Shown here: piece after piece, positions 1-64,000 of the stretch
Layout: every line of letters starts with the position of its first letter
Position numbering within the stretch: position 1 is the first letter of the stretch
DNA from: a virus
Lineage: Duplodnaviria > Caudoviricetes
DNA length: 64,000 nt
Reading direction: 5' to 3' (one strand)
IMG/VR virus record: IMGVR_UViG_3300000439_000015
Location: 21,208-85,207 of that record
Program-made: the position numbers and the translations under genes
The notes under the pieces: model-generated
Database searches by the model: none
Told to the model about the DNA's origin: nothing
Seen by the model: only the letters and a program-made list of their open reading frames with translations

Positions 1-3000
1 CGGCGTGTTGGTTTTGGAAGCCGTCGAGGGTGTAGATGTTGGGGACAACAACTGGCTCACCAGCAAAGTGGTTGTATTGAAACTTCTGACCAGCGGCAAG
101 GGCAATCGAAATAGGTGAAATGGTATTGCCCGTGGCAGCGCCTGACAAGAAGTTGTAGGTGCCGTTGAACACCACGGTTTCCTGCGTGTCGCCTTCGCCC
201 ACGACCATAACGCCCCATACCTGTGGAGTGAAAAGATACGAGGCGGAAGAAGCACTAACACTGATGGGGTTGGACAGATAGATGTTTCCGCTGTCAATGT
301 AGGTGACGACGGTGCCCGTAGGAATGCCGTTACCTCGAACCGTCCAGCCCACCGAGATGTTGGGACTAGCAATAGTTGGCAGGGTCATGTAGTAGTTGCC
401 TGCAACGGTGGTCACACCCGTGATGGTTGTGCCAGTGGTTGGTGAAATGCCTTGCGAAGCGATGTTGCCGTACTGGTCGTAGTAGGTGCCGCCGATGGAG
501 ACGCTTGTACTGTTGAGTGGTGAAACAACAATGTAGTTCTGGTCTGACGTGGCAGTGGCGTAGACGGTGGTGCCGAAGAGCGAGCCAATGGTGGTGGGGG
601 TAAGAACCTCTTGGTCGCCCACGGTGTCTGAACCGAAGTAGCGGTCACCTACGTCGTAAGAGCCGACAAGCGTTCCTGCGGCGTGGTTGAATGACGTGTT
701 GCCGCTCATCATCACAACGCCTGCATTCTGGATTCCCGATGCGTCAAGGGCAGGTGAAGTGTAGGCAGAGTAGATGGTTGCCGTGTTCTCCAGTGGCAAG
801 ATGGCGGTCTGGCTGTCGCCATTTGGATACGTCGTAAAGGCGCTCGTCAAGAAGTTTTCACCGTCCACTGCCCACACGATTGCGGAGTTGGAGTATGCGT
901 CCACTTCCAATACGGCAAGTCGGCTTTGGTAGAAAACGTAGTTTGGCGTGTACGTCGTGAACGTGGTGTTTGTTGAGCCAACCGTAAGCATGAACGGATT
1001 GCTTTGGTTGTCCACCAAGTACACGGTGTAGGTAGAGCCGTTCAGCACAATCGCTGAGACGAAACAGATGTTGTAGGCGAACTGGGTGGCTGACGTTGAT
1101 GCAGGAGAGAAAATAACGTTCTGAGGTGAAATGACAACCGCATCTCCGATGTGGATGTACGGCGTGGCGGAAGGCGATACGCCAGTAATGCCGTTGTAGT
1201 TGCCGTTGGCGTATCCCGTCCATGAGTACGAAGGTGAAGCCTCTAGGTTCGCAACCGTGTCAAGGTAGAGCGTATAGGTGGTTCCACCAACCTGACCTGC
1301 CGATACGTTTGTCACGCCAGACTGCAACACGCCAGCGACCAGCAGTGCGTTGCTTTGCGTGCCGCCGATTGGGTACATTCCTGAGAATCCCGTGAACGGC
1401 GTTCCACCAGTGACAGAGCCTGGGTTGACCCATTCGCAGAGGGTGGCGTTGTAGTAGTTGAAATCAATGGTGTCTTGGAGAACCGTGGCGATGGCAGGAT
1501 TGGAAACCGTGACCTGCGTGGCGCTGTCCACTGAAATAATGACGGTGCCGCTTGGGAAGCCCGTGTACGAAACCGTTTGCCCGACAAGAAGGCCATTCGT
1601 GCCGTTCAACCCAGCCGCCGTGTTTGCGGTGCTGGAAATGTTGAGGATGGTAGACGTTCCGTAGGCCACGTCGCCCAAGTACGCCGTCACCTGTGCGGTC
1701 TGGTTGATGTTGTAGATGAACGGGCCGCTTATGCCCTTAGCGCTGGCAAGGGCGTTGTAGTTGCTGGAGTAGGGAACGATGTCGCCCGAAACGTACTGCC
1801 CAGACGAAAGACCCGTGATGTCTGATACCTGCAATGGTGCTGAAAAGACCATTTGCGTGGGGCTTACAATGGTGGGGCCAACCAAGTTTGTCGTTGTGTG
1901 AAGCGTCGTGTACGGAACGGTAATCGTTTCACCACCAAACGTTGCCGTTGGGTTTGCGCTGAGGACTACCGTCGAGGCCGTAGTATTCACTGAAGAGATT
2001 GTTGTATTCGCAGGTATGTTCGCCCCTGAGATGCTCATGCCAGCAAACAAAGAACTGATGTTGGTGACGCTCGTCAGGGTCGCAGATGCGGTTGAAGTTG
2101 CGCTTGCGGTAAACGTAGTGCCAGCAGGTGTAATGACATCAACCGAGTAGGCAGGCGTGTAGTCGTATGCGTGCCCACGGGGGCCGTAGAGTAGCCAGTT
2201 GGTTGGTGAAGTCGGGAACGTGCCACTTTGGTCGGTAACCGTTATTGAAGTCCCAGAACCAGTGTATGTACCTTGGAACACCACGGACTGGGTGACGTTG
2301 GCGTAGACGCCCACGCCTTCGACGGTGGTTGAGGCGTTTGGTGAATGGCTCGCCACAGACAGTGCGTTGGCGACAGGATTCGACTTGATGCTCGTTGGGG
2401 TGACGGGCATAATCAAGAACTGCCCGTGGTTTGGATTGTTGTACCCGTCAATGCTCAGGTAGGGGGCAGTGAAAAACGTTTCGTCAAACTTGTTGCCGCT
2501 GTCTGTGTTGAGGCGTGTGACAGTTGAATCAATGGTCGCCCCAAAGATGCCCGTATTGGATTGTGGGACGGCGTAGGAGACGGTGTAGGTGTCTCGCTGA
2601 GTGGTGTTAGCAGAAGCGGCGTTAGAGAGGCTCACGAAGCCATTGCTGACGTTGAACTGGATGCCGCTGGAGTTGCTTGAACCGCCGTTGATGTCATTGC
2701 TCAGGTAGATGTTTCCACCACTGATGTTGATAATGGTTGCCACATTGGTTGTGGCGGTGGTTGATGCGCTGACAATCATGCCGAGCATAAAACCCGTGAT
2801 TTGCGAAATCAAGTTGGTGGTGAAATAGTACGACGTTCCGCTTACCGTGTACGGGGCGCTGACCGTAAACGTCTGTGCGGCAAAGAGAGCGGTGGTGAAG
2901 GTTCCCGTGAACGCCGAACTTGGTTGGTGCGACAGAGTGATGTACTTGTTCACGGTGTCAATGTTTGTAATGACCGTGCTTGCTGGGATGCCCGTTCCGC

Positions 3001-6000
3001 TTACGACCTGACCGACGCATAGGTTCTGCAACGTCGTTGAGGTGAAACCACTGCCTGTCACAACGTTCGATACGCTCAAGGTGTATGCCGTCGCACCAAT
3101 GCTGGCGGTGACCGTAACTGGCTTGCCACTGACGAACTCGTCCTGCAAGAAGGTTTGTGAAATAGTGGTGCCAGCAGGAAGGTTGTTGCCCTGAATCGCC
3201 ATGCCCGAAAGGAAACTTCCGTCGGCTTGGTTGGTGGTGTAATACGAGTTGGAGCCGTTTGTCAAAAACCCGTTAGTGGTATACGAGGACTGGTAGCCGC
3301 CCGTCTGCGAGAAGTTGTACTGAGCCGAGGTGATTGACAAAGGCGTGATTGCCGTGCCTGCGGCAGTTGTCGTGCTGCTGATGGTGATGGTGCCAGAGCC
3401 AACCGATGAAACCGTGGTTCCAAATGGGATGCCAGCACCCAACACAGACATCCCTGCGTACACGCCAGCGGTGCTTGACAGTGAAATCGTGGTGGCACCC
3501 GACGACCATGTAGCGTTTGGTGCGGTACCGACGTTGTAGCCAAGAGCGTTGCCGACTGCGTACAGTTCGTCAATGTTGAAACTTGCTGAACCCGTGATAC
3601 TTGTGCCGTAAGTCTGGTAGCCACCAGAGGCAAGGCTGTTACCCGTGGTGATTGTGGAGCCAGAAACGCTATAGACCGTTGTGTTGCCCAGAAGCGTTGC
3701 ACCGTTGTACACGAGGATGCTGTCACCAGCGCCCAGCGGTGGCGTGGCGACGACGTTGTTTAGCGTATTGGAATAGATAGTTCCCGTGAAGGTGTTGGCG
3801 ACAACTGCCGAAGTTGTGCTCCATGAAACTGTATTGGCGGTTGCGGAAAGGAGCATCTCCACGGGGCCAGCACCGAGTTGTGTACTGCTGGCAAAAGTCG
3901 TCCCTGCTGGCAAATAAGTGCTGGAAACACTTGACCCACCTGTCAAGATGTTGTCCTGCGTCGTACCTGCCTTGGTTACAAAAACTGCTTCACCAGTTGT
4001 GCCCGTAAACGTGTTGGTTGAAACGCCTGAAACGCCTGAGGCAACGGTAGTAACCGTCCCAGGCCCAAGCGTCACCCCGTTACCAGAAACGGTTGTAACG
4101 GTTCGACCAAGTGGGATGGCTGTGCCCCCATTGAATGGCGCACCCACGCCAAACAAAGTGCTGATGTTGTACGCCGTGGCACCAACGGTAAAGGTGCCGC
4201 TGGTAGTGACAGTGTACGCCGTGGTTCCAATGTTGACAGAGGTGATTGTGGGCGTGACGTTTGTGCCTGCGGTGGCTGCAACGTTGGAGTTGAACACGAA
4301 CGAGAAGGTTGAGGTGAAAGTTGTATTGGAAAAGTTGTTTGACGGGGCGGCGTTCAGTGCAACACGTTGTGCGCTAGTGCCGTATCCCGTAGCGTCGTAA
4401 CCAGCGACGCTGTACGTCGTTCCCCATAGAGAGGTTGCCGTTCCGTTAGCCGTAGGGGTCTTACTGAAAGTGACTGTTCCCGTGCCGATTGAAACGATTG
4501 TGGTTCCGTTGGGGATGCCTGTTCCGAAAACGGTGGCTCCAACCTGATAGGTGGCGGTGCTGGCAACCGTGGCGGTGACCGATGCCGTTGTCCAAGTACC
4601 AGTGGAGTATTCACCTACACCATTGGCGTAGATGTGCGCCCAGCCCGTGGGTGTGGGGCTGAGGTACGGAAGCGATGCTGCGTTGCCCGAAAGGAATGAA
4701 GAGGAAATAACCATTTTTTGATTGGCAGCAACCGTGTATGTAGCCGAGTTGGTGAAACTAGCGCCCGACAGAAGAGTGCCGGAAGTTTGATTGACGTACA
4801 CCGCCGTTCCCACGGTGGCGGAAGTGACCAGTGCGCCCGAAAAACTAGCCGTTGAGTTGTCAACGGCTTGGTTTAGACCAACAGTCGTGTTTGTAGTAGC
4901 GATGTAACTGCCACCGCCAAGGGTCGCTGTGTATGAAACGGAATCCGGTTGAGACGATGAGCCTGCGGCTGCATTCGACATGGTGATGGTGCCCGACGTG
5001 GAGTTGACGGCTGTGACGTATGTCGTCGCTGGGATGTTCGTGGAAGTCGTGCTGTCGGTGACGACCATTCCCACTTGGATGCCCCGTGTTGCTGAAACTC
5101 CCTGAATGGTGGTGCTGGCATTTGTTACCACGCCAGAGAAGCCTGCGTTGGGCAACTGCATGACGAAAGTCGAGGGGTTGAGCGTCAGGTTCGTGGTGTT
5201 CCCTGAGCCTGCGATAACGGTCTGGCGCTGAGTGTTCGTGTTGAGGTCGGTGACAATCCAACCATTGGAAATCGAGATAATCTTCCCTGCATTCCACCCC
5301 ATTGAGGCAGGCGTAAGCGTGGTCTGCGGCTTGGTCGCAATGGTGACGGTCTGGCCTACTGCGAAGTAAGCGGTGCTTGACACGTTGATGGCGGTGCTGA
5401 AATAACCAATCGAAATCGAGAGAACCGTGGGCGGCGTGGCGGCTGCGTAGTTTGCCACCGTAGCGTCAGGCAAGATGCTGGTCAGATTGGAAAGCGCCTG
5501 CGCATCACCACTTGTGGCGACGTACCAAGGCGAGGCCGAGCCGTTGCCGACTGCGTAGGGGGTTGGCGCTTGACCGAGGACGTAGGCCGTGCTCTGGGCT
5601 GCTGAAAGGAACTGCCCCATGTACTTGTTCGCTGGCGGCTTGTAGAACTGCACGTTGGGCGACATCACCGTCGAGATGTTCTGGTACCCCTGAGGAAGCA
5701 TCAGCGACGACGTTGGGTAGTCCACGGGGTCTACAGACTGCTTGTACGGGACATTTGGAATCACGCCTGTTGCAGTGAAATCTAACCACTCGCTGTAGTA
5801 AGCGTCAGTCGAGGTGGCGTTTGGCGAGTAGGGGGTCTGCCCCTGTTGCAAGCCTTCCAAGATGGCAACGATTTGACCAGCACGGAATCGAGTGATGTCG
5901 TTGACGTAGAGGAAGAAGTCGCCACCCGTCTGGGCAAACGCCTGTGTTACCGTACCCGTTGCTGAAACGGTGCCAGCCGAGGCCGTGCTCGCCACCGTGA

Positions 6001-6445
6001 ATGACGTAGATGAAGCAGCCGTAATCAGGGCTTTGGTGATGTTATACGCCGTTGCGGTGCTCGTCATGGAGACGGAGATGTACGCACTCGTGTTGGGGAT
6101 TGCGCCCGATGCTGATTGCGTGTACGAGTATGTGGCGGCGGTTCCCGAAGCCGTCACGCCTGTCACCGAGTAGGTGACTGCCGTACCATCGTTGGGGTTG
6201 AAGGTGTTGGCGGCATTGGCGCTGCGTGTGCCGACATTTGGCTGTTGGAGCGTTGTACTGGTGGTGAAAAACTGGTACAGGTCTTGCGCTTGACCGTAGT
6301 AAGTGTTGCCCGAAAGGTCGGGAATCGTGGCTACTGAAAAGTGCGTTACGTCGTCTACGGCATCGGCGTGGTCTGATGAGTTGACGACTGTCCAGTTACC
6401 CTGCGAAGCAACCGTAGATTTAGGGCGTAACGTAAGGACTTTCAT
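1..6445 (-). CDS. Giant Thr/Ser/Gly/Val-rich tail (distal/adhesin-like) protein, >2148 aa, 3'-truncated by window edge
   Basis: ATG at 6445 (MKVLTLRPKSTVASQGNW...) just after the tape measure stop. The same frame reads as sensible protein at 6445, ~3000 and position 2, and no stop-terminated ORF in this frame appears in the track. Many repeats of a G(M/Q)xVxGxxIPxxTx(V/I) module. Confidence 0.8.
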   Translation of the reverse strand, partial: MKVLTLRPKSTVASQGNWTVVNSSDHADAVDDVTHFSVATIPDLSGNTYYGQAQDLYQFFTTSTTLQQPNVGTRSANAANTFNPNDGTAVTYSVTGVTASGTAATYSYTQSASGAIPNTSAYISVSMTSTATAYNITKALITAASSTSFTVASTASAGTVSATGTVTQAFAQTGGDFFLYVNDITRFRAGQIVAILEGLQQGQTPYSPNATSTDAYYSEWLDFTATGVIPNVPYKQSVDPVDYPTSSLMLPQGYQNISTVMSPNVQFYKPPANKYMGQFLSAAQSTAYVLGQAPTPYAVGNGSASPWYVATSGDAQALSNLTSILPDATVANYAAATPPTVLSISIGYFSTAINVSSTAYFAVGQTVTIATKPQTTLTPASMGWNAGKIISISNGWIVTDLNTNTQRQTVIAGSGNTTNLTLNPSTFVMQLPNAGFSGVVTNASTTIQGVSATRGIQVGMVVTDSTTSTNIPATTYVTAVNSTSGTITMSNAAAGSSSQPDSVSYTATLGGGSYIATTNTTVGLNQAVDNSTASFSGALVTSATVGTAVYVNQTSGTLLSGASFTNSATYTVAANQKMVISSSFLSGNAASLPYLSPTPTGWAHIYANGVGEYSTGTWTTASVTATVASTATYQVGATVFGTGIPNGTTIVSIGTGTVTFSKTPTANGTATSLWGTTYSVAGYDATGYGTSAQRVALNAAPSNNFSNTTFTSTFSFVFNSNVAATAGTNVTPTITSVNIGTTAYTVTTSGTFTVGATAYNISTLFGVGAPFNGGTAIPLGRTVTTVSGNGVTLGPGTVTTVASGVSGVSTNTFTGTTGEAVFVTKAGTTQDNILTGGSSVSSTYLPAGTTFASSTQLGAGPVEMLLSATANTVSWSTTSAVVANTFTGTIYSNTLNNVVATPPLGAGDSILVYNGATLLGNTTVYSVSGSTITTGNSLASGGYQTYGTSITGSASFNIDELYAVGNALGYNVGTAPNATWSSGATTISLSSTAGVYAGMSVLGAGIPFGTTVSSVGSGTITISSTTTAAGTAITPLSITSAQYNFSQTGGYQSSYTTNGFLTNGSNSYYTTNQADGSFLSGMAIQGNNLPAGTTISQTFLQDEFVSGKPVTVTASIGATAYTLSVSNVVTGSGFTSTTLQNLCVGQVVSGTGIPASTVITNIDTVNKYITLSHQPSSAFTGTFTTALFAAQTFTVSAPYTVSGTSYYFTTNLISQITGFMLGMIVSASTTATTNVATIINISGGNIYLSNDINGGSSNSSGIQFNVSNGFVSLSNAASANTTQRDTYTVSYAVPQSNTGIFGATIDSTVTRLNTDSGNKFDETFFTAPYLSIDGYNNPNHGQFLIMPVTPTSIKSNPVANALSVASHSPNASTTVEGVGVYANVTQSVVFQGTYTGSGTSITVTDQSGTFPTSPTNWLLYGPRGHAYDYTPAYSVDVITPAGTTFTASATSTASATLTSVTNISSLFAGMSISGANIPANTTISSVNTTASTVVLSANPTATFGGETITVPYTTLHTTTNLVGPTIVSPTQMVFSAPLQVSDITGLSSGQYVSGDIVPYSSNYNALASAKGISGPFIYNINQTAQVTAYLGDVAYGTSTILNISSTANTAAGLNGTNGLLVGQTVSYTGFPSGTVIISVDSATQVTVSNPAIATVLQDTIDFNYYNATLCEWVNPGSVTGGTPFTGFSGMYPIGGTQSNALLVAGVLQSGVTNVSAGQVGGTTYTLYLDTVANLEASPSYSWTGYANGNYNGITGVSPSATPYIHIGDAVVISPQNVIFSPASTSATQFAYNICFVSAIVLNGSTYTVYLVDNQSNPFMLTVGSTNTTFTTYTPNYVFYQSRLAVLEVDAYSNSAIVWAVDGENFLTSAFTTYPNGDSQTAILPLENTATIYSAYTSPALDASGIQNAGVVMMSGNTSFNHAAGTLVGSYDVGDRYFGSDTVGDQEVLTPTTIGSLFGTTVYATATSDQNYIVVSPLNSTSVSIGGTYYDQYGNIASQGISPTTGTTITGVTTVAGNYYMTLPTIASPNISVGWTVRGNGIPTGTVVTYIDSGNIYLSNPISVSASSASYLFTPQVWGVMVVGEGDTQETVVFNGTYNFLSGAATGNTISPISIALAAGQKFQYNHFAGEPVVVPNIYTLDGFQNQHA

Positions 6446-6478
6446 GGGCTGACCCCCACTTTACTACTGTTCCAGCGT

Positions 6479-9400
6479 TTAGCGTCCTTGCGCTCGCACT
6501 GCGTATTTCAGTTGCTTGAACTGTTCGTTGACGTGATTCTTCACGTCCGACATGGATGCGCTGTCCAGTGAACCCTGTACGTTGACTTGGAAGGCCCCTT
6601 GGTGGACGTTTACGGTGGTGTGGGGCACGTTGGAACCCTTTGTACCCGTGAGTGCCTTTCCAGCCGCAGCAGAGGCGCTGAGGATGTGTACGTTCATCGC
6701 CCCAGCCGTCGTCGGGGCTGTCTTTCCACCAGATGCACTTGGGCCACCGATTGTCTTTAGGTAGCCAAACTTGGCTCCGCCACCCAAACCAAGCCACCCA
6801 AGGACGTTTCCAATCGTGGCGTTGTACGCCTTGATAATCATGTTGGCAACACGAACGAAGCCGTTGTACAAGCCGTCCCAGATGGTCTTGCCAATGCTCT
6901 CCACATAACCGAATGCGCCAGTAAGCCAACTCCACACTTTTTTACCAGCGCCCAAAATGTCGTGCCATACGCCGACTGCTGCGTTGCGAACAGCATCCCA
7001 CGCACTGACGAACCAGCCCATGACGACCTTGCCAGCGTCCATGATTCCACCCCAAGCGCCTTGAATCCAACCAAATACGGTCTTTGCTGCGTCCTCAATG
7101 CCGTGCCAAGCGTCAACGGCCCAGTGCTTGACATCCTTCCAATACTTGATGATGAGGTACACCGCAGTGCCGACAAGGGCTACTGCGCCCGTAATCAGCA
7201 AGAGTTCAGGCAAGATTGGAAGCAGGGCAGTCCACAGTGCCGCACCCATTTCCACGATGGCAGGGATGATGGTTTCGGTGATAGCCGCCCATGCACCAAG
7301 CGCCAACTCCTTCATTCCTGCAAGTGCGCTCAGGACGAACCCCTTGAACGCCCCAGCCATTTCACCAATCGCAGGGATAATCGTTTCGGTAATCATGGTG
7401 CTTGCGGCAATGGCAAACTTCTTTATGGCTCCCAAGGCGGAGAGGGCAAATGCTTTTGCCTTCCCTGCCATAAGAACAAATGCGTCACCAACCGTGGTCG
7501 CAAGGTTTCTCATCCAAGCCCCAGCGGACAAGGCAAAGTCCTTCATCCACCCCAAGGCGGTGAGAGCAAACGCCTTTGCCTGTGAAGCCATGGACGCAAG
7601 CGCCGTTCCAGCATTAGAAGCAAGGTTTTTCATCCACGACAAACCGTTGGTGATGAACGTCTTTAGGGCCTTACCCATCTTGCCAAACACGCCAACAGAG
7701 GTGCCTTCCGTGGCGGTCATTTCTGCTTCAATGGTTCCTGTGGCCCCAGTGAAATCGGTAACCATCTGTGCGCCCGTGGCATCGGCAACGGCCCCGATGG
7801 TTGCGAAGTTCCCTTCAACACTGGCAGACATTGCCGCTGCTTCACCAGAAATGGTCGTCATTGACGTACCGATTGCGGTTTCGGTTCCCGTTCCTGCGGT
7901 GACTGCATCGAGCACCTCAGAGCCAAACATCTTCTTGATGATTTTACCAGCGCCACCAAACATGTTTCCAAGGCCGTGAACGAGCGGAGCCATCGAGCCG
8001 AGTTCACCACTCAACTGCATGGCACCCATCATCATGCCGTTCCAGTCAACCTTCTTGCCGTTGAACAGGTCTGAGATTCCCTTGCCGAACTGCGACAACT
8101 GACCCATTCCACCACCGAGGGCGAACGACGTTGCGGCACCGAACGCACCAGTCGCCGCCATACCAACGCCCGATGCGAACTGGCGACCACCACCCGTGCC
8201 GCCAAGACGACCACCGAGGCGGCTGAAGAACGAGGGCTTCGAGATTCCTTCCAGTGCCTTCGCAGACTTTTCAGCGGCCTCTCGTGCTTTGGCGTTATCG
8301 TCCCCCATCCGCTTCATCATCTGGTAGGTCTTGGCGCTCCAAGCATCCTTTTCTTCCTGCGTCGTCCCCCCAGGCTTAGCACTAGCAATCATCATCGCTT
8401 GGTAGTATGGACTGTTCTTGTATGATTCAGCGCCCGTGTGGACGGTTGAACTCATGCCCGTCTTGAACATGTCGGCGGACGCTTGCAGCGCCTTGGTGTT
8501 CTCGTTCAGAGCCGAGATGTTGCCCTCTTCGTCCTCGCTGGGCAACTGCGACTGCTTCATGAACTCTTGAACGCTGAGGTTTGAGCCGAGCAGGTAGTTT
8601 TTCACCCCTCGTGCTTTCTTCAGTTCCGCTTGACGGGCCTCGTAAGCGGCATCGCTTTCACCAGCCTTCTGTCGGGCGGCGAAGTACTTACCGAACAATG
8701 GCATGGTCTGCAAGCGAGCGTTCTTGTAAACTTCTTCGGCTTCGGGGCCTTGCACGTCGAGCATGCGCTGAAGTCGAGTAGCGGAGCGTGGGTTGACCTG
8801 CTTGGTCAGAACCATCATGTTCAACTGGCGCTGGCGAATGTCTTTTTCAGCAGCAGCCATGCCCTTGCGCCAACCCATGCCCATTCCTGCAAAGGCGCTA
8901 TCACCCTCTTCACGAATACCTGAGAAGGCACCCTTGAACCCAGCCTTCATGCGGATGGTCTGGCGCAAGACGCTGCCCACCATCTTTTCAGTACCCTGCA
9001 CAAGGGCCATCATCGGGGTTTGGAACAACTTTTTCGAGAACCAAACGGCGGCAAACGCCAACATGATTCCACCAAGTACCGCAAACAACGGCTTGAACTT
9101 GGTAATGACCCTTACGAAACCATCGAAGCCGCTAACCAAGGCATTGATTGTCTTGGCTGAAATCTTCGCCAGAATGGTAACAAGTTCCGCAAAGTACGGG
9201 ATAATGGGCATGACGGCTTGGAGCATCTGAGCAAATGCCGTAACCAAAGTTGGGAGCACGGGAAGGATTGCGGTGAGAACGCCGAGAAAGGCGTTGAGCA
9301 ACTGCGTGAGTTGTCCGCTCTGCTCCAACTTCTTGAAAATCCCAGCCAGTTCATTCAGGGCAGGTAAAATGGCACCAGCGACGGCGGTACCCAACTTGAT

Positions 9401-10528
9401 GAAGAGGTTGACGAAGATGCCAATCTCCTTGCTGCTGAACACCTTTGACAAGATTTGTCCAACTGCCGAGAAGAAACCGATGATTGGCTTCAGTACCGCC
9501 AGCAATGCAGGAAGAAATCCTGAGGTGAAAATCTTTATCATCGGCATGAAACTGGTAACCAAGGCACCAAGCGCATTACCAATCGTGGACGACACCAGCG
9601 TCATGGACTGTGCGATGGCGTTGAAGAGTGGCATGGCTGCTTGGAGCGCCGCACCCAACAACTGCGCCATGTTGTCAATGACGGGCATCAGCCCTCGGCC
9701 CAGCGTTTGACCGAGGTTGTTGAAGTCGTTTTGCAAGCGTTCAACTGGTGTAATGGCGGCCTCTGCGGTGCCACCCAACTGTGAGTTGATGTCCTTGATG
9801 GTCAACTGCTGAGCGGCAAGAAGGCCGTTGCGCTTCTCCGTCAACTTGATTTGTTCCTGCATGGGCTTCGAGAGGTGGAATCCCATGCGAGACATGGAAC
9901 CCATTGCCTTGGCAGGGTCGGCAAGCACTCGTCCCAGCGCCTTGGCACCCGTGACGACGCTTCCTCGTGAACCCATCTGTGCTGAAAGGTTGGCGGCAGC
10001 AATCAATGACTGGTTTAGGTAGTCGCCGCTCTTCTTCGTTTCAGCATTCTGCGAGTTGTACAGTTTTGTCAGGTCTTGGTTTGGAATAAGAAGATTCTGG
10101 GCCTGAATGATGCTGTTCTTCGAGATACCAGTTTGGAACGACATCTTGGTCGCCTGTTGGTCGAGCAGCGCCGAGTACTGTTCACCAGCCTTGTTGATGG
10201 CTGTCTGCGTACCGAGAACGGTTGACAAGCCGCCAACGAACGACATACTTGCGGAGCCTTGGTTTTTCACCAAGACTGCCTGTTGTGCCTGCAAACTGGT
10301 CTGCTGCGAGGCGAGGTCTACACCCTTGCTAAGCAGTGCGTATGCACCACCGAAAGCAATGGCTGAGCCAACGATTCCACCAACGTTGCTAAACAAGTTG
10401 GTCATGCGACCAGCGACGTTAGAGGCGTGTGCCGATACAGCGTCTAGTGATTCTTGAAGGTTGGTGGGGTCACCAATAATCTGTACCCGAAGTTGGGCAG
10501 CAGATTCCATTCCACCTGACATAGACAT
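6479..10528 (-). CDS. Tail tape measure protein (1349 aa)
   Basis: Long Ala/Gly/Leu-rich helical protein with amphipathic Trp/Phe-periodic repeats (e.g. WHGIEDAAKTVFGWIQGAWGGI), directly downstream of the tail chaperone. Confidence 0.95.
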   Translation of the reverse strand: MSMSGGMESAAQLRVQIIGDPTNLQESLDAVSAHASNVAGRMTNLFSNVGGIVGSAIAFGGAYALLSKGVDLASQQTSLQAQQAVLVKNQGSASMSFVGGLSTVLGTQTAINKAGEQYSALLDQQATKMSFQTGISKNSIIQAQNLLIPNQDLTKLYNSQNAETKKSGDYLNQSLIAAANLSAQMGSRGSVVTGAKALGRVLADPAKAMGSMSRMGFHLSKPMQEQIKLTEKRNGLLAAQQLTIKDINSQLGGTAEAAITPVERLQNDFNNLGQTLGRGLMPVIDNMAQLLGAALQAAMPLFNAIAQSMTLVSSTIGNALGALVTSFMPMIKIFTSGFLPALLAVLKPIIGFFSAVGQILSKVFSSKEIGIFVNLFIKLGTAVAGAILPALNELAGIFKKLEQSGQLTQLLNAFLGVLTAILPVLPTLVTAFAQMLQAVMPIIPYFAELVTILAKISAKTINALVSGFDGFVRVITKFKPLFAVLGGIMLAFAAVWFSKKLFQTPMMALVQGTEKMVGSVLRQTIRMKAGFKGAFSGIREEGDSAFAGMGMGWRKGMAAAEKDIRQRQLNMMVLTKQVNPRSATRLQRMLDVQGPEAEEVYKNARLQTMPLFGKYFAARQKAGESDAAYEARQAELKKARGVKNYLLGSNLSVQEFMKQSQLPSEDEEGNISALNENTKALQASADMFKTGMSSTVHTGAESYKNSPYYQAMMIASAKPGGTTQEEKDAWSAKTYQMMKRMGDDNAKAREAAEKSAKALEGISKPSFFSRLGGRLGGTGGGRQFASGVGMAATGAFGAATSFALGGGMGQLSQFGKGISDLFNGKKVDWNGMMMGAMQLSGELGSMAPLVHGLGNMFGGAGKIIKKMFGSEVLDAVTAGTGTETAIGTSMTTISGEAAAMSASVEGNFATIGAVADATGAQMVTDFTGATGTIEAEMTATEGTSVGVFGKMGKALKTFITNGLSWMKNLASNAGTALASMASQAKAFALTALGWMKDFALSAGAWMRNLATTVGDAFVLMAGKAKAFALSALGAIKKFAIAASTMITETIIPAIGEMAGAFKGFVLSALAGMKELALGAWAAITETIIPAIVEMGAALWTALLPILPELLLITGAVALVGTAVYLIIKYWKDVKHWAVDAWHGIEDAAKTVFGWIQGAWGGIMDAGKVVMGWFVSAWDAVRNAAVGVWHDILGAGKKVWSWLTGAFGYVESIGKTIWDGLYNGFVRVANMIIKAYNATIGNVLGWLGLGGGAKFGYLKTIGGPSASGGKTAPTTAGAMNVHILSASAAAGKALTGTKGSNVPHTTVNVHQGAFQVNVQGSLDSASMSDVKNHVNEQFKQLKYAVRAQGR

Positions 10529-10553
10529 AACGGCACGCTCCTAGACCTGAAGT

Positions 10554-10772
10554 CTATTTCACCTTTGACTAATAGCCGTTTTTGGCCTTCGCCATTTCCT
10601 GCTCTTGGTCATAAGCACGAAGTTTGTAGAAGGCCAACCATTCCACCAACTCAGGGGATGAGAGCGGACGGTGTGAGGGCGAACCCTCTAAGAGTTCCTC
10701 AACCGTCCGCCCCAACGTTTCCGCTAGGACAAAGAGGAATCGTCGCTCTGGGTTGGCGAGAAGTCTTTTCCC
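10554..10772 (-). CDS. -1 frameshift extension of tail assembly chaperone (lambda gpGT-like)
   Basis: The -1 frame after the slippery site reads GKRLLANPERRFLFVLAETLGRTVEELLEGSPSHRPLSSPELVEWLAFYKLRAYDQEQEMAKAKTAISQRWK*, with its stop at 10554-10556 just before the tape measure start. Confidence 0.85.
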
Positions 10773-11113
10773 GATTCGTCCACCGCATCTTCACCCATGC
10801 CCGAAAGACGAAGGGCGACGGCAGCGATGCCTTCGATTGCGGCAGCCGACTTCGCCATGAGAGCATCACGGTCAGTAGGAAGGAATACACGCTCGCCCGA
10901 TACGGGGTCGAAGGTGCAGTGAATCACCAAGTCGGGAAGAACATCCTCTAGGGCAAAGATGCCGTTGTTCTCGTTCTGAGCCTTGCCAATCATCCGAGCA
11001 CGGTCTTTGGCGGTCATAGCCTTGACCAGAACCTCTACGCCCCATGCTGGGACGTTGTAAAGTTCCGACTGGATGTCGTCGGCAGCGAAAATCTTTTCAC
11101 TAAGGGTTGACAT
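10724..11113 (-). CDS. Tail assembly chaperone (gpG-like)
   Basis: MSTLSEKIFAADDIQSELYNVPAWGVEVLVKAMTAKDR...; lies between tail tube and tape measure and carries the slippery site. Confidence 0.88.
   Translation of the reverse strand: MSTLSEKIFAADDIQSELYNVPAWGVEVLVKAMTAKDRARMIGKAQNENNGIFALEDVLPDLVIHCTFDPVSGERVFLPTDRDALMAKSAAAIEGIAAVALRLSGMGEDAVDESGKDFSPTQSDDSSLS
10766..10772 (-). other. Programmed -1 ribosomal frameshift slippery heptamer G GGA AAA
   Basis: Canonical X XXY YYZ heptamer in frame (TCG GGA AAA GAC) near the 3' end of the chaperone ORF. Confidence 0.85.
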
Positions 11114-11168
11114 TATTCTCCTGTTCGTTGTGGGCAAAACCCACCTACAGGATAGCCTACTCTATGGA

Positions 11169-11930
11169 TTAGATAAGCGAGCGAGAGACGACACCCGTGA
11201 CCTGAAGTTCAGCGTCAAAGGTGACTACGCCCGAAACCGTTGACTTCAGGTCGTACTTCGTCAAGATGCCCTGACCGTAGTATTTCACTGAGGCAGCGCC
11301 ACCAGCAAAGGCACCTGGGTCGGTGGGGCCGTAGACGAAGGAGATGAACTGACCAGCGGTGTTCTGGTAGTTCAGAGCCGACTGCATTGCAGCGTCAAGA
11401 CCAGTAAGGCCGAAGATGGTCGAAGCCGAATCGTAGTGACCAGAGAAGGTGACCGTGTAGTCCTTCAGACCGACGATGAACGACTTGACACCAGAGGCGT
11501 TGAACGAGGTCGTCTCTTCGGCAGCAATGGCAGTTGGGAAGTCCACGTCGTTGATGTATGGTGAAATGTTCCACATTGGAAGCAAGTAGCCCGTACCCGA
11601 AGTCGCACCTGCGGCGATGGTAGCGACGGAGAAGATGCTCGTGCTCGACGTGGTGGGCTGGGTCGCCGTAAGCAGCGGAACGGTCAACGAAGGCAGGGGT
11701 GAAAGGTTCTGGCTGTTGGCGGCGTTGGCGAAGAAACCGTAGTACGACGTACCCGACGAGTTGGTGTACAGAACGTTGTCTGAGGCAAGGAGCGAACCAG
11801 TCGTAACCAACGTACCAGCAGTACCCGTGAACGTCGTGGTGCTCATGGACGTGTAGGTGTTGATGGGCGTGGTTGCGTTCTCGAATCCGAGGGCGAGAAA
11901 GGCATTCTTACCGTGCTGGAAAGTTGGCAT
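11169..11930 (-). CDS. Tail tube (major tail) protein paralogue 2
   Basis: MPTFQHGKNA...ISPYINDVDFPTAIAAEETTSFNASGVKSFIVGLKDYTVTFSGHYD...YYGQGILTKYDLKSTVSGVVTFDAELQVTG, a siphophage tail-tube pattern. Confidence 0.85.
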   Translation of the reverse strand: MPTFQHGKNAFLALGFENATTPINTYTSMSTTTFTGTAGTLVTTGSLLASDNVLYTNSSGTSYYGFFANAANSQNLSPLPSLTVPLLTATQPTTSSTSIFSVATIAAGATSGTGYLLPMWNISPYINDVDFPTAIAAEETTSFNASGVKSFIVGLKDYTVTFSGHYDSASTIFGLTGLDAAMQSALNYQNTAGQFISFVYGPTDPGAFAGGAASVKYYGQGILTKYDLKSTVSGVVTFDAELQVTGVVSRSLI

Positions 11931-11939
11931 TGTTACTCC

Positions 11940-12959
11940 TTAGTAACGGGCGAACCCGTAATAGACCACCGCTGAGGGGCTTGTGCCGCCCAGCGTTACT
12001 GCGAGCCGTGTGTACGAATAAATCGTACCAGTCAAAATCTGAATGCTTGAACCTAGCGAGGTCAAGGCGACACCCTCAGGGCCACCAGTGGCAGGAACCC
12101 ATGAACTACCCGTTTGTGAGTGCTGCAACTGCACTGAAATCGTTGGCGACGTGCCGTTCAGGGTCAAAACGCCTAAGTGCAACTGACCACCGTTCGAGGA
12201 ACCCGTGCCTGAAGAGGTGAGTGAGGCAGCCGTGTAGAACGTACCTGCGCCGTTCAGCACGGTGGCAGGAAGGTACTGACCCACGCCGTTCCACACACCG
12301 CCGTCGGCGGTGGCTTCCATGTCAATGGCGACAACGCCAGCGACAGGCGACTTGATGTCGTACTTGGTTTCCACCACCTGAGCCAAGTGGCAGCGGAAGT
12401 CAGGGCCACCAGTGGCGGTAGCCGTTCCACCATCGGGGAAGATGAGGAATCCGTCGTCATTGTTGCCTTGGAAGGCGGCACCAAAGGCGTTCTCAACACC
12501 GCCAAGCGACTGCTCGAACATGCCCGACATGCTTAGGGAGCCTTCACGCAGGCCCTGAATGAACGACTTGACACCGTTGGTTTGGAACGCAGTCGTCTCC
12601 GTGGCTTCGATGCCTCGTGAGATTGATACGTCGTTGAAGTACTGGGAGAGGTCTGCACCGTAGCCAGCAGGAGCGGTGACGGCGATGGGAACCGTACCGC
12701 TGATGTCGGTTCTTGTGGTCGTACCGCTGATGGTGATGGTCTGGCTCGTGAGCGAGTTTGAGACTGCCGTGATGGTGCTCGAAGGAACTCCAGCAGCCGT
12801 TGCAGCCACGGTCATGCCGACGTAGAGGGGGGCGTTCGTCGCTTCGATGATGGTGATGGTGCTCGACGACGTGGCCCAAGTGCCGTTGACGGTAGCCGAG
12901 GTGAACGTGGGGTTCGAGAAGAGTACTCGTGTGTTCTTACCAATCATGAAAGTAGCCAT
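11940..12959 (-). CDS. Tail tube-like protein paralogue 1 with extra domains
   Basis: LSQYFNDVSISRGIEATETTAFQTNGVKSFIQGLREGSLSMSGMFE aligns with paralogue 2; has an N-terminal insert and a C-terminal beta-rich domain. Confidence 0.75.
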   Translation of the reverse strand: MATFMIGKNTRVLFSNPTFTSATVNGTWATSSSTITIIEATNAPLYVGMTVAATAAGVPSSTITAVSNSLTSQTITISGTTTRTDISGTVPIAVTAPAGYGADLSQYFNDVSISRGIEATETTAFQTNGVKSFIQGLREGSLSMSGMFEQSLGGVENAFGAAFQGNNDDGFLIFPDGGTATATGGPDFRCHLAQVVETKYDIKSPVAGVVAIDMEATADGGVWNGVGQYLPATVLNGAGTFYTAASLTSSGTGSSNGGQLHLGVLTLNGTSPTISVQLQHSQTGSSWVPATGGPEGVALTSLGSSIQILTGTIYSYTRLAVTLGGTSPSAVVYYGFARY

Positions 12960-13201
12960 TAGTTGCTCTCTTCAGTCGTGTTTTCGGCAGGTACCGAGGT
13001 ATCGGCAACAGGCTCAGGAGCCGTCACAGGGGCTTCTGGCGTGGCTGCTGATGCGCTTACGGCGACAATCCAGCCATCGGCAAGCAACCAAGCGATGTCC
13101 TCGCCTGGGAAATCGGAGATGATGGAACCAACCGTGGCAACCTTGCCGTTGTAAGCAATGTCGGCGTTGGTGACTTGATACGACTGGGTAGCCTTAGCCA
13201 T
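12959..13201 (-). CDS. Small hypothetical virion-associated protein
   Basis: MAKATQSYQVTNADIAYNGKVATVGSIISDF..., with an Ala/Pro/Glu-rich tail; operonic. Confidence 0.6.
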   Translation of the reverse strand: MAKATQSYQVTNADIAYNGKVATVGSIISDFPGEDIAWLLADGWIVAVSASAATPEAPVTAPEPVADTSVPAENTTEESN

Positions 13202-13254
13202 GAGTGCCTTTCGGGACGTTCCTACGGAAAATCGTACCACTCGTATTGGAAATG

Positions 13255-13533
13255 TCAGTCTGCTTCAGACTTCCGTCGCTTCTTGGCGTGTGGCTTGCTG
13301 ACCCTGTTGGGATAGAAGGCTCGCATAGTGACGTGCCCGTAGACACCGCCGTGGACGATGATGCTGATGGCCTCACCGTCAATGACGTGGGCCGAGATGA
13401 ACTTGAAGTCCCCTCGTTCACCACTGATGACGATGGGGTCGTCCTTCACAAACCCGTTCCATTCCTCGACGGCGACCCACTTGTGGGCAATCGTCGTGGG
13501 CGCTGATGCTGATGTGATGGTTCTTTTAGCCAT
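13255..13533 (-). CDS. Hypothetical protein
   Basis: 92-aa ORF in operon orientation with a basic C-terminus. Confidence 0.6.
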   Translation of the reverse strand: MAKRTITSASAPTTIAHKWVAVEEWNGFVKDDPIVISGERGDFKFISAHVIDGEAISIIVHGGVYGHVTMRAFYPNRVSKPHAKKRRKSEAD

Positions 13534-13718
13534 AGTTAGAATCCCCCCAGCAGACGGACGAGGGCAGGTGGAGCAGGAGTGTTGCTGGTCTTGGGTCGAG
13601 CAACCCTTGCGGCTGGCTTTACCGACTTCTTAGCGGCACCCTTGTTGTTCTTGGTCTTGTCGTTATTCATAGTTGCTCCTATCAGTGGGAAAATCGCAGC
13701 GGCTAACTGCGTCTACTT

Positions 13719-13747
13719 ATTGTACAGTATGGCTGTGACAAAAGCAA
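13719..13747 (-). promoter_or_regulatory. Sigma70-type promoter with TGTCACA box in spacer
   Basis: Minus strand TTGCTT-ttgtcacagccatactg(17)-TACAAT. Confidence 0.5.
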
Positions 13748-13754
13748 GAATCTA

Positions 13755-14021
13755 TTATTCTTCTATCTGTTCACCACACTCGCACACTTTGTACGAACCC
13801 GACATCGTGGAAACCAACATAGCATTCTCATGAGCGCAGCCGACTGGTACCACTTCCTGCACAGATTCCTGCACGGGTTCAGGTGATTCCAAAACAGGCT
13901 CGTCCTCAATCATGATGAGCAACTGCTCGGCGGCACGGATGGCGTGCAGGGCTGCTTCGTTCGCCAGCCGTGCTGAACGTAGGGCGAGCATTATGGGATT
14001 TGGCACATACTCACTAGACAT
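13755..14021 (-). CDS. Hypothetical protein with C-terminal Cys/His motif
   Basis: 88 aa; ends GCAHENA...KVCECGEQ; overlaps the upstream stop. Confidence 0.6.
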   Translation of the reverse strand: MSSEYVPNPIMLALRSARLANEAALHAIRAAEQLLIMIEDEPVLESPEPVQESVQEVVPVGCAHENAMLVSTMSGSYKVCECGEQIEE

Positions 14022-14457
14022 TTGGAACTCCGTTTGTTGCGTTGGTTGTCATGATGAAGTTCATGGTGAACTTGGGGCGCTCGACCTCATCAGGGCCGAG
14101 GTAGTTCGGGATGCCTTCGGTGGCGATGCGGACGCAGTAGGGGAAGTAGGTGGAATCGGGGACGACGTGGCCTGCAAAGACGTTGCGAATGGCGACTGCC
14201 CATGCGTAGGTGTTCGGGTAGTCCTCAGGGATGCCACGGACGGAGATTTGGATTCGAGGAAACTCCAACGCCGAGATGTTCGGCCCCATGGTGAAGTTCG
14301 GCTCCTGACCGAGGTACTCGTAGACGGCGACGGTCTGGTTCGGCGCTTCAGCAGGGATGCGGCCCAGAAAGAGGTTCACGCCAAGGGTGAGGTTGCCGTA
14401 TGAGGTGGAAAGGTTCTGGCTGCTAAGGAACCGTCCGATGTCATCAAGTATTGCCAT
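14014..14457 (-). CDS. Tail terminator / minor capsid-type head-tail joining protein
   Basis: LFLGRIPAEAPNQTVAVYEYLG...EFPRIQISVRG...ERPKFTMNF; position upstream of the tail tubes. Confidence 0.75.
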   Translation of the reverse strand: MAILDDIGRFLSSQNLSTSYGNLTLGVNLFLGRIPAEAPNQTVAVYEYLGQEPNFTMGPNISALEFPRIQISVRGIPEDYPNTYAWAVAIRNVFAGHVVPDSTYFPYCVRIATEGIPNYLGPDEVERPKFTMNFIMTTNATNGVPNV

Positions 14458-14876
14458 TAGTGCTTCCATCCCATGAGTGCGCCCTTTATCGTAGCCTTCT
14501 TTATGGCTTCCATCAACTTCGCCTCAGACTGCGCCAGTGGTGTTTCTAGGAACTTCGCCTGCGTCGGGGCTTCGTGACGTGCTTCGAGGTTTTCGTGGAC
14601 GTAGAGGGCGTAGTCAACGTCGGCGTTGCCGTAGTTGATGTACGCCTGCGGCTTCTCGTAGTTTGCCATTACCGACTTTGCTGGAATGAACACGCCAGAT
14701 GCTTTCAGAGCGCCCGTGTCCACGGGGACAAGTTCTTGGCTCTTGGCGAACACGCCGCTCATCACCTCGTTGATTGCGAGGGCCACATGCTTGTTGATGC
14801 TGCGTCGGATGATTGCCGGAACGGGAAGGGTGCTGGGGTCAATCTTGAAACGGGCGAACGGGCGACTGCGAGGCAT
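14457..14876 (-). CDS. HK97 gp10-like neck/tail completion protein
   Basis: SQELVPVDTGALKASG...DYALYVHENLEARH...QAKFLETP. Confidence 0.85.
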   Translation of the reverse strand: MPRSRPFARFKIDPSTLPVPAIIRRSINKHVALAINEVMSGVFAKSQELVPVDTGALKASGVFIPAKSVMANYEKPQAYINYGNADVDYALYVHENLEARHEAPTQAKFLETPLAQSEAKLMEAIKKATIKGALMGWKH

Positions 14877-14883
14877 TATTTCA

Positions 14884-15354
14884 CTACTCGAAGTGCAGGA
14901 CAGTGTTGTAGCCAATCAAGCCGTTCTCGTCGTAGTTGTTCTCAACGAACATGATGATGGGGTGCTGCTGCGCAGGATTAGTGACATTTGGAAGGGTCAC
15001 ACGGCTTTCGGTGCTGATGCCCAAGTAGAACCCGTTGAGGTACGCACGGCCCGAACTAACGAGGTCACGTCCATTGATGGTCGCCAACACTTTGGTCTGG
15101 TACTCCAAGCGACAGAGGTACTGCGTCGCCGCTCCGTATTCCACCGTCGAACTAGAGTTGCCCGATGAGTTCACAAAGTGCCGCCCGTAACCGTCCAGCG
15201 TTGCCGTCGGATTTGACGGGTTGTAGTTCGGGTTGGCGATGACATTCTCGATAAGAATAGGCTGGTTCATCAGGGCTAATAGGTCAGCGTCAATGCCCGT
15301 GGCGGCTATTCCACCAAGTCCATTGGGTTCTTCATAGCCGTAGTAAATCGTCAT
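14884..15354 (-). CDS. Head closure / head-tail joining protein
   Basis: Position between adaptor and gp10-like gene; beta-rich (YLCRLEYQTKVLATINGRDLVSSGRAYL). Confidence 0.6.
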   Translation of the reverse strand: MTIYYGYEEPNGLGGIAATGIDADLLALMNQPILIENVIANPNYNPSNPTATLDGYGRHFVNSSGNSSSTVEYGAATQYLCRLEYQTKVLATINGRDLVSSGRAYLNGFYLGISTESRVTLPNVTNPAQQHPIIMFVENNYDENGLIGYNTVLHFE

Positions 15355-15866
15355 TACGGAACTTCCTCAACGATTTGACCAGTCTCAGCCGAGTACTCTC
15401 CTGCGTAGTCGGGCGAGTAGCCCGTGCCATACGTCGTGGTGGTACCAAGGACGGAGCCAGAAGGCCACGCATTTGGAACGGCGTAGTAGGGGTCGAACTC
15501 GCCAACCTTCAGTTCCGCACCCAGTGCGTTGGGGTCTGCTGAAACCGATGGTGGGTTGACACGACGACCACGGAGCAACAAGTCCTTGGCGAGACGTTCG
15601 TAGCGTTGCGCACGGTCACCGTAGGACTTGCTGATGTCCAGTCCGCCGACGCTCTTGCTCTCGCTCTGAGCGAGGCCCGTGAACTGCGCTGCGAGGTTGT
15701 AGCAGACGTTTGAGGCGGCTCGGTAGAGGTTCTGGTTCACCTCTGCCAAGCAGAAGTAGATTTCCTCGTCCTGAATCAAGGGATTCGCCTCGACGGTATC
15801 ACCAATCATGAAGCGAACTTGGTCTTTGAGGGAACTGTTCGGATTGCCTGAGTAAGTCCATCCCAT
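15354..15866 (-). CDS. Head-to-tail adaptor (connector) protein
   Basis: MGWTYSGNPNSSLKDQVRFMIGDTVEANPLIQDEEIYF..., a pattern typical of adaptor proteins. Confidence 0.75.
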   Translation of the reverse strand: MGWTYSGNPNSSLKDQVRFMIGDTVEANPLIQDEEIYFCLAEVNQNLYRAASNVCYNLAAQFTGLAQSESKSVGGLDISKSYGDRAQRYERLAKDLLLRGRRVNPPSVSADPNALGAELKVGEFDPYYAVPNAWPSGSVLGTTTTYGTGYSPDYAGEYSAETGQIVEEVP

Positions 15867-16219
15867 TATTGGAGCACGCTTTCATCAATGACGAGCGTGC
15901 CCGTGAGTACACGAGATGCGCCGTTCGAGGTTTGTGTTGCGGTGATTTGGAAGCGCCAACGCCCTGCCGACAAGGACGAGAGTTCGCCAACGGCCCAGTT
16001 GACAGTCAAGTTTGGCTGCCCCACAGTAGGTGGAACAGTCGAGTTGGTCACGAAGTAGGTCTGGTTGGTCTTGGTAATCGTGGCACCGTTGGGTGGCTGA
16101 CCAATCGTCATTTTGAACGTCCATCCGCTACTGAAATCCAGTAGTGCACCGCTTGCGTCGAACCATTGGAATGCTGCGGCTGGCAGGCTTGCGGCAGGGG
16201 TGGGGTAATGAATGGTCAT
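15866..16219 (-). CDS. Small beta-sandwich virion protein (BppU N-terminal-like)
   Basis: FQWFDASGALLDFSSGWTFKMTI...GRWRFQITAT...RVLTGTLVIDE. Confidence 0.5.
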   Translation of the reverse strand: MTIHYPTPAASLPAAAFQWFDASGALLDFSSGWTFKMTIGQPPNGATITKTNQTYFVTNSTVPPTVGQPNLTVNWAVGELSSLSAGRWRFQITATQTSNGASRVLTGTLVIDESVLQ

Positions 16220-16249
16220 TGCTTTCCTTTGGCGACTAAAGAGGTGAAA

Positions 16250-17905
16250 CTACTGTCCGTCCTCATACGATGATACCCCGTCCTCTCGGAATCCCTCTGC
16301 CGTGTTTTGGGTGGTGAACGACTGCTGGTTGGGGTTGACGAACGTCTCGGCGGTGTTCTCGGTGTAGAACGGATTTGGGTTCTTGAAACCGAACAGGCTG
16401 GTGATTGCTGCCGAGTACTTGAAGTACGTCGCTATGGCCTTGGTCGCTTGGCGAAGCGCAGCGGAGCCAGTTCGGACGGCACTTACCGCACGGTAACCAA
16501 CGGTTGATTCCACCAGAGCGGAGTAAGCAGCGCCGAAGAACGAGGTAGACTTGACAACCTCAGTCTTTTGTGTGAGCGTGGTTTCGCTCGTTTTGGAAGT
16601 GCCGTATGACTTGGTTGCCACTGTCTTTTCCACCTCGGCGGCTTGTGCGGCGGCGAAGTATTGAGCGGACTTGGCTGCTTCGGTTGATTCCACCAACGCC
16701 GTTTCGTTTGTTTTGGTTACGCCACGAGATTTGGAACCGACAGTACTTTCGGTCAATGGTGTTTCACTTGTTTCAGATACGGTGCGTGACTTGGTGGCGT
16801 TAGTTGCCTGCGTCTCCGACGTGGCCCCATTCTTTACCGACGAGTAAGCCTTGCCATTCTCCTGCGACAGGATTTCACTGGCCTCAGAAGTGCGTGGGAA
16901 GTTTGCAGCACGGGCAACTTCTTGGCCTTCGACGAGGTACGGTTCAGCATCAACTGCGCTGTAGCCGTGGGCTTGTGCGCCAGCCGTTGCCTCTGTGCTG
17001 ATGCCCCTGTACAAGACGACACTGTTGTCCTTGTAGTCGCCGTAGAAACCCGCCAAAGTCCACGTTGACTGTCCATTGACGGTTGGAACGGGGGAAGCAA
17101 GGTAGTAGGTGGTGAACGGGTCGCCTGTGTGAATGAGTGTTGAAGATGTAACTTTCACAACGGGGATGTCAACGTATGCGTTGCCGTTTGAGAATCGAAT
17201 GACCTTCCCGTAGTAATCACCTATAACGAAAGAGGCGTAAGCGTCAAACTGCGTTGCGCCACTAGTAACAACCCCACTAAGGGCAGTCCCACCAACGGCG
17301 CTTGAATAAATGGCTTCTAGGTCTACCGAGCGGTTGTTGTCTGTCACGACGTAGCCGTGCTGATTAGCAGTCTCGACATTTGGAAGTTCGCTACTTTGCG
17401 AACTCTTGACACTGGCGTAGATGCGACCAGAAGTTGATTTTTCCACCAAAGCGGAAATAGCAGAACGGATAATGCCAACAACTTTGACGGCGTTTGTTGA
17501 CTGCCCCCCAAGCGTTTGCGATGTCTTGTTGTACGCACGCTGGTTGGCAACCTCTGTGGTGAAAACCGTGGCATTGGCGTTGGTTTTTGCGGACGACACC
17601 GCACGCTCGGCGTTGGTGTTGCTCGCCTCTGCACCCCGACCAATCTTTGATGACGAAACAGACTTTTCACCATTGGTCGCCTCTAGCAGTACCGTTGTCA
17701 ATCCAGTCTCATTACGGGTCTGTGACTTGGTAGTGACGGTGTATTGGCGTTCAGCGGCGACGGATGCCTTGTTGCTCTCTGAAGCCTTTTCAGCGTTGGT
17801 CTTTTGCGATTGGTTATTCTCGCTCGCACCGCTCAGGAAGCGCCCTGCGAAATCGTACTGTCCGCCGTTGAAGAAGGCTTGGCTGTACTTGACACCCCTT
17901 GACAT
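16250..17905 (-). CDS. Thr/Ser/Ala-rich putative virion protein with ~20-aa internal repeats
   Basis: 551 aa; repeated ...KTSETxLVEST... units. Confidence 0.6.
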   Translation of the reverse strand: MSRGVKYSQAFFNGGQYDFAGRFLSGASENNQSQKTNAEKASESNKASVAAERQYTVTTKSQTRNETGLTTVLLEATNGEKSVSSSKIGRGAEASNTNAERAVSSAKTNANATVFTTEVANQRAYNKTSQTLGGQSTNAVKVVGIIRSAISALVEKSTSGRIYASVKSSQSSELPNVETANQHGYVVTDNNRSVDLEAIYSSAVGGTALSGVVTSGATQFDAYASFVIGDYYGKVIRFSNGNAYVDIPVVKVTSSTLIHTGDPFTTYYLASPVPTVNGQSTWTLAGFYGDYKDNSVVLYRGISTEATAGAQAHGYSAVDAEPYLVEGQEVARAANFPRTSEASEILSQENGKAYSSVKNGATSETQATNATKSRTVSETSETPLTESTVGSKSRGVTKTNETALVESTEAAKSAQYFAAAQAAEVEKTVATKSYGTSKTSETTLTQKTEVVKSTSFFGAAYSALVESTVGYRAVSAVRTGSAALRQATKAIATYFKYSAAITSLFGFKNPNPFYTENTAETFVNPNQQSFTTQNTAEGFREDGVSSYEDGQ

Positions 17906-17925
17906 TTCACCTTCTACATGGTCGC

Positions 17926-19173
17926 TCAGATACTAAGAATACCACCGAAGCGTTCGCTGTCCTCTTTGAGGGCAATGAGGTTGGCTTGGACGTAACTGAT
18001 GTTCTGCTGCTGATGCCACTCGCTGGGGAAGTAGGTGCGCAAGCGAGAGACTTGGAACTTGGCGGTGATGGATGGGACGAAGCGGCGGTAGTTGGCATCT
18101 GTCCAATACCAATGGCTCTGCTCAACGTAGTACGAGATGTGCGTCGGGTCTTGAAACGCTCCTACGCCAGTGGCGCTAGGGGTCAGGCTAAGCACCATTC
18201 CACCACTTGCCAGTACACGGTGCATTTCGTTCCAAATCTCAACCTTGCGCATTGGGTCGAGGTGTTCGAGGAAGTCGCTGGCACGGAGTACGCCTACCGA
18301 GTTGTCGGGGCAAGCGCCGAGGATGTCAAACACATCACCAACGTGGTCGGCAGGCTCATTGATGTCTACTGTCTGGTAGCCGCTGGCTGGGTTGTGTGCA
18401 CCGCCGAGGTCGAAGGCAAACAGGTTGTTGTCCTTGGCCCATTTCACCATCATGTCCGAGATGAACCGTTCGTATAACTGCTGTGTTCCGTCTTGGATTG
18501 CTGGGTTGATGTCGGCTTGCGCCTGCGTCTGTCCAGCGTGCACCCGTTGCAGGTAGAGGTTCTTGGGTATGTGGTGAAATGACGTGATTTGGTACATGCG
18601 GCACATCAGGTCTTGGTCATCGAGCACGACGAAGGTGTCGTTGTAGCCGCCCACCGCTTCGTAAACGCTCTTGCGCCACGCCCTGAGGTGATTTGGTGCG
18701 TACCAGATGTATGCGACGTGATGGGGGTGTGGGGACTTTGATTGCACCACTTGGTAGTTGCGGTCTGCGTAGTACGACCACCCGTAGTTGTCATCAAACC
18801 GAGAGTAGTTCGGTGTTCCGTCCTCGTTGATTTGCGAGAAGTCGGAGTAGACGAAGCCAACGTCGGGCATTTCACCAAATGCCTTGACCACCTCGTCAAG
18901 CGCCGACGGCAGAAGAAGGTCGTCGTGGTCGAGTTCCAAGATGATGTCGCCGTTGCACAACTCCACCGCACGTTTTTTCAGTGCGCCCACGCCCTTGACA
19001 TTTGGATTTGCGTGTGAAACTCTGACACGGCTGTCGTCGGGCATGTCCCACTCTGCGCCATTGTTCAGCAACACCACCCATTCCCAGTCGGGATTCGTCT
19101 GCGCTTTGAGGCTGTCGTACACTTCATCTAGCCACTTTGGATTGTGGCTGGGCGTGAACACTGAAATCGTCAT
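17926..19173 (-). CDS. GT2-family glycosyltransferase fused to SAM-dependent methyltransferase-like domain
   Basis: N-terminal ISVFTPSHN...EWVVLLNNG, ELDHDD (DxD), DDQDL; C-terminal FDLGGAHNP...SDFLEHL...RVLASGG...AFQDPTH. Confidence 0.85.
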   Translation of the reverse strand: MTISVFTPSHNPKWLDEVYDSLKAQTNPDWEWVVLLNNGAEWDMPDDSRVRVSHANPNVKGVGALKKRAVELCNGDIILELDHDDLLLPSALDEVVKAFGEMPDVGFVYSDFSQINEDGTPNYSRFDDNYGWSYYADRNYQVVQSKSPHPHHVAYIWYAPNHLRAWRKSVYEAVGGYNDTFVVLDDQDLMCRMYQITSFHHIPKNLYLQRVHAGQTQAQADINPAIQDGTQQLYERFISDMMVKWAKDNNLFAFDLGGAHNPASGYQTVDINEPADHVGDVFDILGACPDNSVGVLRASDFLEHLDPMRKVEIWNEMHRVLASGGMVLSLTPSATGVGAFQDPTHISYYVEQSHWYWTDANYRRFVPSITAKFQVSRLRTYFPSEWHQQQNISYVQANLIALKEDSERFGGILSI

Positions 19174-19181
19174 GGAGACGA

Positions 19182-20807
19182 CTATACCCCGTTTGTGTGG
19201 ACGACTTCCTGATAACCACTGAGGTAGGGGTTCAACGCACCAGCGATGCCTGTGTACGGATAGGCCGCTCCGCTCGCCCAACAGATGCGCACAACGCCGT
19301 TTCCACCTTGAGGCCACCAGCCGATTGGTGGCGTGAAGGATTGGTTGTTGTAACTGGGGTTGTTGTTTATTCCACCGTAGCCGACAGTAATCGTGTAAGT
19401 GTTTCCCTGCACGAGACTGATGTTGTTGGCATAAAGCAACGCTCCACCGCCACCAGCGCCTGAACCTGTACTAGCGTCGGGGGTTGTGTTCGCACCGTTT
19501 CCACCAAGGCCACCGCCTGGGAAGCCGCCGTTGCAATACAGATACGCCTGCGGAGTATTGGTTGAGGTGAAGCCAGCAAACGTACCGCTAAGAAAGTTGT
19601 AGTAGTTGATGAGGCCACTGCCAGCAGTTCCCGTGTTGCCCCAAGTGGAACCACCGAAGCCACCGTAAGTGTTGTATGAAGCGTTACCAATCCCGTGAGC
19701 AGAGCAAGGGTTTGCAACCTGTCCGTTGTTTTGACTTGGAGTGACATACCAAGCCGTGTACGTCGTTGCTGGGCCGCTAGACACACTCAACGTGCAGACA
19801 AGCGCACCCGTGGCAGAGTTGTACGAAGTTACCTGTTGGATTGAGTAATAGTAATACGACTGTCCACCAGCGTCAGTTTGGGGCGTGAACGTAAGGTACA
19901 TACCCGTGGTGATTGGAAGTCCTGTTCCAATAGTTCCTGACCATGAGGCTGATAACGCACGGGCAGTTGACGTTCCCGAAGTTCCCCAGCCACCGTAAAT
20001 GCCCGTGCCACCGCCACCGCCACCGAAGTACGTTTCGCCGTTGGTGTTTCCACCACCGCCACCGCCACCGCCACCGCCAGCGGCACCAGTAGTTCCTGCG
20101 GCATTGTTAGCGCCACCCGTTCCACCAGCAGCGTTGTAGCCAGCGCACCCACCGCCCCCAGCAGCACGAGCAGCACTCCCCGTTCCACCAGCGCCACCTG
20201 CGTAGCCCGTGTACGTCACGGTTCCCAATGTTCCCGACGTTGAAACTCCACCGCCAGAACCGCCCGTAGGGTTTAGACCCGTTGTTCCACCATTAGCGGT
20301 AAGCGTGTACGTTCCATTGGAGAATGATGATGAGCCACCATTGCCGTAGTTGGAACTAGCAAAAGGCTGACCGCCAGAACCAGAACCGCCGCCGCCGCCG
20401 ATGAGAAGTATTGTGGCTGTTGCGGTCACGGGGCTTACCCATGAGTAAGTGGTGGAACGCCCCGTGGTCGAGTTGGTGGGGACGTTTCCGTAACCAACGT
20501 ACAACGTGACACTTGTGGTGATACCCGTGGCGCTTGACACCGTGAACGTCGTGGCGCTCACAACTGAAGCAACCGTCGTGACGTTCCTGCACACCGAGGT
20601 AGCGGTAGCCGTAAACACGTTCATTCCAGCAGAGATGTTGCCCGTGCTGGCGACGGTTACCGTTGTTCCTGAAACGTTCGACACAGCAAACTGGTTGTAG
20701 TTGTTTGAGGCTGGTAGAAAAAGGTGCGAGTTGACTGTGCGTGTGTCGGTAGTCTCAAACCCTGCACCACGAGCCGTTCCTTCAGCAAAAGTATTTGGAA
20801 AGGGCAT
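19182..20807 (-). CDS. Glycine-rich fibre/adhesin protein
   Basis: GGGGG-rich blocks; ILLIGGGGG...GGGALLYANNISLVQGNTYTITVG...GGNGVVRICW. Confidence 0.75.
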   Translation of the reverse strand: MPFPNTFAEGTARGAGFETTDTRTVNSHLFLPASNNYNQFAVSNVSGTTVTVASTGNISAGMNVFTATATSVCRNVTTVASVVSATTFTVSSATGITTSVTLYVGYGNVPTNSTTGRSTTYSWVSPVTATATILLIGGGGGSGSGGQPFASSNYGNGGSSSFSNGTYTLTANGGTTGLNPTGGSGGGVSTSGTLGTVTYTGYAGGAGGTGSAARAAGGGGCAGYNAAGGTGGANNAAGTTGAAGGGGGGGGGGNTNGETYFGGGGGGTGIYGGWGTSGTSTARALSASWSGTIGTGLPITTGMYLTFTPQTDAGGQSYYYYSIQQVTSYNSATGALVCTLSVSSGPATTYTAWYVTPSQNNGQVANPCSAHGIGNASYNTYGGFGGSTWGNTGTAGSGLINYYNFLSGTFAGFTSTNTPQAYLYCNGGFPGGGLGGNGANTTPDASTGSGAGGGGALLYANNISLVQGNTYTITVGYGGINNNPSYNNQSFTPPIGWWPQGGNGVVRICWASGAAYPYTGIAGALNPYLSGYQEVVHTNGV

Positions 20808-21802
20808 TAGTACTTGACCTGTGAGGCAAAGACCGTCCAAGTACTTGTACCCGTTGACATGATGGTGAACGTGTACACGTCAACGGTTGATGGGTTGGCG
20901 CTCGATGGTGCGGTACCGCCCTGCCAGAACGTTGTGATGCCGTTAGTTGTGTTGCCACTTGGTGGGAACTGGGTCGTACTTGAGTACGAGTTGGTTCCGT
21001 TCAACGTGTAGGTATACGGGGCATACGCCGTCGAACCGTTTAGCACTGAAAAGACTACGGTGGCGGACTGACCAGAAGTTGTTGGCGCACCCGTGATTGC
21101 AATGGTGTACTGACCGCCGACACCACCGTTGTAATAGGCGAAGGCAGGGTTAGTGGCAAGTGCAATGGTGACCGTGCTGGAAGATGCGATTGAACTACCA
21201 CCGAGAGTGAATGCCTCGTAGGGAGCATTGAACACGGCGTTCTGAGAGACGGCTGAGTTTCCTTGACTGCCCTGATTTCCTTGGTTTCCCTGAGGCCCTT
21301 GAGGAAGGGTGAAGTTGAATACCGCTTGACCTGCGGTTGCAGAGACGTTTGTGACGATTGCAGAGTTGGGGTACGCCGTTGTGGTGACCGTACCGACGGC
21401 AATGGAAGATTGATTTCCTTGGAACCCTTGGTTACCTTGGTTTCCCTGATAACCCTGAGGCCCAATCAAGGTTGACTGGGCACCTTGGATACCCTGTACG
21501 CCCTGAACTCCTTGCACCCCTTGGATACCCTGATTGCCCTGAAGTCCCTGTGAGCCGACGACGGCGGTAACCCACGAGCCGATAACGAGCGGAGTTGATG
21601 TGGTGATACCCGTGCCGAGGGCAACCGTAACGGTGCCTGTTCCAATCGAGGAAATGGTCGTGTTGACACCAGCCGAAGCGTTCTCGACAAACATACCGAC
21701 GGCAACGTTGGCTGTGCTGGAAATGCCAACGACTGTGCCCGCCACCGAAGTCGGCGTGAACGGAGAACCCGTCGCAGGCACAAAATACTTCAACTGGGAC
21801 AT
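20807..21802 (-). CDS. Short collagen-like (Gly-X-Gln) fibre protein
   Basis: GLQGNQGIQGVQGVQG... repeats; C-terminal domain homologous to that of 24419-27811. Confidence 0.75.
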   Translation of the reverse strand: MSQLKYFVPATGSPFTPTSVAGTVVGISSTANVAVGMFVENASAGVNTTISSIGTGTVTVALGTGITTSTPLVIGSWVTAVVGSQGLQGNQGIQGVQGVQGVQGIQGAQSTLIGPQGYQGNQGNQGFQGNQSSIAVGTVTTTAYPNSAIVTNVSATAGQAVFNFTLPQGPQGNQGNQGSQGNSAVSQNAVFNAPYEAFTLGGSSIASSSTVTIALATNPAFAYYNGGVGGQYTIAITGAPTTSGQSATVVFSVLNGSTAYAPYTYTLNGTNSYSSTTQFPPSGNTTNGITTFWQGGTAPSSANPSTVDVYTFTIMSTGTSTWTVFASQVKY

Positions 21803-21803
21803 T

Positions 21804-22223
21804 TCACTGCGCCTTTCGGATTAGTTCCAAAACCATCTGAAGTTCTTGCTCAACGGTCAAACCGTCTTTGATTACGAGGTCTGCGTCAGGCGTTTCCCAC
21901 ATGGTGTTGGTGTCGGGGTATGGACTTGACCCTATTCTATCTACCCAAATCAAGAAGTCTGGCTTGCCAAATGCTTCACGGGTGTCTACCGTCGGGCATA
22001 CGAAGTCAACGACGACAGTGAACTCTTGCTCCTGAAACAGGCGAGCCATTCCACCAAGACGACGGGCTTGCTCGATGCGGTCTGTGTGGGAGAACCCGAG
22101 GTCGGCGTTGACGTGGTTTCGCACTGCGTCTGCGTTGAGGTGAATGGCACCGAGCCATTCCGACAAAGCCTCTGCAAGAACCGTTTTGCCAGCCGTCGGC
22201 AACCCGATTATCTGGATAATCAT
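21804..22223 (-). CDS. cysC: Adenylyl-sulfate (APS) kinase-like P-loop kinase
   Basis: GLPTAGKT P-loop; LNADAVRNHVNADLGFSHTDRIEQARRLG...VVVDFVCP, matching CysC-type sequence. Confidence 0.8.
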   Translation of the reverse strand: MIIQIIGLPTAGKTVLAEALSEWLGAIHLNADAVRNHVNADLGFSHTDRIEQARRLGGMARLFQEQEFTVVVDFVCPTVDTREAFGKPDFLIWVDRIGSSPYPDTNTMWETPDADLVIKDGLTVEQELQMVLELIRKAQ

Positions 22224-22882
22224 TGCCCCTGCTTCCAAAACAACGAGTTGTCCATGTAGATTTCACTGTCCGCTTCCGTCATCTTCTGAAGGCGCTTGAC
22301 TTGCGAGTACGACAGGTTGTTGAAGGTCAACTGGCTCTGCGTGTTGGCGTTGTAGTTCGGCATGGTGTACTTGGCGTTGATGAGGTCGGGCAAGTCGAAC
22401 CGTGTGCAGATTGCTTTGCGCACTTCCTCTAGCGTTTCACCATTGAGTTGGTTGTCACGGAGAAGCACGTCCACTCGCTTGACGTTCTTTAGAACCGCCT
22501 CGTTTTCCACCTCAATGGGCATTGCGTTGAGTTTCGTCAACAGCGCACCGCCCTGAACATCGAACGAGTAGGCGAACATCTTGCTCTGGTAGTTAGTCAG
22601 CGCAACTTCGTTTGTGTCGAGCCACTCGTCAAAGGCCAACCACTCTTCCGCCATCTGCACCCGTCGGTACTCGTATTGGCTCACAAGGCGACGCATTGGC
22701 TCTCGGACTGAACTGATGACGAACGTCTCATCGTCCACGTCCTTCCACCCGTAATGCTCTTGACTGCCTGAGGTGGAAAGTTGTTGACCCTCAATGCCGT
22801 GGGCGTAGACCAACGGGTCGAGCAATGTGGACTTGATGTACGTTCCGCCTGCTTTTGGAATGTGGTGATGGAAGATTTCCAT
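22220..22882 (-). CDS. PAPS-dependent sulfotransferase (Sulfotransfer_2-like)
   Basis: 5'-PSB motif HHHIPKAGGTYI and 3'-PB motif SSVREPMRRLVSQYEY. Confidence 0.8.
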   Translation of the reverse strand: MEIFHHHIPKAGGTYIKSTLLDPLVYAHGIEGQQLSTSGSQEHYGWKDVDDETFVISSVREPMRRLVSQYEYRRVQMAEEWLAFDEWLDTNEVALTNYQSKMFAYSFDVQGGALLTKLNAMPIEVENEAVLKNVKRVDVLLRDNQLNGETLEEVRKAICTRFDLPDLINAKYTMPNYNANTQSQLTFNNLSYSQVKRLQKMTEADSEIYMDNSLFWKQGQ

Positions 22883-23109
22883 TAGGCGATTGGGTTGGGG
22901 TTGGGCGCTACGGGAACGGCGCTAATGGTTGCTGGTGGAATGAAGTCTGTTCCGTCGTATGTCCAACCGACGTTTGGAACCATGTCATTGTTCGTCACGT
23001 CAATGATGTTCGCCGAAGAGGTGAACGACGTAGCGAGAGTATCGTCCGTGTTGAGGACAAGTGTGACGTTTCCACCAGCGTCTACGAATGCGATTACTAC
23101 GTTTGCCAT
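22882..23109 (-). CDS. Small fibre-associated / assembly protein
   Basis: AFVDAGGNVTLV...PNVGWTYDGTDFIPP, typical of small genes next to Gly-rich fibres. Confidence 0.6.
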   Translation of the reverse strand: MANVVIAFVDAGGNVTLVLNTDDTLATSFTSSANIIDVTNNDMVPNVGWTYDGTDFIPPATISAVPVAPNPNPIA

Positions 23110-24419
23110 TAGTTGACCACCTCATTGGTTGTTGAACTGACATTAGTTGAAGGGAATGCTCGCTGGGTTCCTGCAATGCCCCAGACAATGCGCACGGCTC
23201 CGCCACCTGCCCCTGCCTGAACGTTTGCTGGGATTGCCGCTACTCCACCAGTGTTTGTGCCAACGTACCCCGAGGCAACGGTAAAAGAAGATGAGTTGGC
23301 GCTGGTGATTATGTAAGTTCCATTGAGTGTTAGAGAGAAGTTGTTTAGAAAAACAATCTGCCCAGCCTTGTAAGTGTTGGCTACGGTTATTGTCGTCGTT
23401 GTGCCATTTCCACTTGATGAAGCGCCAGTGTATGTTGCTTGAACTGGCCCAGCACTTGCGGTGCCCACTTGGACGGTGTAAGTCTGGTTTGGGATAACCA
23501 AGTAGTTGTTGATGTATGCCAATGCTCCACCACCGCCAGAAAAAACACTGCTGAAGGGTGTGGTTAGTGGGGTTGAGTATGGGGGTGAAGGGGCACTAAA
23601 ACCCGCACCGCCACCGAAGGCACCGCCACCGCCAGAACCGCCGTAGTTTGCCGTAGGCGAGTAACTGCTCCAAGCGCCGCCAAGACCGCCTGCCAGACCA
23701 CTGGTACTGAAATCTGTAGTGCCAGCCGTACCATTTGTGTCTATTTGATTGCTGCTGTTGTCGCCTTGACCGCCTGAACCGCCAGCGGAACTTCCACTTC
23801 CGCCCCCAGTGCCACCTAAGGCGTAACCGCTCGATAGTGTCCCCTTAGCGCCACCTGTTCCTGAGTATTGGTAGTTAGCGCCGTACACGCCTGTTCCACC
23901 ACCGCCTGCACCACCGCCTACGGTGTACTGGTTCTGGTAGTAGCCAGAGCCACCACCACCACCACCGTCGGTTGATGATGCGCCAGCACTTGACCGAGCG
24001 CCCGTATTTAGGGTTGTTCCACCTGCTCCGCCATTGGAAGAGTATCCACCAGCACCACCGCCGCCACCGCCGTCATAAGAGTTTCCAGCACCGCCAGAGC
24101 CACCAGTACCTGCCAGTACGACACCGCCTGTTCCATTGGCTTGACCACCAGAAGAAGCCACAATGCTTGCGCTTCCAAAGTACGAGGTTCCGCCAGAAAA
24201 GTATCCGCCACCTGCGCCTACGCAGACGACGCTGATGTTGTATACCCCTGCTGGACACGTCCATGTGTACATCTGGGCGTTGCTTGCCGTAACCGAAGAA
24301 GTTGCGTACACCGTTGAGGTGAAAAGGTGCGACCCAGTTGATTGGTTGACTAGGACGGTTTGGAACTCCCCGTATCCGTCCACCGACATCTCTGCTCGTG
24401 CTGAAATAATGGGCGACAT
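23109..24419 (-). CDS. Glycine-rich fibre/adhesin protein
   Basis: TWTCPAGVYNISVVCVGAGGG...GGGALAYINNYLVIPNQTYTVQVG...GGGAVRIVWG; paralogue of 19182-20807. Confidence 0.75.
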   Translation of the reverse strand: MSPIISARAEMSVDGYGEFQTVLVNQSTGSHLFTSTVYATSSVTASNAQMYTWTCPAGVYNISVVCVGAGGGYFSGGTSYFGSASIVASSGGQANGTGGVVLAGTGGSGGAGNSYDGGGGGGAGGYSSNGGAGGTTLNTGARSSAGASSTDGGGGGGSGYYQNQYTVGGGAGGGGTGVYGANYQYSGTGGAKGTLSSGYALGGTGGGSGSSAGGSGGQGDNSSNQIDTNGTAGTTDFSTSGLAGGLGGAWSSYSPTANYGGSGGGGAFGGGAGFSAPSPPYSTPLTTPFSSVFSGGGGALAYINNYLVIPNQTYTVQVGTASAGPVQATYTGASSSGNGTTTTITVANTYKAGQIVFLNNFSLTLNGTYIITSANSSSFTVASGYVGTNTGGVAAIPANVQAGAGGGAVRIVWGIAGTQRAFPSTNVSSTTNEVVN

Positions 24420-27400
24420 TAGTACTTATTGAGGTTGAGAAGTAGCGTCCAAGTATTGGTGCCCGTACAGATTGCGTTTATGACGTACACATCGAGGGTA
24501 GAAGCGTCCGCAGTAGACCACGCTACTCCACTTTGGTAGTACGACGTGATGCCGTTGTTCGTAGCGCCTTGCGCTGGGAGAGTGGTGAACGATGCGGTTG
24601 ATGTTGCACCCGTGGCTGGATTGGTTACCGAGAAGGACGAAGAAGTGGCGCTAAGGACAACCCACGAACCGTTGAAGTTGCTGTTTCCTGTCGCACCCGT
24701 AATGTACACTTCCTGCCCTGCTACCAGAGAGTTGCTGGCAGTGTAGGTAACAACGCCACCCGTGTACGAGATGGCGGAAATGGCAGTCGAAGCGCCCGCT
24801 TGGTAGCCGTTCACTGAAATGTTGCTGGGCAAGTACGCAGTTGCCGAGTTGTTGACCATGAGGGCAACTGTGATTGACTGACCAGCAGTAGTTGGGGCAT
24901 TTGTCAAGTTCAACTGCCACGGAGCGGTTGGTGAGTACGAGTTGTAGTAGTACACCGACTGGGTGTTGAGAGGGATTGATGCTGGGACGGCGTTGCTCAA
25001 CTGCGCCGTCGAGAGGTTTACGCTTTCGATTGGTGAAGCGATGATGGGGAAGTTGATGATGGGCGAAGTCAGGGTCTTGTTGGTTAGCGTCTGAGAAGCC
25101 GTCGTGCCCACAACCTGCTGGGCAATACTGGCTGGGTCGTAGGTGGACGTACTCATGTTTCCACCACCCTGAGGGCCTTGAGTACCGTTTCCTGAAGCGG
25201 TTGTGTCTAGCCAGAGAAGCGTCGTGTCGTATGGGGGCAATCCGTTGCTAGAGGTGTAAATGCCCTGCGCACCTTGGTTGCCTTGGTTGCCTTGATAGCC
25301 TTGATTGCCTTGTGTACCCTGAGCGCCAGTAACCGAGGCTCCCTGATTACCTTGGTTCCCCTGAAATCCCTGTGTTCCGGTAGAACCCGTCGAACCCTGA
25401 CTACCCGTAGACCCCTGATTACCCTGATTTCCTTGGTTGCCCTGTGCTCCGGTTGAGCCTTGGGCACCAGTGGCACCAGTTGCGCCCTGAGCGCCGGTGG
25501 AGCCTTGCGCTCCGGTGTTGCCTTGGTTGCCTTGAAATCCTTGGTTACCTTGATAGCCCTGACTACCTTGTGCACCTGTTGTACCCTGTGCGCCAGTTGA
25601 GCCTTGGTTGCCCTGTGAACCCTGTGAACCCGTCGCCCCTTGTGCACCTGTTGTACCCTGAAAGCCCTGCGTCCCTTGGAATCCCTGTGTACCTTGGTAG
25701 CCTTGGTTTCCCTGCGCCCCTTGGTATGTCACTTGCTGAGCAGTGAAAATGACGCTTGGGGTGGCTGGGACGGTGGGGCCGGTCTGGGAGCCAGTGGCGG
25801 CGATGGAGATAGTCGTGTTCGACGGTGCCCACGCCAACTGAACGTAGTCGTTGGCATTGACGTTGATGACGTAGTTGACGGCAGCAATCAGCGCACCAGA
25901 GCCACCATGCGAAGTCCCAGGCACGTTATACGTCGAGTTGCTGTCAATGACATCCGTACCGTTTTGACGAAGCCAAACATCCACGTTGTCAGAGTTGCTG
26001 TCAGAGTTAGCAAACTGAATCGAGTATTGGATGTTGTACGTTCCAGCGTGGGCGAACGTGACTTGGTTTCCACTGGCGATGGTAATCCCGTAGTTGGCGC
26101 TCACCGTGTTGATGTTTACGACGTTGGAAACCGTTGTGGATGAGGCCGTCTGGGTCGTCGTGTCGTATGCCGAGATGTAGTTGGCGATTACACCACCGGC
26201 ACCCTGCACGCCTTGATACCCTTGTGCGCCCTGACCAGAAACTTGCGTCCAGTTGATGTTGTCGGTGCCGATAAGGATTACACCATCAGTACCAGTACCA
26301 GTCGAAATCATCTCGTAGGTCTTGCCAACGTTGCTTGTTCCGGCGATGGTGAGCGTGTAGTCGCCAGCGGCAACCTCGCCAGCGGTGGAATCGTTGTAGT
26401 CGGTGGCACGGGTGAGTGTCCACGGCGTTGATACTGAGCCGGTTGCCGTTACGGTGTAGATACCGTTGTACTTGGCGTTGGTGTTTGCGGTAACGAGAAC
26501 ACGTTGGTTGGCGGTCAGGGTCACGCCGTCAATCACCAAAGCACCGTTTGCAGAAGCGGTAAGTTTTGCGCCGATGCCGTAACCGCCACTAGCGTCAATC
26601 GTGCCAGCCGTGTAGGTGGAAGAGTTCGTCGTTCCGGCGGTGTCGGCAACCTGAACGGATGAGTGGGCGTTGAGTGCTGAAGGCGCTCCCTGCACGCCTT
26701 GATTTCCCTGATACCCTTGATTTCCTTGGAATCCTTGCGTACCCTGCGTCCCTTGGAACCCTTGAACGCCTTGCGTACCCTGATTTCCTTGGTTACCCTG
26801 AGAACCAGTCGAGCCGGTTGAACCCTGATTGCCCTGAGAACCCTGTACACCCTGCGTACCTTGGAATCCCTGACTGCCCTGAACACCTTGGCTGCCGGTT
26901 ACTCCTTGGTAACCTTGGTTTCCTTGGCTACCAGTCGCCCCCGTCGAACCTTGCGAGCCAGTAGAACCTTGACTACCCGTTGCTCCTTGGTTTCCTTGAT
27001 TTCCCTGTGAACCAGTATTTCCTTGGACACCCTGTGTACCCTGTGTACCAGTGGTACCAGTGGTACCAACGTTGCCTTGGTTGCCTTGGAATCCCTGATT
27101 CCCCTGTACGCCCTGTACTCCTTGCGTACCTTGGTTTCCCTGCACGCCGTTTATTCCAGCATTCCCTTGGTTTCCTTGAACCCCTTGTACCCCTTGTACG
27201 CCAATAGAGCCTTGGTTGCCCTGATTGCCTTGTGTACCGTTTGCGCCGTTGTTTCCTTGGTTGCCCTGAACACCTTGGGTACCTTGGGTACCTTGGGTAC
27301 CCTGCGTGCCCGTAGAACCCCACTGAAGCCCTGATGCACCAACAGTAAGCACTTGGCCCGTAGAGCCTTGTGGCAGTCGAGCCAAAGAGTTTGCCCCCGA

Positions 27401-27811
27401 GCCGACAAGAAGGTCGCCAGATGCGACGATTTGCCCAACGGTTTCAGCAACGGCGTAGTTTGCCTCTGAGATGTCCGTCGAGGTCATGATTGGAACAACG
27501 GAAGCACCCGAAGCGTGCGACATTCCAGTACCCGACGTAGCGGTATCAAATGCACGAACTACGCCCGTCAAGGTGACATTAGAGCCTGACCAGTTGTAGA
27601 CGTTGGCTGGAACGTAGATGTGCTCTTCGAGTGACGTTCCGTAGTCAAGGGCGAGGTAGAAACCGCCGTTGATGCCAAGTCCTGCCCACGAGCCGATGCC
27701 TGCCGAGAAGGTCAGGTAGATGGTGGTATCCGTGGCCCCGATGGGCGACGTTAGAAGCGCAGCGTATGGTTCGCCCGTGTAACTGTTGAGCGAATAGGGA
27801 GTTCTTGCCAT
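24419..27811 (-). CDS. Long collagen-like (Gly-X-Gln) tail fibre protein, 1130 aa
   Basis: Two long GxQ triplet blocks flanking a globular LTANQRVLV...WTLTRATD fibre domain; beta-rich C-terminal domain. Confidence 0.85.
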   Translation of the reverse strand: MARTPYSLNSYTGEPYAALLTSPIGATDTTIYLTFSAGIGSWAGLGINGGFYLALDYGTSLEEHIYVPANVYNWSGSNVTLTGVVRAFDTATSGTGMSHASGASVVPIMTSTDISEANYAVAETVGQIVASGDLLVGSGANSLARLPQGSTGQVLTVGASGLQWGSTGTQGTQGTQGTQGVQGNQGNNGANGTQGNQGNQGSIGVQGVQGVQGNQGNAGINGVQGNQGTQGVQGVQGNQGFQGNQGNVGTTGTTGTQGTQGVQGNTGSQGNQGNQGATGSQGSTGSQGSTGATGSQGNQGYQGVTGSQGVQGSQGFQGTQGVQGSQGNQGSTGSTGSQGNQGNQGTQGVQGFQGTQGTQGFQGNQGYQGNQGVQGAPSALNAHSSVQVADTAGTTNSSTYTAGTIDASGGYGIGAKLTASANGALVIDGVTLTANQRVLVTANTNAKYNGIYTVTATGSVSTPWTLTRATDYNDSTAGEVAAGDYTLTIAGTSNVGKTYEMISTGTGTDGVILIGTDNINWTQVSGQGAQGYQGVQGAGGVIANYISAYDTTTQTASSTTVSNVVNINTVSANYGITIASGNQVTFAHAGTYNIQYSIQFANSDSNSDNVDVWLRQNGTDVIDSNSTYNVPGTSHGGSGALIAAVNYVINVNANDYVQLAWAPSNTTISIAATGSQTGPTVPATPSVIFTAQQVTYQGAQGNQGYQGTQGFQGTQGFQGTTGAQGATGSQGSQGNQGSTGAQGTTGAQGSQGYQGNQGFQGNQGNTGAQGSTGAQGATGATGAQGSTGAQGNQGNQGNQGSTGSQGSTGSTGTQGFQGNQGNQGASVTGAQGTQGNQGYQGNQGNQGAQGIYTSSNGLPPYDTTLLWLDTTASGNGTQGPQGGGNMSTSTYDPASIAQQVVGTTASQTLTNKTLTSPIINFPIIASPIESVNLSTAQLSNAVPASIPLNTQSVYYYNSYSPTAPWQLNLTNAPTTAGQSITVALMVNNSATAYLPSNISVNGYQAGASTAISAISYTGGVVTYTASNSLVAGQEVYITGATGNSNFNGSWVVLSATSSSFSVTNPATGATSTASFTTLPAQGATNNGITSYYQSGVAWSTADASTLDVYVINAICTGTNTWTLLLNLNKY
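25300..25725 (-). repeat. Gly-X-Gln collagen-like triplet repeat block 2
   Basis: 9-bp periodic ccttggttg/ccctg-type repeats; translation GxQGxQ; boundaries approximate. Confidence 0.85.
26690..27310 (-). repeat. Gly-X-Gln collagen-like triplet repeat block 1
   Basis: Translation GTQGTQGTQGVQGNQGNN...; boundaries approximate. Confidence 0.85.
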
Positions 27812-27834
27812 TTCAGCCCCTAAGGGTTATCCCC

Positions 27835-28557
27835 TTAGTTGCTCAGCAACCAAGTAGGCGTGACCTTCAGGGTGTCGTTCGCTCCAAGGGTTGGGCCTGC
27901 ATTGGTTGCTGAACCATCTGCGAAGTTGGCGGCGTAGTAAATGTTTCCTGTCGTGGTGCTGGAAACGGCATCCGTAATGAAGTAACCGTTTGCCTGAGGC
28001 CACGAACCAGTCGCCGTGAACGTAACCTGACCGCCCGTTGACTTTTCACCATTCACGGTGTCACCGATGAGAACGGTTGCGCTAGTCGTGTGCGATGAGG
28101 TGAAGGCGGAAGAAACCGTTACCGTCGAGCCAGAGATACCCGTAATGACTTTGAGTTCCGAGGTACCAGTGCTGTCGAAGTTGGCGGTCATACCAATGGC
28201 GACACCCGTGGTCGAAGAAAGCGAAGCAGTCCACGAGCCAGAAGCGATTGAGGCGCTAGGCGTGGTGGAAAGAACTGGCGAACCAGCGTTGTATGCAGTA
28301 GCGGTTGCAATGGCAGCAAAGTTGACAGACTGGCGGCTGTAACCCGATGCGGCGGTGCCAGAAGCGCCCCAGATTTCGTAACCCGAAGAGTTCAACGTGG
28401 CAAGGGTGACGGTGGCGGCAGGAACCGTGGTACCAGAGAAGTTAGTGAAAAGACCAAGGTAGTAGGTCGGGGCGGTACCAGAAGGCGTGGTGCCAGTAGG
28501 CACGGCAAGTTGGTTGAAAATCTTTGTCAAGCCTTGGTTGAAGAATACCTGAGCCAT
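27835..28557 (-). CDS. Putative virion structural protein (fibre-associated)
   Basis: MAQVFFNQGLTKIFNQL...YYLGLFT...GYSRQSV...VTFTATGSWPQANGYFITD...LGANDTLKVT. Confidence 0.65.
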   Translation of the reverse strand: MAQVFFNQGLTKIFNQLAVPTGTTPSGTAPTYYLGLFTNFSGTTVPAATVTLATLNSSGYEIWGASGTAASGYSRQSVNFAAIATATAYNAGSPVLSTTPSASIASGSWTASLSSTTGVAIGMTANFDSTGTSELKVITGISGSTVTVSSAFTSSHTTSATVLIGDTVNGEKSTGGQVTFTATGSWPQANGYFITDAVSSTTTGNIYYAANFADGSATNAGPTLGANDTLKVTPTWLLSN

Positions 28558-28618
28558 GTCTACTCCTAGGGGTTTGCGCTGTGTCTATTCTGCCACAGGA
28601 TTGGTGAAATGAAGCCCT

Positions 28619-29083
28619 TTACTGCTGGGCATCGCCCATGAACGTGCGCAGTTCATGGCTCAACTTCTTGACTTCATGCAGTTCAACTTCGAGGCGATGG
28701 AGTATTTCAGCACTCTCCTTGGAGATTTGCAGGTGCGACAAGGCTTGCTCGGCGGAAACGGCATCGGCTCGCTTGGCGGCAATCAGCAGAATCGCTCCTT
28801 GCAAGCCAGCCAACATTGAGAGGAAGAGGTTTAGCAAGATGAACGGATACGGGTCGAACCCCTTGTTGTTCAGCCAAAAGACATTGACCGCTGCCCAGAT
28901 TGCCATGAACACCAAGAATGTGCCCACGAATCCCCACGAACCCATCTTGTTGCGCACTGCATCCGCAGCCTTTTCACCACGGGTTAGTTCGCCACCCGTG
29001 CGAACGTATGGGTGGTCGTTCCACGGGTTGTTCTCGTCGTACCAGATTTCGTTTTCTACGCCGTCAGTCCACTCACTTGACAT
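28619..29083 (-). CDS. DUF1003-like membrane protein
   Basis: LTRGEKAADAV...GSWGFV...FDPYPFILLNLFLSMLAGLQGAILLIA. Confidence 0.8.
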   Translation of the reverse strand: MSSEWTDGVENEIWYDENNPWNDHPYVRTGGELTRGEKAADAVRNKMGSWGFVGTFLVFMAIWAAVNVFWLNNKGFDPYPFILLNLFLSMLAGLQGAILLIAAKRADAVSAEQALSHLQISKESAEILHRLEVELHEVKKLSHELRTFMGDAQQ

Positions 29084-29447
29084 GGATAACCTCGGCTCTG
29101 GTGATGATGTTGACGTTGGGCAGTCTCTCCAGCATTTGCGCAGGGGGGCGGTTTGGGTAGATGGCGTAGGTTTCCAATCCTGCCGCCACAGCCGCAGCCA
29201 TTTCCACCTTCGCACCCTCACTGGTTGACCAACCCATGAGAACGGCGATTGCGTCACACTCTAGGAGTTCCTTCAGGTGCGCCCTAAACGCCTCTGTGAG
29301 GCCCACAGTCTCGTCTGGGGTATCTCTGCCCCCAGTTGGGTTGTAAACGTCGTATCCGGCCCTCTGAAGGGCATCTGACGCTTTGTTGAAGGCTGGGAAG
29401 TTGCCCTGAGGTAGGCCACGCATTACGCCACTGATGTAAAACTTCAT
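29073..29447 (-). CDS. DUF4406-like (nucleoside deoxyribosyltransferase-fold) protein
   Basis: MKFYISGVMRGLPQGNFPAFNKA...VYNP...LLECDAIAVLMGWSTSEGAKVE. Confidence 0.8.
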   Translation of the reverse strand: MKFYISGVMRGLPQGNFPAFNKASDALQRAGYDVYNPTGGRDTPDETVGLTEAFRAHLKELLECDAIAVLMGWSTSEGAKVEMAAAVAAGLETYAIYPNRPPAQMLERLPNVNIITRAEVIHVK

Positions 29448-29469
29448 AGGCGACCTGCGTTACGGCTTT

Positions 29470-29730
29470 CTACCTAGTGGTTTTCTTAGCGACGGGCTTC
29501 TTGGCAGGAGCGGCCTTCTTGACGGGAGCCTTTTTCACCACGGGGGCCTCTTCTGGCTCAACCGTTGCGGTGAGTTCGGAAATCTCGTCGCTGCTCAACT
29601 TGACAAGGTAGTCAGTGCTGATAAGCGACTGCACGTTTGCCCAGTTGGAAGCGTCAACAAGGTCATTGACTTTGTAGTCAAAATCACCTGCGGACAGCAA
29701 CTTTGTAACACGGTGTGTTGGAGTACTCAT
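29470..29730 (-). CDS. Small capsid-associated protein with Lys/Ala/Pro tail
   Basis: Immediately downstream of major capsid; C-terminal KKAPVKKAAPAKKPVAKK. Confidence 0.6.
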   Translation of the reverse strand: MSTPTHRVTKLLSAGDFDYKVNDLVDASNWANVQSLISTDYLVKLSSDEISELTATVEPEEAPVVKKAPVKKAAPAKKPVAKKTTR

Positions 29731-29756
29731 AGGATTTAGCGTACCACAGTAAAGCA

Positions 29757-29791
29757 AAATCCCCCCCGAACCCGAAGGCCGAGGGGGATTT
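29757..29791 (-). terminator. Intrinsic terminator-like hairpin after major capsid gene
   Basis: aatccccctcggcc-TTCG-ggttcggggggggatt followed by tt on the minus strand. Confidence 0.7.
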
Positions 29792-29809
29792 CACTGAACT
29801 GCTTTGGAA

Positions 29810-30796
29810 CTAGATAATCGAGTTCCAGAAGAAGCCGAGGTCGGCGGCAACAACCTTGTCGTCGAAGGCGATTTCACCTTCAACACGGTCAGCCTTCAAC
29901 TCTTCCATGCGGAAGCGTGAAACACCAACCGTGGTGCCGAGGCCACCCGAAACGCCAGTCCACATAAACGTGTAACCAGCCGAAGGGGTCATCAGACCAG
30001 GGTTAGGAGCCGAGTAGCACAACAGAGCGTTGTTGTTGGCGGTGAAGTTGTACGAGCCGGTCAAGCCTTCGTCAGCGTTGTTGACGACTGCCTTGGCGAC
30101 GAGCACACGGTCAAGACCGAAGAGTTGAGCAATCAAGTCCTCGGTGATGATGGCACCAGCCTGCGTGTACTTGTAGCGGTCAACCAGCGTGGGGTGAGCC
30201 TTCAACTTCTGAAACACGGGGTACGAGAGCACGAGCGTGTTGGGTTCGTAACCAGTGTTCTGAAGAACCTGATACTTGGCCCACTCGATGTCCACGATGG
30301 GCAGACCGTTGGTGTAGTCAGACCACTTGATGGTGGTCGCCGTACCAGCGGTACCTGCACCAGCGGTTACACCGATAGCGTCGGTGCCCCACACGCCACC
30401 CTGAAAGAAGTCCTGCGCCCACTGCACTTCACGGCGCAGCAAGAGACGCTGGGTGACGAACTGCGTCGCTTCCATGTCGGGGTTGAGGGGGTTGTCGGCG
30501 TTAGCACGGGTCTGGTCGCCAATGTCCTTGTGGAAGGCGAACACGTCGGCCTGATAGGTGTCCGTGGTGAGGCCGTAACCTGAACCAGCGGAAGCCGTAC
30601 CGTCGGCACGACGCTGAGCCTCGTCACGGAACCAGTCGTCCTTGGTGTACTTGAAGTAGAGGTTCGACTTCTTGTCCACTGGAACGACAGGGAAAACCTT
30701 GTCCGCAATGAAGTTGTTGGTGTTCTGCAAGTACGCAACCGAGATGTTCGTCAGGATTGCGTCAATGTGAACGTTGTTTACTGATGGCTGTGGCAT
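29810..30796 (-). CDS. Major capsid protein (HK97 fold, lambda gpE-like family)
   Basis: MPQPSVNNVHIDAILTNISVAYLQ...FIADKVFPVVPVDKKS...RREVQWA...DKVVAADLGFFWNSII. Confidence 0.93.
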   Translation of the reverse strand: MPQPSVNNVHIDAILTNISVAYLQNTNNFIADKVFPVVPVDKKSNLYFKYTKDDWFRDEAQRRADGTASAGSGYGLTTDTYQADVFAFHKDIGDQTRANADNPLNPDMEATQFVTQRLLLRREVQWAQDFFQGGVWGTDAIGVTAGAGTAGTATTIKWSDYTNGLPIVDIEWAKYQVLQNTGYEPNTLVLSYPVFQKLKAHPTLVDRYKYTQAGAIITEDLIAQLFGLDRVLVAKAVVNNADEGLTGSYNFTANNNALLCYSAPNPGLMTPSAGYTFMWTGVSGGLGTTVGVSRFRMEELKADRVEGEIAFDDKVVAADLGFFWNSII

Positions 30797-30814
30797 GTTA
30801 TTTCACAGTCCTTT

Positions 30815-31552
30815 CTAGATAGCACGCACGGCGGCGGCAGCCGACAGAGCGAGGGTGATAACGTCACCAGCAGCCGAGGCTGGGGTGAGCGCAGTACCAA
30901 CGACAAACGGAATCGTCGTTGACGTGACGTTCGTACCCGACAGGTAGAACGTGGTCGAAACCGCACGACCTGAACTGTCAACCGTGATGGGAGCGCCAGC
31001 GGTAACGGCAGCGCCAGCAATCACCTTCGTGATGCCCGAAATCGTGATTTCGGCCTCAGAGTTGCCCTCAACACCAGAGTTGGAGTTCAACTTGGTGATG
31101 GGCTGGTTCTGAAGAACACCGACGGGACGGTCAGAAGCAGCCGTGACGAGGGTGGCAACAGGGCCGCTCTGGTAGGGCTGCGACGAAGGGGTCACGTTGG
31201 CGGTGACGGTAGCCGAGGTCAGCGCCAGAACCGAGAGGTTCACGGCGGTGATGTTGGTACCACTGTAGGTAATGCCCGTGATGAAGGCACCAGCAGGAAT
31301 CTGCGAGGTACCAGCAGCAGCGGTGACGGGAGCGCCAAGGACGATTCCAGCACTCGACGCAACAGTGATGCCAGTAATCTGGCTGCTGTTGGTGGTCGTG
31401 GTACCAGTGAAAGCGGCGGACGACAAGCCTGCAACCTTCACGAACTTGAACTGTGGCGAGGACGACACGATTCCGTTGGTGATGGTTGAGTTCAGGGTGT
31501 TGTCAGCCGTCATCGTAATCTTGACGGCGTAGGGATTCTGCTCGAAAGCCAT
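30815..31552 (-). CDS. Capsid decoration/cement protein (DUF2190-like) with inserted beta module
   Basis: QFKFVKV...RPVGVLQNQP...GITKVIAGAAVTAGAPITVDSSGRAV...ASAAGDVI; sits between scaffold and capsid. Confidence 0.8.
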   Translation of the reverse strand: MAFEQNPYAVKITMTADNTLNSTITNGIVSSSPQFKFVKVAGLSSAAFTGTTTTNSSQITGITVASSAGIVLGAPVTAAAGTSQIPAGAFITGITYSGTNITAVNLSVLALTSATVTANVTPSSQPYQSGPVATLVTAASDRPVGVLQNQPITKLNSNSGVEGNSEAEITISGITKVIAGAAVTAGAPITVDSSGRAVSTTFYLSGTNVTSTTIPFVVGTALTPASAAGDVITLALSAAAAVRAI

Positions 31553-31555
31553 GGC

Positions 31556-32371
31556 TTAGCGACCTTTCTCGTTGAGGTAAGACGTGTACAGGTCGGGGTT
31601 GCTCTGGGCGACAGACATCAGCGCAGCCTCGAACGAAGGAGCGGTACCGGCAGAAACAGCAGCCTTGGCAAGCGATTCCATCTTCGAGTAAGCGTCGTCG
31701 GTCATGACGGGAGCGTCCGAACCAACCTCAGTGAAAACAACGTTGGTTTCCACGAGGGCGTTAGCACTGTCGAGGGCCTTGACGATTTCGCCAGCGAGAA
31801 CGCCGTCGGATTCGGAAAGGCGACGAAGGGCAGGGCCAACAATCGTAGGGTCAATGTTGAGGTGCGACCAGCCAGCAGCCTTGATGACAGCAGCCTCATC
31901 AGCACGAGCCTCACGCTCGGCAATAAGGGCAGCCTCAGAAGCAGCAGCCTTGCGAAGGGCAGCCTCGGCGTTAGCCGAAGCCTCGTCCAGCATCTTGCGA
32001 ATAGCCTGTGGCATCGCCTTGATGATGTCAGCCTCGCTCGCAGCCTCAGGAACGATGACAACTTCGGTCATCTCTGAAACTTCAGACATAGTTTTCTCCT
32101 TGAAAACTTTGAGGGTTTCCAAAACAGCGTTCGCTGCCTTGGCGGTGTCCAGTAAAATCTCGTCTGCTTCGATTTCCTCAGCAGGCAACTCGGTTACCTC
32201 TTCAACAGGGGCAACTTCGTCCGAGACTTCAGTGGGACGGAGTTCGTCAAGCACCGCTTCAGCATCCGCAGGGCTTGCCGACTTCATTACTACCCAACCA
32301 TCGTGCAGGTGCGCAGGGTGGTCAACACCCGACGTTTCCTTGATGCTCAGTTTCACAAGTTTGCGAGCCAT
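31556..32371 (-). CDS. Capsid scaffolding protein
   Basis: N-terminal IKETSGVDHPAH...VVMKSA motif, acidic linker, helical C-terminus ending ...NPDLYTSYLNEKGR; upstream of decoration and capsid genes. Confidence 0.8.
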   Translation of the reverse strand: MARKLVKLSIKETSGVDHPAHLHDGWVVMKSASPADAEAVLDELRPTEVSDEVAPVEEVTELPAEEIEADEILLDTAKAANAVLETLKVFKEKTMSEVSEMTEVVIVPEAASEADIIKAMPQAIRKMLDEASANAEAALRKAAASEAALIAEREARADEAAVIKAAGWSHLNIDPTIVGPALRRLSESDGVLAGEIVKALDSANALVETNVVFTEVGSDAPVMTDDAYSKMESLAKAAVSAGTAPSFEAALMSVAQSNPDLYTSYLNEKGR

Positions 32372-32428
32372 TCGCTTCTGCTTTCTACGACTTGACCAAA
32401 CGGGAACCCGTAGGTCTTGACATAGTGA

Positions 32429-32456
32429 ACAGTAGAGGCAGTTTTGGAAATGTCAA
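32429..32456 (-). promoter_or_regulatory. Late-type promoter for scaffold/capsid operon
   Basis: Minus strand TTGACA-TTTCCAAAA-ctgcctc-TACTGT. Confidence 0.6.
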
Positions 32457-32486
32457 GTGTCAAATACTTGACACGACGAAAGACGA

Positions 32487-33302
32487 CTAAAAGGGGTCGT
32501 CGGAGATGGTGGAATAGAGGGGGCAAATGTCCTTGAACGAGCACCACTTATCGCACAGATTGTTGGCGATTGGTGGGAAGTAGCCAGCGTTGTACCAGCC
32601 CTCAATCTTCGCCCACGCCTCTCGCACACGGCGCTCTGCGTATAGGACATCTTCGTCGGTGACATCAATCACCAGCGTCTTGCCGAACTGAACGTAGAGC
32701 AGTCGAATCTGCTTGGGGCGCTCTCCAAGAACTTGCTCACACAGGTAGGCGTAAATCTTGGCAGGTAGAATGGCTGCCGCTTTGTACTTGTCGGTAGGGA
32801 CTTTGCCAGTCTTGTAGTCCACAATCACCAACGAGCCGTCAGGGTCACGGTCTAAGCGGTCTAGGATGCCACGGAGCGTCCATCCGCCCATGTCTACGTC
32901 CATCTTGATTTCGATGCCCTCTGAGGTGATTTCCTCTGGGTTCTCCATCGTGAAGTAGGTGCGGATGTACTTGGCGAGGTCACGGGCGAACGTTTGCACG
33001 CCGACCTCATCGAGTTCCATTTCACCAGCAATCTCGTCGCTCACGAGCGTGGGGAATAACTCACGCATCACTTCGAGGGTGTAGTCGAGGGTGCGGAGTT
33101 CGGGTGTCTCGGTGGTTCGCAGGAACACGGTTTCCAGCACTTCGTGGAACACGGTGCCACGGTAAGTCGCCATCTTCTTCGCCTCTGGGAGACGCTCGAT
33201 GGTGGAATACTGATACTGACGTGGGCACGTCTCGATTTGGTTCACTCGGCTAGGTGATACGCCATAGGGCTTTTCGCCTAGATACACAGGAGCGCTCGAC
33301 AC
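32487..33302 (-). CDS. RecB-family PD-(D/E)XK exonuclease with probable Fe-S cysteines
   Basis: VSPSRVNQIETCP...GTVFH...LRGILDRLD...IVDYKTG...YAYL...LCDKWCSFKDICP. Confidence 0.9.
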   Translation of the reverse strand: MSSAPVYLGEKPYGVSPSRVNQIETCPRQYQYSTIERLPEAKKMATYRGTVFHEVLETVFLRTTETPELRTLDYTLEVMRELFPTLVSDEIAGEMELDEVGVQTFARDLAKYIRTYFTMENPEEITSEGIEIKMDVDMGGWTLRGILDRLDRDPDGSLVIVDYKTGKVPTDKYKAAAILPAKIYAYLCEQVLGERPKQIRLLYVQFGKTLVIDVTDEDVLYAERRVREAWAKIEGWYNAGYFPPIANNLCDKWCSFKDICPLYSTISDDPF

Positions 33303-33329
33303 GATGTCAACCTTATCAGTTGGGTGATG

Positions 33330-33602
33330 CTAGATGGTGGACTGCGTAATGGGGCTGATGAACGTGTTGTATTCGATTGACGACTTCAACACCCGTGCCA
33401 TCTTTTCACCAGTGCGCAACGCTTCTTTGCGGTTCTTGCAGTAAATGGAGAAATCGGAGACGGGGGTGATTACACCAGTGAACGCTTCGTTACGGATGAG
33501 ACGCAGTTCGCCGTACTCTTTGTTCTGCCAAGCGACCAAACGGTAAGGGCCTAACTTGGCTTCCTGTTGACCAAAGTCATCAGGCTCAGTCCATTTCAGC
33601 AA
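33330..33602 (-). CDS. Hypothetical protein
   Basis: Open frame abutting the upstream stop; start uncertain (TTG). Confidence 0.45.
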   Translation of the reverse strand: MLKWTEPDDFGQQEAKLGPYRLVAWQNKEYGELRLIRNEAFTGVITPVSDFSIYCKNRKEALRTGEKMARVLKSSIEYNTFISPITQSTI

Positions 33603-33603
33603 C

Positions 33604-33891
33604 TTACGCAACTTCAACGGCAGAACCCGTGGTTTCCTCGGCGTACTGGACAAGGTGGCTGGCGGTAGCAAGAGTGCTCAGACTGTCAATCTGGCCTTCC
33701 AACTTGGTGATGTGGTCGCCTGCCTCGATGACGGCCTTGGTGAGGCGCTCGTTGTCGGCTGCCAACTGCGTAAGCGTGGCGCTCTGCTTGTGGGCGAGGT
33801 TGATAAGGGCGGTGATGTCATTGTCGTCAGGGGTGCCCTGCACGACGGCCTTCATGATGCGTTCGGTCAGTTCGTCTAGGTTGCTGCTCAT
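33604..33891 (-). CDS. Hypothetical coiled-coil protein
   Basis: MSSNLDELTERIMKAVV...; GGAG-like RBS upstream. Confidence 0.55.
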   Translation of the reverse strand: MSSNLDELTERIMKAVVQGTPDDNDITALINLAHKQSATLTQLAADNERLTKAVIEAGDHITKLEGQIDSLSTLATASHLVQYAEETTGSAVEVA

Positions 33892-33949
33892 AACACTCTC
33901 CTTGGTAGGGGGGTTGCCTAACTCTAGTGTATCACCACTATTTATGAAA

Positions 33950-34312
33950 TCAGACATTCCCAACGTATCGGAGCACGGCGGCGTTCTCGAAGGTTGTTTT
34001 GGCGGTGTATTCCACCTCAGTTGTTTTGCCGCAGTCGTTGCACTGAAGGGGCATGGGGTTAGCGATTTTGCGAACTCGCCAGTCGTGAGAGCAGTAGCGA
34101 ACATCACCATTGTTGACAAGACGGATGTTGCGTCCGTTTGCGCCAACCTTGATTAGCCCTTGTTGCTCTAGTGCTTTGAGGTGAACCGAGATGGTAGAGG
34201 TCGAAGAGATGCCCACACCAGCACCTATGGTGCGATACGTCGGGGCGTAGCCGAGATTATCCCAGTGCCAGCCGATGTATTTGAGTATCTTGTCCCGTGT
34301 ACCTGTAGCCAT
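33950..34312 (-). CDS. LexA-type winged-helix DNA-binding protein with C-terminal His/Cys motif, no peptidase domain
   Basis: RDKILKYIGWHWDNLGYAPTYRTIGAGVGISSTSTISVHLKALEQQGLIK; CSH...CNDC. Confidence 0.85.
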   Translation of the reverse strand: MATGTRDKILKYIGWHWDNLGYAPTYRTIGAGVGISSTSTISVHLKALEQQGLIKVGANGRNIRLVNNGDVRYCSHDWRVRKIANPMPLQCNDCGKTTEVEYTAKTTFENAAVLRYVGNV

Positions 34313-34336
34313 TCACCACAGCGTAGCAGGGTTTAG

Positions 34337-34816
34337 TTATTCGGCGTGAGTGTTGGCAAGCATGCCAGTGGCGGTATCAGCATTGAAGGAAGCGATTGCC
34401 GCCCTCTGAGCCAAAGCCTGAGCCGCTGGGTCTTTCTCGTATGACGCTTGTCCGCCCAATGGGGCGATGTGGTCGAGAATGGCCTCGTGAGCCTGCGCTG
34501 CATCGAGGTGGGCCTGAATCGCACGGGTCGCACGCATGCGGTCACCGTTAGACATTTCACTGCTGTGCTTCAGAACCATGTTCTTGATTCCTTCGGCGGT
34601 GGTGCGGTGAATCTGGGCGAGGGGCTTGGTCAGGCCATTGGAGATGCCGATGCCACGAGCGAAGTTCTGGGCGTTGGTGGAAAGGAAGTGCGAACTGCTC
34701 ACGGCCTTTTCCATGTCTGCACCCGACTGCCACTGGTTGCCGTGGAAAGCGTGGCCCTTGACATCACCCTTAGCCAACTGTACCCACGCAATGATTTCGT
34801 TGTTCAGATTGTCCAT
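34337..34816 (-). CDS. GHxFxGNQ-motif cargo protein (EIxxW leader), Ala/His-rich
   Basis: MDNLNNEIIAWVQLAK-GDVKGHAFHGNQW... Confidence 0.75.
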   Translation of the reverse strand: MDNLNNEIIAWVQLAKGDVKGHAFHGNQWQSGADMEKAVSSSHFLSTNAQNFARGIGISNGLTKPLAQIHRTTAEGIKNMVLKHSSEMSNGDRMRATRAIQAHLDAAQAHEAILDHIAPLGGQASYEKDPAAQALAQRAAIASFNADTATGMLANTHAE

Positions 34817-35352
34817 TAGATACCTTCCGAGAAACTTCCAACGCCAGCGGCTTGCTCGGCGCTACGGACGTTGTTTTCAGCAGCATCAACCTTATCTTGT
34901 GCGTCACTCATACGTTGTCCCGTGGCGTGGGCTGGGTCGGCGTTGGTGATTGTGTCACGGTTCGCCTCAAAGTTTTTGGTGTCACGGGCTGCACTTGCCA
35001 AACCAGCGTGGGCGTTGGCTGCGCTTTCGTGGGCGGTGGCAACATCACGGAGTTTTCCAGCCATTGAGCCAGTCGCCTTGTCTGCCATTGCGTGGTACAT
35101 CTGGGCTTGCTGATTGTGCGAAGCGCTTTGCTGCGTTGAGGTGGCTTCAGCGTTGCGACCTGCGTTCATCATGTCGTTTGCACCCCAGCGGCCTGGGTCT
35201 ACACGACGGGCTGGCTGTGCTGAAGCGCCAGTCGGGATGCCGCCAGTGTGCTGGTTCCCATTGAAGGCATGGCCTGCGGTTTCGTACTTCAAGATTTCAC
35301 CAACCTTGGCCCAGTTTGGGGCAAGTGCGTCTGTTGAGAAAGGGTTTGTCAT
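34816..35352 (-). CDS. GHxFxGNQ-motif cargo protein (FSTDAL leader)
   Basis: MTNPFSTDALAPNWAKVGEILK-YETAGHAFNGNQHTGG... Confidence 0.75.
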   Translation of the reverse strand: MTNPFSTDALAPNWAKVGEILKYETAGHAFNGNQHTGGIPTGASAQPARRVDPGRWGANDMMNAGRNAEATSTQQSASHNQQAQMYHAMADKATGSMAGKLRDVATAHESAANAHAGLASAARDTKNFEANRDTITNADPAHATGQRMSDAQDKVDAAENNVRSAEQAAGVGSFSEGI

Positions 35353-35356
35353 TTGA

Positions 35357-36292
35357 TTACATTCCTTCGTCTGCGCCCGTGGCACTACCTAGGCGTTCGG
35401 CAACCATGCTGGCACCTCGTGCAAGCATGGTGTTGTCACGGAGAATAGGACTTGTTGAGCCGCTTGCGTGTTGTTCGGCAACCCAGTTGTGAAGTTCTGC
35501 GGCGTGGTCGTGGGCGGCGATTGCCGACTTCAGAGCGCCCTGCTTCTCAGGGTTAGTCTCCTTGGCAAGGGCGTTTTTCAGCACTTGGCTGGCAATGCCG
35601 TGCTCGAAGGCTGCTGCACGGTGGGCGTTGGCGATTTGTGCGCCAGTACCACCGTGCTGAACAAGGTCACGAGCGTGCGAGGCAGCCATGAGAGCAGACC
35701 AGCCAGCGCCGTCCCGTCGTACATGGTCAAAGCCCTTGTCGAAGGGGTTTGAGGCGTACTGATTGCCGTGAAACTCGTGGCCCTTTACGTCGCCCTTCGT
35801 CACAAAAGACTTTTCAGCACCAGAGAGGATGACGTTGCCGTCGGTCACGCCTGCATTGCGACCAGACGTTGCCTTCATGGTTGCATCGGCGGCTTTCAGG
35901 GTGTTTTCAGCACTGGGGTTGTCGGCAGCGGCGTAGTGTGCGGCTGCTGCGGCTTCGTGCAACTTGGCGGCACCCTCTTCCATTGCGTATGAACGCCCGT
36001 TGGGGTTGTGGTAACTGGCGACAAGTTGACGCAAGCGCCCTGCCTCTTCGAGGTGCATACGAGCCATGCGGTCATGGGCCATGGTAGAAACGGTTGGCGA
36101 CTTTTTGCCTGCGCTCGCTGCCATCTGCGACGCTCGGTCACGAAGTGAGTTCAGAGCATCCCGTGTTTCACCAGTGGAACGAGCCGTGTATTGGTTCCCG
36201 TTGAAAGCATGGCCTGCCAACTCGTACTTCAGGATTTCACTGGCGGACTTCCAAACTGGAACCAGTGCGTCAGTAGAGAAGGGGTTTGTCAT
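35357..36292 (-). CDS. Two-unit GHxFxGNQ-motif cargo polyprotein
   Basis: MTNPFSTDALVPVWKSASEILK-YELAGHAFNGNQYT... plus internal FVTK-GDVKGHEFHGNQY. Confidence 0.75.
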   Translation of the reverse strand: MTNPFSTDALVPVWKSASEILKYELAGHAFNGNQYTARSTGETRDALNSLRDRASQMAASAGKKSPTVSTMAHDRMARMHLEEAGRLRQLVASYHNPNGRSYAMEEGAAKLHEAAAAAHYAAADNPSAENTLKAADATMKATSGRNAGVTDGNVILSGAEKSFVTKGDVKGHEFHGNQYASNPFDKGFDHVRRDGAGWSALMAASHARDLVQHGGTGAQIANAHRAAAFEHGIASQVLKNALAKETNPEKQGALKSAIAAHDHAAELHNWVAEQHASGSTSPILRDNTMLARGASMVAERLGSATGADEGM

Positions 36293-36302
36293 TATGTTTT
36301 CC

Positions 36303-36734
36303 TCACTTTGGCAGGTCAGCGTTGCCGTAGTGGTTTACCGCAGCCATTGTCTGGTTTACTGCCTTGGAAGCGTCTGTCGCTACGTTCTTGTTGCTGTAGT
36401 CCGCAACCTTGGCCCACGTCTTTTGAGCAGCGAGGTGCGCTTGGGCGAGGGCGTTCAGGTTGCCAGCAACGTCTTTGTAGCCAGTTTCGTTTCGTGCTGC
36501 CATTGCTTTGGCTGCTTCACCACGGTGGTACTCCGCCATGCCCAAAGCGTCTGCACGGTTTGGTGCACCGCCAATACGGTCACTGCCAACTTTGGCTGCT
36601 CGTCGCACAATGTTGTCCGTTCTGCCCGAAGTGAACTGGTTGCCGTGAAAGGGGTGACCATCAACGTCGCCTTTAGCCACGGGGTAGCGAGAGAGTGACT
36701 TGAGTAGTTCGTCGGTGTGGAAGCCAGATGACAC
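36303..36734 (-). CDS. GHxFxGNQ-motif cargo protein
   Basis: MSSGFHTDELLKSLSRYPVAK-GDVDGHPFHGNQFT... Confidence 0.75.
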   Translation of the reverse strand: MSSGFHTDELLKSLSRYPVAKGDVDGHPFHGNQFTSGRTDNIVRRAAKVGSDRIGGAPNRADALGMAEYHRGEAAKAMAARNETGYKDVAGNLNALAQAHLAAQKTWAKVADYSNKNVATDASKAVNQTMAAVNHYGNADLPK

Positions 36735-36916
36735 GAGGTTCTCCTTGTAGGGATTTCTACCTCAGATACTACGCCACGATTTCCTAAACCGATGTTCCAA
36801 AACCCCATTGACGGTGGTGATAAACGGTGCTAGACTTCGCCCGACTGACTTGGGGGCGCTGGACACAACGCCAAGTACATTCACACCGACCCCTGCCGAA
36901 AGGTGGGGGATTCGGT

Positions 36917-37414
36917 TTATTGGGGCCTGTTTGCGTCCCAAAGTGAGGTGAAATGGCCTCGCTCCGCTTCGCCAATGTGCTCCAAGAGCAGGTATCCATC
37001 GAGATGGTCTGTCTCGTGCTGAAAGATGCGAGCGAGCAATCCTTCCCCGTCAATCCTGTACTGGTTCCCGTCAAGGTCAAGGGCCGTCAAGGTCGCTTTG
37101 TACGAGCGGCTGATTTGCCACCCGAACTTGGGCACCGACAAGCATCCTTCGGGCGTGACCTCGATGTCAAGGGGGTCAGTGAAAACCTCTGGGTTGATGG
37201 CGACGTGAGCGCCCGTGCCGTCGCCGCTGTCCCAAACGAACATGCGGTGCGAGTAGCCGATTTGGTTGGCGGCAAGCCCAACACCGAGGTGAAAGTACAT
37301 GGCCTCAACCATCTCGGCGGCAATCATCTTGATGTTGTCTGTGATTTCACTGACCGAGGTCGTGGGGGCTTCCAAAATGGGGTCGCCATAGAAACGCAGG
37401 GCTGGGATGTTCAT
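36917..37414 (-). CDS. def: Peptide deformylase
   Basis: All three PDF motifs present: GVGLAANQIG, EGCLS, HETDHLDG. Confidence 0.95.
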   Translation of the reverse strand: MNIPALRFYGDPILEAPTTSVSEITDNIKMIAAEMVEAMYFHLGVGLAANQIGYSHRMFVWDSGDGTGAHVAINPEVFTDPLDIEVTPEGCLSVPKFGWQISRSYKATLTALDLDGNQYRIDGEGLLARIFQHETDHLDGYLLLEHIGEAERGHFTSLWDANRPQ

Positions 37415-37677
37415 CGTGCGCCCATCTCTCTCTTTGCCTCTTCGAGCAGTTCGGCGGTGAAGTCCTCTGGCGACAGTTCGGTCTTGGCGTGGGCCATCAA
37501 CTTGCCGCAAGCGATGCTGAACGCCCATGTGTACAGGCTGAGTTCCTCGTCGAGGTGCGTCAACTCCTTGCGGTAGCCGAGAACCATCTGGTCGTGCTTG
37601 GCAATCAGCCCTGCCGTCCCAGTGCGCATGGTAGCCAACTTCTCTTCGAGGTCGGCAATCTGCTCCGACTTACGCAC
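37411..37677 (-). CDS. Hypothetical coiled-coil protein
   Basis: 88 aa; overlaps neighbours by 4-8 nt. Confidence 0.6.
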   Translation of the reverse strand: MRKSEQIADLEEKLATMRTGTAGLIAKHDQMVLGYRKELTHLDEELSLYTWAFSIACGKLMAHAKTELSPEDFTAELLEEAKREMGAR

Positions 37678-37822
37678 GGTACTTCTCTGGCACTGGGCCT
37701 GTGTACGGAGCGCCGTTCAGGTCTGAGGTGAACGGGAAACGTGTCGAGCACTGCTGGCACATGACGTAGGTCTTAGCGCCTGCGTTCATCAGAATCCACT
37801 TGTGGAAGGCGCAACTAGCCAT
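37670..37822 (-). CDS. Small Cys/His (Zn-ribbon-like) protein, 50 aa
   Basis: MASCAFHKWILMNAGAKTYVMCQQCSTRFP...; below the track length cut-off; operonic overlaps. Confidence 0.5.
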   Translation of the reverse strand: MASCAFHKWILMNAGAKTYVMCQQCSTRFPFTSDLNGAPYTGPVPEKYRA

Positions 37823-37988
37823 GCTGAACCGTCATGACGTATTTGCTGGCGTTGGCGGTGAACGCCTGCGCCTCTTCCTTCGTGGCGAAGTCGGGCGATG
37901 TCATGACGGTGTAGTAGTAGCCATCACCACCTTGGTAGGTCTTGAAGAAGAACCCGTTGCCATTCCAAATCTCGACGACTTTACTCAT
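37815..37988 (-). CDS. Small hypothetical protein
   Basis: MSKVVEIWNGNGFFFKTYQGG...; TGATG coupling to the upstream gene. Confidence 0.5.
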   Translation of the reverse strand: MSKVVEIWNGNGFFFKTYQGGDGYYYTVMTSPDFATKEEAQAFTANASKYVMTVQHG

Positions 37989-38191
37989 CAAATAAACGCC
38001 TTCATGTCTTGCGCTTCTGCTTCCCATTGCTCTGGTGAACCGAGACGAACGACGTGCAAGCACACGTCCGTGCCGTTCTCCATGAGTTCTGATTCGGTGT
38101 CGGTCAACTCCACGCCTGCGTGGGTTTCGCACACCTGCTGGGTGCAGAACTTGTTGTCAATGCCGTACTGAAGCCACTCATCAAAGGTCAT
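37988..38191 (-). CDS. Small Cys/His hypothetical protein
   Basis: MTFDEWLQYGIDNKFCTQQVCETHAG...DVCLHVVRL. Confidence 0.6.
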   Translation of the reverse strand: MTFDEWLQYGIDNKFCTQQVCETHAGVELTDTESELMENGTDVCLHVVRLGSPEQWEAEAQDMKAFI

Positions 38192-38201
38192 GGCGTTCAC
38201 C

Positions 38202-38735
38202 TTAGCAGCCGTCGGCGTTCCATTCTGGGTGGATTCCGCCATTACGGTTCCAATAGAAGGCGGCGACACGGAACTGGTCTGCGATGCTCGCATCTTGGGC
38301 GTACTGGGCGGTGATGCCAAGGGCGTGAGCGCCGAACTGCCACGTTGGGGGCATGAACTGGAAGATGCCTGCTGCGCCTTCTGGGTTCACCTCACGGTAG
38401 TTGTGGAAGTCCGTGGGGGTCGAGCGAGATTCACGCCACATGACGCAGGTGAAGGCCGCTCGGCTCGGTGGTGGGAGCAAGTCCGTGTAGCCACCAGAGG
38501 GGGCTGTGTGGCTCGCTACGGGCTTTGGCTTGGCTTTGTGGTGAACCACAGGCTTGGCGACGTGAGCGTGCACCACGGGGCGGCTGTTGCCGTACCAGAA
38601 GATGGTAATCATCTTGGGCGTAGTCGTCCGAGCGGCGAGGTGATAGGCCACCTTGGGCGCAGCGTGGAACGTTCCTACGACAAGGGAGACTACGACTGTC
38701 AGTGCGAGGAAGCCACCTCGCACCGTGCCTAGCAC
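38202..38735 (-). CDS. Secreted Rpf-like/lysozyme-fold lytic transglycosylase
   Basis: Hydrophobic N-terminus, Pro/Lys/Val linker, then FTCVMWRES...GAAGIFQFMPPTW...ADQFRVA...HPEW; start codon uncertain. Confidence 0.8.
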   Translation of the reverse strand: MLGTVRGGFLALTVVVSLVVGTFHAAPKVAYHLAARTTTPKMITIFWYGNSRPVVHAHVAKPVVHHKAKPKPVASHTAPSGGYTDLLPPPSRAAFTCVMWRESRSTPTDFHNYREVNPEGAAGIFQFMPPTWQFGAHALGITAQYAQDASIADQFRVAAFYWNRNGGIHPEWNADGC

Positions 38736-38930
38736 GAGCCTGCCTTGGTAGAGGGATAGAACGGTACCGCTATTGGGTTGCTGGACACAACGCACTCCTT
38801 TGGTTGCCCATTGGGGGATGCACCAGTTTACCCGAATGTGACGGATAAGGCAAGTACTAAGCGATTTCCTTGCAAATAAAGGGTTTTGCCCACACCGTCG
38901 AGGTGATAGAAAAAAAACATGCAAAAAGAC

Positions 38931-38960
38931 TTGACAGATGTCACACGGGGGTGCCATACT
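38931..38960 (+). promoter_or_regulatory. Strong sigma70/SigA-type promoter (antisense to the cassette)
   Basis: TTGACA-gatgtcacacgggggtgc(18)-CATACT with TGn extension. Confidence 0.75.
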
Positions 38961-38966
38961 GGTTAG

Positions 38967-39294
38967 GTAAGAAAGCAGCAGTGCCGAGGTGCGCTTGTAA
39001 AGTCCCCACGAGAAAGTGGTCGAGCAAGCCGAAGGCCAGCCTGTGAGCCGTACCACCTGTTTGCGACACGGGCGCATTCAGTAAGGCCGTAGGGAGTTCG
39101 GAGCGAACTACGGCGAGGTGGGTACGGAACTCCTAGTGGGGGTGAGTGTTAGGCGTGAGGAAAAGCGCAAACCACCGAACCGCAAGGGGTAGGGTCGGGC
39201 GCTCGTTGGGAAACGGGTAGTCCGCCAGTGACATCAGTACGGAAAACCAAGGCTACCGAGTTAGAAGTCCCCTCAGCAAAGGCTGGGGGGATTT
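38967..39294 (+). ncRNA. Candidate structured non-coding RNA (~330 nt), family unassigned
   Basis: No credible ORF; bounded by promoter and terminator. Nested helices 38990-38996/39163-39169, 39004-39009/39136-39141, 39049-39058/39116-39126, 39086-39092/39108-39114. Confidence 0.65.
39267..39294 (+). terminator. Intrinsic terminator (possibly bidirectional)
   Basis: gtcccctcagc-aaag-gctgggggat-ttt; convergent with the stop of 39296-40885. Confidence 0.7.
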
Positions 39295-39295
39295 T

Positions 39296-40885
39296 CTATT
39301 TGTAGACCTCGTTCAGCACTTGATAGTGGATTTGGCTTGCCTTGTCGTCGTCGCCTGCCTCGTGCGCCTCTTGCTCTTGGGCGAGCAGTTTGGCAGCCTT
39401 GTCGCTGAGGTGTTCTTCCTTGGGCTTCGTTGCCTTTTGGAACGGGAGCAGGGCGTACTTGGCCCAGATTTCGCCAGCGGTTTTGGAAACGTCGCCTTTT
39501 TGGACTGGGCTTTCCCAAACAACTGCGTCGGGGTTCCAGATTGAGTAGTTCGTGTGGTCTTTGGGCTGCGAAATGTCTTGTTGTGAAACTAGGGTCATCT
39601 TGCCATCTACGTTTGCGGTCTTTCCATCCTCTTCGTTGGTTAGGCCGCTTGTAAATAACTTCGCTCCATCTCTAAGTTTCCCACGGAGTACGGTTCCGCC
39701 CTCACCAGCGTAGGCACGAGCGACTTCTTCGCTATCGGTTGCGTAAACTGCTTTTCCGTCTAGACCGATTTCTTTCTTGCCGCTTAGGGTATCCGAGACT
39801 GCTTGCGAACTTCTTACGCCTCGATAAACGGTTACTCCACTTGCGTCAGTCGTTTCCCACTGATTTCCGTGAAAGACGTGGCCCTGAACGTCGCCCTTTT
39901 GGACGTGCCGCTCTACCATGGACTTCGCCCACGAGTAGCCAGCATCACCACCCCACGCATCCCACGCCACACGTCCGTGCGACGGGTATCCGTGTTCACC
40001 CTGACGGAAGCCTTCTGCCTTCTTGTCGGGCTGGTGACGGTCAAAATACGCCTTCATCCGCTTCAGAGTGTCCAGTGAAATCTGGTGCCCGTTACCGAGG
40101 TCTGACGCACGCTTGCGCCCGACGTTGGTGAACCCTGAGCCAGCCTTGCCGTCGGCAATCCATTCCAATGCTCGCTTAGCGGCCTCTTGTACCCCCTGCG
40201 GCGGAGTGAACGTATCCTTCTTCACCGCAAAGTGGGCAGCGAGGGTTTGGAACACGTCAATAAGGCGGTTCAAGTTGTCAATCATCTGGGCGTACTTGTC
40301 GTCCATGCCGAGTTGGTGAAACTCATCCTGTAGCGCCTCTAGACGGGGCCGTAAGCCTGCCAGCGTCTCCAAGGTCAGTCCTGCGTTCCAAAGGGCTGTG
40401 GCGACCTCTGGGGTGGCTTCACGGACACGAAAGTTGCAGAGAGCGTGGTCAATGCCGACTATTCCACCTTGGGCAAACATCAGGTTCTTGGGACGACGGT
40501 CTGCGTTGGCGGTGATGTAGTCGAACAGGCGTAGGTTTCTGCCTTGGTTATCGTTTGGGTAGCAGTCCTCGCTGCCGAGTTCCAATCCTGACTTGCCGTC
40601 AATGTACGGCATAATCACCATCTTGGCATCGGTTCCCACAAAGCGGCAGTCACGGACGGGGGCGTTCATCGCCTCTCCGACACGGGCGGCGAGATACTCC
40701 TGAGCGGCGAGTATTTCAGCACGGTACAAACGACCCGTCTTGTTGCCGTGCCAGTCCTTCATGTGCTTCTCGACCCCTTCGGAGCCATCAGCAAAGCGAA
40801 CACGGAACATTCCGTCGTTCTGGTTGCCCTTCACAAACATGGGTTCACGAGACACGATGTCCGTGCTGGTGAACGGCACGAACAT
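39296..40885 (-). CDS. Polyvalent cargo protein: HipA/PI3K-like kinase + conserved phage head-associated domain + GHxFxGNQ + ADP-ribosyltransferase-like domain
   Basis: EYLAARVGEAM...FDYITANADRRPKNL...GIDHAL (kinase); PPQGVQEAAKRALEW...AWDAWGGDAGYSWA; VQK-GDVQGHVFHGNQW; VYRG...GKAVYATDSEEVARAYA...YSIWNP (ART-like). Confidence 0.8.
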   Translation of the reverse strand: MFVPFTSTDIVSREPMFVKGNQNDGMFRVRFADGSEGVEKHMKDWHGNKTGRLYRAEILAAQEYLAARVGEAMNAPVRDCRFVGTDAKMVIMPYIDGKSGLELGSEDCYPNDNQGRNLRLFDYITANADRRPKNLMFAQGGIVGIDHALCNFRVREATPEVATALWNAGLTLETLAGLRPRLEALQDEFHQLGMDDKYAQMIDNLNRLIDVFQTLAAHFAVKKDTFTPPQGVQEAAKRALEWIADGKAGSGFTNVGRKRASDLGNGHQISLDTLKRMKAYFDRHQPDKKAEGFRQGEHGYPSHGRVAWDAWGGDAGYSWAKSMVERHVQKGDVQGHVFHGNQWETTDASGVTVYRGVRSSQAVSDTLSGKKEIGLDGKAVYATDSEEVARAYAGEGGTVLRGKLRDGAKLFTSGLTNEEDGKTANVDGKMTLVSQQDISQPKDHTNYSIWNPDAVVWESPVQKGDVSKTAGEIWAKYALLPFQKATKPKEEHLSDKAAKLLAQEQEAHEAGDDDKASQIHYQVLNEVYK

Positions 40886-41866
40886 TTAGAAACTCATTCC
40901 GTGACTTTGCCCGTAAGTAACTGCGCCCATTTGGAAACGGCTCATCATGTCGTTGTAATCGCTCGCACGACCCATCGAGGCGAATGTGTCTCTCAAACCA
41001 GACAGCGTGTTTGCCATGCCCATGATGTCGTTTCTGCTGGGGTTGCCAAGCAGTGAAAAGTTTGGCATGCCTGTCAAGCGACCCAACCTCGTGCCCACCG
41101 TGGCACCGTCGAAAGCCATGGCGTGGTCAATGCCGAGAATCGAACCGTCCTTTTGCACCCAGACGTTGCCTGGGTTCATGGCGTTTCGACCACCAAACAC
41201 GCCGTCGCCGTTGCCGATGAGTTCACCAAAGAAGCGCAACTGGTTCAAGCGATTGGCGTTGTCGGGGTTCAGACTGTGCAGGGCGCTGGGATTGTTTCCG
41301 CCATTCACACCGGCAATGTCGGCGGCAGGCTTGCCTTCAAGCCATGGTTGGACAATCTGGTTTTTGTTTCCAGCAACACCCTCGCAACAGCGGATGGGCA
41401 TGCCGAGGGCTTCGCCAACCTTAGATGACAAGATTTCGTTCTGCGCTTGGCGTGAGGCGGTCAAACCCTGAGCAGGGAACGGCTTGAAGTTCTTGATGGC
41501 TCCGACAGAACCGTCCTTCATCTCGACCTTTTGAAAGCCTTTGTTCATTGCTCCGCCCATGCGCATTACACCACCTAACGGCTTGTTGATTTCCGAAGTG
41601 TTCAACCCTACCGCTTTGCCCGTTGTCTTTAGGGGCGGCGCTGGCTTAGATGGTGCGGCGGCTGGTGCGGCGGCACGCCCAGCGGTTGGTCGGGGCGCAC
41701 GGCCCACCCGTGGAATGGCTGGCTGAACAACACGAACTGCACGTCCACCGCCGTTTCCACCTGCACCGCCTCGGAAGTTGCCGTTCTCGTCAAGCCATTG
41801 GTTACCGTTGAACTTGTGGCCTGGCAACTCGTATTTCAGTACACGGAGAATCTGACGGAAGTCCAT
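40886..41866 (-). CDS. GHxFxGNQ-motif cargo protein with HipA/PI3K-like kinase domain
   Basis: MDFRQILRVLK-YELPGHKFNGNQW...NEILSSKVGEALGMP...MNPGNVWVQKDGSILGIDHAMAF. Confidence 0.75.
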   Translation of the reverse strand: MDFRQILRVLKYELPGHKFNGNQWLDENGNFRGGAGGNGGGRAVRVVQPAIPRVGRAPRPTAGRAAAPAAAPSKPAPPLKTTGKAVGLNTSEINKPLGGVMRMGGAMNKGFQKVEMKDGSVGAIKNFKPFPAQGLTASRQAQNEILSSKVGEALGMPIRCCEGVAGNKNQIVQPWLEGKPAADIAGVNGGNNPSALHSLNPDNANRLNQLRFFGELIGNGDGVFGGRNAMNPGNVWVQKDGSILGIDHAMAFDGATVGTRLGRLTGMPNFSLLGNPSRNDIMGMANTLSGLRDTFASMGRASDYNDMMSRFQMGAVTYGQSHGMSF

Positions 41867-41868
41867 GG

Positions 41869-42084
41869 TTACCCCTCTAGGAACGAAACGTAGGCACCGT
41901 TTGTCCAGTCCTTGCCGAGGTACGCAATGGTCTGCGCATCATCGGCACCCATCATCTTGCATGTGTCAACGAGGTTTTGGGCAACGCCCGTCACCGAGGT
42001 GATTGAATCGCCATCGAACACGATTGTTCCGCTTGGAGCAGCATCGGGATTGTTGACGGGAACGAAGATGATTGTCTGTGCCAT
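41869..42084 (-). CDS. Small acidic protein (71 aa) coupled to kinase gene
   Basis: MAQTIIFVPVNNPDAAPSGTIVFDGD...; stop 2 nt before the kinase start. Confidence 0.55.
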   Translation of the reverse strand: MAQTIIFVPVNNPDAAPSGTIVFDGDSITSVTGVAQNLVDTCKMMGADDAQTIAYLGKDWTNGAYVSFLEG

Positions 42085-42113
42085 ACGACACACTTTACTA
42101 TGGGTTTGGTGAT

Positions 42114-42512
42114 TTAGACAGTTGGAGTTGAGGCAGTCTGAACGTAGTTCTGCCCACCTACGCCCCACTGCTGATACTGCGAAGGCTTGTCGCTACTGGG
42201 ATTTGGAAGAACCTTCTGTCCAGCAACGAGTGACCAACGGTTGTCAATCGGGCGAGAGCAGGTGGAACAGGTGCGTGACTGCGAAGAGGCAGCGAACTGA
42301 CCCGTGATGGAGCCGTCGGCGTTGCGCTCAATCCAAGTGTCGGGAACCTTGATGGTATTGGAATGCCCCGACGCACACGTTGCAGTGAAAAGCAGGTTCT
42401 TAGCGTCAAAGGCGTTCAGTCCGCCCGTTGAGTGCTGGTTGCCACGAAAGACGTGGCCCTTCAAGTCGCCCTTTGTAATGGGGTACAAGAGTGCGTCGGT
42501 GCTGAAGTCCAT
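42114..42512 (-). CDS. GHxFxGNQ-motif cargo protein with Zn-ribbon-like motif
   Basis: MDFSTDALLYPITK-GDLKGHVFRGNQHS...CASGH...CSTC. Confidence 0.75.
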   Translation of the reverse strand: MDFSTDALLYPITKGDLKGHVFRGNQHSTGGLNAFDAKNLLFTATCASGHSNTIKVPDTWIERNADGSITGQFAASSQSRTCSTCSRPIDNRWSLVAGQKVLPNPSSDKPSQYQQWGVGGQNYVQTASTPTV

Positions 42513-42513
42513 G

Positions 42514-43233
42514 CTACGAGTTTACCGTAGGGTTTGCGAGTATCCCGATTTCGCACATGCAGTCGGGGTGAAATGGCGGCAGGTCTGCGTCGCTTGTGAC
42601 GGGCAGTCCGTCTTGAGCCTGACACTCTGGGCAAGCGCCATCAGCAGCGATGATTTGCATCTGAGCGCCGTTGGCTTGGAGTGTGTTCCTTACGCCGAGG
42701 TTGAATCCACGGTTCGCCTCTGTGTTGGCAATCATCATGGCTCGATGTTCGGCGGCTATTTCAGCAACCACTGCCGCCATAATCGCCGCTTTGCCCAACT
42801 TGTTCTTCATGCCGTTGGTGATGGCACCTGCGGCTAAGAGCATGGTTGTGTCGCCAATCCCTGACGCAATCTTGGCGGCTATGGGATTCATTTCACCAGA
42901 TGCGGCTCGTGCGGCGAGCATTGTTCCAATACCGAGGGCAAGGAGTGCGCCTGCGTGCTTCTCGGCGGCTTGCTGAACGTCTTGGTACATACCGCCGATG
43001 GTTGATGTCACAGGGGTGTTGTTTACTTGTAGGGCGGATGCTGGGTCGCCGCCGTTCTGGGCGAGCGCAATGGCTGCTGATACGCCGACAATGCTCTCTG
43101 CGAGGGCCTTCTTGACTTTGGCCTTGTGCTTCTTGGATGCCGCTACGACGGCTGGGTTGCCCTTTTCCTTTGTGGCGGTTTTGCCCTTGGCAAACTCAAT
43201 CCACTCTAGGATTTCACTGTCCGTGATGGACAT
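42514..43233 (-). CDS. MuF-like (phage Mu gpF / SPP1 gp7) head morphogenesis protein, short form
   Basis: RAMMIANTEANRGFNLG...ACPECQAQDG...LPPFHPDCMCEI; N-terminal MSITDSEILEWIEFAKG leader. Confidence 0.85.
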   Translation of the reverse strand: MSITDSEILEWIEFAKGKTATKEKGNPAVVAASKKHKAKVKKALAESIVGVSAAIALAQNGGDPASALQVNNTPVTSTIGGMYQDVQQAAEKHAGALLALGIGTMLAARAASGEMNPIAAKIASGIGDTTMLLAAGAITNGMKNKLGKAAIMAAVVAEIAAEHRAMMIANTEANRGFNLGVRNTLQANGAQMQIIAADGACPECQAQDGLPVTSDADLPPFHPDCMCEIGILANPTVNS

Positions 43234-43235
43234 GA

Positions 43236-44069
43236 CTACTCCGCAGAAGGCTTGGAGTAAGTTCCGCCCCGACGCTTGTATTCCTGAACAACCCAGCCAT
43301 TAGCAACTGCTGAAGGGTAGACATCAAACTTCTTTTGTGCGTCTGCCTTGACTTGGTTGTAGAGGTCTTGGTCGTCTGGCTCGCCCTTGCGGTCAGAAAT
43401 CAACTTCGTGTAATCAGGCTCGTCGTCTGCCTTAGAAATCGGAACCCCAGCGGCGACTTGCGAGGCGGCTGAAGCCGTGCTTGCGTTTGCGGCTATGTTG
43501 GTTCGGTTTCCCGAACGGGCGAAATCCCCTGCTTGCTTTGAGGCACTATCATGCGCCAACGCTGCTTGGAAATGAAGTTGGCTTACCAATCCGTTTGTTT
43601 TATCCGCCAAATCAAAGTGCGCCCTTGCAAGTTCAGCGTGTTTACCGGCTATGTCTTGCAAGTTGTGTACTTTATTGGGGTCTGCGTCAGGCGTATTTTG
43701 GACTTTTGACGCAAAGTTAGCAAGGTCTTTTGCTTTGGAAGCAACGTCTTTGGCTTGTTCGTAATCTTCTTGGTTGGCGTACTGGTTTCCCCGAAATGGG
43801 TGACCTGAAAAGTCGCCCTTAGCGATTTCACCAGAAGCGTGTCCCGTAGGCGCACCCGTAGCGTCAATGTGACGTAGTTGGCAGAACCCTTCGGGGTTGT
43901 CAATGTGCTTTCCAGCAATCGCTACGCAAGCGGCAAAGTCGCCTTCGCCGCCCCAGTTGATTTGACCATCGGCACCGTTGTTGTACCAGTCAATCAAGCC
44001 CTGAGCGTTGCCTGCTTTGTGGATTTCCACCTCACGGGCATACTTGACCCAAGAAAGAATGTCAGACAC
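43236..44069 (-). CDS. Three-unit cargo polyprotein (phage head-associated domain + GHxFxGNQ Ala/His unit + DUF5872-like domain)
   Basis: IHK-AGNAQGLIDWY...WGGEGDFAACV...FCQLRH; IAK-GDFSGHPFRGNQY; ISK-ADD...LYNQVKADAQKKFDVYPSAVANGWVVQEYKRRGGTY. Confidence 0.75.
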   Translation of the reverse strand: MSDILSWVKYAREVEIHKAGNAQGLIDWYNNGADGQINWGGEGDFAACVAIAGKHIDNPEGFCQLRHIDATGAPTGHASGEIAKGDFSGHPFRGNQYANQEDYEQAKDVASKAKDLANFASKVQNTPDADPNKVHNLQDIAGKHAELARAHFDLADKTNGLVSQLHFQAALAHDSASKQAGDFARSGNRTNIAANASTASAASQVAAGVPISKADDEPDYTKLISDRKGEPDDQDLYNQVKADAQKKFDVYPSAVANGWVVQEYKRRGGTYSKPSAE

Positions 44070-44092
44070 GGTTAGCCTTTAGCAACGGAAAC

Positions 44093-44452
44093 TTACTTCT
44101 GTAAGCCAAAGTGGTTAGTGTACTTTTCAGCAAAGTCACTTTGCGTTTGAGCGATACTGTCGCCCTTTTCCCAAGCGTCTCTAGCAGCAGCGTGTGCTGA
44201 AGCGGCTTTGTAGGCAATGTTTGACCCCGTAATGTCGCCACGCTTATCAGCCTTGCGAGCCTCTACAACCAAGCGGTTGATTTCGCTCTGGTGATACTGC
44301 GCCTTTGGGTTGGAATAGCGTGTCTTAGCCTCGCCAAATCCAGCGGCTTCGGTGTACTGATTTCCATGGAAAGCGTGTCCAGCCACATCACCCTTAGCGA
44401 CGTGGTAGATACCTTGTCCTGCGAGCAGGGCTTCGGTACTGAAATCAGTCAC
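44093..44452 (-). CDS. GHxFxGNQ-motif cargo protein
   Basis: MTDFSTEALLAGQGIYHVAK-GDVAGHAFHGNQYT... Confidence 0.75.
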   Translation of the reverse strand: MTDFSTEALLAGQGIYHVAKGDVAGHAFHGNQYTEAAGFGEAKTRYSNPKAQYHQSEINRLVVEARKADKRGDITGSNIAYKAASAHAAARDAWEKGDSIAQTQSDFAEKYTNHFGLQK

Positions 44453-44454
44453 GA

Positions 44455-45858
44455 TTACCGCCCAGCGGCAGCAGCGGTGTCGGCAGCGTAAGCAGCGTCA
44501 TTCAAGCGAACAACCTCGCCCTCAGCCTGAGCCTTTTCACCGTTGTACAATGAACGGGCCTTGTCAGAGAACTCGGCAACCTTGGACTGCGATGCGTCAC
44601 GGGAGCCACGGTCAGTTTCCTTCTGAAAGGTGTTCTGAATGCCCTTCAGAGCGCCGTGAGCCTTCTGAAAGTGACCAGCGGCTTCTTCGTGCTTGGCAGC
44701 AGCATCGTGCAACTTTCCAGCGGCTTCAAGAGCCTTGGCCTCGGCTACGGCCTTGCGTCCGTTGGCGAGGTGGGTGTCGTGAGCGCCCTGATAACGAGAA
44801 ACGGTCTGCTTCCAGCCTTCACGCTTGCCAGCCATTTCACCACGACTAAAGGTACGCATACCGCCGGTGTGCTGGTTGCCCTCGAAGGGGTGGCCTGGCT
44901 GGGCACCTGAGCGGCCCTTGACACCGTACTTCTCAACCGAGAAGATGTACTCCTGATAGCCAACGGACTTTTGGAACGGGCGGGTCAGCAACTCGTCGGT
45001 TCCGAAGCGGTTAGAGGCGCTAGGCGTGTATGCCTTCTCAATGCCAATCATGTCGTGACCATCACAGGTGGGGCAGCCCTCGTTGGCGTCGAAGCCGAGG
45101 CAGTCGGGGCAGAGAATAACGTCGTACTGAGCATCAAAGTCGGCGTTGGTCTGATTGGCACCCATGGGAGCGCCGAGGTCGGCTGCGTAGGTGTAACCAT
45201 TGGAATCGGTGGGCATGGAAGCGTCCTTTCGGAGAACTGACTTGTTGGTGGGCACTGCGGTGGAAAGCGAAGGTTCCGCCTGCCATGAATCGGGCAAAGC
45301 GTCGGTAGCGCCGAGAGCCTTAGCCTGAGTAATGATGTGCGCCTTGACCGCCTTGGGGTCAGAAGCACGCCCGTAAGACTGAACAGCGTTTTCAAGGTCA
45401 GCACGGGTTTCGATTGGGTACGAACCGTCAGGCATGGCCTTGCCCTTCGAGGCAAGTTCCTGACGCTTGTCGTCCGAGAAGTCACGCTTCAAGATTTCAC
45501 CGTTAGAGGCGGCACGGATGCCAGCAAGGGCGCTCTTAGCAAGGTTCAGTGCTTCAGAAGCGGCCTGTGCAGCCTTGTCAGCGTCACGGTACTCGGCAAT
45601 GGCGTTGTTGTATCCAGTGCGCAGTTGTTCTTTGTTCCAAACCGACTTGGTGATGCTCTCACGGTAGGCAAGTTCGGCAACACGAAGCGTCTCCGTCGCC
45701 TTAGCGAGGCGGAAGTCAGCGTTGTCCTTTTCACCACGAGCGGCAGTCTCGGCAAGAGCCATCTTGCCAATCTGCGACTTGGCAATCTCGGTGGTGTTGT
45801 TGGTCACCGACTGGGAAAAGGAGACAGTCTTTGGTGTGTTGCTAGGAACCTGAATCAT
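44455..45858 (-). CDS. Multi-unit cargo polyprotein (coiled coil + DUF6582-like + CxxC Zn finger + GHxFxGNQ unit)
   Basis: ILK-RDFSDDKRQELASKGKAMPDGSYPI...LPDSW; CPDC...CPTC; internal RFGTDELL...VEK-YGVKGRSGAQPGHPFEGNQHTGG. Confidence 0.75.
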   Translation of the reverse strand: MIQVPSNTPKTVSFSQSVTNNTTEIAKSQIGKMALAETAARGEKDNADFRLAKATETLRVAELAYRESITKSVWNKEQLRTGYNNAIAEYRDADKAAQAASEALNLAKSALAGIRAASNGEILKRDFSDDKRQELASKGKAMPDGSYPIETRADLENAVQSYGRASDPKAVKAHIITQAKALGATDALPDSWQAEPSLSTAVPTNKSVLRKDASMPTDSNGYTYAADLGAPMGANQTNADFDAQYDVILCPDCLGFDANEGCPTCDGHDMIGIEKAYTPSASNRFGTDELLTRPFQKSVGYQEYIFSVEKYGVKGRSGAQPGHPFEGNQHTGGMRTFSRGEMAGKREGWKQTVSRYQGAHDTHLANGRKAVAEAKALEAAGKLHDAAAKHEEAAGHFQKAHGALKGIQNTFQKETDRGSRDASQSKVAEFSDKARSLYNGEKAQAEGEVVRLNDAAYAADTAAAAGR

Positions 45859-45887
45859 AAGTTGATTACCTTTCGCTTCTGGTGAAA

Positions 45888-45909
45888 ATGCTACACCGAG
45901 ATTTGGAAA
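45888..45909 (-). promoter_or_regulatory. Late-type promoter motif
   Basis: Minus strand TTTCCAAAT-ctcggtg-TAGCAT. Confidence 0.6.
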
Positions 45910-45916
45910 ACCTCGG

Positions 45917-46921
45917 TTACTCTTCGCCGTCGGGGTAGGCGATGGCGTACAGAGGGTGGTTAGGCAACAGGTAGCCCTCAGGGGTGGTGTCAGGCTCACC
46001 CTCGAAGTCGTCCTCAGTTGACATGTCCAGCGGCGTGACGGCTGGGTAGTCAGCGTCGGGGTCGCTGTCGCTGTAGTCGGGGCCAGAGTAATCGTGCGAC
46101 GTGTAGTCGTTCATCATCTCTTCAGGGGCAGCCTTAGCGATGCCACCGTTCATTCCAGCAGCCAGAGCAGCCTGACGCAGGTAAGCGTGGGCGGTCTGGT
46201 AAGCGTCGCATGCCATCAGCGCCATCTGCATAGCGGTGGTGGTGTCGCCGTTCTGGTAAGCCTGAGCCGACTGCATCTTGTAGTTGTCACCAGCATCAGC
46301 AGCCTTCTCAGCGGCAATCACGAGGTCGTCCAAGTTGGAATCGCTTGACGATGGGGTGGAATCACTCGACGAGGACGATGAGGAACTGCTGCTCGACGAC
46401 GAAGAGGACGAACTGTCGTCATCACCACTGCCGTCAAACATGAAGCCAGCGTCCTTCTGCATTGAGGCGACGTGCATGGCGTGGTTGTTTGCCTCGACGT
46501 AGTTCTTGTTGCCAGCGTGGGCATCAGCAATAATCTTGGCACTGTTGGCCTGAGCCTCGGCAATGTGCTTAGCCGATTCCGAACGCTCTTCGGCGGTCTT
46601 GGTGGAATCGTTGGCGTGAATCGAAGCGTCATGGGCGGCGTGCATCGGGCCACTGCGGTGGGCATCGGCAGCAAGCGAGTGCAGTTCCGAGGCACGGTTG
46701 TGGGCATCAGCAGCGCCAAGGAAGAAGGAAGCGGCACGGGTGTCGCCAGTTGCGCCTGCGGCGTTGGTCATTGCATCAGCAACGTCGGCGTGCATGGCAG
46801 CGAGGTCGTCGTGATTGGAAGCCTCGGCCTCGTGGTCAACGGTGTCAACCTTGAAGGGTTCGGTGACGGCAGCAGCCTTGGTGAGCCACTGGGCGATTTC
46901 GTTGTTGATGTTGTCTGACAT
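45917..46921 (-). CDS. EIxxW-leader Ala/His-rich acidic protein with poly-Ser linker
   Basis: MSDNINNEIAQWLTK-AA...HDDLAAMH...AADAHNRASELH...poly-S. Confidence 0.7.
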   Translation of the reverse strand: MSDNINNEIAQWLTKAAAVTEPFKVDTVDHEAEASNHDDLAAMHADVADAMTNAAGATGDTRAASFFLGAADAHNRASELHSLAADAHRSGPMHAAHDASIHANDSTKTAEERSESAKHIAEAQANSAKIIADAHAGNKNYVEANNHAMHVASMQKDAGFMFDGSGDDDSSSSSSSSSSSSSSSSSDSTPSSSDSNLDDLVIAAEKAADAGDNYKMQSAQAYQNGDTTTAMQMALMACDAYQTAHAYLRQAALAAGMNGGIAKAAPEEMMNDYTSHDYSGPDYSDSDPDADYPAVTPLDMSTEDDFEGEPDTTPEGYLLPNHPLYAIAYPDGEE

Positions 46922-46931
46922 GGTGGAATCC

Positions 46932-47393
46932 TTATCCTTGGAGTGAGACGGACAACTGCCACGCCCACTTGTTGTGATTGTCAATGCGGTCTGCGAGGAA
47001 GTTTGCGATTCCCTGCTGATTTGCTTGTGTTGCTAAGGCAAATGCCTTATTCAGGCTTGTGAGAACACCTGCGTTTGTTTCGGCAAGAGAGGCTACCAAC
47101 TTCTCGTGGTGATAGCCACTCACTGCGTCGTCCGATACAGAAGCCATGCGAGCCAAGTCCGTCAAGCGGAACGGAGCGAACATGCCCAACTTGCGCAGGT
47201 TCTCAGCCATTGGGTCGAGGGATTCATACACGTCCGTGTAGATTTCCTCGAACTTGGCGTGATACTGGGGGAAGTCGGTGCCGACTACGTTCCAGTGAAA
47301 TCCGTGAGTTCGGTGGTACATCACGGTTGCGTCGGCAAGACAAGTGGCGAGGGCCACCGTCAAGTCTTGCGTCGCATCCTTAGTGATGTCCAT
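46932..47393 (-). CDS. dps: Dps / DNA-binding ferritin-like protein
   Basis: YHRTHGFHWNVVGTDFPQYHAKFEEIY...DPMAENLRKLG...IANFLADRIDNHNKWAWQL. Confidence 0.93.
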   Translation of the reverse strand: MDITKDATQDLTVALATCLADATVMYHRTHGFHWNVVGTDFPQYHAKFEEIYTDVYESLDPMAENLRKLGMFAPFRLTDLARMASVSDDAVSGYHHEKLVASLAETNAGVLTSLNKAFALATQANQQGIANFLADRIDNHNKWAWQLSVSLQG

Positions 47394-47404
47394 GGTGAAC
47401 TACC

Positions 47405-48025
47405 TTACGCAACGTTTGGCGTAGCGATTTGGTTGTTAGCGGCCCCAGAAACACCTGAGAGGGCGTTCGACATGCGTGCGGCCTGAAGTCCGTTGTTGAG
47501 GGTAGATACGGCGGTAGCGGCACGGCTGGCACTGGCGTGCAGTTCGGCGGCATCGCCAGCGGCCTTCATGATTGCACGAGGTGATGCGCCGGTGGCACGC
47601 AACTTCGACAGAACACGCAGGGCGTGACCGGCACGTCCAGCCTCATCACCAGCGTGGTGGGCGGCGTATTCGAGGGTCTTAGCCTGCTGGTGTATTGAGC
47701 GGTCATTGCGGTTCTTGCCGTCGCTGAACTTCGTCTGGGCGGCCTTACCAGCGTGGTAAGCGGCCTCGTTGAAGTGGTAGCGAGCAAGGCTGTGGTTGCC
47801 GTTGGTGTGTGCAGCCAAGGCAGCAGCGAGGTGGGAGTTGGCTGCGTTCAGGTGGTCGTTGCGTCCGTAGTTCTTTTCACCACGAGGATTGTGCGCCATG
47901 GCGTTCTGAATGCCGCCAGTGTTGCCGTTTCCACGGAAAGGGTGACCCATCTCCGGCCCAGAGCCTCGCCCGCCCTTTTCAAGAGTAAGGAGCCATTCTT
48001 GAATGGCGTTGGTGTTGTCGGTCAT
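47405..48025 (-). CDS. GH-motif cargo protein, Ala/His-rich
   Basis: MTDNTNAIQEWLLTLEK-GGRGSGPEMGHPFRGNGNTGG... Confidence 0.7.
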   Translation of the reverse strand: MTDNTNAIQEWLLTLEKGGRGSGPEMGHPFRGNGNTGGIQNAMAHNPRGEKNYGRNDHLNAANSHLAAALAAHTNGNHSLARYHFNEAAYHAGKAAQTKFSDGKNRNDRSIHQQAKTLEYAAHHAGDEAGRAGHALRVLSKLRATGASPRAIMKAAGDAAELHASASRAATAVSTLNNGLQAARMSNALSGVSGAANNQIATPNVA

Positions 48026-48060
48026 GTGCGTTGCCTTTCTAAGCGGAACGTTCTGGTGAA

Positions 48061-48082
48061 ATGCTACCCCTAGATTTAGAAA
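48061..48082 (-). promoter_or_regulatory. Late-type promoter motif
   Basis: Minus strand TTTCTAAAT-ctagggg-TAGCAT. Confidence 0.6.
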
Positions 48083-48102
48083 TCTATGGTTTAGGAACTG
48101 CT

Positions 48103-48582
48103 TTACCCTGCGAGCGCCCGTGCGGTTCTTTCATCCGCCAACTGCGACCTCGTGACCGCAATGACACTGGCTCCGTTGGCGTAATCACCAGCGGTAATAC
48201 GGTTTTCGTGGTTCTTTGCGGTGGTCAGGTGTACTCCGGCAGCGCCTTCGTGTGCTGTTGCTGCTTCTTCTAGAAGTTTTGCCTTTTCCGGTTTGGCAGT
48301 GGTGGCTAGTTCCCGTAGCGCCTTCGCTTGTTCGGCGTGCTGGGCAGAGAGTTCACGGTGCCCCTGTGCACTTGGGTTTTTAGCAAGTTCCTGCGCCCGT
48401 GGAGCAAGCGAGCCGAAGCGACCCGACACTTGGTAGCGGTCTGAGGGTGCTGATGAGCCTGCGCCCTCAGCGTCCGTGTGTTGGTTCCCATGGAAAAGGT
48501 GACCGAAGAAGTCCTTTTCCAATGCTTCCTCGGCCTTGGCAAACTGCACCCATTGCAGGATTTCACTGTCGAGGTTTGACAC
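48103..48582 (-). CDS. GHxFxGNQ-motif cargo protein (EIxxW leader), Ala/His-rich
   Basis: MSNLDSEILQWVQFAK-AEEALEK-DFFGHLFHGNQHT... Confidence 0.75.
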   Translation of the reverse strand: MSNLDSEILQWVQFAKAEEALEKDFFGHLFHGNQHTDAEGAGSSAPSDRYQVSGRFGSLAPRAQELAKNPSAQGHRELSAQHAEQAKALRELATTAKPEKAKLLEEAATAHEGAAGVHLTTAKNHENRITAGDYANGASVIAVTRSQLADERTARALAG

Positions 48583-48590
48583 GATAACCC

Positions 48591-49034
48591 TTAGTTACCG
48601 AACGGTACGTTGACGTACATGCCAGCACGGTATGCGGCATCGCCAATGTCCTCAGCGTGGATGCCCTCTTCTTGACCCTTGATGGTCGTGGTGCCAGAAC
48701 GTGTGTAGGTGCGCTGAACGGTGTAGGTGTCGTTGGGGTGGAGAAGAACGTTTACGCCGTAGCCACGGCTGACGGGAAGGTTCACTCCGACGGTGCGACC
48801 ACCCGAATCACGGAGCGTGTTGACACGTCCGCCAGAGATGCCCAAGATGTTCATTCTACCAATCTGACCAACGGTCTGATTAGCGTCCATCTCACGGAAG
48901 CCGTCGAAGTGAGCGCCAGAGTTTCCGCCCGTGTACTGATTTCCGTTGAAGGCGTGTCCAGCCAACTCGTACTTCGTGACGGCGTAGATTCCCTGACCTT
49001 CAAGCAATGATTCGATGGTGAAAGGATTGTTCAT
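48591..49034 (-). CDS. GHxFxGNQ-motif cargo protein with beta-rich payload
   Basis: MNNPFTIESLLEGQGIYAVTK-YELAGHAFNGNQYTGG...QIGRMNILGISGGR...VNVLLHPNDTYTVQR. Confidence 0.75.
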   Translation of the reverse strand: MNNPFTIESLLEGQGIYAVTKYELAGHAFNGNQYTGGNSGAHFDGFREMDANQTVGQIGRMNILGISGGRVNTLRDSGGRTVGVNLPVSRGYGVNVLLHPNDTYTVQRTYTRSGTTTIKGQEEGIHAEDIGDAAYRAGMYVNVPFGN

Positions 49035-50038
49035 TAGTTTCCGTTCGCCCGTCCGCCCAAGCCCATGGGGTTGTTGGATGCCATAGCAGCAACGTGTGAC
49101 AACGCCTCGGCTTGGTCAAGTTGCGCCGTCTTGTCGGCTGCGGCGTAGGGGGTCTTGCCATCAGCAATGTCTTGGTACGCCTTAGCAGCAGCGAAGTGGC
49201 TTGCGGCGGCGAGTTGAGCACCACGGATGCCATCCTTCACCATCTGACTGTCTTGGTGTCCGCCAGCCTGAGCCTGACGAACCATCTCATTCAGTTCGTT
49301 GCCAAGTTGAGCGTGGCGGTCTGCCATCAGCCTGTAGTTGTCCTGAACGGGGGCGCTATTGCGAATACGGGTGGCGAGTTGGGCCGTCGCCAAGGCACGA
49401 GCGGCGTGGGAGTACTGGTTCCCATGAAACTCGTGGCCCATGACATCGCCCTTGGCAACAGACTTCTTGCCCTTGCAGTCGGGGCAAGTAACGTTTCCAC
49501 CACGAATGGTTCCCTTACCCTTGCAAAGTTTGCAGTCGGCAGCCTTGTTCACCTCATTAGCGGCAGCGGCAGCGTCATGGAAGTCCGCAGCCTTCTGCGC
49601 CATCTTCCATTCAGTTGAGGCAGGTAGAACGACGTTCCTACCGCCACGGCCCTGACCGATGTAGGTGGTCTTGCCGTAGGTGTGCGACTGCGCCTCACGG
49701 TAAGCATCAGCAGCACGGTAGTGTTCGCCCGAACGGGCAAGTTCGTCCGCTTTCAGTGCGGCGAGGGCGGCTGGGCTTTGGATGTGAGCGCCGACGGGAA
49801 CTTCCTTCTGACCGAGGATGCGAGTGGTCAGGGGGCTATTGCCCTTCATTCCACCTTTTACCCACGCTTCGTGGCTCTGGTTGCGAGGCGGGCCTCCGCC
49901 TGCAACCGCCGCACCGCCACGGGATGCTCCCGATGCGCTCGTGTACTGGTTTCCATTGAACGCATGACCTTCAGTCTCATACTTGGCAACCACTGCCTTT
50001 TCAAGCCACGAGGTGATTTCATCGTTGATGTCGGTCAT
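49034..50038 (-). CDS. Two-unit GHxFxGNQ cargo polyprotein with DnaJ-type Zn finger
   Basis: MTDINDEITSWLEK-AVVAK-YETEGHAFNGNQYT; CKLCKGKG...CPDCKGK; VAK-GDVMGHEFHGNQYS. Confidence 0.75.
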   Translation of the reverse strand: MTDINDEITSWLEKAVVAKYETEGHAFNGNQYTSASGASRGGAAVAGGGPPRNQSHEAWVKGGMKGNSPLTTRILGQKEVPVGAHIQSPAALAALKADELARSGEHYRAADAYREAQSHTYGKTTYIGQGRGGRNVVLPASTEWKMAQKAADFHDAAAAANEVNKAADCKLCKGKGTIRGGNVTCPDCKGKKSVAKGDVMGHEFHGNQYSHAARALATAQLATRIRNSAPVQDNYRLMADRHAQLGNELNEMVRQAQAGGHQDSQMVKDGIRGAQLAAASHFAAAKAYQDIADGKTPYAAADKTAQLDQAEALSHVAAMASNNPMGLGGRANGN

Positions 50039-50046
50039 GGTGCTCC

Positions 50047-50343
50047 TTAGATTTCTGTGTAAGCAACGGTGGTTGAGCCAGAGGCGGTGATGGCGTAAAT
50101 GGCACCTGTGTAGGTTTGGAACGTAGTTGACTGACCAGCCGACAAAACGATGCCGCTGCCAGCCGTAGCGACGGTACTCAGTGAAATCGTGACTGTGTTG
50201 GAGCCAGTGTTGGTCAGGAATACCTGCAAACGGTTGACATTCGCTGGACGGATAAGCGTTCCGCCGACGGGGGTTGCTGATACCGATACCGAACCATTGC
50301 CTGCGTAAGCCTGCGAGAGGTTATTGGAAATGTGTGAAGGCAT
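50047..50343 (-). CDS. Small beta-sandwich putative virion protein
   Basis: NRLQVFLTNTGSNTVTISL...GIVLSAGQSTTF...GAIYAIT. Confidence 0.6.
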   Translation of the reverse strand: MPSHISNNLSQAYAGNGSVSVSATPVGGTLIRPANVNRLQVFLTNTGSNTVTISLSTVATAGSGIVLSAGQSTTFQTYTGAIYAITASGSTTVAYTEI

Positions 50344-52001
50344 TAGTTGCTCCCTAGGAATGGCTTGGGGTCGTCGTACTCGGTGGGCAGGTCAACGTTT
50401 ACGCCAGAACCCGTACCGCCGATGCTGAACCCACGAATCTTGCCCTTCTTGACAAGTTCCCAAGCCCATGGCTCCCAGATAACGCCGAGGAATGAGGTGC
50501 CAGCAGGGAAGGTCGTCTTGACAACGGTGTTGCTATCGGCCTTCAACATGGGGATTTCCACCTCGTAGGGCCACGTCATAGCCTCGACCCACTTGCCAGC
50601 CACGATGTCTACGTTGTGCTGAAGTCGAATGTCACGGTCTGCGTTCTCAACGTAGTCCCAGAGGGCCTTTTGGATTTCTTCGGGGTCAGTCCACTCGTTG
50701 TGAGCGTCCATGCGATTTGGAACGTACCAAGGGGCAAGCGTGAATCGCTTTTCGTCGTTCTTGCGGATTGCGCCAATCATTTCACCAAACTCTTCAGACT
50801 TCTGAAGAAGGTTGGCATCCTGCATGACTTCGGGGTTCACCATTTCTGGCGCTTCTTCCTCGATGACGGTCATGTTTTCAGGAACAACCTTGGGTTTCTT
50901 CTTGCCTGCGTAGAAGGCACCGATTCCACCACCGTTGTCCGAACCGTCAACGTGTACGGCTTCAACGCTGGGGCCGTCCATCTTCTCCACGCTGGTGCGG
51001 CCCTTCTTGTACAGAATGCCGACGGCGGTGGAGTGGGCATCGAGCGCAGGAACGACGTTGAACTTGCACCAACCGTTGGACACGCACGAGATGGCAACCC
51101 AGTCGCAGCCGTTTTCACCAGAGGCGATGCAGTTTCCGCACGTCATGCCCTGAGCAAGGTACGGCGAGAAGTCGGTGTAGGCAGCGTCCGTTGTGGGGAT
51201 GCGACCTAGTTCCTCAACCATGTCGTCTAAGGCTTCAGCAAGTTCAACCTGCCATGGGTCGAGGCCGTCCTTCCAATCCTCACCGTGGATTTCACTAGAC
51301 GAAGAAGAACTCGACGACGTGCTTGATGAGGAAGAACTGCTTGACGATGACGAACTGCTGCTGGATGACGAGGATGACGAAGAGGAACTCGAACTTTCCT
51401 CAGTGTCGTCTGAACTGTCGCTGGTGGAATCGTCGTTTTGTTCGCCCTGAACCGCTTGAAGAATGGCGGCAACCGTGTTGGGGTCAAGTTGTTCTACCTG
51501 AACGGAGTTGTCGGTGGCAGTCTCAACAGGAGCAGGCTGAGCGAACACGGGGGTGGGTGCCATGAAAGAAAGGGGGAAGTTGATGGCCTTGTCAATGGGG
51601 CTACACACGTCTTGTTCCACCACAGAACCGCAGACCACACATGGGTTTACCCCATCAAATGAGTTCTGGCTTTTGGTGAAGGGGTGCTCTACGTCGGCAA
51701 GGCCCTTGGCAATGTTGCGAGAAATAAGGCGCTGCTCGGCTTCGGCATCAATGGCCTTTTCACCAAACACTCGCTTGGAAAGACGCTCCCACAAGGGATT
51801 ATTCTCTTTGGCGTTTGGAACGAGAACGATGGAAACGCCCTCTTCACCAGACTTGTTGACCGACATAAGGTCGGCAGAGGTGTACCCGTCCTGAGCAAGG
51901 TCGGCTGCGCCCTGTCGCACCTCAAATGCAACGGACTTGTTCGCAATGATTTCACTCAACGAGACGTTGGCGACCACATCAAGAATGTTTACTTGTTCCA
52001 C
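50343..52001 (-). CDS. Prohead (capsid maturation) protease, XkdF/Peptidase_S78-like, with long acidic N-terminal extension
   Basis: C-terminal KRFTLAPWYVPNRMDAHNEW...IQKA...IRLQHN...FLGVIWEPWAWELVKKGKIRGFSIGG; directly downstream of portal. Confidence 0.88.
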   Translation of the reverse strand: MEQVNILDVVANVSLSEIIANKSVAFEVRQGAADLAQDGYTSADLMSVNKSGEEGVSIVLVPNAKENNPLWERLSKRVFGEKAIDAEAEQRLISRNIAKGLADVEHPFTKSQNSFDGVNPCVVCGSVVEQDVCSPIDKAINFPLSFMAPTPVFAQPAPVETATDNSVQVEQLDPNTVAAILQAVQGEQNDDSTSDSSDDTEESSSSSSSSSSSSSSSSSSSSSSSSSTSSSSSSSSEIHGEDWKDGLDPWQVELAEALDDMVEELGRIPTTDAAYTDFSPYLAQGMTCGNCIASGENGCDWVAISCVSNGWCKFNVVPALDAHSTAVGILYKKGRTSVEKMDGPSVEAVHVDGSDNGGGIGAFYAGKKKPKVVPENMTVIEEEAPEMVNPEVMQDANLLQKSEEFGEMIGAIRKNDEKRFTLAPWYVPNRMDAHNEWTDPEEIQKALWDYVENADRDIRLQHNVDIVAGKWVEAMTWPYEVEIPMLKADSNTVVKTTFPAGTSFLGVIWEPWAWELVKKGKIRGFSIGGTGSGVNVDLPTEYDDPKPFLGSN

Positions 52002-52028
52002 GGGGTGCTCCTTCGTGCCTTGCCCTAA

Positions 52029-52051
52029 ATGCTACCCCACCCTTTTAGAAA
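52029..52051 (-). promoter_or_regulatory. Late-type promoter motif
   Basis: Minus strand TTTCTAAAA-gggtgggg-TAGCAT. Confidence 0.6.
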
Positions 52052-52167
52052 CTACGGTTATTTACCCTTTGGTCGGGTCGCAGGCTTGGGGGTGGCGATT
52101 GTGGAACGGGTGCGCATTACCGCTTGCCCTTTTTGCTTCGAGGCTTTCACCTTGCGAATGCGGATGG

Positions 52168-53802
52168 TCACGAGGTCGGCCCTTGGTTGTTTGTTAGGGG
52201 GCCGTTCTGACCAGTTGTGTTTGCGGTTGTGCCTGCCGCCGACGGTGGGATTTCACCAGACTGGCCTGGGTAGCCTTGACTTGAAATGTCGGCCTGAATA
52301 CCTGAGCCGCCCGATTGGTCGTTGGGGCCGCCTTGTGGGTTCTGTACGCCCGTGGGTTCGGTGTTGCCCTGTGCGGTGCCGACGGTGGATGCTGAACCAC
52401 GAGCGCCGATAAACGCCTTCTTGGGGTCTGCCATCTCTGGGTCGGGCTGAATCTGGTTGCCGCCGTAGCGAACGTTGGCAGCCAAACCGTTTTCCTCTGG
52501 GCGGAACGCTGGCATTCCAGCAAGTTCACGCAAGTAATCTTCGAGGTTGTTGTCTGGCGTAAGCAACTGGCTCTGGGTCAGGTTCGTCAGGAATGCGCCC
52601 AGTTCCACCAAGTCAACTTGGGTTACCTGTCCGTAAGTGAGGGTCGGGCAGTGAGCGGTGTCAAACCCGTTCAGCGACATCAAGCGTGGAATGGCGTGGC
52701 TGTTGAACACTTCGGCAATGAGGCGAATCCAAGATTCCACTGCTGCCATGAAGAGGTCTACTTTGGAAGCGCCAAGGGCGAACGAGCCGACGGCCTCGTG
52801 TCCCAGCATGATGAAGTCTGCCAAGCAGGTCATCGCAATCTGCTGGTTGTAGCGAGAGATGATTTGGTCAGTGTTGAACTGGCGAGAGCCGCCTGAGTTC
52901 AGCAACTTGAAGTCAATCAACTGCTTGCCGTTCTCGTCAAACATCATCGGAAGGACGATGCCTTCGGTTTCGTTGCGCTTTACGCCTCGGACGATGCGCT
53001 CCATGGCATACAACGACGACTTTTCAGCAGGCGTAGCGTCTGCGGCGAGCCATTCGGCAGGGACGTAGCCGACAGGAAGGCCAGCGAGGTCACGCTCAAC
53101 GCCGACGGCCTCAAACTCTTCGATACGACGCTTGTAGTACCACGCCTTGAATGCTGAACGCAGGACGGAGCGACCTTCGGGGTTGCCACGAGCCGACGTG
53201 GTGCGGAACAGGAGCGACTTCTCGATTGGAATGACGTTCAAGCGACCCGTTGTGGGGTCACGTTGCACCATGGCCTTGATTCCACCACTCTCGTCGAACT
53301 GCCACTGCCACAAACTGTCCTGCGCACGCATGACAATCTTGCGCCAGCCAATCTTGTTGTCGCTGAACTTGGAGCGCTTTGAGGGGTCTTTCTGGTCAGG
53401 CCCCTTGCGCTGCTTGTAGACAATCTCGAAGTATGACCACCCGTACACGAGGAATGAGGTGATGGCAATCATGAGTTCATGCCACGAGTGGCTCATGTCG
53501 TCCATGCACTCCTGCACGAAGTCGGCTGCCAACTGGTCGTTGTTGTTCGGCGTTTCACCAGTGGGGTCGGTGTGGGGGTCTACACGCCAGTCCACCTGAA
53601 GAATGACACGCTCGATGGCGAAGATGATGGCCCCGATAACGGGGTCGTTTTCAGCCATGTCACGGTAGGCTGTGAGAGATTGGCGGCCTCGAAGTTGGGG
53701 AAGGATGTCGTCAATGACGAATCCACCCGTGCGCCACAAACCTGTGGCACCGAGTTCGCTGAAGTTATCCAGTTGAGGCAGTTGGTTTTCGTTATCTGCC
53801 AT
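52168..53802 (-). CDS. Portal protein (DUF935/Mu gp29-like)
   Basis: ELGATGL...LPQLRG...YRDMAENDPVIGA...IPIEKSLLFR...GNPEGRSVLRSAFKAWYYK...GVERDLAGLP. Confidence 0.92.
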   Translation of the reverse strand: MADNENQLPQLDNFSELGATGLWRTGGFVIDDILPQLRGRQSLTAYRDMAENDPVIGAIIFAIERVILQVDWRVDPHTDPTGETPNNNDQLAADFVQECMDDMSHSWHELMIAITSFLVYGWSYFEIVYKQRKGPDQKDPSKRSKFSDNKIGWRKIVMRAQDSLWQWQFDESGGIKAMVQRDPTTGRLNVIPIEKSLLFRTTSARGNPEGRSVLRSAFKAWYYKRRIEEFEAVGVERDLAGLPVGYVPAEWLAADATPAEKSSLYAMERIVRGVKRNETEGIVLPMMFDENGKQLIDFKLLNSGGSRQFNTDQIISRYNQQIAMTCLADFIMLGHEAVGSFALGASKVDLFMAAVESWIRLIAEVFNSHAIPRLMSLNGFDTAHCPTLTYGQVTQVDLVELGAFLTNLTQSQLLTPDNNLEDYLRELAGMPAFRPEENGLAANVRYGGNQIQPDPEMADPKKAFIGARGSASTVGTAQGNTEPTGVQNPQGGPNDQSGGSGIQADISSQGYPGQSGEIPPSAAGTTANTTGQNGPLTNNQGPTS

Positions 53803-54163
53803 CTCTGCTCCGTGCGTCTATCGCTTCACTTGCTTCTATAAGGCTACTACCCTTTTTCACTAGAGAACTGAGTTTGCGGCGCTGGCTGGGCGAGTGTCCG
53901 CCCCACACGCCCCAAGGCTCATCAAGCCCGTACTCCAAGCATTCATAGCGAACGGCGCACTCTGTGCAGATTTTACGGGCAGGGGCGAGGTGATTGCCGC
54001 CGTGGGTGCCCGTCTCTGGGTAAAAAAGGTCTAGATTGGAAGCGTCCTCTGTGCGACACTGCGCCATCTTGAACCACCACGGGCGGTGAATCGCCTTGGC
54101 AAGGTCAAACTCAATGAGGATGGCTTCGCTGGGGAGTTCGCCAAACTCGTCGTCTGCGTCCAT
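53792..54163 (-). CDS. whiB: WhiB-family transcription factor
   Basis: AQCR...LFYP...ARKICTECAVRYECLEY...WGVWGG. Confidence 0.92.
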   Translation of the reverse strand: MDADDEFGELPSEAILIEFDLAKAIHRPWWFKMAQCRTEDASNLDLFYPETGTHGGNHLAPARKICTECAVRYECLEYGLDEPWGVWGGHSPSQRRKLSSLVKKGSSLIEASEAIDARSRDGR

Positions 54164-54366
54164 TAGTCGTGCTCGTAGTTGTGTATGGACGACAGGTACG
54201 CCAAGTACTTCAACGCTTGGTTTTCGCTGAACCCGACTTCACGCATGCCCTCGAAGATTTCGTGCAACTCAGCCAACGACATCAGCAAAAAGTCGCTCTC
54301 CGTCAAGTTCACGGCGTTAGCCGTGATGTCCTTGTCAAAGTCGTCTGGTTCGTTTTTCTCTGGCAC
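54163..54366 (-). CDS. Small hypothetical protein
   Basis: LAELHEIFEGMREVGFSENQALKYLA. Confidence 0.6.
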   Translation of the reverse strand: MPEKNEPDDFDKDITANAVNLTESDFLLMSLAELHEIFEGMREVGFSENQALKYLAYLSSIHNYEHD

Positions 54367-54432
54367 GAACCCCAGATTAGTACATTTACTTACATTGATG
54401 TAGTTCCAAAACTCGCTTACAGGTAAGGACGC

Positions 54433-54462
54433 AAAAAAGCCGCCACCCGAAGGCGACGGCTC
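54433..54462 (-). terminator. Intrinsic terminator after ssb
   Basis: agccgtcgcc-TTCG-ggtggcggct-ttttt. Confidence 0.85.
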
Positions 54463-54503
54463 TCTTGGTTAGTCACCGCCACGAGGGTCGGTGCTGAAGT
54501 TGC

Positions 54504-54974
54504 CTAGAACGGCTCTTCGTCAAACTGTGGCTGCGCTTGACGTGGGGCCTGACGTGGGGCAGGGGTACCATTCGTGTGCTGGTTGCCAATGAAGGGCTTA
54601 GAGCCGCCTTCAGCACGCTCCGTGCGAGCGATGGTCGTCGTGGCCCAGCGGACAGATGCGCCGATTTCGTTGGCAAACAACTCAACCTTGGTCTTTTCGG
54701 TGCCGTCCTGAGCCTGATACTTGCGCTGCTGAAGTTCGCCTACGACGATGACACGGTTGCCCTTCGTGAAGGAATCAGCGAAGTTCTGGGCGATGTCACC
54801 GATGGCAACACAGTCGAAGAAGTGGGCTTCGTTCTCCCACTCGTTCGTCTCACGGTTCTTCTTGGACTTGTTTACGGCGACGGAAAACGAAATCATTGCA
54901 ACGCCGGAGTTCGCAAAACGAACCTCTGGGTCTTTGGTGATGTTTCCGATGATAGTGATGCTGGTGTCAGCCAT
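54504..54974 (-). CDS. ssb: Single-stranded DNA-binding protein
   Basis: ITIIGNITKDPEVRF...HFFDCVAIGDIAQNFADSFTKGNRVIVVGELQQR...acidic DEEPF tail. Confidence 0.96.
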   Translation of the reverse strand: MADTSITIIGNITKDPEVRFANSGVAMISFSVAVNKSKKNRETNEWENEAHFFDCVAIGDIAQNFADSFTKGNRVIVVGELQQRKYQAQDGTEKTKVELFANEIGASVRWATTTIARTERAEGGSKPFIGNQHTNGTPAPRQAPRQAQPQFDEEPF

Positions 54975-55040
54975 GGCTGTACCTCTTTCTGTTCAGTTAT
55001 GTCAGTTGGATGTTCTGACGGTTGGTTTGGTACTGCGGTA

Positions 55041-55319
55041 CTACTTGGTGTGAGCGTCGTCCGATACGAGCGACTTCACTGCATTGATTGTAGCAAGGTT
55101 GCGTGCTACCTGTCCACCCTTACTCGATGCGATTTCTCGGCGCACTTCCATTAGAGGTAAGTCCGTGAGTTCGCAAATCCAATCAACCGCTTGGTTCAGC
55201 ATTTGGAGCCGCAACTTGTCGAGCGAGAGGCAGGAACGCATCCCTTCCTCTAGCGCCACTAGGCGCATCTCGTCTGCGGTGATTGGCTGTGCTTCCATTT
55301 GTCTCAACCATACACGCAC
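55041..55319 (-). CDS. Hypothetical protein
   Basis: Operonic ORF upstream of ssb; start uncertain. Confidence 0.5.
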   Translation of the reverse strand: MRVWLRQMEAQPITADEMRLVALEEGMRSCLSLDKLRLQMLNQAVDWICELTDLPLMEVRREIASSKGGQVARNLATINAVKSLVSDDAHTK

Positions 55320-55350
55320 CTTTGGGGTGAAGTCGGGTCAATGAAACGGA

Positions 55351-55503
55351 CTACAGGTATGGATGATTCTTGCATACTGGGCACTTCTCCCAGCACTGCT
55401 CTCCTATCTCCCAGCAAGCCTCAATGAGGTGTGGGTCGTTGTGGTGAATGGAACATCGGGGGCACGCACGTCCCAAGAGTTCGAGCGTGCGCCTATCGGT
55501 CAT
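55351..55503 (-). CDS. Small Cys/His-rich protein, 50 aa
   Basis: MTDRRTLELLGRACPRCSIHH...ACWE...CWEKCPVCKNHPYL; ATGA overlap with the upstream stop. Confidence 0.5.
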   Translation of the reverse strand: MTDRRTLELLGRACPRCSIHHNDPHLIEACWEIGEQCWEKCPVCKNHPYL

Positions 55504-55853
55504 ACGACCAAGGTGCGGTGGCTCGCTGCAAGCGTTCGTAAGCCGTCTATGTGCGCCTGTGAGACACGGATAGCCTCTCGCAGGGTCATCACATTGTTCG
55601 TGGCTAAGTGGCTCCTGTAGCGAGCGTCAGCCGTCGCTACGGTTGCAGCGTCGTCGGCGTGGTCAATCGTGACCTTCGTTCCGTTCTCGAATGCTTCAGC
55701 ACGGACACGCAGTCGCTCTTGGGCGAACCCAACCTTGAAGTCCGTCTCAGCCTGAGCCTGTTCACGGACGGCCTCACCAAGTGAGGTGATGAGGCCGTCC
55801 ATGCGCTCTAGTTCTGTCTCGATGGCTTCTTGAATCTCGAAGGGTGTCAGCAT
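55500..55853 (-). CDS. Hypothetical helical protein
   Basis: 117-aa coiled-coil-like ORF. Confidence 0.6.
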   Translation of the reverse strand: MLTPFEIQEAIETELERMDGLITSLGEAVREQAQAETDFKVGFAQERLRVRAEAFENGTKVTIDHADDAATVATADARYRSHLATNNVMTLREAIRVSQAHIDGLRTLAASHRTLVV

Positions 55854-55856
55854 GGA

Positions 55857-56474
55857 CTACAGACCATAGCCGTAACGCTTGGCGCACGTCGGGCCAAGCC
55901 CACGAGCCACCGACACAGGCACCGTGAGAGTGCGCAGGCAGCAGAGGCAGGTGTTGCTCGCCATGGCGTTCGCTTCGGCCTGATTCATAAACTCGGCACG
56001 AGCAGCGTCCACGTTGCCGGTGAGCAAGAACTGGGCAGCAGCGATGATGGCGTGCTTGCCAGCGTGCGAGCGGAACACCTTGAAACCTTCGGGGGTGATG
56101 AAGGCGATGTCCTTGTACGAACGCTCGTTGTTCGAGCCGACGAGAACGCCGAGGGTCAACTTGCCGTTGGCCCACGATGCCTTCGAGATGCGGAACGTGG
56201 TGTGACCGCCGTTGTGGGCGACGGTGTAGAACCCTTCAGCCAACTCACGCATGGGAGCAGGTGCAGCGACGGCGGTGGTCGTAGCCGCTGGGCGACCTGA
56301 GCCGACCTTGCGAGGCAGTTCGGTCAGCAGGCCGATGAACTGCGAGGCGGTGGCCTTCGAGAGAAGGGCAGCCTCGGCCTGTGCGAGCAGGCTCTGGGGG
56401 ACGACACGCTGTTCGAGCAGTGCCTTGGCAAACGCAACCTGCTTCTCGGTTGCTGGGGTCTGGATGGTGGTCAT
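55857..56474 (-). CDS. DUF6011-like protein
   Basis: N-terminal ATEKQVAF; C-terminal CLCCLRTLTVPVSVARGLGPTCAKR. Confidence 0.75.
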   Translation of the reverse strand: MTTIQTPATEKQVAFAKALLEQRVVPQSLLAQAEAALLSKATASQFIGLLTELPRKVGSGRPAATTTAVAAPAPMRELAEGFYTVAHNGGHTTFRISKASWANGKLTLGVLVGSNNERSYKDIAFITPEGFKVFRSHAGKHAIIAAAQFLLTGNVDAARAEFMNQAEANAMASNTCLCCLRTLTVPVSVARGLGPTCAKRYGYGL

Positions 56475-56515
56475 TTGGTTCTCCTAATCAGTTGGATGTT
56501 TTTTGCTACTCAACT

Positions 56516-56545
56516 ATGGTACAGGCTGGCTGTGACATCTGTCAA
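56516..56545 (-). promoter_or_regulatory. Early-type promoter with TGTCACA box
   Basis: TTGACA-gatgtcacagccagcctg(18)-TACCAT. Confidence 0.7.
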
Positions 56546-56572
56546 GTCAATCTGTACTTTTTCTTTTTGCGC

Positions 56573-56965
56573 CTAGTCAGCAGCGTTGTAGTAGTCCTCT
56601 CGGAGCGCCTCTTCAATGTCGTCGGCGTACTTCTCGAAGAACCACTCAGTGAACGGCTCGTAGTTCTTGGCGGCCTCGTAGGTGGGGTTCCACACGCCCT
56701 TGCTCCCCTTCGTTTCGGGGTCGAGTACACATTCCAAGATGAGGGGTTCGTTGATGTGTTCCATGCCGAACGGTACGGGCTGTTCCTCGGCAAACTTGGC
56801 AAGTGCTTCTGACCACCACTCTTCGAGGCACTGCCACTTGATTTCGGCGTAGTCGTTGTCCCACTGCTCCTGCGCAGCGTCCGCCCTAGCGTCGTTCACC
56901 ATCTGGGCGTAGTCGTCGTCGTAGTAACTCATTATCTGGGCGTAGTCGTCGTCGTAGTAACTCAT
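56573..56965 (-). CDS. Acidic hypothetical protein with duplicated N-terminus
   Basis: MSYYDDDYAQI-MSYYDDDYAQM... Confidence 0.6.
   Translation of the reverse strand: MSYYDDDYAQIMSYYDDDYAQMVNDARADAAQEQWDNDYAEIKWQCLEEWWSEALAKFAEEQPVPFGMEHINEPLILECVLDPETKGSKGVWNPTYEAAKNYEPFTEWFFEKYADDIEEALREDYYNAAD
56900..56965. repeat. 33-bp tandem duplication
   Basis: atgagttactacgacgacgactacgcccagat(a/g) occurs twice on the minus strand. Confidence 0.9.
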
Positions 56966-57444
56966 TACGCTGCCACCTCAATCTCAGCCTGATAGCCGAG
57001 GTCAACGTAGAAGTCGTAGCGGTCAAAGGCGACAGGGCGACCATCGGGCAACTCGAACGAGATGGTGATGGAGTTGAGACGGTTCTTGTTGTAGCCGTCC
57101 ACCTTCAGGACGAAGGCAGGAGCGTAGGAACCGTCACGGCTCGCACCCGTCTTGCTGAAGTTCATCTCGAAGCCACGCATCGGCAAGCCGAGAGCGTTGA
57201 TGAGTTCCATGGCACCCTTGCGGAATACCTTGTTCTGCTGAACCTCGGTCATGTCGTCCGTGACCTCGGTGGACGAGACGAACATACGAGGACGAGCCTT
57301 GTAGTCGTTCATGTCGTAGATGTTGCCCCAGCGAAGGTTGGGGTTGCGACCCACGAGGTGAAGGGTGCCCTTGGACGTGACGAACGTCACGCCAGTGATG
57401 CGACCATAAGCGTCGGTTGCGACGCTGGTGGGGTTGATAATCAT
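56965..57444 (-). CDS. Hypothetical protein
   Basis: MIINPTSVATDAYGR...; AAGGAG RBS. Confidence 0.6.
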   Translation of the reverse strand: MIINPTSVATDAYGRITGVTFVTSKGTLHLVGRNPNLRWGNIYDMNDYKARPRMFVSSTEVTDDMTEVQQNKVFRKGAMELINALGLPMRGFEMNFSKTGASRDGSYAPAFVLKVDGYNKNRLNSITISFELPDGRPVAFDRYDFYVDLGYQAEIEVAA

Positions 57445-57496
57445 TTGATGCTCCTTGTCAGTTGGTAGGTAAATCAGTTGGTAATGCGATACATCT

Positions 57497-57526
57497 ATTG
57501 TGCCACATAGGTGTGACACAAGTCAA
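57497..57526 (-). promoter_or_regulatory. Early-type promoter with TGTCACA box
   Basis: TTGACT-tgtgtcacacctatgtgg(18)-CACAAT. Confidence 0.6.
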
Positions 57527-57531
57527 GTCAA

Positions 57532-57777
57532 TCAGTCAACGTCTGGTGGGTCGCAGTCCTCGGTGTGGTACTCGACATCAACCTTCTCGCCCGTCTCTGG
57601 GCAGGTGAAGTAGAAGGTGCCTTCCTTCTTAGACCAGTAGGCTCCGCTGGTTTCGGTGTACACGGCACGTCCCTCTTGGTCGTCGTGTTCGTCCTCGCAC
57701 GAGGGGCAGTTGTAAACGGTGTACTCGGTGTCGCAATCCGAGGTGTCGTCGTATGGATAGAAACTGTCTGCGTACAT
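57532..57777 (-). CDS. Small acidic Zn-ribbon-like protein
   Basis: YNCPSC...FTCPETG; AGGAG RBS. Confidence 0.6.
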   Translation of the reverse strand: MYADSFYPYDDTSDCDTEYTVYNCPSCEDEHDDQEGRAVYTETSGAYWSKKEGTFYFTCPETGEKVDVEYHTEDCDPPDVD

Positions 57778-57827
57778 CGTGTGTCTCCTAATCAGTTGAT
57801 AATCAAGTGTCTCACAGGGGTGTGACA

Positions 57828-57992
57828 TCACTCCACGGTGAACTTACGGCAAGCCTTGCGATTGGCTTCACGCTTCTTGTTCGGAATGCGTACAGCCAAG
57901 CCACCACGCCACTCGTGGAGTGTGCCACCGTTGGCAAAGTGACGCTCACGGCGTACCCCTGCTGGTGTGGTGATGGTTTGCTTTTTGCTCAT
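57828..57992 (-). CDS. Small basic protein
   Basis: MSKKQTITTPAGVRRERHFANGG...; ATG 6 nt after the -10 element (leaderless type). Confidence 0.5.
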   Translation of the reverse strand: MSKKQTITTPAGVRRERHFANGGTLHEWRGGLAVRIPNKKREANRKACRKFTVE

Positions 57993-57998
57993 ACAACC

Positions 57999-58027
57999 AG
58001 TTTGCCAGACGGGTGTCACATTGTCAA
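57999..58027 (-). promoter_or_regulatory. Early-type promoter with TGTGACA box
   Basis: TTGACA-atgtgacacccgtctgg(17)-CAAACT. Confidence 0.6.
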
Positions 58028-58174
58028 GCACTATTTTTATTTTTCTGTCCGCAACCATTCCCTGTACCTGCCGTAGGAAGTTGGATTAGTTCCTTCCATG
58101 ACCACTATGGCTGTTCGCACCGTTCATCTACATACCTAGTACAAGGTACGTTAGACGAGGTGATGTAAAGAAAA

Positions 58175-58209
58175 CTTTACTCAAGTGCAAAAACTGCATT
58201 TGAGTAAAG
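58175..58209 (-). terminator. Long AT-rich hairpin, probable terminator of lysis operon
   Basis: ctttactcaa-gtgca-aaaac-tgcat-ttgagtaaag inverted repeat, followed by a T-run on the minus strand. Confidence 0.6.
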
Positions 58210-58219
58210 TAGTAAAGAC

Positions 58220-58597
58220 TTAGTGGTCGTGACCGTCAGGGTCGTGATGCACTTCGGCCTCATGGTGAAGTTCTGCGAGTGACCGCTCAGCGAGCAGCAA
58301 CTCCGCCTCGACCTCTTCGATGCGTGAGAGGGTGGCGATGTCGCCGTGGTCTTTGACCCACTTCTCTCCCCACTTGGTTCCAATCCATGCGCCAAGAAAG
58401 TTGCCGATGACGAGCGCAACGATTTCCTTAGGTGATGTTGAGAGCGAGTACTTGGCGGCGTAAATCCAAAACAGGGCGTAGCCAGCCTCGAACGTGCCAG
58501 CGATGATGGAGCGGTTGCGGCTTTCGGCCTGCACCATAATCGTAGAGCAGATGTTGGCGAACACGAAGCACACGAAGGTGATGACTACGAGGGTCAC
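58220..58597 (-). CDS. Small multi-pass membrane protein (possible lysis accessory)
   Basis: Three hydrophobic segments plus a charged C-terminus; in lysis operon. Confidence 0.65.
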   Translation of the reverse strand: MTLVVITFVCFVFANICSTIMVQAESRNRSIIAGTFEAGYALFWIYAAKYSLSTSPKEIVALVIGNFLGAWIGTKWGEKWVKDHGDIATLSRIEEVEAELLLAERSLAELHHEAEVHHDPDGHDH

Positions 58598-59037
58598 TGG
58601 ATGAATCCCTTGATGTACTTCACACCCTCGTAGTCCGATGCTGATGCGACGTGCACGCCTGCGTGACCACGATGATGGAACTCACACAAGACGACGAGGT
58701 TGTCGGCTGATTCGACCCACGCCCCCAACTGCTCAGGATTGGAGATGCCTGGGTAGTCGTGTTCGAGCCATTCGAGGTTCACGTCGTTCATGAGAGCGAA
58801 CTCGATGTGGGCGTGGTGAAGTTCGAGGGGCTTGTCGAGCGAGCACTCAGAGAAGTCGCCACGGTGCTTGCCGATGGCGCACTGCCACTTGTCGGGGTCT
58901 TTCTTCCACTCACGGTGCAGGTGATTGAAGTCAACGTAGTTGGGGTCGGCCTCTCGTGGGGTGTGGTCGGGGTAGCGGACGGTGTACTGGTGGCTGACCT
59001 TCTGAACGTGGGCGGCTACGACTTCACCATCACTCAT
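58594..59037 (-). CDS. His/Cys-rich HNH-like protein
   Basis: QCAIG...ECS...LELHHAH...NLVVLCEFHHRGHAGVH. Confidence 0.6.
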   Translation of the reverse strand: MSDGEVVAAHVQKVSHQYTVRYPDHTPREADPNYVDFNHLHREWKKDPDKWQCAIGKHRGDFSECSLDKPLELHHAHIEFALMNDVNLEWLEHDYPGISNPEQLGAWVESADNLVVLCEFHHRGHAGVHVASASDYEGVKYIKGFIQ

Positions 59038-59350
59038 CGGCTGCCGCCTTCTTGCGATGGGTGCGTACCGCCTTTACCTCGGTGTCAACGGCTCGGTCTA
59101 GGTGAAGGTCGAGGCGCTTTTCCAATCGCTCGGTGGTCGTCTCAACGTCGGCACGAACTTGGGCAACGTCGGCGCTCAGGGACTTGATGTCATCCTTGAT
59201 TTCCTCTTTGACCTTCAGCACGGTTTCGTCGTTCTGCTTGGCACCCTTGGTCATGCGCCAGATGTTGAGGCTGGTCGAAACTATTGACAACACGACAAGA
59301 ATGGCCTGCCACGTTGCGACGGTTCCCAGTGAGACGGTGATTGCAAGCAT
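59030..59350 (-). CDS. Holin-like single-TM/coiled-coil protein
   Basis: N-terminal TM segment then coiled coil; directly downstream of endolysin. Confidence 0.55.
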   Translation of the reverse strand: MLAITVSLGTVATWQAILVVLSIVSTSLNIWRMTKGAKQNDETVLKVKEEIKDDIKSLSADVAQVRADVETTTERLEKRLDLHLDRAVDTEVKAVRTHRKKAAADE

Positions 59351-60633
59351 TACTTCTTCGCTTTCTTCTTGGCTGCCTTGTGGTGATGCTTTGGAATGGC
59401 GTTGTGCACGGCCCAGAGGCGCTGCCACGTCAGGATGTCAACCTTGCCGTACCAGAACGAGGTGATGTGCTGCAACTTTTGGAACTTGATGAGAGCCGCC
59501 TCGGTCAACACACTGAAAACGCCATCAATCGCCAGATGTGCGCCAGCCTTGTTCAGTTCTGTCTGTACAAACTTCACCTTTTCGTGGTAGGCGGTGCCGA
59601 TTTCCATCAATGGGTAGTTGGCGTTCGTCTCAACGGGGCGGTGGTAGGCGAGGTACCAAGCATTTCCATTCGACGTGTCCGCACCCCACAGGCCATCCAC
59701 TGAAATCCCCATGAGGGTTTGGTACTTCTCGACAGCGGCCTTGGTGCGAAGGTCGTAGTGGCCCGTCACGCCCGACTTTGGAAGCAAGCGCAGTGAAAAA
59801 AGGACGTGTTGGACGTAGTAGACCGTCACCCCATGCGACCCAGGAGCGTACAAAGGTGCTGGCACAGGGTGCTTTGGGGTCGAGGGGGTCACTCCTGCGC
59901 CCGTGAGGTTGGTGAACCACTTGGGGTCGGCGGCTTCCAAGTCAACGTAGCCACCGATGCCACTGACGAGGCCACGGCTGGTGAACTGCCAGATAGTCCA
60001 GCCCTTCTTGGCCCATGCCGCAGGGATTTTGGGGGCTGGCAGGCCGCACGCTGACTGCGTGGGCTGGTACGAGTGGGGGTAGGCAGCGAGCCAGAGTGCG
60101 TACTTGTTCAGTGAAATCGCACCGCTCCACCAGTAGTACGAACCCGTGTACACGATGGGCGTGACACCCGTGAGGGTTTTCACCTCAGTAAGCCACTTGT
60201 TCATCCACGCCACGTCGTGGGCGACGGAACTCGTCTGCGTCTCCATGTCGAGCGCAGGTGGTAGAACTCCCTTGGCTCCGCCTGCTGCGACGAAGTACTT
60301 TGCGTCCGCAACAGGGTTGTCGGTGGGGCGTGCATAGTCGTATGCGCCCCACGGCAGACCGGATTTCACTGCGAGGGTCGTGTCGGTTCCAAAGTAAGGG
60401 TTCGTGTACCACGTTCCTTCCGTGGCCTTGACGTACACGCCTGCGTAACCGGCCTTCACCACTGAGGCGAAGTCAATCGGGTGGGGGTTGTTGGATGACA
60501 CGTCCAGCATGTGCACCCACGAGGCGCAGAGCGGTGTTGTGGCGGCCTTTGCAGGGCTTGCCGTGGTGATGGGTGCCACCGCCAGTGCCAAGGCAAGAAT
60601 GAGGCTCGTGAAGGGATTGTGGGGTAGGCGCAT
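59350..60633 (-). CDS. Endolysin: signal peptide + GH25 muramidase + two PG-binding domains
   Basis: LDVSSNN...YVKATEG...GAYDYARP...PPALDME...IWQFTSRG; two (V/L)xxxQxxL...DGxxG PG_binding_1-like repeats. Confidence 0.92.
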   Translation of the reverse strand: MRLPHNPFTSLILALALAVAPITTASPAKAATTPLCASWVHMLDVSSNNPHPIDFASVVKAGYAGVYVKATEGTWYTNPYFGTDTTLAVKSGLPWGAYDYARPTDNPVADAKYFVAAGGAKGVLPPALDMETQTSSVAHDVAWMNKWLTEVKTLTGVTPIVYTGSYYWWSGAISLNKYALWLAAYPHSYQPTQSACGLPAPKIPAAWAKKGWTIWQFTSRGLVSGIGGYVDLEAADPKWFTNLTGAGVTPSTPKHPVPAPLYAPGSHGVTVYYVQHVLFSLRLLPKSGVTGHYDLRTKAAVEKYQTLMGISVDGLWGADTSNGNAWYLAYHRPVETNANYPLMEIGTAYHEKVKFVQTELNKAGAHLAIDGVFSVLTEAALIKFQKLQHITSFWYGKVDILTWQRLWAVHNAIPKHHHKAAKKKAKK

Positions 60634-60639
60634 ACCCAA

Positions 60640-60661
60640 ATCGTACCGCCCGTTTTGGAAA
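60640..60661 (-). promoter_or_regulatory. Late-type promoter motif (leaderless endolysin mRNA)
   Basis: TTTCCAAAA-cgggcgg-TACGAT-ttgggt-ATG. Confidence 0.6.
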
Positions 60662-60663
60662 TC

Positions 60664-60960
60664 CTAAGAGGCTACGCCTTTCACCATCTGAACGTTCATC
60701 TGTGGCTCCCACAGGTAGATGTTCAGGCGTGCACGGACTTTGGCACGCTGATTCGGGGTCAGGCCGCCTTGGTATCCGAAGGCTTCGTGGTAAACCGCCC
60801 ACTCTTGACAAGGTTCCAAAACTGGGCAGTCGGCGCAAAGTTTCTCCGCCTCAGAACCAAATGAACGCCCGTCCTCAGGGAAGAAGAGGATGTTATCTGC
60901 CCCTCGGCACGCAGCCTCTCGAATCCAAACTTCACGGCTTTGGCTGTTTGGGCGTGGCAC
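60664..60960 (-). CDS. whiB: WhiB-family transcription factor
   Basis: WIREAACRG...FFP...AEKLCADCPVLEPCQEWA...GYQGGLTPNQR. Confidence 0.9.
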   Translation of the reverse strand: MPRPNSQSREVWIREAACRGADNILFFPEDGRSFGSEAEKLCADCPVLEPCQEWAVYHEAFGYQGGLTPNQRAKVRARLNIYLWEPQMNVQMVKGVAS

Positions 60961-61231
60961 TTTTGGGGGTTACCTTTCTAGGGTGTACTTTGATACGGCT
61001 GTGCCCTGCCGTTGGTGTCCACTCGCCCTCGGTGACGAGGTTGCTTTTCATCCCGTTGATGGCAGCCTCGTGGATTGCGACGGAATCGTTCACCATTGGC
61101 ATGGGGCTTATTCGGGCGACGACTTTGCCGCCCCCCATGTGCTCTACGAGGTAGGTGTTCCGCTTGCCACGGTGCTTGGAGCCGTCCGTGTTGGCGCAGT
61201 AGATGTATGTGCTGATGACTACCTCGTCCAT
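60932..61231 (-). CDS. Hypothetical protein
   Basis: 99-aa ORF, operonic. Confidence 0.5.
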   Translation of the reverse strand: MDEVVISTYIYCANTDGSKHRGKRNTYLVEHMGGGKVVARISPMPMVNDSVAIHEAAINGMKSNLVTEGEWTPTAGHSRIKVHPRKVTPKSATPKQPKP

Positions 61232-61307
61232 GTGCCACTCACGCTATCCGCTATGTGTGACAAACGCAAGTCAATCGGCTGTCGGTATCGTGTTGATTTC
61301 CTCACGC

Positions 61308-61622
61308 CTAGAAGTTGCCAAGGTCAATGGCGCTGATGGCCCCAGCGATGACGGCGATGGCAGCGTTGAGGCCGTTGCGGAATCGTGTCCAGTCCACGTC
61401 GAAATCTTCCTCGTCGCTGTAGATGTTCAGCATCCAGCCGTTCTTGTCAGCAAGGTTGCGCAGGGCACGGTAGTTGTACTCCGTCCACGCCGATTCGCCG
61501 TACTCGATGTACGAGGCAAGGGCGACGGCGCTCAGGGCGACGGGTCGGCGCACGATGCTGCCGTCCATGCCCATCTCGCTGGTGTTGAAGGCATCGGTTG
61601 ATGTAATCGTGATGCTTATCAT
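61308..61622 (-). CDS. Hypothetical protein
   Basis: AGGAG RBS and upstream promoter. Confidence 0.6.
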   Translation of the reverse strand: MISITITSTDAFNTSEMGMDGSIVRRPVALSAVALASYIEYGESAWTEYNYRALRNLADKNGWMLNIYSDEEDFDVDWTRFRNGLNAAIAVIAGAISAIDLGNF

Positions 61623-61659
61623 GGTGGTTCTCCTAGTCAGTGGTCAAGTAGATACTTCA

Positions 61660-61688
61660 ATGATACATGATGGGTGTGACAGGCGCAA
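61660..61688 (-). promoter_or_regulatory. Early-type promoter with TGTCACA box
   Basis: TTGCGC-ctgtcacacccatcatg(17)-TATCAT. Confidence 0.6.
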
Positions 61689-61689
61689 G

Positions 61690-62067
61690 TCATCCGTAGA
61701 CAACGTTGCCCAGCATCACCATCTGCATGATGATGTCGCCTGCGCAACTGTCGTAGCGACTAACGTGGTCGTCCACTCGGCTACCGCAGTGGTACCACTT
61801 GCCTGCCCAGACCTTCTGGCACGCTTCGATGATGTCTGCGAAGGTGACCGTCTTGGCGATGACCCTTCCTTCGTCCTCTGGGTCGTCAATCTCGACCTCG
61901 ATGGTGAAGGTGCTGGGGTCGCCCTGCTCCGTCCAGTCTGCGATGGCTGCCTTGTTGTACTTCGCCCTGCGCCACCATGGTGCCTGCTCCCATCCTGAAC
62001 CAGTGATGGCAGTCCACACCTCGTTAGCGTCGAACTCTTTGGTGACGGTGATGAAAATAGTGTTCAT
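61690..62067 (-). CDS. Hypothetical protein
   Basis: MNTIFITVTKEF...DSCAGDIIMQMVMLGNVVYG. Confidence 0.65.
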   Translation of the reverse strand: MNTIFITVTKEFDANEVWTAITGSGWEQAPWWRRAKYNKAAIADWTEQGDPSTFTIEVEIDDPEDEGRVIAKTVTFADIIEACQKVWAGKWYHCGSRVDDHVSRYDSCAGDIIMQMVMLGNVVYG

Positions 62068-62288
62068 TCTGATTCCCCTTCTGTCTCGGTGTGGCTGTAC
62101 TCGAACTGAACGCAAACGTAGGTGGGATTCCACGGCTTGCTGGTTGGTGTCTCACCACACTCGTGGCATGCGAGCACTTCCCACTCTGGCTCACTTTCGG
62201 GCCATGGGTTGATGTCCCACAAGTGGTCGGCTGCTGGGCAGCCGCATTTGCAAATCTCGACCTGCTCCTGCTCGGTGGCGATGCCCAC
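62064..62288 (-). CDS. Small Cys/His-rich protein
   Basis: CKCGCPAADH...CHECG...CVQF. Confidence 0.55.
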   Translation of the reverse strand: MGIATEQEQVEICKCGCPAADHLWDINPWPESEPEWEVLACHECGETPTSKPWNPTYVCVQFEYSHTETEGESE

Positions 62289-62548
62289 TACGCACCAACC
62301 TTCACGCCGTAGGAGACAGGCTCGGCAGGGATGAACCAGCCGTAGGTGCGCTCGTCGCCCTCAATCATGGAGCGGTCAGTGGGGTCGTAGCCGAACACAT
62401 ACTTCTTGCCCGACAGACGCTCGATGATACGGCGGTAGCGAGCGTTGCTGTACTCACGCATTGCCACGGTGCTCTGAACCTTGCGCTCAGCCTTGGCGAG
62501 TTCCGCCTTGACTGCTTCCAGTTCCTTCTTCAGTTGCTTCTTGGTCAT
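62288..62548 (-). CDS. Hypothetical coiled-coil protein
   Basis: GAGGAG RBS; MTKKQLKKELEAVKAEL. Confidence 0.6.
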   Translation of the reverse strand: MTKKQLKKELEAVKAELAKAERKVQSTVAMREYSNARYRRIIERLSGKKYVFGYDPTDRSMIEGDERTYGWFIPAEPVSYGVKVGA

Positions 62549-62586
62549 TTGGTGCTCCTCGTCAGTTGGTGTTGCTTTATACATCC

Positions 62587-62616
62587 ATGGTACAGGACGG
62601 GTGTTACGTCTGTCAA
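62587..62616 (-). promoter_or_regulatory. Early-type promoter with GTAACA box variant
   Basis: TTGACA-gacgtaacacccgtcctg(18)-TACCAT. Confidence 0.65.
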
Positions 62617-62620
62617 GTAT

Positions 62621-62830
62621 TTATCTAACTATTTCGTAGTGGTGCTGAACCGCCTTCTTTTTCTTGGGCAGTTCCTTCATCTTTGCGCTGCCGCCGACGA
62701 TGGCGTGGTAGGCACGACGCATGCTCGATGCTTCGATGAACCAGTCACGACGTTGGCACTGCTTTGATTCGCAGACAAGGCCGTTGCGCCCTACCCATTG
62801 CACCTCTACGAGGTCAGTTGGAGATTTCAT
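62621..62830 (-). CDS. Small hypothetical protein
   Basis: 69 aa; divergent from the plus-strand operon. Confidence 0.5.
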   Translation of the reverse strand: MKSPTDLVEVQWVGRNGLVCESKQCQRRDWFIEASSMRRAYHAIVGGSAKMKELPKKKKAVQHHYEIVR

Positions 62831-62877
62831 ACCTACAACTGTAGCACGGTTGAGTGACGTATGCTATACTCGTTTGC

Positions 62878-63297
62878 ATGACAACTGACACCGAAGTAAA
62901 GACCATGACATTGTTCGCCTACGGAACACTCCGAACGGATGAGCCTCTACACAGTTGGGTGCGTGACGAAATCATCACCAAACTTGGGACGGGCGTAATC
63001 CGTGGAGCACGACTGTACTACTCGAATGCGCACAGGGGGTACCCGTACCTCGTGTTCACTCCGAACGTAGCGACAGACCAAGCCGTTGGTGAACTGTTCG
63101 AGGTTTCAATCAACGACAACATCATCTCGATGTTCAACATGGAGATGAATGCTGGCTACACCGTTGCTGATGCAATCGCTACGATGCCTGACGGCACGGA
63201 GCACCCTGTCGTAGTCTGCGCATGGTCGCACGAGCACGGCGAAGAAGTACCGAATAACGACTGGTGTTCAACTGAGCGAAAGGAATGGTGGCGATAA
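62878..63297 (+). CDS. Gamma-glutamylcyclotransferase (AIG2/GGACT-like)
   Basis: LFAYGTLR...GYPYL...AVGELFEV...NMEMNAGY; TATACT -10 element 7 nt before the ATG (leaderless). Confidence 0.85.
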   Translation: MTTDTEVKTMTLFAYGTLRTDEPLHSWVRDEIITKLGTGVIRGARLYYSNAHRGYPYLVFTPNVATDQAVGELFEVSINDNIISMFNMEMNAGYTVADAIATMPDGTEHPVVVCAWSHEHGEEVPNNDWCSTERKEWWR

Positions 63298-63719
63298 TGA
63301 GCAACCGAAAGAACAACCGAGAGTTGGCAGACATGCTCGACACGCAAGATGTCGGGTACCTAGCGAGTGTGTACGAGATGAGCGAGGACTTCATCCGAGG
63401 CATGAGCGACGATGAGTGGTGCGCCTTCCTCGGCTGCACGATGGGCGAGTTGCCGTACTTCCTCTTCGACGACGAGATTGCTCCGTTTGCCACGATTGAT
63501 GGTGAACCGATTGAGGCATTCGAGGACGAGGTTGAGTTCGATGACCTTGACACAGATGCGACGCTGTTCAGCATCGAGGCGTACCTGAAGAAGCAGGGCA
63601 AGAAGCCCGTGGCGAAGAAGCCGACGGTGTTCGCCAGTGAGTACGCACGCCCCTCGGCGTTTGCTGCCAAGTCCAAGGCTCCGAAGGTCGTGCCCCATCA
63701 CTTCGAGGTGATTCGATGA
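63297..63719 (+). CDS. Acidic hypothetical protein with basic C-terminus
   Basis: TAATG coupling to the upstream gene. Confidence 0.6.
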   Translation: MSNRKNNRELADMLDTQDVGYLASVYEMSEDFIRGMSDDEWCAFLGCTMGELPYFLFDDEIAPFATIDGEPIEAFEDEVEFDDLDTDATLFSIEAYLKKQGKKPVAKKPTVFASEYARPSAFAAKSKAPKVVPHHFEVIR

Positions 63720-63883
63720 CGGTGGGCTACGACACGGACGGCACCGCATGGATGACCGTTCGATACACAGTTGAGGTACAGGTGATGGCGGACAACGAAG
63801 AGGACGCTCTCTACTTTGCCGACCTCGCCTTGCCAGATGTTGACGTAAAGAGTCTCGCTGGTTCGGGAGAGGTGGTGAAGTAA
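63716..63883 (+). CDS. Small hypothetical protein (55 aa)
   Basis: ATGA overlap; MTVGYDTDG...VEVQVMADNEEDA. Confidence 0.5.
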   Translation: MTVGYDTDGTAWMTVRYTVEVQVMADNEEDALYFADLALPDVDVKSLAGSGEVVK

Positions 63884-64000
63884 TGGAAGAGATGAACCTC
63901 ACCGACGAGCAACGAGCACGAGCCATGGGTTTCTCATGCGCTTATGGCTTGACTGCGTTGGCATCAGCAGCGTCTAGGGCAGGCAAGGAGTTCGGCACGC
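63883..64000 (+). CDS. Hypothetical protein, 3'-truncated
   Basis: TAATG coupling; runs off the window. Confidence 0.4.
   Translation, partial: MEEMNLTDEQRARAMGFSCAYGLTALASAASRAGKEFGT

Follow-up and report, generated by a model that had tools for sequence, protein, structure and literature searches.

Phage T4 places a capsid-targeting sequence on its internal proteins, which is described as being removed by the prohead protease gp21 at (Ile/Leu)-x-Glu (PMC12991175; the targeting sequence via PMC10052503). In HK97, the prohead protease gp4 cuts the capsid protein gp5 at T-F-N-K103/S104 (PMC10275583; the slash marks the bond after Lys here and below). In the accounts of the giant phages SPN3US and phiKZ, the protease gp245 strips propeptides from ejection proteins (PMC10052503). 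Finally, the polyvalent proteins of phages and conjugative elements are presented as multi-domain effectors linked to portal, MuF and head genes (Iyer et al. 2017, PMC5512222); that report places assemblin-like peptidases at their C-termini and proposes processing mainly by zincin-like metallopeptidases, and a term search of its text returned no mention of the GNQ tag considered here and no description of a Lys junction.

The locus studied here comes from an uncultured phage of 85 kb and was read in a stretch of 64,000 nucleotides, hereafter the window, with the head cassette at 33.6-52.0 kb. All the features given below lie on the minus strand. An earlier note had proposed that cargo proteins of this cassette are polyproteins cut by an XkdF-like protease after hydrophobic-x-Lys (phi-x-K, with K as P1). 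The sites that it described are real, but it missed the larger element to which the bulk of the signal belongs: a leader of 14-21 aa ending in phi-x-K and followed by [GY][DE]xxGHxFxGNQ, present in 16 copies in the window.

As in T4, a short N-terminal leader stands on several unrelated proteins, head-internal in T4 and encoded in the head module here; the leader ends in hydrophobic-x-P1, and the motif turns up again in scaffold proteins and within the protease. The two systems differ in P1, which is Lys here and Glu in T4, in the protease, S78_2 (XkdF type) instead of gp21-type, in the conserved block GDxxGHxFxGNQ that follows the site and would remain on the product, and in the use of the site to join modules within long ORFs. 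We infer that the tag system is a variant of T4-like capsid targeting and cleavage, for which packaging and leader removal are predicted by analogy; it would be T4-like in its working but no member of that system, because the protease is S78_2 and phi-x-E-[AGSD] is not enriched (24 sites against 21.9 expected).

The HK97 site, Phe-Asn-Lys/Ser, resembles phi-x-K/[GASD] in its hydrophobic P3, Lys at P1, small P1' and unstructured surroundings, whereas the HK97 protease belongs to Pfam PF04586, absent here, and its substrate is the scaffold domain of the capsid protein and not cargo; the capsid protein has no propeptide in our phage. With SPN3US and phiKZ the locus would share many head-internal ejection proteins processed at a short consensus, several cuts per propeptide and self-processing of the protease. 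These myoviruses of more than 200 kb differ by another cleavage consensus and by propeptides that are mostly long (111-254 aa), and a conserved tag after the site is unreported in the accounts of them.

Lys-specific enrichment of the motif in the head cassette

Expected counts were obtained from per-protein shuffles of the 23 minus-strand ORFs in 33.6-52.0 kb. In this set, [VILFM]-x-K-[AGSD] was seen 56 times against 21.0 ± 4.4 expected (z 7.9), whereas the 53 ORFs of the rest of the genome gave z 1.9. Within the same cassette, placing R, E, Q or D at P1, altering the spacing or reversing the motif gave no enrichment (z -0.3 to 1.7); the excess is specific to Lys. All 14 sites that had been named in ORFs 39296, 43236 and 44455 and in the protease ORF are present, each at a unique position, and so are the four 'scaffold' sites, in ORF 31556-32371. 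Most of the named sites have a small or acidic residue after phi-x-K as had been stated, but ANK/SV has Ala at P3 and ILK/RD and VEK/YG differ at P1'.

About two-thirds of the excess comes from the leader-tag element, i.e. the paralogous leaders and the tags: the first 45 residues, with the paralogous leaders, hold 19 phi-x-K sites against 3.8 expected. When N-termini and tags were removed, 33 sites were left against 16.3 expected (z 4.3), including 21 against 12.0 in the bodies of tagged proteins (p 0.006) and 8 against 2.2 in the protease ORF (p 0.0005). Sites outside leaders and tags thus keep a residual excess in this phage. In the wider contig set they reach 1.56 times the expected number, with controls at 1.35-1.45 times, so that studding in general is weak there.

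A leader and a conserved tag flank the lysine

The leader-tag junction LAK16/GDVKGHAFHGNQW lies at 34730-34777 (ORF 34337-34816) and the junction ILK33/YETAGHAFNGNQH at 35248-35295 (ORF 34816-35385). ORF 35357-36292 carries an N-terminal copy, ILK22/YELAGHAFNGNQY (36188-36235), and the internal junction VTK166/GDVKGHEFHGNQY (35756-35803), after which the module shares 73% identity with free-standing, N-terminally tagged proteins (L043 and L063). Further junctions are VAK21/GDVDGHPFHGNQF (36633-36680, ORF 36303-36734), VLK11/YELPGHKFNGNQW (41795-41842, ORF 40886-41866) and ITK14/GDLKGHVFRGNQH (42432-42479, ORF 42114-42512); the body of this last ORF shows 55% identity to the third, internal module of a 791-aa ORF (L014, L050, L051). 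Then come VAK20/GDVAGHAFHGNQY (44354-44401, ORF 44093-44452), the variant LEK17/GGRGSGPEMGHPFRGNGN (47921-47983, ORF 47405-48025), LEK23/DFFGHLFHGNQH (48478-48522, ORF 48103-48582) and VTK21/YELAGHAFNGNQY (48933-48980, ORF 48591-49034). ORF 49034-50038 has VAK19/YETEGHAFNGNQY (49943-49990) and the internal VAK196/GDVMGHEFHGNQY (49412-49459); homology breakpoints at 163-169 and at 190 support this internal junction. The three other internal junctions are located in the multi-module ORFs described below.

P3 is V, I or L and P1 is K in 16 of 16 window tags. The leaders fall into two classes and stand on at least 14 ORFs for head-module proteins that are otherwise unrelated; in 94 viral cases they measure 14-21 aa, and a leader is never absent. 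We searched IMG/VR with the back-translated pattern KGDxxGHxFxGNQ, of which P3 is not a part. At least 119 stretches matched, some holding as many as 10 copies or more, where chance matches are estimated at well under one from the degeneracy of the pattern and the size of the collection. In this set a hydrophobic P3 was counted in 80 of 81 N-terminal copies and in 115 of 121 internal ones (95-99%), whereas P2 and P4-P10 vary, with hydrophobic residues in just 10-35%. Arg was never found at P1. Such conservation of P3 alone upstream of an invariant Lys, in more than 200 copies in unrelated contexts, is what would be expected of a protease subsite.

Past the Lys, conservation spans 13 residues, of which G, H, F, G, N and Q are invariant. 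This exceeds what subsites would need and counts against a cut site; it would suit equally well an uncut address or docking peptide, phi-x-K-[GY][DE]xxGHxFxGNQ, that would bind, stretched out, to a partner in the head such as the portal, MuF, the scaffold-like protein or the extension of the protease, with the ORFs left intact and repeated tags strengthening the binding. The low pLDDT of the tag by itself in AlphaFold is that expected of a linear binding motif, and the alternation of P3 and P1 could reflect strand pairing, since a bound, uncut beta-strand epitope would give the same conservation. We consider this docking peptide unlikely, for reasons that the tag-less junctions and the protease provide below, although it is the likeliest of the alternatives.

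The tag also contains invariant Asn, His and Asp. Processing might then be real and the bond lie elsewhere, e.g. by Asn-dependent self-cleavage at GNQ, or the enzyme might be a host or other phage protease and not S78_2. This is improbable in our opinion: P1 is never Arg, and phi-x-K/S is cut by HK97-type enzymes.

Junctions coincide with module boundaries

The 529-aa cargo ORF at 39296-40885 has three to four modules according to its AlphaFold model, Foldseek, PHROG matches and homology breakpoints. A kinase-like domain (1-218; Foldseek matches are CtkA, Rio and HipT kinases) is followed by a phrog_2859 domain (224-330; the PHROG match spans 222-337), an unmodelled part (331-463) and a helical tail. 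Breakpoints cluster at 222-226, 324-336 and 460, in agreement with K223, K330 and K463, and these Lys residues together with K484 are in coil or low-pLDDT stretches that separate confident domains. VQK330/GDVQGHVFHGNQW (39857-39904) is an internal tag junction in coil, with pLDDT dropping onward. With its kinase-like and phrog_2859 domains and further modules in one polypeptide, the ORF resembles polyvalent proteins, and its middle domain has homologues in fusions with portal (PF04860), MuF, Zeta-toxin, NUDIX and ParB domains.

In the 277-aa cargo ORF at 43236-44069, which ends with a C-terminal DUF5872, the sites are IHK18/AG, IAK84/GD, the latter being the internal tag junction IAK84/GDFSGHPFRGNQY (43779-43826), and ISK213/AD. 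Family-match edges (17-81 and from 231) and breakpoints (74-82 and 203-217) agree with K18, K84 and K213. The third cargo ORF, at 44455-45858 by its likely start (ATG 45858; the longest ORF extends to 45999), comprises, according to an alignment and its AlphaFold model, a helical hairpin, a 75-aa KR domain, a zinc ribbon, an internal leader with a variant tag and a helical bundle. The variant internal junction VEK/YGVKGRSGAQPGHPFEGNQH (44869-44937) reads phi-x-K/GGPGSGAQPGHPFxGNQ in homologues. ILK/RD, IEK/AY, FQK/SV and VEK/YG are all within low-confidence linkers of the model.

Domain boundaries had been said to fall on phi-x-K. Breakpoints, family-match edges and two AlphaFold models agree with this, but IEK/AY lacks conservation among homologues, and K19 of ORF 39296 and K27, K53 and K108 of ORF 44455 are inside confidently folded elements, where the models make cleavage unlikely. 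The stretch does contain multi-module cargo ORFs as claimed, but cargo is not all that it encodes: the Dps/ferritin-like protein, the peptide deformylase and the PD-(D/E)XK nuclease in it carry no tag.

The phrog_2859 domain is placed after portals, MuF, DUF5872, kinases and others, with phi-x-K 2-4 residues ahead of it in 48 of 57 distinct contexts. Two stand-alone forms begin exactly at the domain and do not have phi-x-K, and stand-alone, N-terminally tagged homologues exist for 22 of 147 internal modules. Junctions devoid of a tag retain only phi-x-K and a small or acidic residue. A docking peptide accounts poorly for these junctions, for the free phrog_2859 domains and for modules that swap between fused and free exactly at the tag; the tag-less junctions, where phi-x-K is kept and GNQ is not, also argue against a cut at GNQ.

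The S78_2 protease and its head module

The 552-aa ORF at 50343-52001 matches PF14550 (S78_2, XkdF-type; E 3.8e-12, 46.8 bits for a cut-off of 24) over aa 413-531, and also PHROG head maturation protease families. Its N-terminal extension contains Cys clusters and a poly-Ser tract of roughly 45 residues. His462 (LQHNV) and Ser526 (GFSIGG), invariant across 10 homologues down to 28% identity, are by analogy the catalytic residues; no relative with a solved structure was found by sequence. Just upstream of the catalytic domain lies L-Q-K401/S-E (50796-50807), a candidate self-cleavage site: QDANL[LM]QK/S is kept in four of six full-length homologues and ends a linker rich in insertions and deletions. 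The portal gene (Mu-type, 52168-53802; PF06074, E 1.7e-33; phrog_113) is directly upstream, so that the protease sits in the head module.

Nine of 15 long tag-bearing records encode a PF14550 protease, as do all four that are at least 90% complete. No S78, ClpP or S49 protease was detected in the tag-bearing records searched or in this genome, PF04586 had no match in this genome or in the four complete tag-bearing ones, and general Pfam scans of the cassette proteins, not targeted ones, gave no zincin-like metallopeptidase domain. At phrog_2859 loci, the phi-x-K junction is present in 7 of 10 with the protease in the locus versus 5 of 18 without (p 0.05). Co-occurrence of the motif with one protease family is not what a docking peptide would predict, and S78_2 being the sole recognisable head protease of the complete genomes speaks against another enzyme, even though this exclusion covers common head-protease families only and links enzyme and site indirectly.

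The acidic, Ala/Glu-rich ORF at 31556-32371 (phrog_13547) is plausible as the scaffold because the capsid-adjacent gene looks like a cement protein. It contains VMK30/SA, IIK118/AM, VIK164/AA, IVK198/AL and LAK235/AA, kept in 9-11 of 11 homologues of 42-97% identity. Phi-x-K in this protein and just ahead of the protease domain again fits a docking peptide badly. The major capsid protein (29810-30796; phrog_1005, E 1.5e-96), when its sequence was read, showed no N-terminal propeptide, no phi-x-K close to the N-terminus and no matching trim.

Proposed processing

We lean, with modest confidence, towards phi-x-K followed by Gly, Ala, Ser or Asp being the cut site of the S78_2 protease (His462/Ser526). 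Lys-specific processing at module junctions is partly supported, by independent computational evidence of several kinds: enrichment is seen for Lys alone at P1, P3 is the sole position conserved upstream over the many unrelated tag contexts, the sites match homology and fold boundaries, modules exist both free and in fusions, S78_2 proteases go together with the motif, and HK97 offers a precedent at K103/S104. To this extent the proposal of the earlier note stands; the cut, its enzyme, packaging and ejection are steps that we infer as follows.

Cargo would be made with its N-terminal leader of 14-21 aa, which, by analogy with the T4 capsid-targeting sequence, would carry it into the prohead, while the protease would enter prohead assembly via its own long N-terminal extension. 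The protease would then cleave after the Lys of every leader-tag junction, at those recurring within multi-module ORFs and in a few linkers that lack a tag, e.g. ahead of the phrog_2859 domain and of the 75-aa KR domain. It would cleave also the scaffold-like protein and its own extension, where a cut at LQK401/S would free the catalytic domain. The products would be separate modules, most of them beginning with GDxxGHxFxGNQ, that would remain in the head and presumably exit with the DNA.

Besides the long conserved block, the matches inside confident folds, the capsid protein lacking a trimmed N-terminus, and HK97 protease belonging to another Pfam family count against the cut-site reading. 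That phi-x-K has no specific function, the excess reflecting one leader-tag cassette duplicated among paralogues and a Lys/Ala-rich helical composition, is very improbable: two-thirds of the excess is indeed in paralogous leaders and tags and the wide-set shuffle controls reach 1.35-1.45 times expected free of any signal, but internal tags with unrelated upstream sequence keep a hydrophobic P3 in 95%, the Arg-at-P1 and reversed-motif controls are flat in this phage, the junction is kept across portal, MuF, DUF5872 and kinase contexts, and protein bodies keep their residual enrichment (z 4.3).

The closest cultured relatives are the cluster AL Arthrobacter phages (Laroye, Salgado) and Microbacterium phage ValentiniPuff; virion proteomics was looked for in the paper and not found. 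They possess the protease but the GHxFxGNQ tag is absent from them, which also weighs against a cut site. Their protease domain is 54-69% and their capsid protein 48-52% identical to those described here, and in the genes compared phi-x-K-[AGSD] reaches 1.8-2.6 times the expected number.

Organization of the head region

The window corresponds to bases 21208-85207 of a single IMG/VR virus record, which is 85,207 bp long and has a CheckV completeness of 68%. Almost all genes lie on the minus strand. The head module, in positions of the window, comprises a Mu-type portal (52168-53802), a 552-aa ORF (50343-52001) carrying an XkdF-type S78_2 protease domain in its last ~150 residues (PF14550, 46.8 bits for a cut-off of 24), about 25 ORFs between the protease and nuclease genes (33.6-50.0 kb), an acidic helical scaffold-like protein (31556-32371, phrog_13547), a cement-like protein (30815-31552) and the major capsid protein (29810-30796). 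The nuclease, of the PD-(D/E)XK / Cas4-like type (32487-33302, minus strand), lies between this cargo cassette and the scaffold-like gene. By megablast, 10 kb of the module had no match in the phage collection. The closest cultured relatives are the Arthrobacter cluster AL phages and Microbacterium phage ValentiniPuff, with 54-69% identity in the protease domain and 48-52% in the capsid protein; in them, too, the protease gene is separated from the capsid gene by blocks of unknown genes (PMC5513430).

A hydrophobic-x-Lys motif is enriched in the cassette

The earlier note suggested that hydrophobic-x-Lys (phi-x-K) sites at domain junctions reflect Lys-specific processing of polyproteins by the XkdF-like protease. 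All the sites that it listed were found in the sequence, and the motif proved to be enriched: the 23 cassette ORFs contain 56 [VILFM]-x-K-[AGSD] sites, against 21.0 ± 4.4 expected from per-protein shuffles (z 7.9). Replacing the P1 Lys by Arg, Glu, Gln or Asp, shifting the hydrophobic residue by one position or reversing the motif gave z values from -0.3 to 1.7, and the original motif gave 1.9 in the genome's 53 remaining ORFs.

The excess is unevenly distributed. The first 45 residues hold 19 sites (3.8 expected), and once N-termini and tags are removed, 33 sites are left for 16.3 expected (z 4.3). We counted 21 sites in the bodies of tagged proteins (12.0 expected, p 0.006) and 8 in the protease ORF (2.2 expected, p 0.0005). 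A general studding of cargo bodies, considered over a wide set of contigs, was set aside as too weak a support, the motif outside leaders and tags reaching 1.56 times the expected number and the controls 1.35-1.45 times.

The motif opens a longer leader-tag element

We observed that VQK/GD, IAK/GD and similar sites (the slash marks the candidate cut bond) open an extended element, phi-x-K-[GY]-[DE]-x-x-G-H-x-F-x-G-N-Q-[YWHF], present in 16 minus-strand copies between 34730 and 49990 and in one copy elsewhere in the genome. The P3 residue is V, I or L in all 16 copies of the window. Eleven of these are located 11-33 residues from an N-terminus and follow a leader, which has one of two forms, M-x-D-N-[IL]-N-x-E-I-x-x-W... 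or M-x-x-(P)F-[ST]-T-[DE]-x-L-L...; the other five are internal. The seventeenth tagged gene (LTK/GDLLGHIFHGNQY; genome bases 2915-3310, minus strand, outside the window) is a paralogue of 42114-42512 located about 60 kb from the head cassette. The sequence FIGNQH at 54593, which matches the tag in part, belongs to a single-stranded DNA-binding protein (SSB, PF00436) and was taken as chance.

Leader and tag do not occur in every cassette gene; those with neither include a ferritin/Dps-like protein (46932-47393, minus strand; PF00210, E 1.7e-15) and a peptide deformylase (36917-37528, minus strand; PF01327, E 1.9e-40), whose true start is probably an internal ATG near aa 39. The two parts are also separable, since 42514-43233 (minus strand), a weakly MuF-like protein (PF04233, E 0.001), has a class-1 leader ending FAK16/GK and no GHxFxGNQ tag.

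The element is widespread in other viruses

A search with the back-translated pattern KGDxxGHxFxGNQ retrieved at least 119 IMG/VR stretches, many of those listed with 3-10 copies; from the degeneracy of the pattern and the size of the collection, we estimate the number of chance matches at well under one. P3 had been left unspecified in the pattern. Among the matches listed, it is nevertheless hydrophobic in 80/81 N-terminal and 115/121 internal copies, whereas P2 and P4-P10 are variable (10-35% hydrophobic); none of these matches has Arg in place of the tag Lys, and every N-terminal tag is preceded by a leader of 14-21 residues. Judging from the sequences, conservation of P3 and P1 alone upstream of the bond, amid otherwise unrelated residues, looks like the subsite preference of a protease, for which the (Ile/Leu)-x-Glu site of T4 offers a model (PMC12991175).

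Some ORFs have up to seven tags. When 263 post-tag modules were compared, 22 of the 147 internal ones had a stand-alone, N-terminally tagged homologue, the similarity starting directly after the tag. For instance, three contigs encode the small protein 42114-42512 as module three of a 791-aa ORF, and two other contigs encode the second module of 35357-36292 as a protein on its own. The tag is thus the point at which modules become fused or free. A literature search for the GNQY tag in phages gave nothing relevant, and a term search of the paper on polyvalent proteins (PMC5512222) showed no mention of the tag.

Candidate cut sites coincide with module boundaries

In ORF 39296-40885 (minus strand), breakpoints relative to 120 database homologues fall at residues 222-226, 324-336 and 460, matching AVKK223/D, VQK330/GD and VQK463/GD. 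The AlphaFold model (mean pLDDT 73.5) has a confident kinase-like domain (1-218), joined by a coil (219-229) to a helical domain (230-327). Past the start of the tag the model is of low confidence, as it is once more at 479-488, the surroundings of FQK484/AT. Foldseek matches the first domain to CtkA, Rio and HipT, and on this model residues 1-218 would have the fold of an atypical protein kinase, which might be injected. Residues 1-20 belong to this fold and do not form a free leader.

The 105-aa middle domain of the same ORF (phrog_2859) is very common in metagenomes, where it occurs behind portals (PF04860), MuF, DUF5872, kinases and others. Of 57 distinct upstream contexts, 48 have a phi-x-K motif 2-4 residues ahead of the domain's first conserved aromatic position, and two stand-alone forms begin at the junction point with MADNT- or MPNNT-FTPP, lacking the Lys motif; the motif therefore belongs to the junction and not to the fold. 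Across diverse IMG/VR loci with this domain, the junction motif was present in 7 of 10 with an XkdF-like protease versus 5 of 18 without (Fisher p 0.05).

For ORF 44455-45858, alignment with 13 relatives showed that ILK/RD is kept as phi-x-K-R in 11/11, at the start of a 75-aa domain, that FQK/S is kept in 5/5, and that VEK/YG corresponds in relatives to a variant tag, phi-x-K/GGPGSG..GHPFxGNQ; IEK/AY is not conserved in this alignment. All four sites lie in low-confidence linkers of the AlphaFold model. In 43236-44069, edges of family matches and breakpoints fit K18, K84 and K213. Some motif matches fall within confident folds (K19 of 39296-40885; K27, K53 and K108 of 44455-45858), which calls for caution.

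The 75-aa domain (KRxxSxxxRxxLAxxGKAxPDGSxPI...GRAK...HII; 45246-45488, minus strand) forms, in another phage, the C-terminus of the protease ORF itself (locus L126, 2059-2280, plus strand).

Protease, scaffold-like and capsid proteins

Of 15 long records with the tag, 9 contain PF14550, including 4/4 of those at least 90% complete, and an XkdF-like domain is present in 28 of the 119 short tag loci listed. No S78 (HK97 type), ClpP or S49 protease was detected in this genome or in four complete tag-bearing genomes. His462 and Ser526 of the protease are invariant in homologues. Homologous protease ORFs keep IAK99/G, FTK110/S and IDK138/A (5-6 of 6) and, just before the catalytic domain, L-x-K/S (4 of 6). 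Of 11 homologues of the scaffold-like protein, with identities down to 42%, 9-11 keep its five sites. The tag is absent from the cultured relatives ValentiniPuff, Ottawa and Salgado; in tag-less cultured relatives sharing the protease, the motif reaches 1.8-2.6 times the expected number in the protease-to-capsid genes. A PDB sequence search with the protease profile revealed no relative, and a literature search on XkdF no specificity data. The capsid protein was considered as a substrate whose trimmed N-terminus would match the motif, and was rejected: it lacks a propeptide, and phi-x-K is absent from residues 1-30.

Predicted processing of head cargo

Processing at Lys is the best available reading, and we consider it somewhat more probable than otherwise. 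The motif, its enrichment, the conservation of junctions and the co-occurrence of the protease argue for it, but the cut, the enzyme and the packaging are what we infer from them. HK97 provides a checked precedent for Lys-directed cleavage, its capsid protein gp5 being cut between K103 and S104 (PMC10275583). The HK97 protease is of a different Pfam family. A docking role of the tag is a live alternative, or an added function, because 13 conserved residues after the Lys exceed the need of a subsite.

More tentatively, leader and phi-x-K/GDxxGHxFxGNQ could form a portable packaging-and-release code, by which a protein would be loaded into the prohead and freed by the S78_2 protease. ORFs with up to seven tags would then be polyproteins diced in the capsid into injected effectors (kinase-like and others), and the invariant GD..GNQ block, on the new N-termini, might have its own function, such as docking to the protease or scaffold or an exit signal. 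By analogy, a targeting leader followed by a head-protease site may be a principle common to T4 and the tag-bearing phages; here, in contrast to T4, the P1 residue is Lys, the protease is of the S78_2 type, the invariant tag would stay on the product and some ORFs resemble polyproteins. The phi-x-K route also differs from the metallopeptidase release proposed earlier for polyvalent proteins.

If the cut is real, virion cargo could be read from sequence in a large, mostly uncultured phage group, to which these IMG/VR stretches belong, along with many metagenomic proteins fused to portal or MuF domains. This would be the first predicted specificity for S78_2 head proteases, would account for the unknown-gene blocks between protease and capsid genes here and in cultured actinobacterial relatives, and would offer a concrete mechanism for the release of polyvalent proteins. 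Foreign proteins have been loaded into capsids with the T4 targeting sequence, and the leader-tag would be another candidate handle for this.

Additional features

The N-terminus of the scaffold-like protein (aa 1-30; 32284-32371, minus strand), KETSGVDHPAHLHDGWVVMK/SA, hardly varies among homologues, even at 44% identity, and is far more conserved than the next 70 residues; this segment may be removable or interacting. Long poly-Ser tracts occur in the protease ORF (aa 193-236; 51294-51425) and in ORF 45917-46921 (~46364-46417). All full-length homologues of the protease ORF have such a tract, of 30 to more than 100 Ser, which separates an N-terminal region rich in Cys from a second Cys-rich domain. 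A 2,971-aa ORF (1-6445, minus strand) extends past the left end of the window to genome base 18737. Further long ORFs encode 1,617, 1,349 and 1,130 aa, the last being collagen-like and matching tail-fibre families.

What the first reader, a model, noticed from the sequence alone, without database searches (positions are those of the whole stretch)
34337..50038. Cassette of 14 genes sharing a K-(GD|YE)xxGHxFxGNQ address peptide: candidate capsid-packaged cargo/effector system
Seen in sequence: 16 copies of the motif in 14 ORFs. They are 34337 KGDVKGHAFHGNQW, 34816 KYETAGHAFNGNQH, 35357 KYELAGHAFNGNQY and KGDVKGHEFHGNQY, 36303 KGDVDGHPFHGNQF, 39296 KGDVQGHVFHGNQW, 40886 KYELPGHKFNGNQW, 42114 KGDLKGHVFRGNQH, 43236 KGDFSGHPFRGNQY, 44093 KGDVAGHAFHGNQY, 44455 KYGVK...GHPFEGNQH, 47405 KGG...GHPFRGNGN, 48103 KDFFGHLFHGNQH, 48591 KYELAGHAFNGNQY, and 49034 KYETEGHAFNGNQY and KGDVMGHEFHGNQY. 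Codons vary synonymously between copies, so the peptide is what is conserved. Each copy precedes a different payload. The block sits between prohead protease and scaffold/capsid, under late-type promoters, and includes MuF. Established: T4 internal proteins use a short capsid-targeting sequence cleaved by the head protease, and MuF-linked 'polyvalent' effector domains are delivered from phage heads. Inference: this is a modular address-tag system loading more than a dozen separate proteins into the head for ejection into the host. I know of no description of this motif as a targeting signal.
Basis: partly seen in the sequence, partly recalled or inferred. Interest (0 to 1): 0.93.

Follow-up and report, generated by a model that had tools for sequence, protein, structure and literature searches.

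The report
Shared header tag on phage cargo genes
Fourteen neighbouring genes in the head-assembly region of an uncultured 85-kb phage each begin their protein modules with the same short peptide; the same peptide separates the enzyme modules of thousands of giant "polyvalent" proteins in other uncultured phages, so it is most likely an undescribed label for proteins carried in the capsid and cut by the head protease, though its function has not been tested.

Summary
There are 16 in-frame copies of GH-x-F-x-GN on the minus strand in 14 ORFs, against 0.04 expected by chance. Codons vary synonymously between copies. A 17th copy lies in the same genome outside the window.

The motif is not special to this phage. 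A profile of it finds 2,224 cluster representatives among 1.84 billion proteins. The best hits are 1,300-3,461 aa long and carry 4-9 copies at domain junctions. Their domains are the known repertoire of phage polyvalent proteins: MuF, ADP-ribosyltransferases, kinases, InPase, Zeta toxin, Acb1.

One fused homologue (P0003, 2,795 aa) holds in a single chain the modules that this window encodes as separate genes, in the same gene neighbourhood. The cassette is therefore a polyvalent head-cargo protein broken up into single genes. Each gene has gained one of two conserved N-terminal leaders.

Each phage uses its own variant of the motif. Every complete motif-bearing virus record I tested (5 of 5) encodes an XkdF-type protease.

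My best reading is a "cut and carry" module header read by the head machinery, probably the XkdF protease. A pure address tag remains a live rival.

No paper or family library I searched describes the motif. Earlier notes of this scan report the same tag on other DNA.

The parts
52168..53802 (-). Portal protein (Mu-type)
   Evidence: Pfam Portal_Mu PF06074 E=1.7e-33; phrog_113 portal 1.8e-80.
50343..52001 (-). 552-aa protein with a C-terminal XkdF-type serine protease domain (aa ~413-531), a poly-Ser tract and a Cys-rich region. It is the candidate reader or cutter of the tag.
   Evidence: Pfam Peptidase_S78_2 PF14550 E=3.8e-12. D432, H434, H462 and S526 are invariant in 64 homologues. No strict tag in it or in 12 relatives from the viral loci.
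49034..50038 (-). Tagged gene, 334 aa: leader A; tag 1 (KYE type, G of GH at aa 24); CxxC..CxxC zinc-ribbon-like payload; tag 2 (KGD type, aa 201); helical payload
   Evidence: Weak zinc-ribbon Pfam hits.
48591..49034 (-). Tagged gene, 147 aa: leader B, tag at aa 26 (KYE type), unassigned payload
   Evidence: No Pfam or PHROG hit.
48103..48582 (-). Tagged gene, 159 aa: leader A, variant tag (EKDFF-GHLFHGNQH) at aa 27, His/Ala helical payload
   Evidence: Member of the helical family by HMM.
47405..48025 (-). Tagged gene, 206 aa: leader A, variant tag with a KGG-GSG insert and GNGN ending at aa 27, helical payload
   Evidence: The same KGG..GSG variant occurs in other phages (P0067, P0074, P0163).
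46932..47393 (-). Dps/ferritin-like protein, with no tag and no leader, conserved inside the cargo block of relatives
   Evidence: Pfam Ferritin PF00210 E=1.7e-15. 65-75% identical copies at the same place in 8 viral loci. Also next to the fused protein P0003. A ferritin-XkdF fusion exists (P0263).
45917..46921 (-). Acidic, poly-Ser protein with leader A but no GH tag. The likely start is the ATG at 46921, not the TTG at 46984.
44455..45999 (-). Tagged gene, up to 514 aa (start uncertain; relatives align from aa 31-48): large N-terminal part, internal variant tag at aa 369, His/Ala helical tail
44093..44452 (-). Tagged gene, 119 aa: leader B, tag at aa 25, short helical payload
43236..44069 (-). 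Tagged gene, 277 aa: leader A, small conserved domain (phrog_6439), internal tag at aa 89, helical module, C-terminal DUF5872
   Evidence: Pfam DUF5872 E=2e-8. phrog_6439 4.8e-7. N-terminal part 59-80% identical in many viral loci.
42514..43233 (-). Minimal MuF-like head protein with leader A and no GH tag
   Evidence: Pfam Phage_Mu_F E=0.001, below the cut-off. PHROG head/portal families to 6e-8. 37% identical to the MuF region of P0003.
42114..42512 (-). Tagged gene, 132 aa: leader B, tag at aa 19, Cys-containing payload
   Evidence: 53-58% homologues in 4 viral loci.
40886..41866 (-). Tagged gene, 326 aa: short leader B-like, tag at aa 16 (KYE type), kinase-like payload
   Evidence: 30% identical to the Pfam-annotated PI3_PI4-kinase region of P0003 (E=2.7e-15). 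HipA_2 only at E=0.0075.
39296..40885 (-). Tagged gene, 529 aa: leader B with a collapsed 'FVKGNQ'; kinase-like domain; phrog_2859 head-associated domain (aa 222-337); tag at aa 335; unassigned C-terminal module
   Evidence: phrog_2859 2.8e-46. 57% identical to P0003 aa 17-418. PI3_PI4_kinase only at E=0.003. The C-terminal module has no Pfam hit, so the ART proposed by a first-stage note is not confirmed.
36735..39295 (-). Untagged insert that splits the cassette: non-coding structured stretch, secreted transglycosylase-like gene, small genes, peptide-deformylase-like gene, bounded by strong hairpins
   Evidence: Sequence read. Hairpins at 39264-39295 and 36890-36909. No motif.
36303..36734 (-). 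Tagged gene, 143 aa: leader B, tag at aa 25, His/Ala helical payload
   Evidence: Shine-Dalgarno-like AAGGAG before the GTG start.
35357..36292 (-). Tagged gene, 311 aa: leader B, tag 1 (KYE) at aa 27, helical module, tag 2 (KGD) at aa 171, helical module
   Evidence: Both modules are in the helical family.
34816..35352 (-). Tagged gene, about 178 aa from the ATG at 35352: leader B, tag (KYE), His/Ala helical payload
34337..34816 (-). Tagged gene, 159 aa: leader A, tag at aa 21, helical payload
31556..32371 (-). Probable scaffolding protein (acidic, Ala-rich, helical)
   Evidence: phrog_13547 7.6e-48, function unknown. Position and composition. The function is inferred.
30815..31552 (-). Ser/Thr-rich cement- or decoration-like head protein (PHROG calls it scaffolding)
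   Evidence: phrog_673 2.8e-14. Pfam Phage_cement_2 E=3e-4, below the cut-off.
29810..30796 (-). Major capsid protein
   Evidence: phrog_1005 1.5e-96. 52% identical to the capsid proteins of Arthrobacter phages Ottawa and Kharcho.

Best explanation
The cassette is the broken-up (one module per gene) form of a phage 'polyvalent' head-cargo protein. Such proteins are sets of effector modules made late, carried in the capsid and presumably injected with the DNA.

The shared peptide has the consensus hydrophobic-x-K-G-D-x-x-G-H-x-F-[H/R]-G-N-Q-[Y/W], followed by a Gly-rich stretch. It is the conserved header of each module. It lies in a flexible segment and is read in trans by a phage-encoded head component.

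The most likely reader is the XkdF-type prohead protease encoded next to the portal gene. I propose that it binds the invariant GH-x-F-x-GNQ part and cuts just upstream, around the phage-specific residues at -7 to -4. In fused proteins this separates the modules inside the procapsid. In the single-module genes of this window it removes the N-terminal leader (type A 'EI..W' or type B 'FSTDALL'). The leader would then be the part that brings the protein into the assembling head, as the capsid-targeting sequence of T4 does.

Shown here: the motif, its selection at the peptide level, its spread, its junction and N-terminal positions, orthology between the split genes and a fused protein, phage-specific variants, and co-occurrence with XkdF.

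For: 1. The motif is real and selected as a peptide. There are 16 copies against 0.04 expected, with synonymous codon variety.

2. It is a module header of polyvalent proteins.
- A motif profile finds 2,224 proteins at E<=1e-3 among 1.84 billion representatives. The top hits are 1,300-3,461 aa with 4-9 copies.
- The median spacing between copies is 216 aa, and the last copy is followed by about one domain.
- Among 65 motif-bearing proteins, Pfam finds MuF, ART-PolyVal, ADPrib_exo_Tox, PI3_PI4 kinase, InPase, Zeta toxin, 2H ligase, GNAT, Acb1 and ParB.
- In L043 an ART-PolyVal domain (aa 301-442) lies exactly between two tags, at aa 267 and 456.

3. The split genes match a fused protein. The 529-aa gene is 57% identical to P0003 aa 17-418. 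The MuF-like gene is 37% identical to aa 1322-1430. The 326-aa kinase-like gene is 30% identical to aa 2553-2729. P0003 lies between ferritin/DUF5872 genes and a PDDEXK exonuclease plus capsid-sized genes, the same order as in the window.

4. The context is the head module. The block lies between portal/XkdF and scaffold/capsid, and relatives keep the same order.

5. A trans-acting, phage-specific reader is implied. 111 of 128 multi-copy proteins are uniform for K versus non-K at position -5 (shuffled mean 28, largest 43). The variants are K, L, F, E, H and A.

6. There is a link to XkdF.
- PF14550 is present in 10 of 15 motif-bearing IMG/VR records and in 5 of 5 that are at least 90% complete.
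- Six of 120 XkdF-domain homologues carry the tag. In five of them it starts about 20 aa after the protease domain.
- A protease-like domain in L003 is followed by a tag at aa 182.

7. The leaders are families of their own. Types A and B recur on unrelated proteins of many contigs, and they head the untagged MuF-like and 45917-46921 genes here. Shine-Dalgarno-like sites support the starts.

8. There is precedent from papers. A T4 capsid-targeting sequence directs foreign proteins into the capsid, and the title of the original paper says it permits proteolytic processing. The N-terminal 30 residues of P1 DarB, the prototype polyvalent protein, suffice to load a reporter into capsids (both in PMC9024508).

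9. The motif is virus-specific. The viral collection gave at least 119 stretches, many with several copies. 596 billion bases of cellular genomes gave 13 single hits, of which 3 look genuine, all on short MAG contigs.
Against: - No experiment or model places the tag in the protease, or anywhere else.
- In AlphaFold2 models the tag is disordered when it follows an XkdF domain in the same chain (pLDDT 33-39). As an isolated 31-mer with 150 aligned copies it has no secondary structure.
- A conserved 14-residue site is much longer than known prohead-protease sites.
- The residue just before G-D varies between phages (K, L, F, E, H, A). Where it is L or A, the basic residue moves to -7. That fits a docking strand better than a fixed P1 specificity.
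- Many giant proteins start with only 5-8 residues before the tag. Cutting these off brings no obvious gain, which suggests the tag itself is needed on each module.
- Five of the 15 records lacked XkdF. All five are incomplete, and one has another protease-like domain. The base rate of XkdF among viral contigs was not measured.
- The window's own XkdF protein and its relatives carry no strict tag.
- Some tagged genes lie far from the head genes: the 17th copy in this genome, and an array about 27 kb from the portal in IMG/VR record 3300032236_001318.
Confidence: 0.5

Rival explanations
1. Pure address or docking tag. The peptide binds a site inside the procapsid, on the capsid inner face, the scaffold, the portal or MuF. 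Each module is loaded by its own tag and no cleavage is needed.
For: - Every separately encoded module keeps the tag, although a single-module protein needs no cut site.
- Giant proteins often start with the tag after only 5-8 residues.
- Basic and hydrophobic residues swap between -7 and -5, and residue -3 covaries with +4 (GD with H, GE with R, YE with N; Fisher p=4e-17). This looks like a bound or folded strand rather than a scissile site.
- Phage-specific variants fit a co-evolving receptor.
Against: - One tag would be enough for a fused protein, yet tags sit at nearly every junction.
- MuF, the domain expected to anchor such proteins at the portal, is in the same chain in P0003.
- The leaders are conserved on their own and also head untagged head proteins.
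- No binding partner was identified.
Confidence: 0.22
2. The tag works after or during injection. It might be a handle that leads each module through the portal and tail channel. Or it might be a site read in the host cell, for example by a host protease or chaperone that frees or refolds the modules.
For: - The tag always lies in a flexible Gly-rich segment at the N-terminal side of a module.
- The payloads are host-directed enzymes: ARTs, kinases and the anti-CBASS protein Acb1.
- Iyer et al. proposed that polyvalent proteins may be processed into units once inside the host (PMC5512222).
Against: - Variants differ between phages within one protein family and go with the phage rather than an evident host group.
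- The strong tie to XkdF and to head genes is not needed under this reading.
- There is no direct evidence.
Confidence: 0.1
3. Self-acting chemistry. The invariant Asn, Gln and His (with Lys or Asp upstream) perform autocleavage at Asn, or form an isopeptide crosslink to the capsid or to another module.
For: G, H, F, G and N are invariant and Q is nearly invariant. Asn-dependent autocleavage and Lys-Asn crosslinks are known in virus capsids (from my own knowledge, not tested here).
Against: - Lys at -5 is replaced by L, F, E, H or A in whole phage lineages.
- A 14-residue peptide predicted to be disordered has no fold to support catalysis.
- No similarity to any solved structure sequence.
Confidence: 0.05
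4. A passive linker, or a DNA-level shuffling junction that eases the exchange of modules, with no specific reader.
For: The tags mark the places where modules are exchanged, fused and split between phages.
Against: - Codons vary synonymously while the peptide is kept. Core nucleotide identity is only 71% on average, too low for a recombination site.
- Invariant residues and covarying positions are not expected of a passive linker.
- The tag is kept at the N-terminus of single-module genes.
Confidence: 0.04

Closest known systems
Phage-type polyvalent proteins (Iyer, Burroughs, Anand, de Souza, Aravind 2017, J Bacteriol; PMC5512222), prototype P1 DarB
   Same: - Same domain repertoire in the motif-bearing proteins: MuF, ART-PolyVal, InPase, ParB, Zeta toxin, 2H, GNAT.
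- Same context next to virion genes.
- Same proposed fate: packaged, injected, possibly processed into units.
- P1 DarB has an N-terminal 30-residue capsid-targeting signal (PMC9024508).
   Different: - That paper proposes a metallopeptidase (MPTase) domain as the processing device. A text search of it finds no junction or header motif.
- Here the junctions carry a conserved peptide, and the associated protease is XkdF-type.
- In this window the protein is split into 14 or more genes, each with a leader.
T4 capsid-targeting sequence of internal proteins IPI-III and Alt, removed by the gp21 prohead protease (Mullaney and Black 1996, as cited in PMC9024508)
   Same: A short N-terminal leader on otherwise unrelated head-carried proteins, followed by a processing site. 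The cargo is anti-host or host-modifying enzymes.
   Different: - No sequence similarity.
- The protease family differs (XkdF/S78_2, not gp21/S77).
- The conserved element here is a 14-residue peptide downstream of the leader that also recurs inside proteins. T4 has only a short N-terminal leader ending at a short cleavage site (from my own knowledge).
- Function here is untested.
   Same: MuF head protein linked to effector or toxin modules delivered from the capsid. MuF is present in fused homologues (P0003) and, as a minimal gene, in the window.
   Different: - Those have one MuF domain and one C-terminal toxin in prophages.
- Here there are many modules with a header tag.
- The tag is essentially absent from 185,579 cellular genomes.
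- MuF stands alone in the window.
Encapsulin cargo-loading peptides
   Same: A short peptide that marks diverse cargo (including ferritin-like proteins) for an HK97-fold shell.
   Different: - Encapsulin tags are mostly C-terminal and unrelated in sequence.
- The shell there has no portal or tail.
- Here the ferritin-like gene is the one block member without tag or leader.

Membership tests
Phage-type polyvalent proteins (Iyer et al. 2017) | Several (2-15) unrelated effector domains in one polypeptide | tested here: inconclusive
   Most window genes carry one module. Five carry two or three (39296-40885, 43236-44069, 44455-45999, 35357-36292, 49034-50038). Orthologous modules are fused in P0003, 2,795 aa with 8 tags.
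Phage-type polyvalent proteins (Iyer et al. 2017) | Characteristic domain repertoire (ART, MuF, InPase, ParB, Zeta, 2H, GNAT ...) | tested here: met
   Met for motif-bearing proteins in general. In the window itself only weak MuF and kinase hits, plus DUF5872.
Phage-type polyvalent proteins (Iyer et al. 2017) | Encoded among virion (portal-terminase type) genes | tested here: met
   Between portal/XkdF (50343-53802) and scaffold/capsid (29810-32371).
Phage-type polyvalent proteins (Iyer et al. 2017) | Packaged in the capsid and delivered to the host | not testable with these tools
   Needs virion proteomics or reporter assays.
T4-type capsid-targeting sequence system | Short N-terminal leader shared by unrelated head-internal proteins | tested here: met
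   Leaders A and B are on 15 block genes (7 of type A, 8 of type B; 13 of these 15 carry the tag) and on unrelated proteins of many contigs.
T4-type capsid-targeting sequence system | Leader removed by the prohead protease at a defined site | not testable with these tools
Monomer models give no docking.
T4-type capsid-targeting sequence system | gp21-type (S77) protease and sequence-related leader | tested here: not met
   The protease domain is XkdF, PF14550. The leaders do not resemble the T4 sequence. So this may work like the T4 system, but it is not a member.
MuF (PF04233) effector fusions | MuF domain over the Pfam threshold, fused to a C-terminal effector | tested here: not met
   The window MuF-like gene scores 20.3 bits against a cut-off of 29.6 and has no effector fused. 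In the fused form P0003, MuF lies mid-protein.
Encapsulin cargo-loading peptide | Tag on cargo of a portal-less HK97-fold nanocompartment, usually C-terminal | tested here: not met
   The genome has portal and capsid genes and two ORFs of 1,349 and over 2,148 aa that look like tail genes by size and position (family not tested). The tag is N-terminal or internal and never C-terminal in the window.

The most novel reading that the evidence does not exclude
The GH-x-F-x-GNQ header is a general, portable 'load, cut and deliver' signal of a very large group of uncultured, mostly virulent phages. Any protein module that carries it, preceded by a short leader or an upstream module, would be taken into the procapsid, freed by the XkdF protease and injected. 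Injected phage effectors, including anti-defence enzymes such as Acb1, could then be read off from sequence alone. The tag could also be used to load foreign proteins into capsids.
Probability: 0.35. Interest if true: 0.85.

Novelty: new variant of a known kind. Interest (0 to 1): 0.72.

Why it matters
Proteins carried in phage heads and injected with the DNA act before any phage gene is expressed. They counter restriction, CBASS and other defences, or take over host machinery. They are hard to recognise from sequence. Known targeting signals (T4, P1 DarB) are specific to one phage.

A conserved header found in thousands of proteins would give three things:
- a sequence-only marker for candidate injected effectors in metagenomes;
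- a natural catalogue of module boundaries in polyvalent proteins;
- a testable protease-substrate or receptor-tag pair, and possibly a tool for loading cargo into capsids.

This window is a useful specimen because the modules are already separated into small genes. Each has a leader and one tag, which makes single-protein tests simple.

Tried and rejected
No binding test was possible.
- AlphaFold2 of P0209 (phrog_2859 domain, XkdF, tag, tail) folds the domains well. The tag region has pLDDT 33-39, so there is no sign of docking within the chain.
- AlphaFold2 of the 31-residue tag with 150 aligned copies gives mean pLDDT 70 and no secondary structure. My beta-hairpin idea, drawn from the covariation, is not supported by the model.
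- Foldseek of the P0209 model against the PDB gave nothing at E<=0.001.
- The tag profile against PDB sequences gave no hit at E<=10.
- Pfam and PHROGs have no family covering the tag.
- Literature searches for the motif strings, for 'GNQ motif', for XkdF cleavage and for capsid-targeting plus cargo found nothing that describes the tag. Iyer et al. 2017 contains no junction or leader motif.
- Cultured phages:
  - megablast of the head region found no match;
  - tblastn with a tagged protein or with P0003 found only domain-level or insignificant matches;
  - the portal-to-capsid regions of Arthrobacter phages Laroye and Ottawa lack the tag;
  - so do the fetched regions around the phrog_2859 matches of Actinomycetia phage DSL-LC01 and Vibrio phage 1.214.O.
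- A degenerate tag-like stretch in the window's XkdF protein (IAKGLADVEHPF) is absent at that position from all but its closest relatives, so I treat it as chance.
- The promoter and terminator scan was not above shuffles, so the 'late promoter' claim stays untested.
- The ART assignment for the C-terminal module of 39296-40885 (from a first-stage note) has no Pfam support.

Full report
**What is in the window.**
The window is bases 21208-85207 of a single-contig virus record of 85,207 bases with 55.8% G+C. Nearly all long ORFs are on the minus strand. A WhiB-like gene (53792-54163) points to an actinobacterial host. So does a capsid protein 52% identical to those of Arthrobacter phages Ottawa and Kharcho.

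Read in the direction of transcription, the head module runs as follows:
- portal (52168-53802; Pfam Portal_Mu 1.7e-33);
- a 552-aa protein whose C-terminus is an XkdF-type serine protease domain (50343-52001; PF14550 3.8e-12);
- the block in question (50038 down to 34337);
- a few regulatory genes and an exonuclease gene;
- a probable scaffold (31556-32371);
- a cement-like protein (30815-31552);
- the major capsid protein (29810-30796).

**The observation.**
The degenerate DNA pattern gives 16 matches against 0.04 expected from shuffles. Glycine, phenylalanine, histidine, asparagine and glutamine codons all vary between copies, and the mean nucleotide identity of the core is 71%. The peptide is what is conserved, not the DNA. 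The whole genome holds a 17th copy at genome position 2915-3310, among non-structural genes outside the window.

**Anatomy in the window.**
Twelve of the 16 copies lie 16-27 residues from a start codon, once the start of 34816-35385 is moved to its ATG at 35352. Most of these starts are preceded by a Shine-Dalgarno-like site. Five of the 16 copies are internal, at aa 89, 171, 201, 335 and 369.

Two families of N-terminal leader precede the tag. Type A is M-x-D-x-N-x-E-I-x-x-W-hydrophobic-x-x-A-K. Type B is M-x-N-P-F-S-T-D-A-L-L and variants. Leader A also heads two block genes without the tag, the MuF-like gene (42514-43233) and 45917-46921.

There are two local forms of the tag. K-G-D always goes with F-[H/R]-G-N-Q. 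K-Y-E always goes with F-N-G-N-Q.

The payloads are not all different.
- At least six modules form one His/Ala-rich helical family, by blastp and a small HMM.
- Two are paralogous kinase-like domains.
- Others are a zinc-ribbon-like module, a DUF5872 tail and a phrog_2859 head-associated domain.

A Dps/ferritin-like gene (46932-47393) sits in the block with neither leader nor tag. The block is split by an untagged insert (36735-39295), bounded by strong hairpins.

**The motif elsewhere.**
An exact degenerate DNA pattern for K-x-[D/E]-x-x-G-H-x-F-x-G-N-Q found at least 119 stretches in IMG/VR. Many stretches hold 3-10 or more same-strand copies.

Over 248 distinct copies the consensus is [V/I/L]-x-K-G-D-x-x-G-H-[P/E/A]-F-[H/R]-G-N-Q-[Y/W]-T-x-G-x-G-G.

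A 31-column profile was searched against 1.84 billion representative proteins. It found 2,224 proteins at E<=1e-3, 457 at <=1e-10 and 79 at <=1e-30. The best are 1,300-3,461 aa with 4-9 copies. The median spacing between copies is 216 aa. Seventy of the top 150 begin with a 5-45-residue leader followed directly by the tag.

The same pattern found only 13 single matches in 596 billion bases of 185,579 cellular genomes, close to my own chance estimate of about nine. Three look genuine, and all three are on short MAG contigs. The tag therefore belongs to viruses that are rarely, if ever, seen as prophages.

**What the tagged proteins are.**
Pfam on 65 motif-bearing proteins gives MuF (5), ART-PolyVal (4), PI3_PI4 kinase (4), DUF5872 (3), ADPrib_exo_Tox (3), topoisomerase I (2), InPase, Acb1, XkdF, Zeta toxin, 2H ligase, GNAT, PARP and HipA_2. 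This is the repertoire of the phage-type polyvalent proteins of Iyer et al. 2017 (PMC5512222).

In L043 an ART-PolyVal domain (aa 301-442) lies exactly between tags at aa 267 and 456.

P0003 (2,795 aa, 8 tags) contains MuF, an ADP-ribosyltransferase and a kinase. Its segments match window genes:
- aa 17-418 are 57% identical to the window's 529-aa gene;
- aa 1322-1430 are 37% identical to the window's MuF-like gene;
- aa 2553-2729 are 30% identical to the 326-aa kinase-like gene.

P0003's neighbours are ferritin, DUF5872, a PDDEXK exonuclease and capsid-sized genes, in the same order as in the window.

About half of the IMG/VR loci are relatives of this phage (portal 39-100% identical, capsid 50-98%). 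They keep the same cargo genes between portal/protease and capsid.

The cassette is thus a polyvalent protein taken apart into single genes, and the tag is the header of each module.

**Evidence on how the tag is read.**
(a) Variants by phage. In 111 of 128 proteins with three or more copies, all copies agree on K versus non-K at position -5 (shuffled mean 28, largest 43). Whole proteins use L, F, E, H or A instead. Either one phage-specific reader or concerted evolution within a protein would give this pattern.

(b) Covariation over 743 distinct copies.
- G-D goes with H at +4 (63%).
- G-E goes with R (84%).
- Y-E goes with N (7 of 7). Fisher p=4e-17 for GD/GE against H/R.
- Where -5 is L or A, -7 is R or K instead of hydrophobic.

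The copies are related by descent, so these numbers overstate independence. They still suggest a defined bound or folded conformation.

(c) Link to XkdF.
- PF14550 is found in 10 of 15 motif-bearing IMG/VR records that showed no blast match to the window's proteins. It is in all 5 of those that are at least 90% complete.
- In six of the ten records, an exact-pattern tag lies within about 7 kb of the XkdF gene.
- Six of 120 homologues of the XkdF domain carry the tag. In five it begins about 20 residues after the protease domain.
- In L003 a protease-like N-terminal domain is followed by a tag at aa 182.

The base rate of XkdF among viral contigs was not measured.

(d) Structure. AlphaFold2 places the tag in a disordered linker, as expected of a short linear motif and uninformative about partners.

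**Weighing the readings.**
A pure address tag does not explain why fused proteins carry a tag at nearly every junction. A pure cleavage site does not explain why single-module genes keep it, or why giant proteins start with it after a handful of residues.

The reading that fits both is a module header that is recognised, probably by the XkdF protease, and cut just upstream. Each freed module would then start with the conserved part, and the leader or the upstream module would be removed.

The leaders are conserved families found on unrelated proteins of many contigs. They are the better candidate for the targeting part. [quoted passage not shown]

I give this reading about 0.5. The others: docking tag without cleavage about 0.22; a role during or after injection about 0.1; self-acting chemistry 0.05; a passive or recombination junction 0.04. 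None of encapsidation, cleavage or ejection has been shown.

**Novelty.**
Polyvalent proteins, MuF-linked effectors and capsid-targeting leaders are known. The header peptide, its two leaders, its tie to XkdF-type proteases and the fully broken-up form seen here are not described in any paper or family library I could search.

The library lacks most subscription journals, so this is absence in what was searched, not proof of absence.

Earlier notes of this scan report the same K-GD..GH.F.GNQ tag, or diverged forms of it, on other genomes and came to similar readings. These are unchecked AI notes, not independent evidence. I re-derived the points I use here.

Noticed in passing
window 54504-54974 (minus strand): An SSB-like protein (OB-fold N-terminus, acidic ...DEEPF tail) has a tag look-alike, KPFIGNQHTNG, in its disordered C-terminal linker. 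It may be chance.
   Followed up: partly
genome G000:C1:2915-3310, outside the window (minus strand): A 17th tagged gene (131 aa, leader B, KGDLL-GHIFHGNQY, His-containing helical payload) lies among non-structural genes about 50 kb from the head block. Tagged genes are therefore not confined to the head module.
   Followed up: partly
window 46932-47393; also P0263 and L124:576-1022: A Dps/ferritin-like gene is a conserved member of the cargo block in this phage lineage but has no leader or tag. In another phage, ferritin is fused directly to an XkdF domain (P0263). This suggests that it too is a head-internal protein.
   Followed up: partly
homologues of window 50343-52001 (P0153-P0272): The XkdF domain of this lineage is fused to many different partners: Zeta toxin with AAA_33, 2H/2'-5' RNA ligase, ferritin, DUF5872. 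These include genes annotated 'RNA ligase' in the cultured Arthrobacter phages Salgado and Ottawa. The domain may itself serve as a vehicle that carries cargo into the capsid, not only as the maturation protease.
   Followed up: partly
window 36735-39295: A 2.5-kb untagged insert splits the cargo block. It holds about 330 nt of non-coding, hairpin-rich sequence after a strong hairpin (39264-39295); a gene for a secreted transglycosylase/Rpf-like protein (about 38202-38790); several small ORFs; and a gene with the EGCLS and QHETDH motifs of peptide deformylase (36917-37410). A second hairpin at 36890-36909 closes it.
   Followed up: no
window 39296-40885, aa 222-337; P0178, P0201, P0209, P0230; cultured phages: The phrog_2859 domain (motif ...AWDAWGGDAG..W) recurs just N-terminal to XkdF domains. 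In cultured phages (Roseobacter CRP phages, Synechococcus S-CBS1/3, Vibrio 1.214.O, haloviruses, DSL-LC01) it lies in or next to portal, protease or capsid genes. It is an uncharacterised domain of the head module.
   Followed up: partly
window 50343-52001 (aa ~200-236) and 45917-46984 (aa ~190-207): Long poly-serine tracts in two proteins of the head block.
   Followed up: no
window about 21400-27100 (within 24419-27811 and downstream ORFs): Collagen-like G-x-Q triplet repeats (for example GFQGNQG) in large genes downstream of the capsid gene, probably tail-fibre genes. They produce spurious F.GNQ matches.
   Followed up: no
window 40829-40846 (aa 14-19 of 39296-40885): The 529-aa protein starts with a leader B that runs into 'FVKGNQ', a collapsed form of the tag lacking the GD..GH.F part. 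'VQKGD' without a GH core recurs near its C-terminus.
   Followed up: no

Follow-up and report, generated by a model that had tools for sequence, protein, structure and literature searches.

The known cargo-loading tags of encapsulins are C-terminal, stay on the protein, and attach directly to the shell protein. In bacteriophage T4, the capsid targeting sequences (CTS) of the internal proteins and of Alt (Mullaney and Black 1996, cited through PMC3012670 and PMC5694885) are N-terminal propeptides of 10-20 residues; proteins that are otherwise unrelated have them in common, and the prohead protease takes them off (PMC3012670, PMC5694885). In giant phages, inner-head and ejection proteins carry propeptides, and the prohead protease acts on these proteins at a short motif (PMC5694885, PMC10052503). 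For polyvalent or MuF-linked modules, delivery together with the DNA has been proposed (PMC5512222).

Here we describe N-terminal leader peptides in the head genes of an 85-kb phage of actinobacteria. Like the T4 sequences, they are short N-terminal peptides on unrelated, fast-changing bodies; these are head-internal proteins in T4, and here we infer a location inside the head from gene position between protease and scaffold alone. We give about even credence to the reading that the leaders are putative T4-like N-terminal capsid-targeting propeptides, removed at the junction that follows them.

Leader peptides of the head genes

Coordinates are positions in the 64,000-nt window (the whole stretch of DNA that was analysed) unless marked as genome positions, and genes such as 34337 and 48591 are named by their low, stop-end coordinates. 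The leader genes of the window lie on the minus strand, as do all other window features located below. The 13 leaders of the earlier note were all found in the sequence, in the frame of their genes and on this strand; the figures listed as leader starts mark the stop ends of the genes (low), and the leaders sit at the high ends. Twelve of the 13 are at residues 2-10 of the protein, the remaining one being an internal copy, and every N-terminal leader begins 2-10 residues past the start codon. Two start codons were corrected from the ribosome-binding site and gene packing, to 46921 (not 46984) and to 35352 (not 35385). Three leaders were absent from the earlier list: a short form, a leader-B-like start of a 529-aa protein, and one gene beyond the window. 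Leader coordinates for A and B run from the start codon through the Lys.

Leader A opens a 334-aa protein (49982..50038; MTDINDEITSWLEKAVVAK, then YETEGHAFNGNQY), two proteins of 159 aa (48514..48582; VSNLDSEILQWVQFAKAEEALEK, then DFFGHLFHGNQH; and 34769..34816; MDNLNNEIIAWVQLAK, then GDVKGHAFHGNQW), and a 206-aa protein (47975..48025; MTDNTNAIQEWLLTLEK, then the long junction form GGRGSGPEMGHPFRGNG). It stands without a GH motif at 46877..46921 (MSDNINNEIAQWLTK, with the corrected start) and on the MuF-like protein (43186..43233; MSITDSEILEWIEFAK). The DUF5872 protein has a leader-A-like start (44016..44069; VSDILSWVKYAREVEIHK), with the first GH motif ~90 residues downstream.

Leader B occurs in several forms. 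The GQGIY type is found at 48972..49034 (MNNPFTIESLLEGQGIYAVTK, then YELAGHAFNGNQY) and 44393..44452 (VTDFSTEALLAGQGIYHVAK, then GDVAGHAFHGNQY), the LLYP type at 42471..42512 (MDFSTDALLYPITK, then GDLKGHVFRGNQH), and the KSLSxYPV type at 36672..36734 (VSSGFHTDELLKSLSRYPVAK, then GDVDGHPFHGNQF), where the leader is kept in orthologues with KYE replacing KGD. Two leaders are of the PxW..EILK type, at 36227..36292 (MTNPFSTDALVPVWKSASEILK, then YELAGHAFNGNQY) and 35287..35352 (MTNPFSTDALAPNWAKVGEILK, with the corrected start). The leader-B-like start of the 529-aa protein, MFVPFTSTDIV..FVK (40829..40885; MFVPFTSTDIVSREPMFVK), is followed by a decayed GNQ motif, and the leader-B gene outside the window is at genome positions 2915-3310. 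The internal leader-B-like stretch belongs to a 467-aa protein (44917..45009; RFGTDELLTRPFQKS...GVK, then GRSGAQPGHPFEGNQH); it is internal in all six relatives seen, and a Met lies just upstream in four of these. The short leader MDFRQILRVLK precedes a kinase-like protein (41834..41866, then YELPGHKFNGNQW).

The candidate processing enzyme, encoded immediately upstream, is a 552-aa protein (50343..52001) with a C-terminal XkdF-type serine protease domain, which passes Peptidase_S78_2 / XkdF PF14550 with 46.8 bits (Pfam gathering cut-off 24) over residues 413-531 and whose homologues carry the annotation capsid maturation protease. In other contigs, an XkdF-like C-terminal sequence, recognized by eye and unscored against the profile, runs straight into the motif. 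The Mu-type portal protein is encoded at 52168..53802 (Pfam PF06074, 116.8 bits), and the major capsid protein, at 29810..30796, is 48-52% identical to Arthrobacter phage major capsid proteins. A 271-aa protein (31556..32371), called scaffold-like from the position of its gene upstream of those for the cement and major capsid proteins, is a putative docking partner; none of its family matches passed the cut-off. Against Phage_Mu_F PF04233, the leader-A protein at 42514-43233 scores 20.3 bits (cut-off 29.6; profile positions 6-110 of 112), and it has a C-terminal HPxCxC.

Leader types and the junction motif

The leaders are 11-23 residues long, and their types include EIxxW-h-x-h-A-K and F-S/T-T-D/E-x-L-L with varied spacers. 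The count of two leaders in the earlier note is too low: leader B alone comprises at least four spacing types, and there are further types, MDFRxIxxILK and MIPSLxxLD, joined in other phages by PSRAARLLLLAA..LGD. In some proteins, most of them very large, the N-terminal motif is preceded by a mere stub of 5-10 residues, and one family member seems to begin right at GH.

The consensus junction spans 19 residues, h-x-K | G-D-h-x-G-H-x-F-(H/R)-G-N-Q-(Y/W)-T-x-G, and its core (h-x-K-G-D...GNQ-Y/W) is identical at N-terminal and internal sites. Leader A and leader B are each combined with KGD and with KYE, all four pairings being seen as proposed. Leader and GH motif are indeed separate elements, since some leaders stand without the motif (on MuF, in the 45917 and DUF5872 families, and on several leader-B proteins) and most internal motifs lack a leader. 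In the 529-aa and DUF5872 families, a stop codon falls exactly at the junction Lys, and relatives continue into G-D/E..GH. Judged from the sequence, the module boundary is between Lys and Gly-Asp, and a cut at K|G, if any, would leave GDxxGHxFxGNQ as the new N-terminus. One phage group has Leu or Ala, not Lys, before G-D, so that a fixed Lys-specific cut is not general.

In AlphaFold2 models, leader plus motif, at pLDDT 33-56, are not part of the folded bodies, for which pLDDT is 80-97. Residues 1-40 of the protein with the 48972..49034 leader have pLDDT 46-56 and its body 90-97; in the 206-aa protein, residues 1-46 are below 50 and the body is a four-helix bundle. The earlier note had proposed a docking helix; the AlphaFold2 models contain no confident leader helix (a 4-residue helix in one model, none in the other), and the hydrophobic moment is above that of shuffles in only three of seven A copies and two of six B copies.

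Genomic placement, conservation, and exchange of the leaders

Leaders are present in 15 of ~26 genes from protease to scaffold and in one of ~92 elsewhere (P = 3e-11, Fisher's test; gene counts from a crude ORF call). One leader-B gene sits amid replication and recombination genes; within the protease-to-scaffold block, Dps, peptide deformylase, and other genes are without a leader. In a six-frame translation of the 85-kb genome, the leader-A pattern has six matches and the leader-B pattern eight, both patterns having been written after the data were seen; after shuffling of codon blocks, the mean numbers of matches are 0.44 and 0.13, respectively. All 14 matches are in the coding frame, 13 of them within 10 residues of a start codon. 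The leader copies have a DNA identity of 33%-82% and keep the same conserved residues with different codons, and these synonymous-site differences indicate selection on the peptide rather than recent copying.

These leader types turn up again in 126 viral contigs of uncultured phages, with 113 unique N-terminal contexts; the contig set was collected by the KGD..GHxFxGNQ DNA pattern and scored with leader patterns written post hoc. Positions -24 to -8 hold 0.4-1.2 bits at N-terminal sites, and at 132 internal sites they hold 0.1-0.4 bits. The leaders are almost confined to N-termini: nothing leader-like precedes 155 of the 162 unique internal motifs, and seven have a leader-B-like stretch; two leader-A matches in this survey proved to be true N-termini that follow a long open frame. 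The junction motif is found in 1033 protein clusters (50% identity), with almost none in prophages, and is repeated up to nine times within one protein. None of the spellings tried brought it up in the literature that could be searched.

In nature the leaders are interchangeable, as the earlier note had suggested: the same body carries different leaders in related phages. Here the 34337 body starts with leader A; in L003, L004, L005, and P0001 it starts with leader B3, and in these same four phages the leader found here at 35287..35352 (PxW..EILK) is on the neighbouring gene's body. The crossover in 34337 is at the codons before Lys, and natural swaps fall exactly at the x-K codons. The 48591 body family has leader A (P0003, P0006, P0010), B4, B3, a B1-like leader, or a stub, and has no leader in phages outside this system. 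MuF carries leader A in this genome and B1 in the L069 homologue, and further body clusters with mixed leaders exist. Conversely, leader types are common to unrelated bodies (MuF, kinase-like, zinc-ribbon, alpha/beta, and helical).

Possible functions of the leaders

On the propeptide reading, every cargo protein of the head module that is translated separately would start with a short leader and dock through it to some inner component of the assembling procapsid; candidates for this component are the scaffold, the protease fusion protein, the portal, and MuF. The end of the leader would form the non-prime half of the conserved junction. The XkdF-type prohead protease would then cut at the junction, taking off the leader and splitting multi-module proteins into modules. 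An address would be needed by the first module of a polypeptide only, and internal junctions would therefore do without a leader.

The same junction core at N-terminal and internal sites would also be expected if the leaders were a cap and not an address. The working element would then be the G-D-x-x-G-H-x-F-x-G-N-Q end, the protease would need residues before the junction to expose it, and the leader types would be a few pro-sequences passed around the lineage; the very short stubs before the motif (e.g., MRNLAK and MDYSITK) and the service of one body by leaders of very different sequence are consistent with this. A spacer, however, should not keep E, I, and W, or F, T, D/E, L, and L, in distantly related phages whose DNA has drifted, and leaders also occur on proteins without any GH motif (MuF, the 45917 family, several leader-B proteins), so we consider a cap unlikely. 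Rather improbable, in our judgment, is an arrangement with no cutting at all, in which leader and motif stay on the protein as an N-terminal tag for binding to the inner capsid wall, the portal, or DNA, likened to encapsulin cargo-loading peptides, with internal motifs as flexible binding linkers. The predicted disorder of these extensions is as in binding peptides, and a motif present up to nine times per protein would allow multivalent binding; but genes are fused or split exactly at K|G, with stops at the junction Lys, as expected if both forms yield the same products, some phages have a protease domain (XkdF-like, by eye) fused directly before the motif, and known encapsulin tags are C-terminal.

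Several bodies share a common His/Ala-rich helical pattern and the adjoining genes 34816 and 35357 are clear duplicates, as if the leaders were role-less leftovers of gene duplication among paralogous head proteins. We regard this as very unlikely, because leaders are carried by unrelated bodies (MuF, kinase-like, zinc-ribbon, an alpha/beta domain, a four-helix bundle), because the 48591 domain family, leaderless in other phages, gained A, B1, B3, or B4 inside this system, and because the peptide is conserved despite synonymous change. A further idea, which we hold to be quite doubtful, is that the leader types form an address code, with different leaders directing proteins to different procapsid places (e.g., the portal region with MuF, the scaffold, or the shell) or loading steps, and so setting what leaves the head first. 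Such a code, if true, would be part of a widespread, so far undescribed phage cargo system.

As targeting propeptides, the leaders would provide a portable rule for loading chosen proteins into heads, as the CTS does for T4, and this rule would extend to a large group of uncultured phages, those of actinobacteria among them. They would also flag, from sequence alone, genes whose proteins enter the host with the DNA; most leader-bearing genes belong to no known family. The natural leader swaps show that the sets of putative cargo are rebuilt by recombination at one short junction.

Comparison with known systems

The encapsulin tags are short and disordered and address unrelated cargo to the inside of an HK97-fold shell; the leaders, predicted to be disordered, would act likewise. 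The polyvalent and MuF-linked effectors (Iyer et al. 2017, PMC5512222) are similar in that unrelated enzyme-like modules, strung together or side by side, are located in the head-gene block next to MuF; their processing has been proposed to be by embedded metallopeptidase domains, and a junction motif and N-terminal leaders go unmentioned in that work. The families of head-internal proteins in phiKZ, 201phi2-1, and SPN3US likewise have conserved N-termini and diverged bodies (PMC5694885, PMC10052503). However, the giant-phage propeptides are mostly >100 residues long, with the cleavage motif A/S/G-x-E, whereas the leaders here have 11-23 residues, and neither leader classes nor leader swaps between orthologues have been described for those propeptides.

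Cleavage and targeting are proven in T4 and putative here. The T4 site is L/I-x-E, cut by gp21 (PMC5694885); here the junction is K-G-D or K-Y-E, and the candidate enzyme is an XkdF-type protease. Unlike in T4, several unrelated leader types coexist in one genome, and the junction also divides multi-module proteins. In both systems, the peptide lies directly before a processing site, a putative one here, and can be moved between bodies.

Leaders in the head block of the phage genome

All of the leaders listed in the earlier note, leader A (the EIxxW-type N-terminal peptide) and leader B (the F(S/T)T(D/E)xLL type), are present, each in the frame of its own gene; the coordinates attached to them mark the stop ends of minus-strand genes, and the leaders themselves lie at the opposite ends. 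Start codons were corrected for two leader genes (46921 and 35352). Counted from the likely starts, leaders begin 2-10 residues past the initiator, the sole exception being the one at 44917-45009, which is internal. Three genes with leaders are additional to the original list: MDFRQILRVLK-YE (41834-41866, minus strand) is found on a kinase-like protein; MFVPFTSTDIV...FVK-GNQ (40829-40885, minus strand) is found on a 529-aa protein whose start takes the conserved form F-Q-P-N-F-V-T-F-T-N-T-x-I-V then G-x-F-K-G-N-Q in relatives; and a leader-B gene at genome positions 2915-3310 has AAA-ATPase and RecA-like genes as neighbors.

The window covers the right end (64 kb) of a single-contig phage genome of 85,207 bp, and its minus strand holds nearly all of its genes. 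In transcription order, the head block runs from a Mu-type portal (52168-53802, minus strand; PF06074) through a 552-aa protein with a C-terminal XkdF-type serine protease (50343-52001, minus strand; PF14550, 46.8 bits) and ~18 kb of mostly unannotated genes to a scaffold-like protein (31556-32371, minus strand), a cement-like protein (a weak Phage_cement_2 match, 21.6 bits against a Pfam cut-off of 24), and the major capsid protein (29810-30796, minus strand; 48-52% identity to Arthrobacter phage capsid proteins). The core of the junction motif, H-x-F-x-G-N-Q, has 16 copies in the window, which all lie between 34753 and 49966 on the minus strand, and one further copy elsewhere in the 85-kb genome. 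By crude gene counts, leaders occur in 15 of ~26 head-block genes and one of ~92 elsewhere (P = 3e-11). In a six-frame translation of the genome, patterns written from the data match six times for A and eight times for B, always in frame, against 0.44 and 0.13 matches after codon-block shuffling. The block rule is not followed by every gene, since three genes (46932-47393, 36917-37414, and 38202-39077), for a Dps/ferritin-like protein, a peptide deformylase, and a third protein, carry neither leader nor motif.

DNA identity among the leader copies within the genome is 33-82%, and codons vary at conserved leader residues (Ser TCA/TCT/AGC/AGT; Leu CTT/CTG/CTA/CTC/TTG): the peptide, not the DNA, is what is kept. 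Recent gene conversion between leaders is ruled out by synonymous divergence.

The protein with the internal leader (467 aa, 44455-45858) looks like a scaffold over its first two thirds, with a long stretch resembling a coiled coil, the conserved block A-M-P-D-G-S-Y-P-I...K-A-H-I-I-T-Q-A-K-A-L-G, and a knuckle of the form C-x-x-C...C-x-x-C, followed by the internal leader B and junction. In four of six relatives a Met stands directly ahead of this leader, pointing to an old fusion of genes, as first proposed, or to an internal start.

Several further features were noted in the window. Directly ahead of its protease domain, the protease fusion has an S-x-V-H-V-D-(G/x)...K-K-K-x-K stretch that is also present close to the N-termini of large proteins with the motif in other phages (loci L061, L096, L102, and L110; proteins P0041 and P0157) and may represent a further conserved element for handling or self-cleavage. 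Both the protease fusion (51200-51450) and the leader-A protein 45917-46921 (46300-46400) contain long poly-serine tracts, and the L007 orthologue of the protease fusion has a longer one. Two small Cys-rich proteins (53792-54163 and 60664-60960) look WhiB-like by eye, which would point to an actinobacterial host. A near-identical string, ACTGA(C/T)-n-AGGAG-n6-7-ATG, upstream of several small minus-strand genes (starts 57444, 57777, 61622, and 62548) may act as a signal in translation or regulation common to one class of genes.

Leader types and their distribution in relatives

When K-G-D-x-x-G-H-x-F-x-G-N-Q was searched as a degenerate DNA pattern, at least 119 stretches matched in IMG/VR, with up to 10 motif copies per locus among the matches listed; bacterial and archaeal genomes totalling 596 Gb gave only two, both on MAG contigs (prophage check). 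A search with a profile built from leader A and the motif yielded 1033 protein clusters (E <= 0.001) among 1.84 billion representatives; the largest matched motif proteins have 3461 residues, and single proteins have up to nine motif copies.

We counted 368 motifs across 126 loci and this genome, and the 113 unique N-terminal contexts sort into recurring leader types. The count of two leaders given originally is therefore too low. Beside type A, (D/N)-L-(D/N)-S-E-I-x-x-W-(V/I/L)-x-h-A-K, there are B1, G-F-(S/T)-T-x-E-L-L-Y-P-(L/I)-T-K; B2, N-P-F-x-x-(D/E)-x-L-L-K-S-x-S-x-Y-P-V-x-K; B3, N-P-F-S-T-x-x-L-x-P-x-W-x5-E-I-L-K; B4, ...L-L-x-G-Q-G-I-Y-x-V-x-K; a short form, M-D-F-R-x-I-x-x-I-L-K; and additional minor types. 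An alignment of ten diverse class-A starts is free of gaps, and E, W, A-K-G-D, and G-H-x-F-x-G-N-Q are invariant in it. One group of proteins from other phages (P0045, P0071, P0078, P0119, P0120, P0145, P0147, and P0180) has a further, hydrophobic/basic leader, ..P-S-R-A-A-R-L-L-L-L-A-A..G-T-L-R-x-L then G-D-x-x-GH, with Leu/Ala in the Lys position.

Leaders are nearly confined to N-termini. Among 162 unique internal motifs, only seven have a leader-B-like stretch upstream, and the two class-A matches are genuine N-termini. Positions -24 to -8 hold 0.1-0.4 bits at internal sites versus 0.4-1.2 bits at N-terminal sites (all leader types pooled). Positions -7 to +12 are alike at both, h-x-K-G-D-h-x-G-H-x-F-(H/R)-G-N-Q-(Y/W)-T-x-G; the loci were collected with the K-G-D pattern, and free evidence is limited to positions outside it.

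In the distant relative L007, leader A and K-G-D-GH stand on a 244-aa protein (4181-4915) that matches RelA/SpoT weakly (20.1 bits against a cut-off of 27) and is possibly an alarmone-synthetase-like cargo. The polyprotein around the MuF domain of IMG/VR locus L086 combines K-G-D-V-E-GHPFRGNQW with a second junction, KGGPGSGNFGHEGRPGE.GGSG, present twice. In window gene 47405, the extended junction form KGG(P/E/Q)GSGxxxGHPFxGN(Q/G) looks from its sequence like a bridge between these two motif types.

Exchange of leaders between protein bodies

Natural interchange of leaders, as the earlier note had proposed, is seen for several bodies. In this genome and in L002, the 159-aa protein (34337-34816) has leader A ahead of its body; in L003, L004, L005, and P0001 the body follows MTNPFSTDALAPNWAKVGEI-AKGD..., the leader of the neighboring gene. 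In the DNA alignment the crossover lies at the codons directly before Lys, and the body of the neighbor is gone. The 36303 orthologue in L002 and L003 keeps its leader, with K-Y-E substituted for K-G-D. For the alpha/beta domain of the 147-aa protein (48591), the database contains 30 relatives, of which 20 (P0012-P0031, 91-180 aa, from other sources) lack leader and motif alike; within the system it follows type A (P0003, P0006, P0010), B4 (P0002), B3 (P0004), a B1-like leader (P0009), a stub (P0007), or G-H directly (P0011). Other body clusters mix B1/B2, B2/B3, B3/B4, and B1/B4-like leaders. MuF (42514-43233) has leader A in this genome, L006, and L007, and SGFSTAELLYPLTK in its L069 homologue; a MuF search of a large protein database returned only the query protein itself.

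The leader is also separable from the GH motif, as claimed. None of these MuF proteins has the motif, and leaders stand without it on the 45917 family (P0050, P0089, P0094), the DUF5872 family, zinc-ribbon proteins (K-G-D then C-P-L-C), and several leader-B proteins. We mapped the module boundary by comparing the 75-residue stretches ahead of internal motifs with the C-termini of free-standing genes. At the most frequent offset, the stop codon coincides exactly with the junction Lys: ...QVLNEVYK-stop in this genome, L003, and L007 versus ...QVLNEVYK-GEAAGH in L029, and ...TYSKPSAE-stop and ...TYHKPAKA-stop versus ...TYHKPVTK-GDVAGH. Relative to L007, the window DUF5872 gene has a motif and a helical body inserted between ...GEIAK and ADDEPDY. 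Together with the crossover at x-K, these results indicate a functional boundary between Lys and Gly. Leu or Ala before G-D in one phage group shows that Lys is not universal.

Structure predictions

The leader had been proposed to be a short docking helix; this was not predicted with confidence by AlphaFold2 for two cargo proteins. In the 147-aa protein (29-sequence alignment), residues 1-40 have pLDDT 46-56, with a four-residue helix at 7-10, and the body 90-97. In a 206-aa leader-A protein, residues 1-46 score <50 without secondary structure, and the body is a four-helix bundle, mostly 80-97. Low-scoring N-termini on well-scored bodies indicate that leader and motif form a flexible extension; for a helix formed upon binding, the models are neutral, arguing neither for nor against. 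The hydrophobic moment at 100 degrees exceeds that of shuffles (P < 0.05) in three of seven leader-A and two of six leader-B copies, a mixed result and too few copies for an amphipathic helix to be kept as support.

Cultured phages and comparison with known systems

A tblastn search with the 119-aa leader-B protein (44093-44452) gave only chance-level matches to Vibrio phage tail genes (E 0.1-2). Actinomycetia phage DSL-LC01 has the middle domain of the 529-aa protein, with no GH motif found in the 40 kb examined; Arthrobacter phage Ottawa shares the capsid and protease and lacks both motif and leaders. Most cargo bodies have no match in PHROGs. Several spellings of the junction motif were not found in the literature searched, and a paper on polyvalent proteins does not mention it. 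Targeting propeptides as such are already known; we found no description of several unrelated leader types side by side in one genome, of leader exchange between orthologues, of leaders coupled to a long junction motif that recurs as punctuation within polyproteins, or of the spread of such a system in uncultured phages.

The placement of leaders, N-terminal and nearly absent at internal junctions, is what an address would require; a cleavage site would not require it. By analogy, we consider it about evenly balanced whether the leaders are putative targeting propeptides like the capsid targeting sequence (CTS) of T4. A leader could instead do no more than cap the protein so that the G-D...G-N-Q end can be exposed, which we regard as unlikely and against which the motif-free carriers speak; it could be a permanent binding tag, a slightly more doubtful proposal, against which the Lys-Gly boundary speaks; or the leaders could be relics of duplication, which seems highly improbable and against which the peptides kept on diverged DNA speak.

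For the targeting propeptide, the closest precedent is the T4 CTS, an N-terminal propeptide of 10-20 residues that is the sole conserved part of diverse internal proteins, directs them into the scaffolding core, is removed by the prohead protease, and can load heads with foreign proteins (PMC3012670, PMC5694885). The leaders described here have in common with it their position, their sharing by unrelated bodies, an adjacent conserved junction, and portability.
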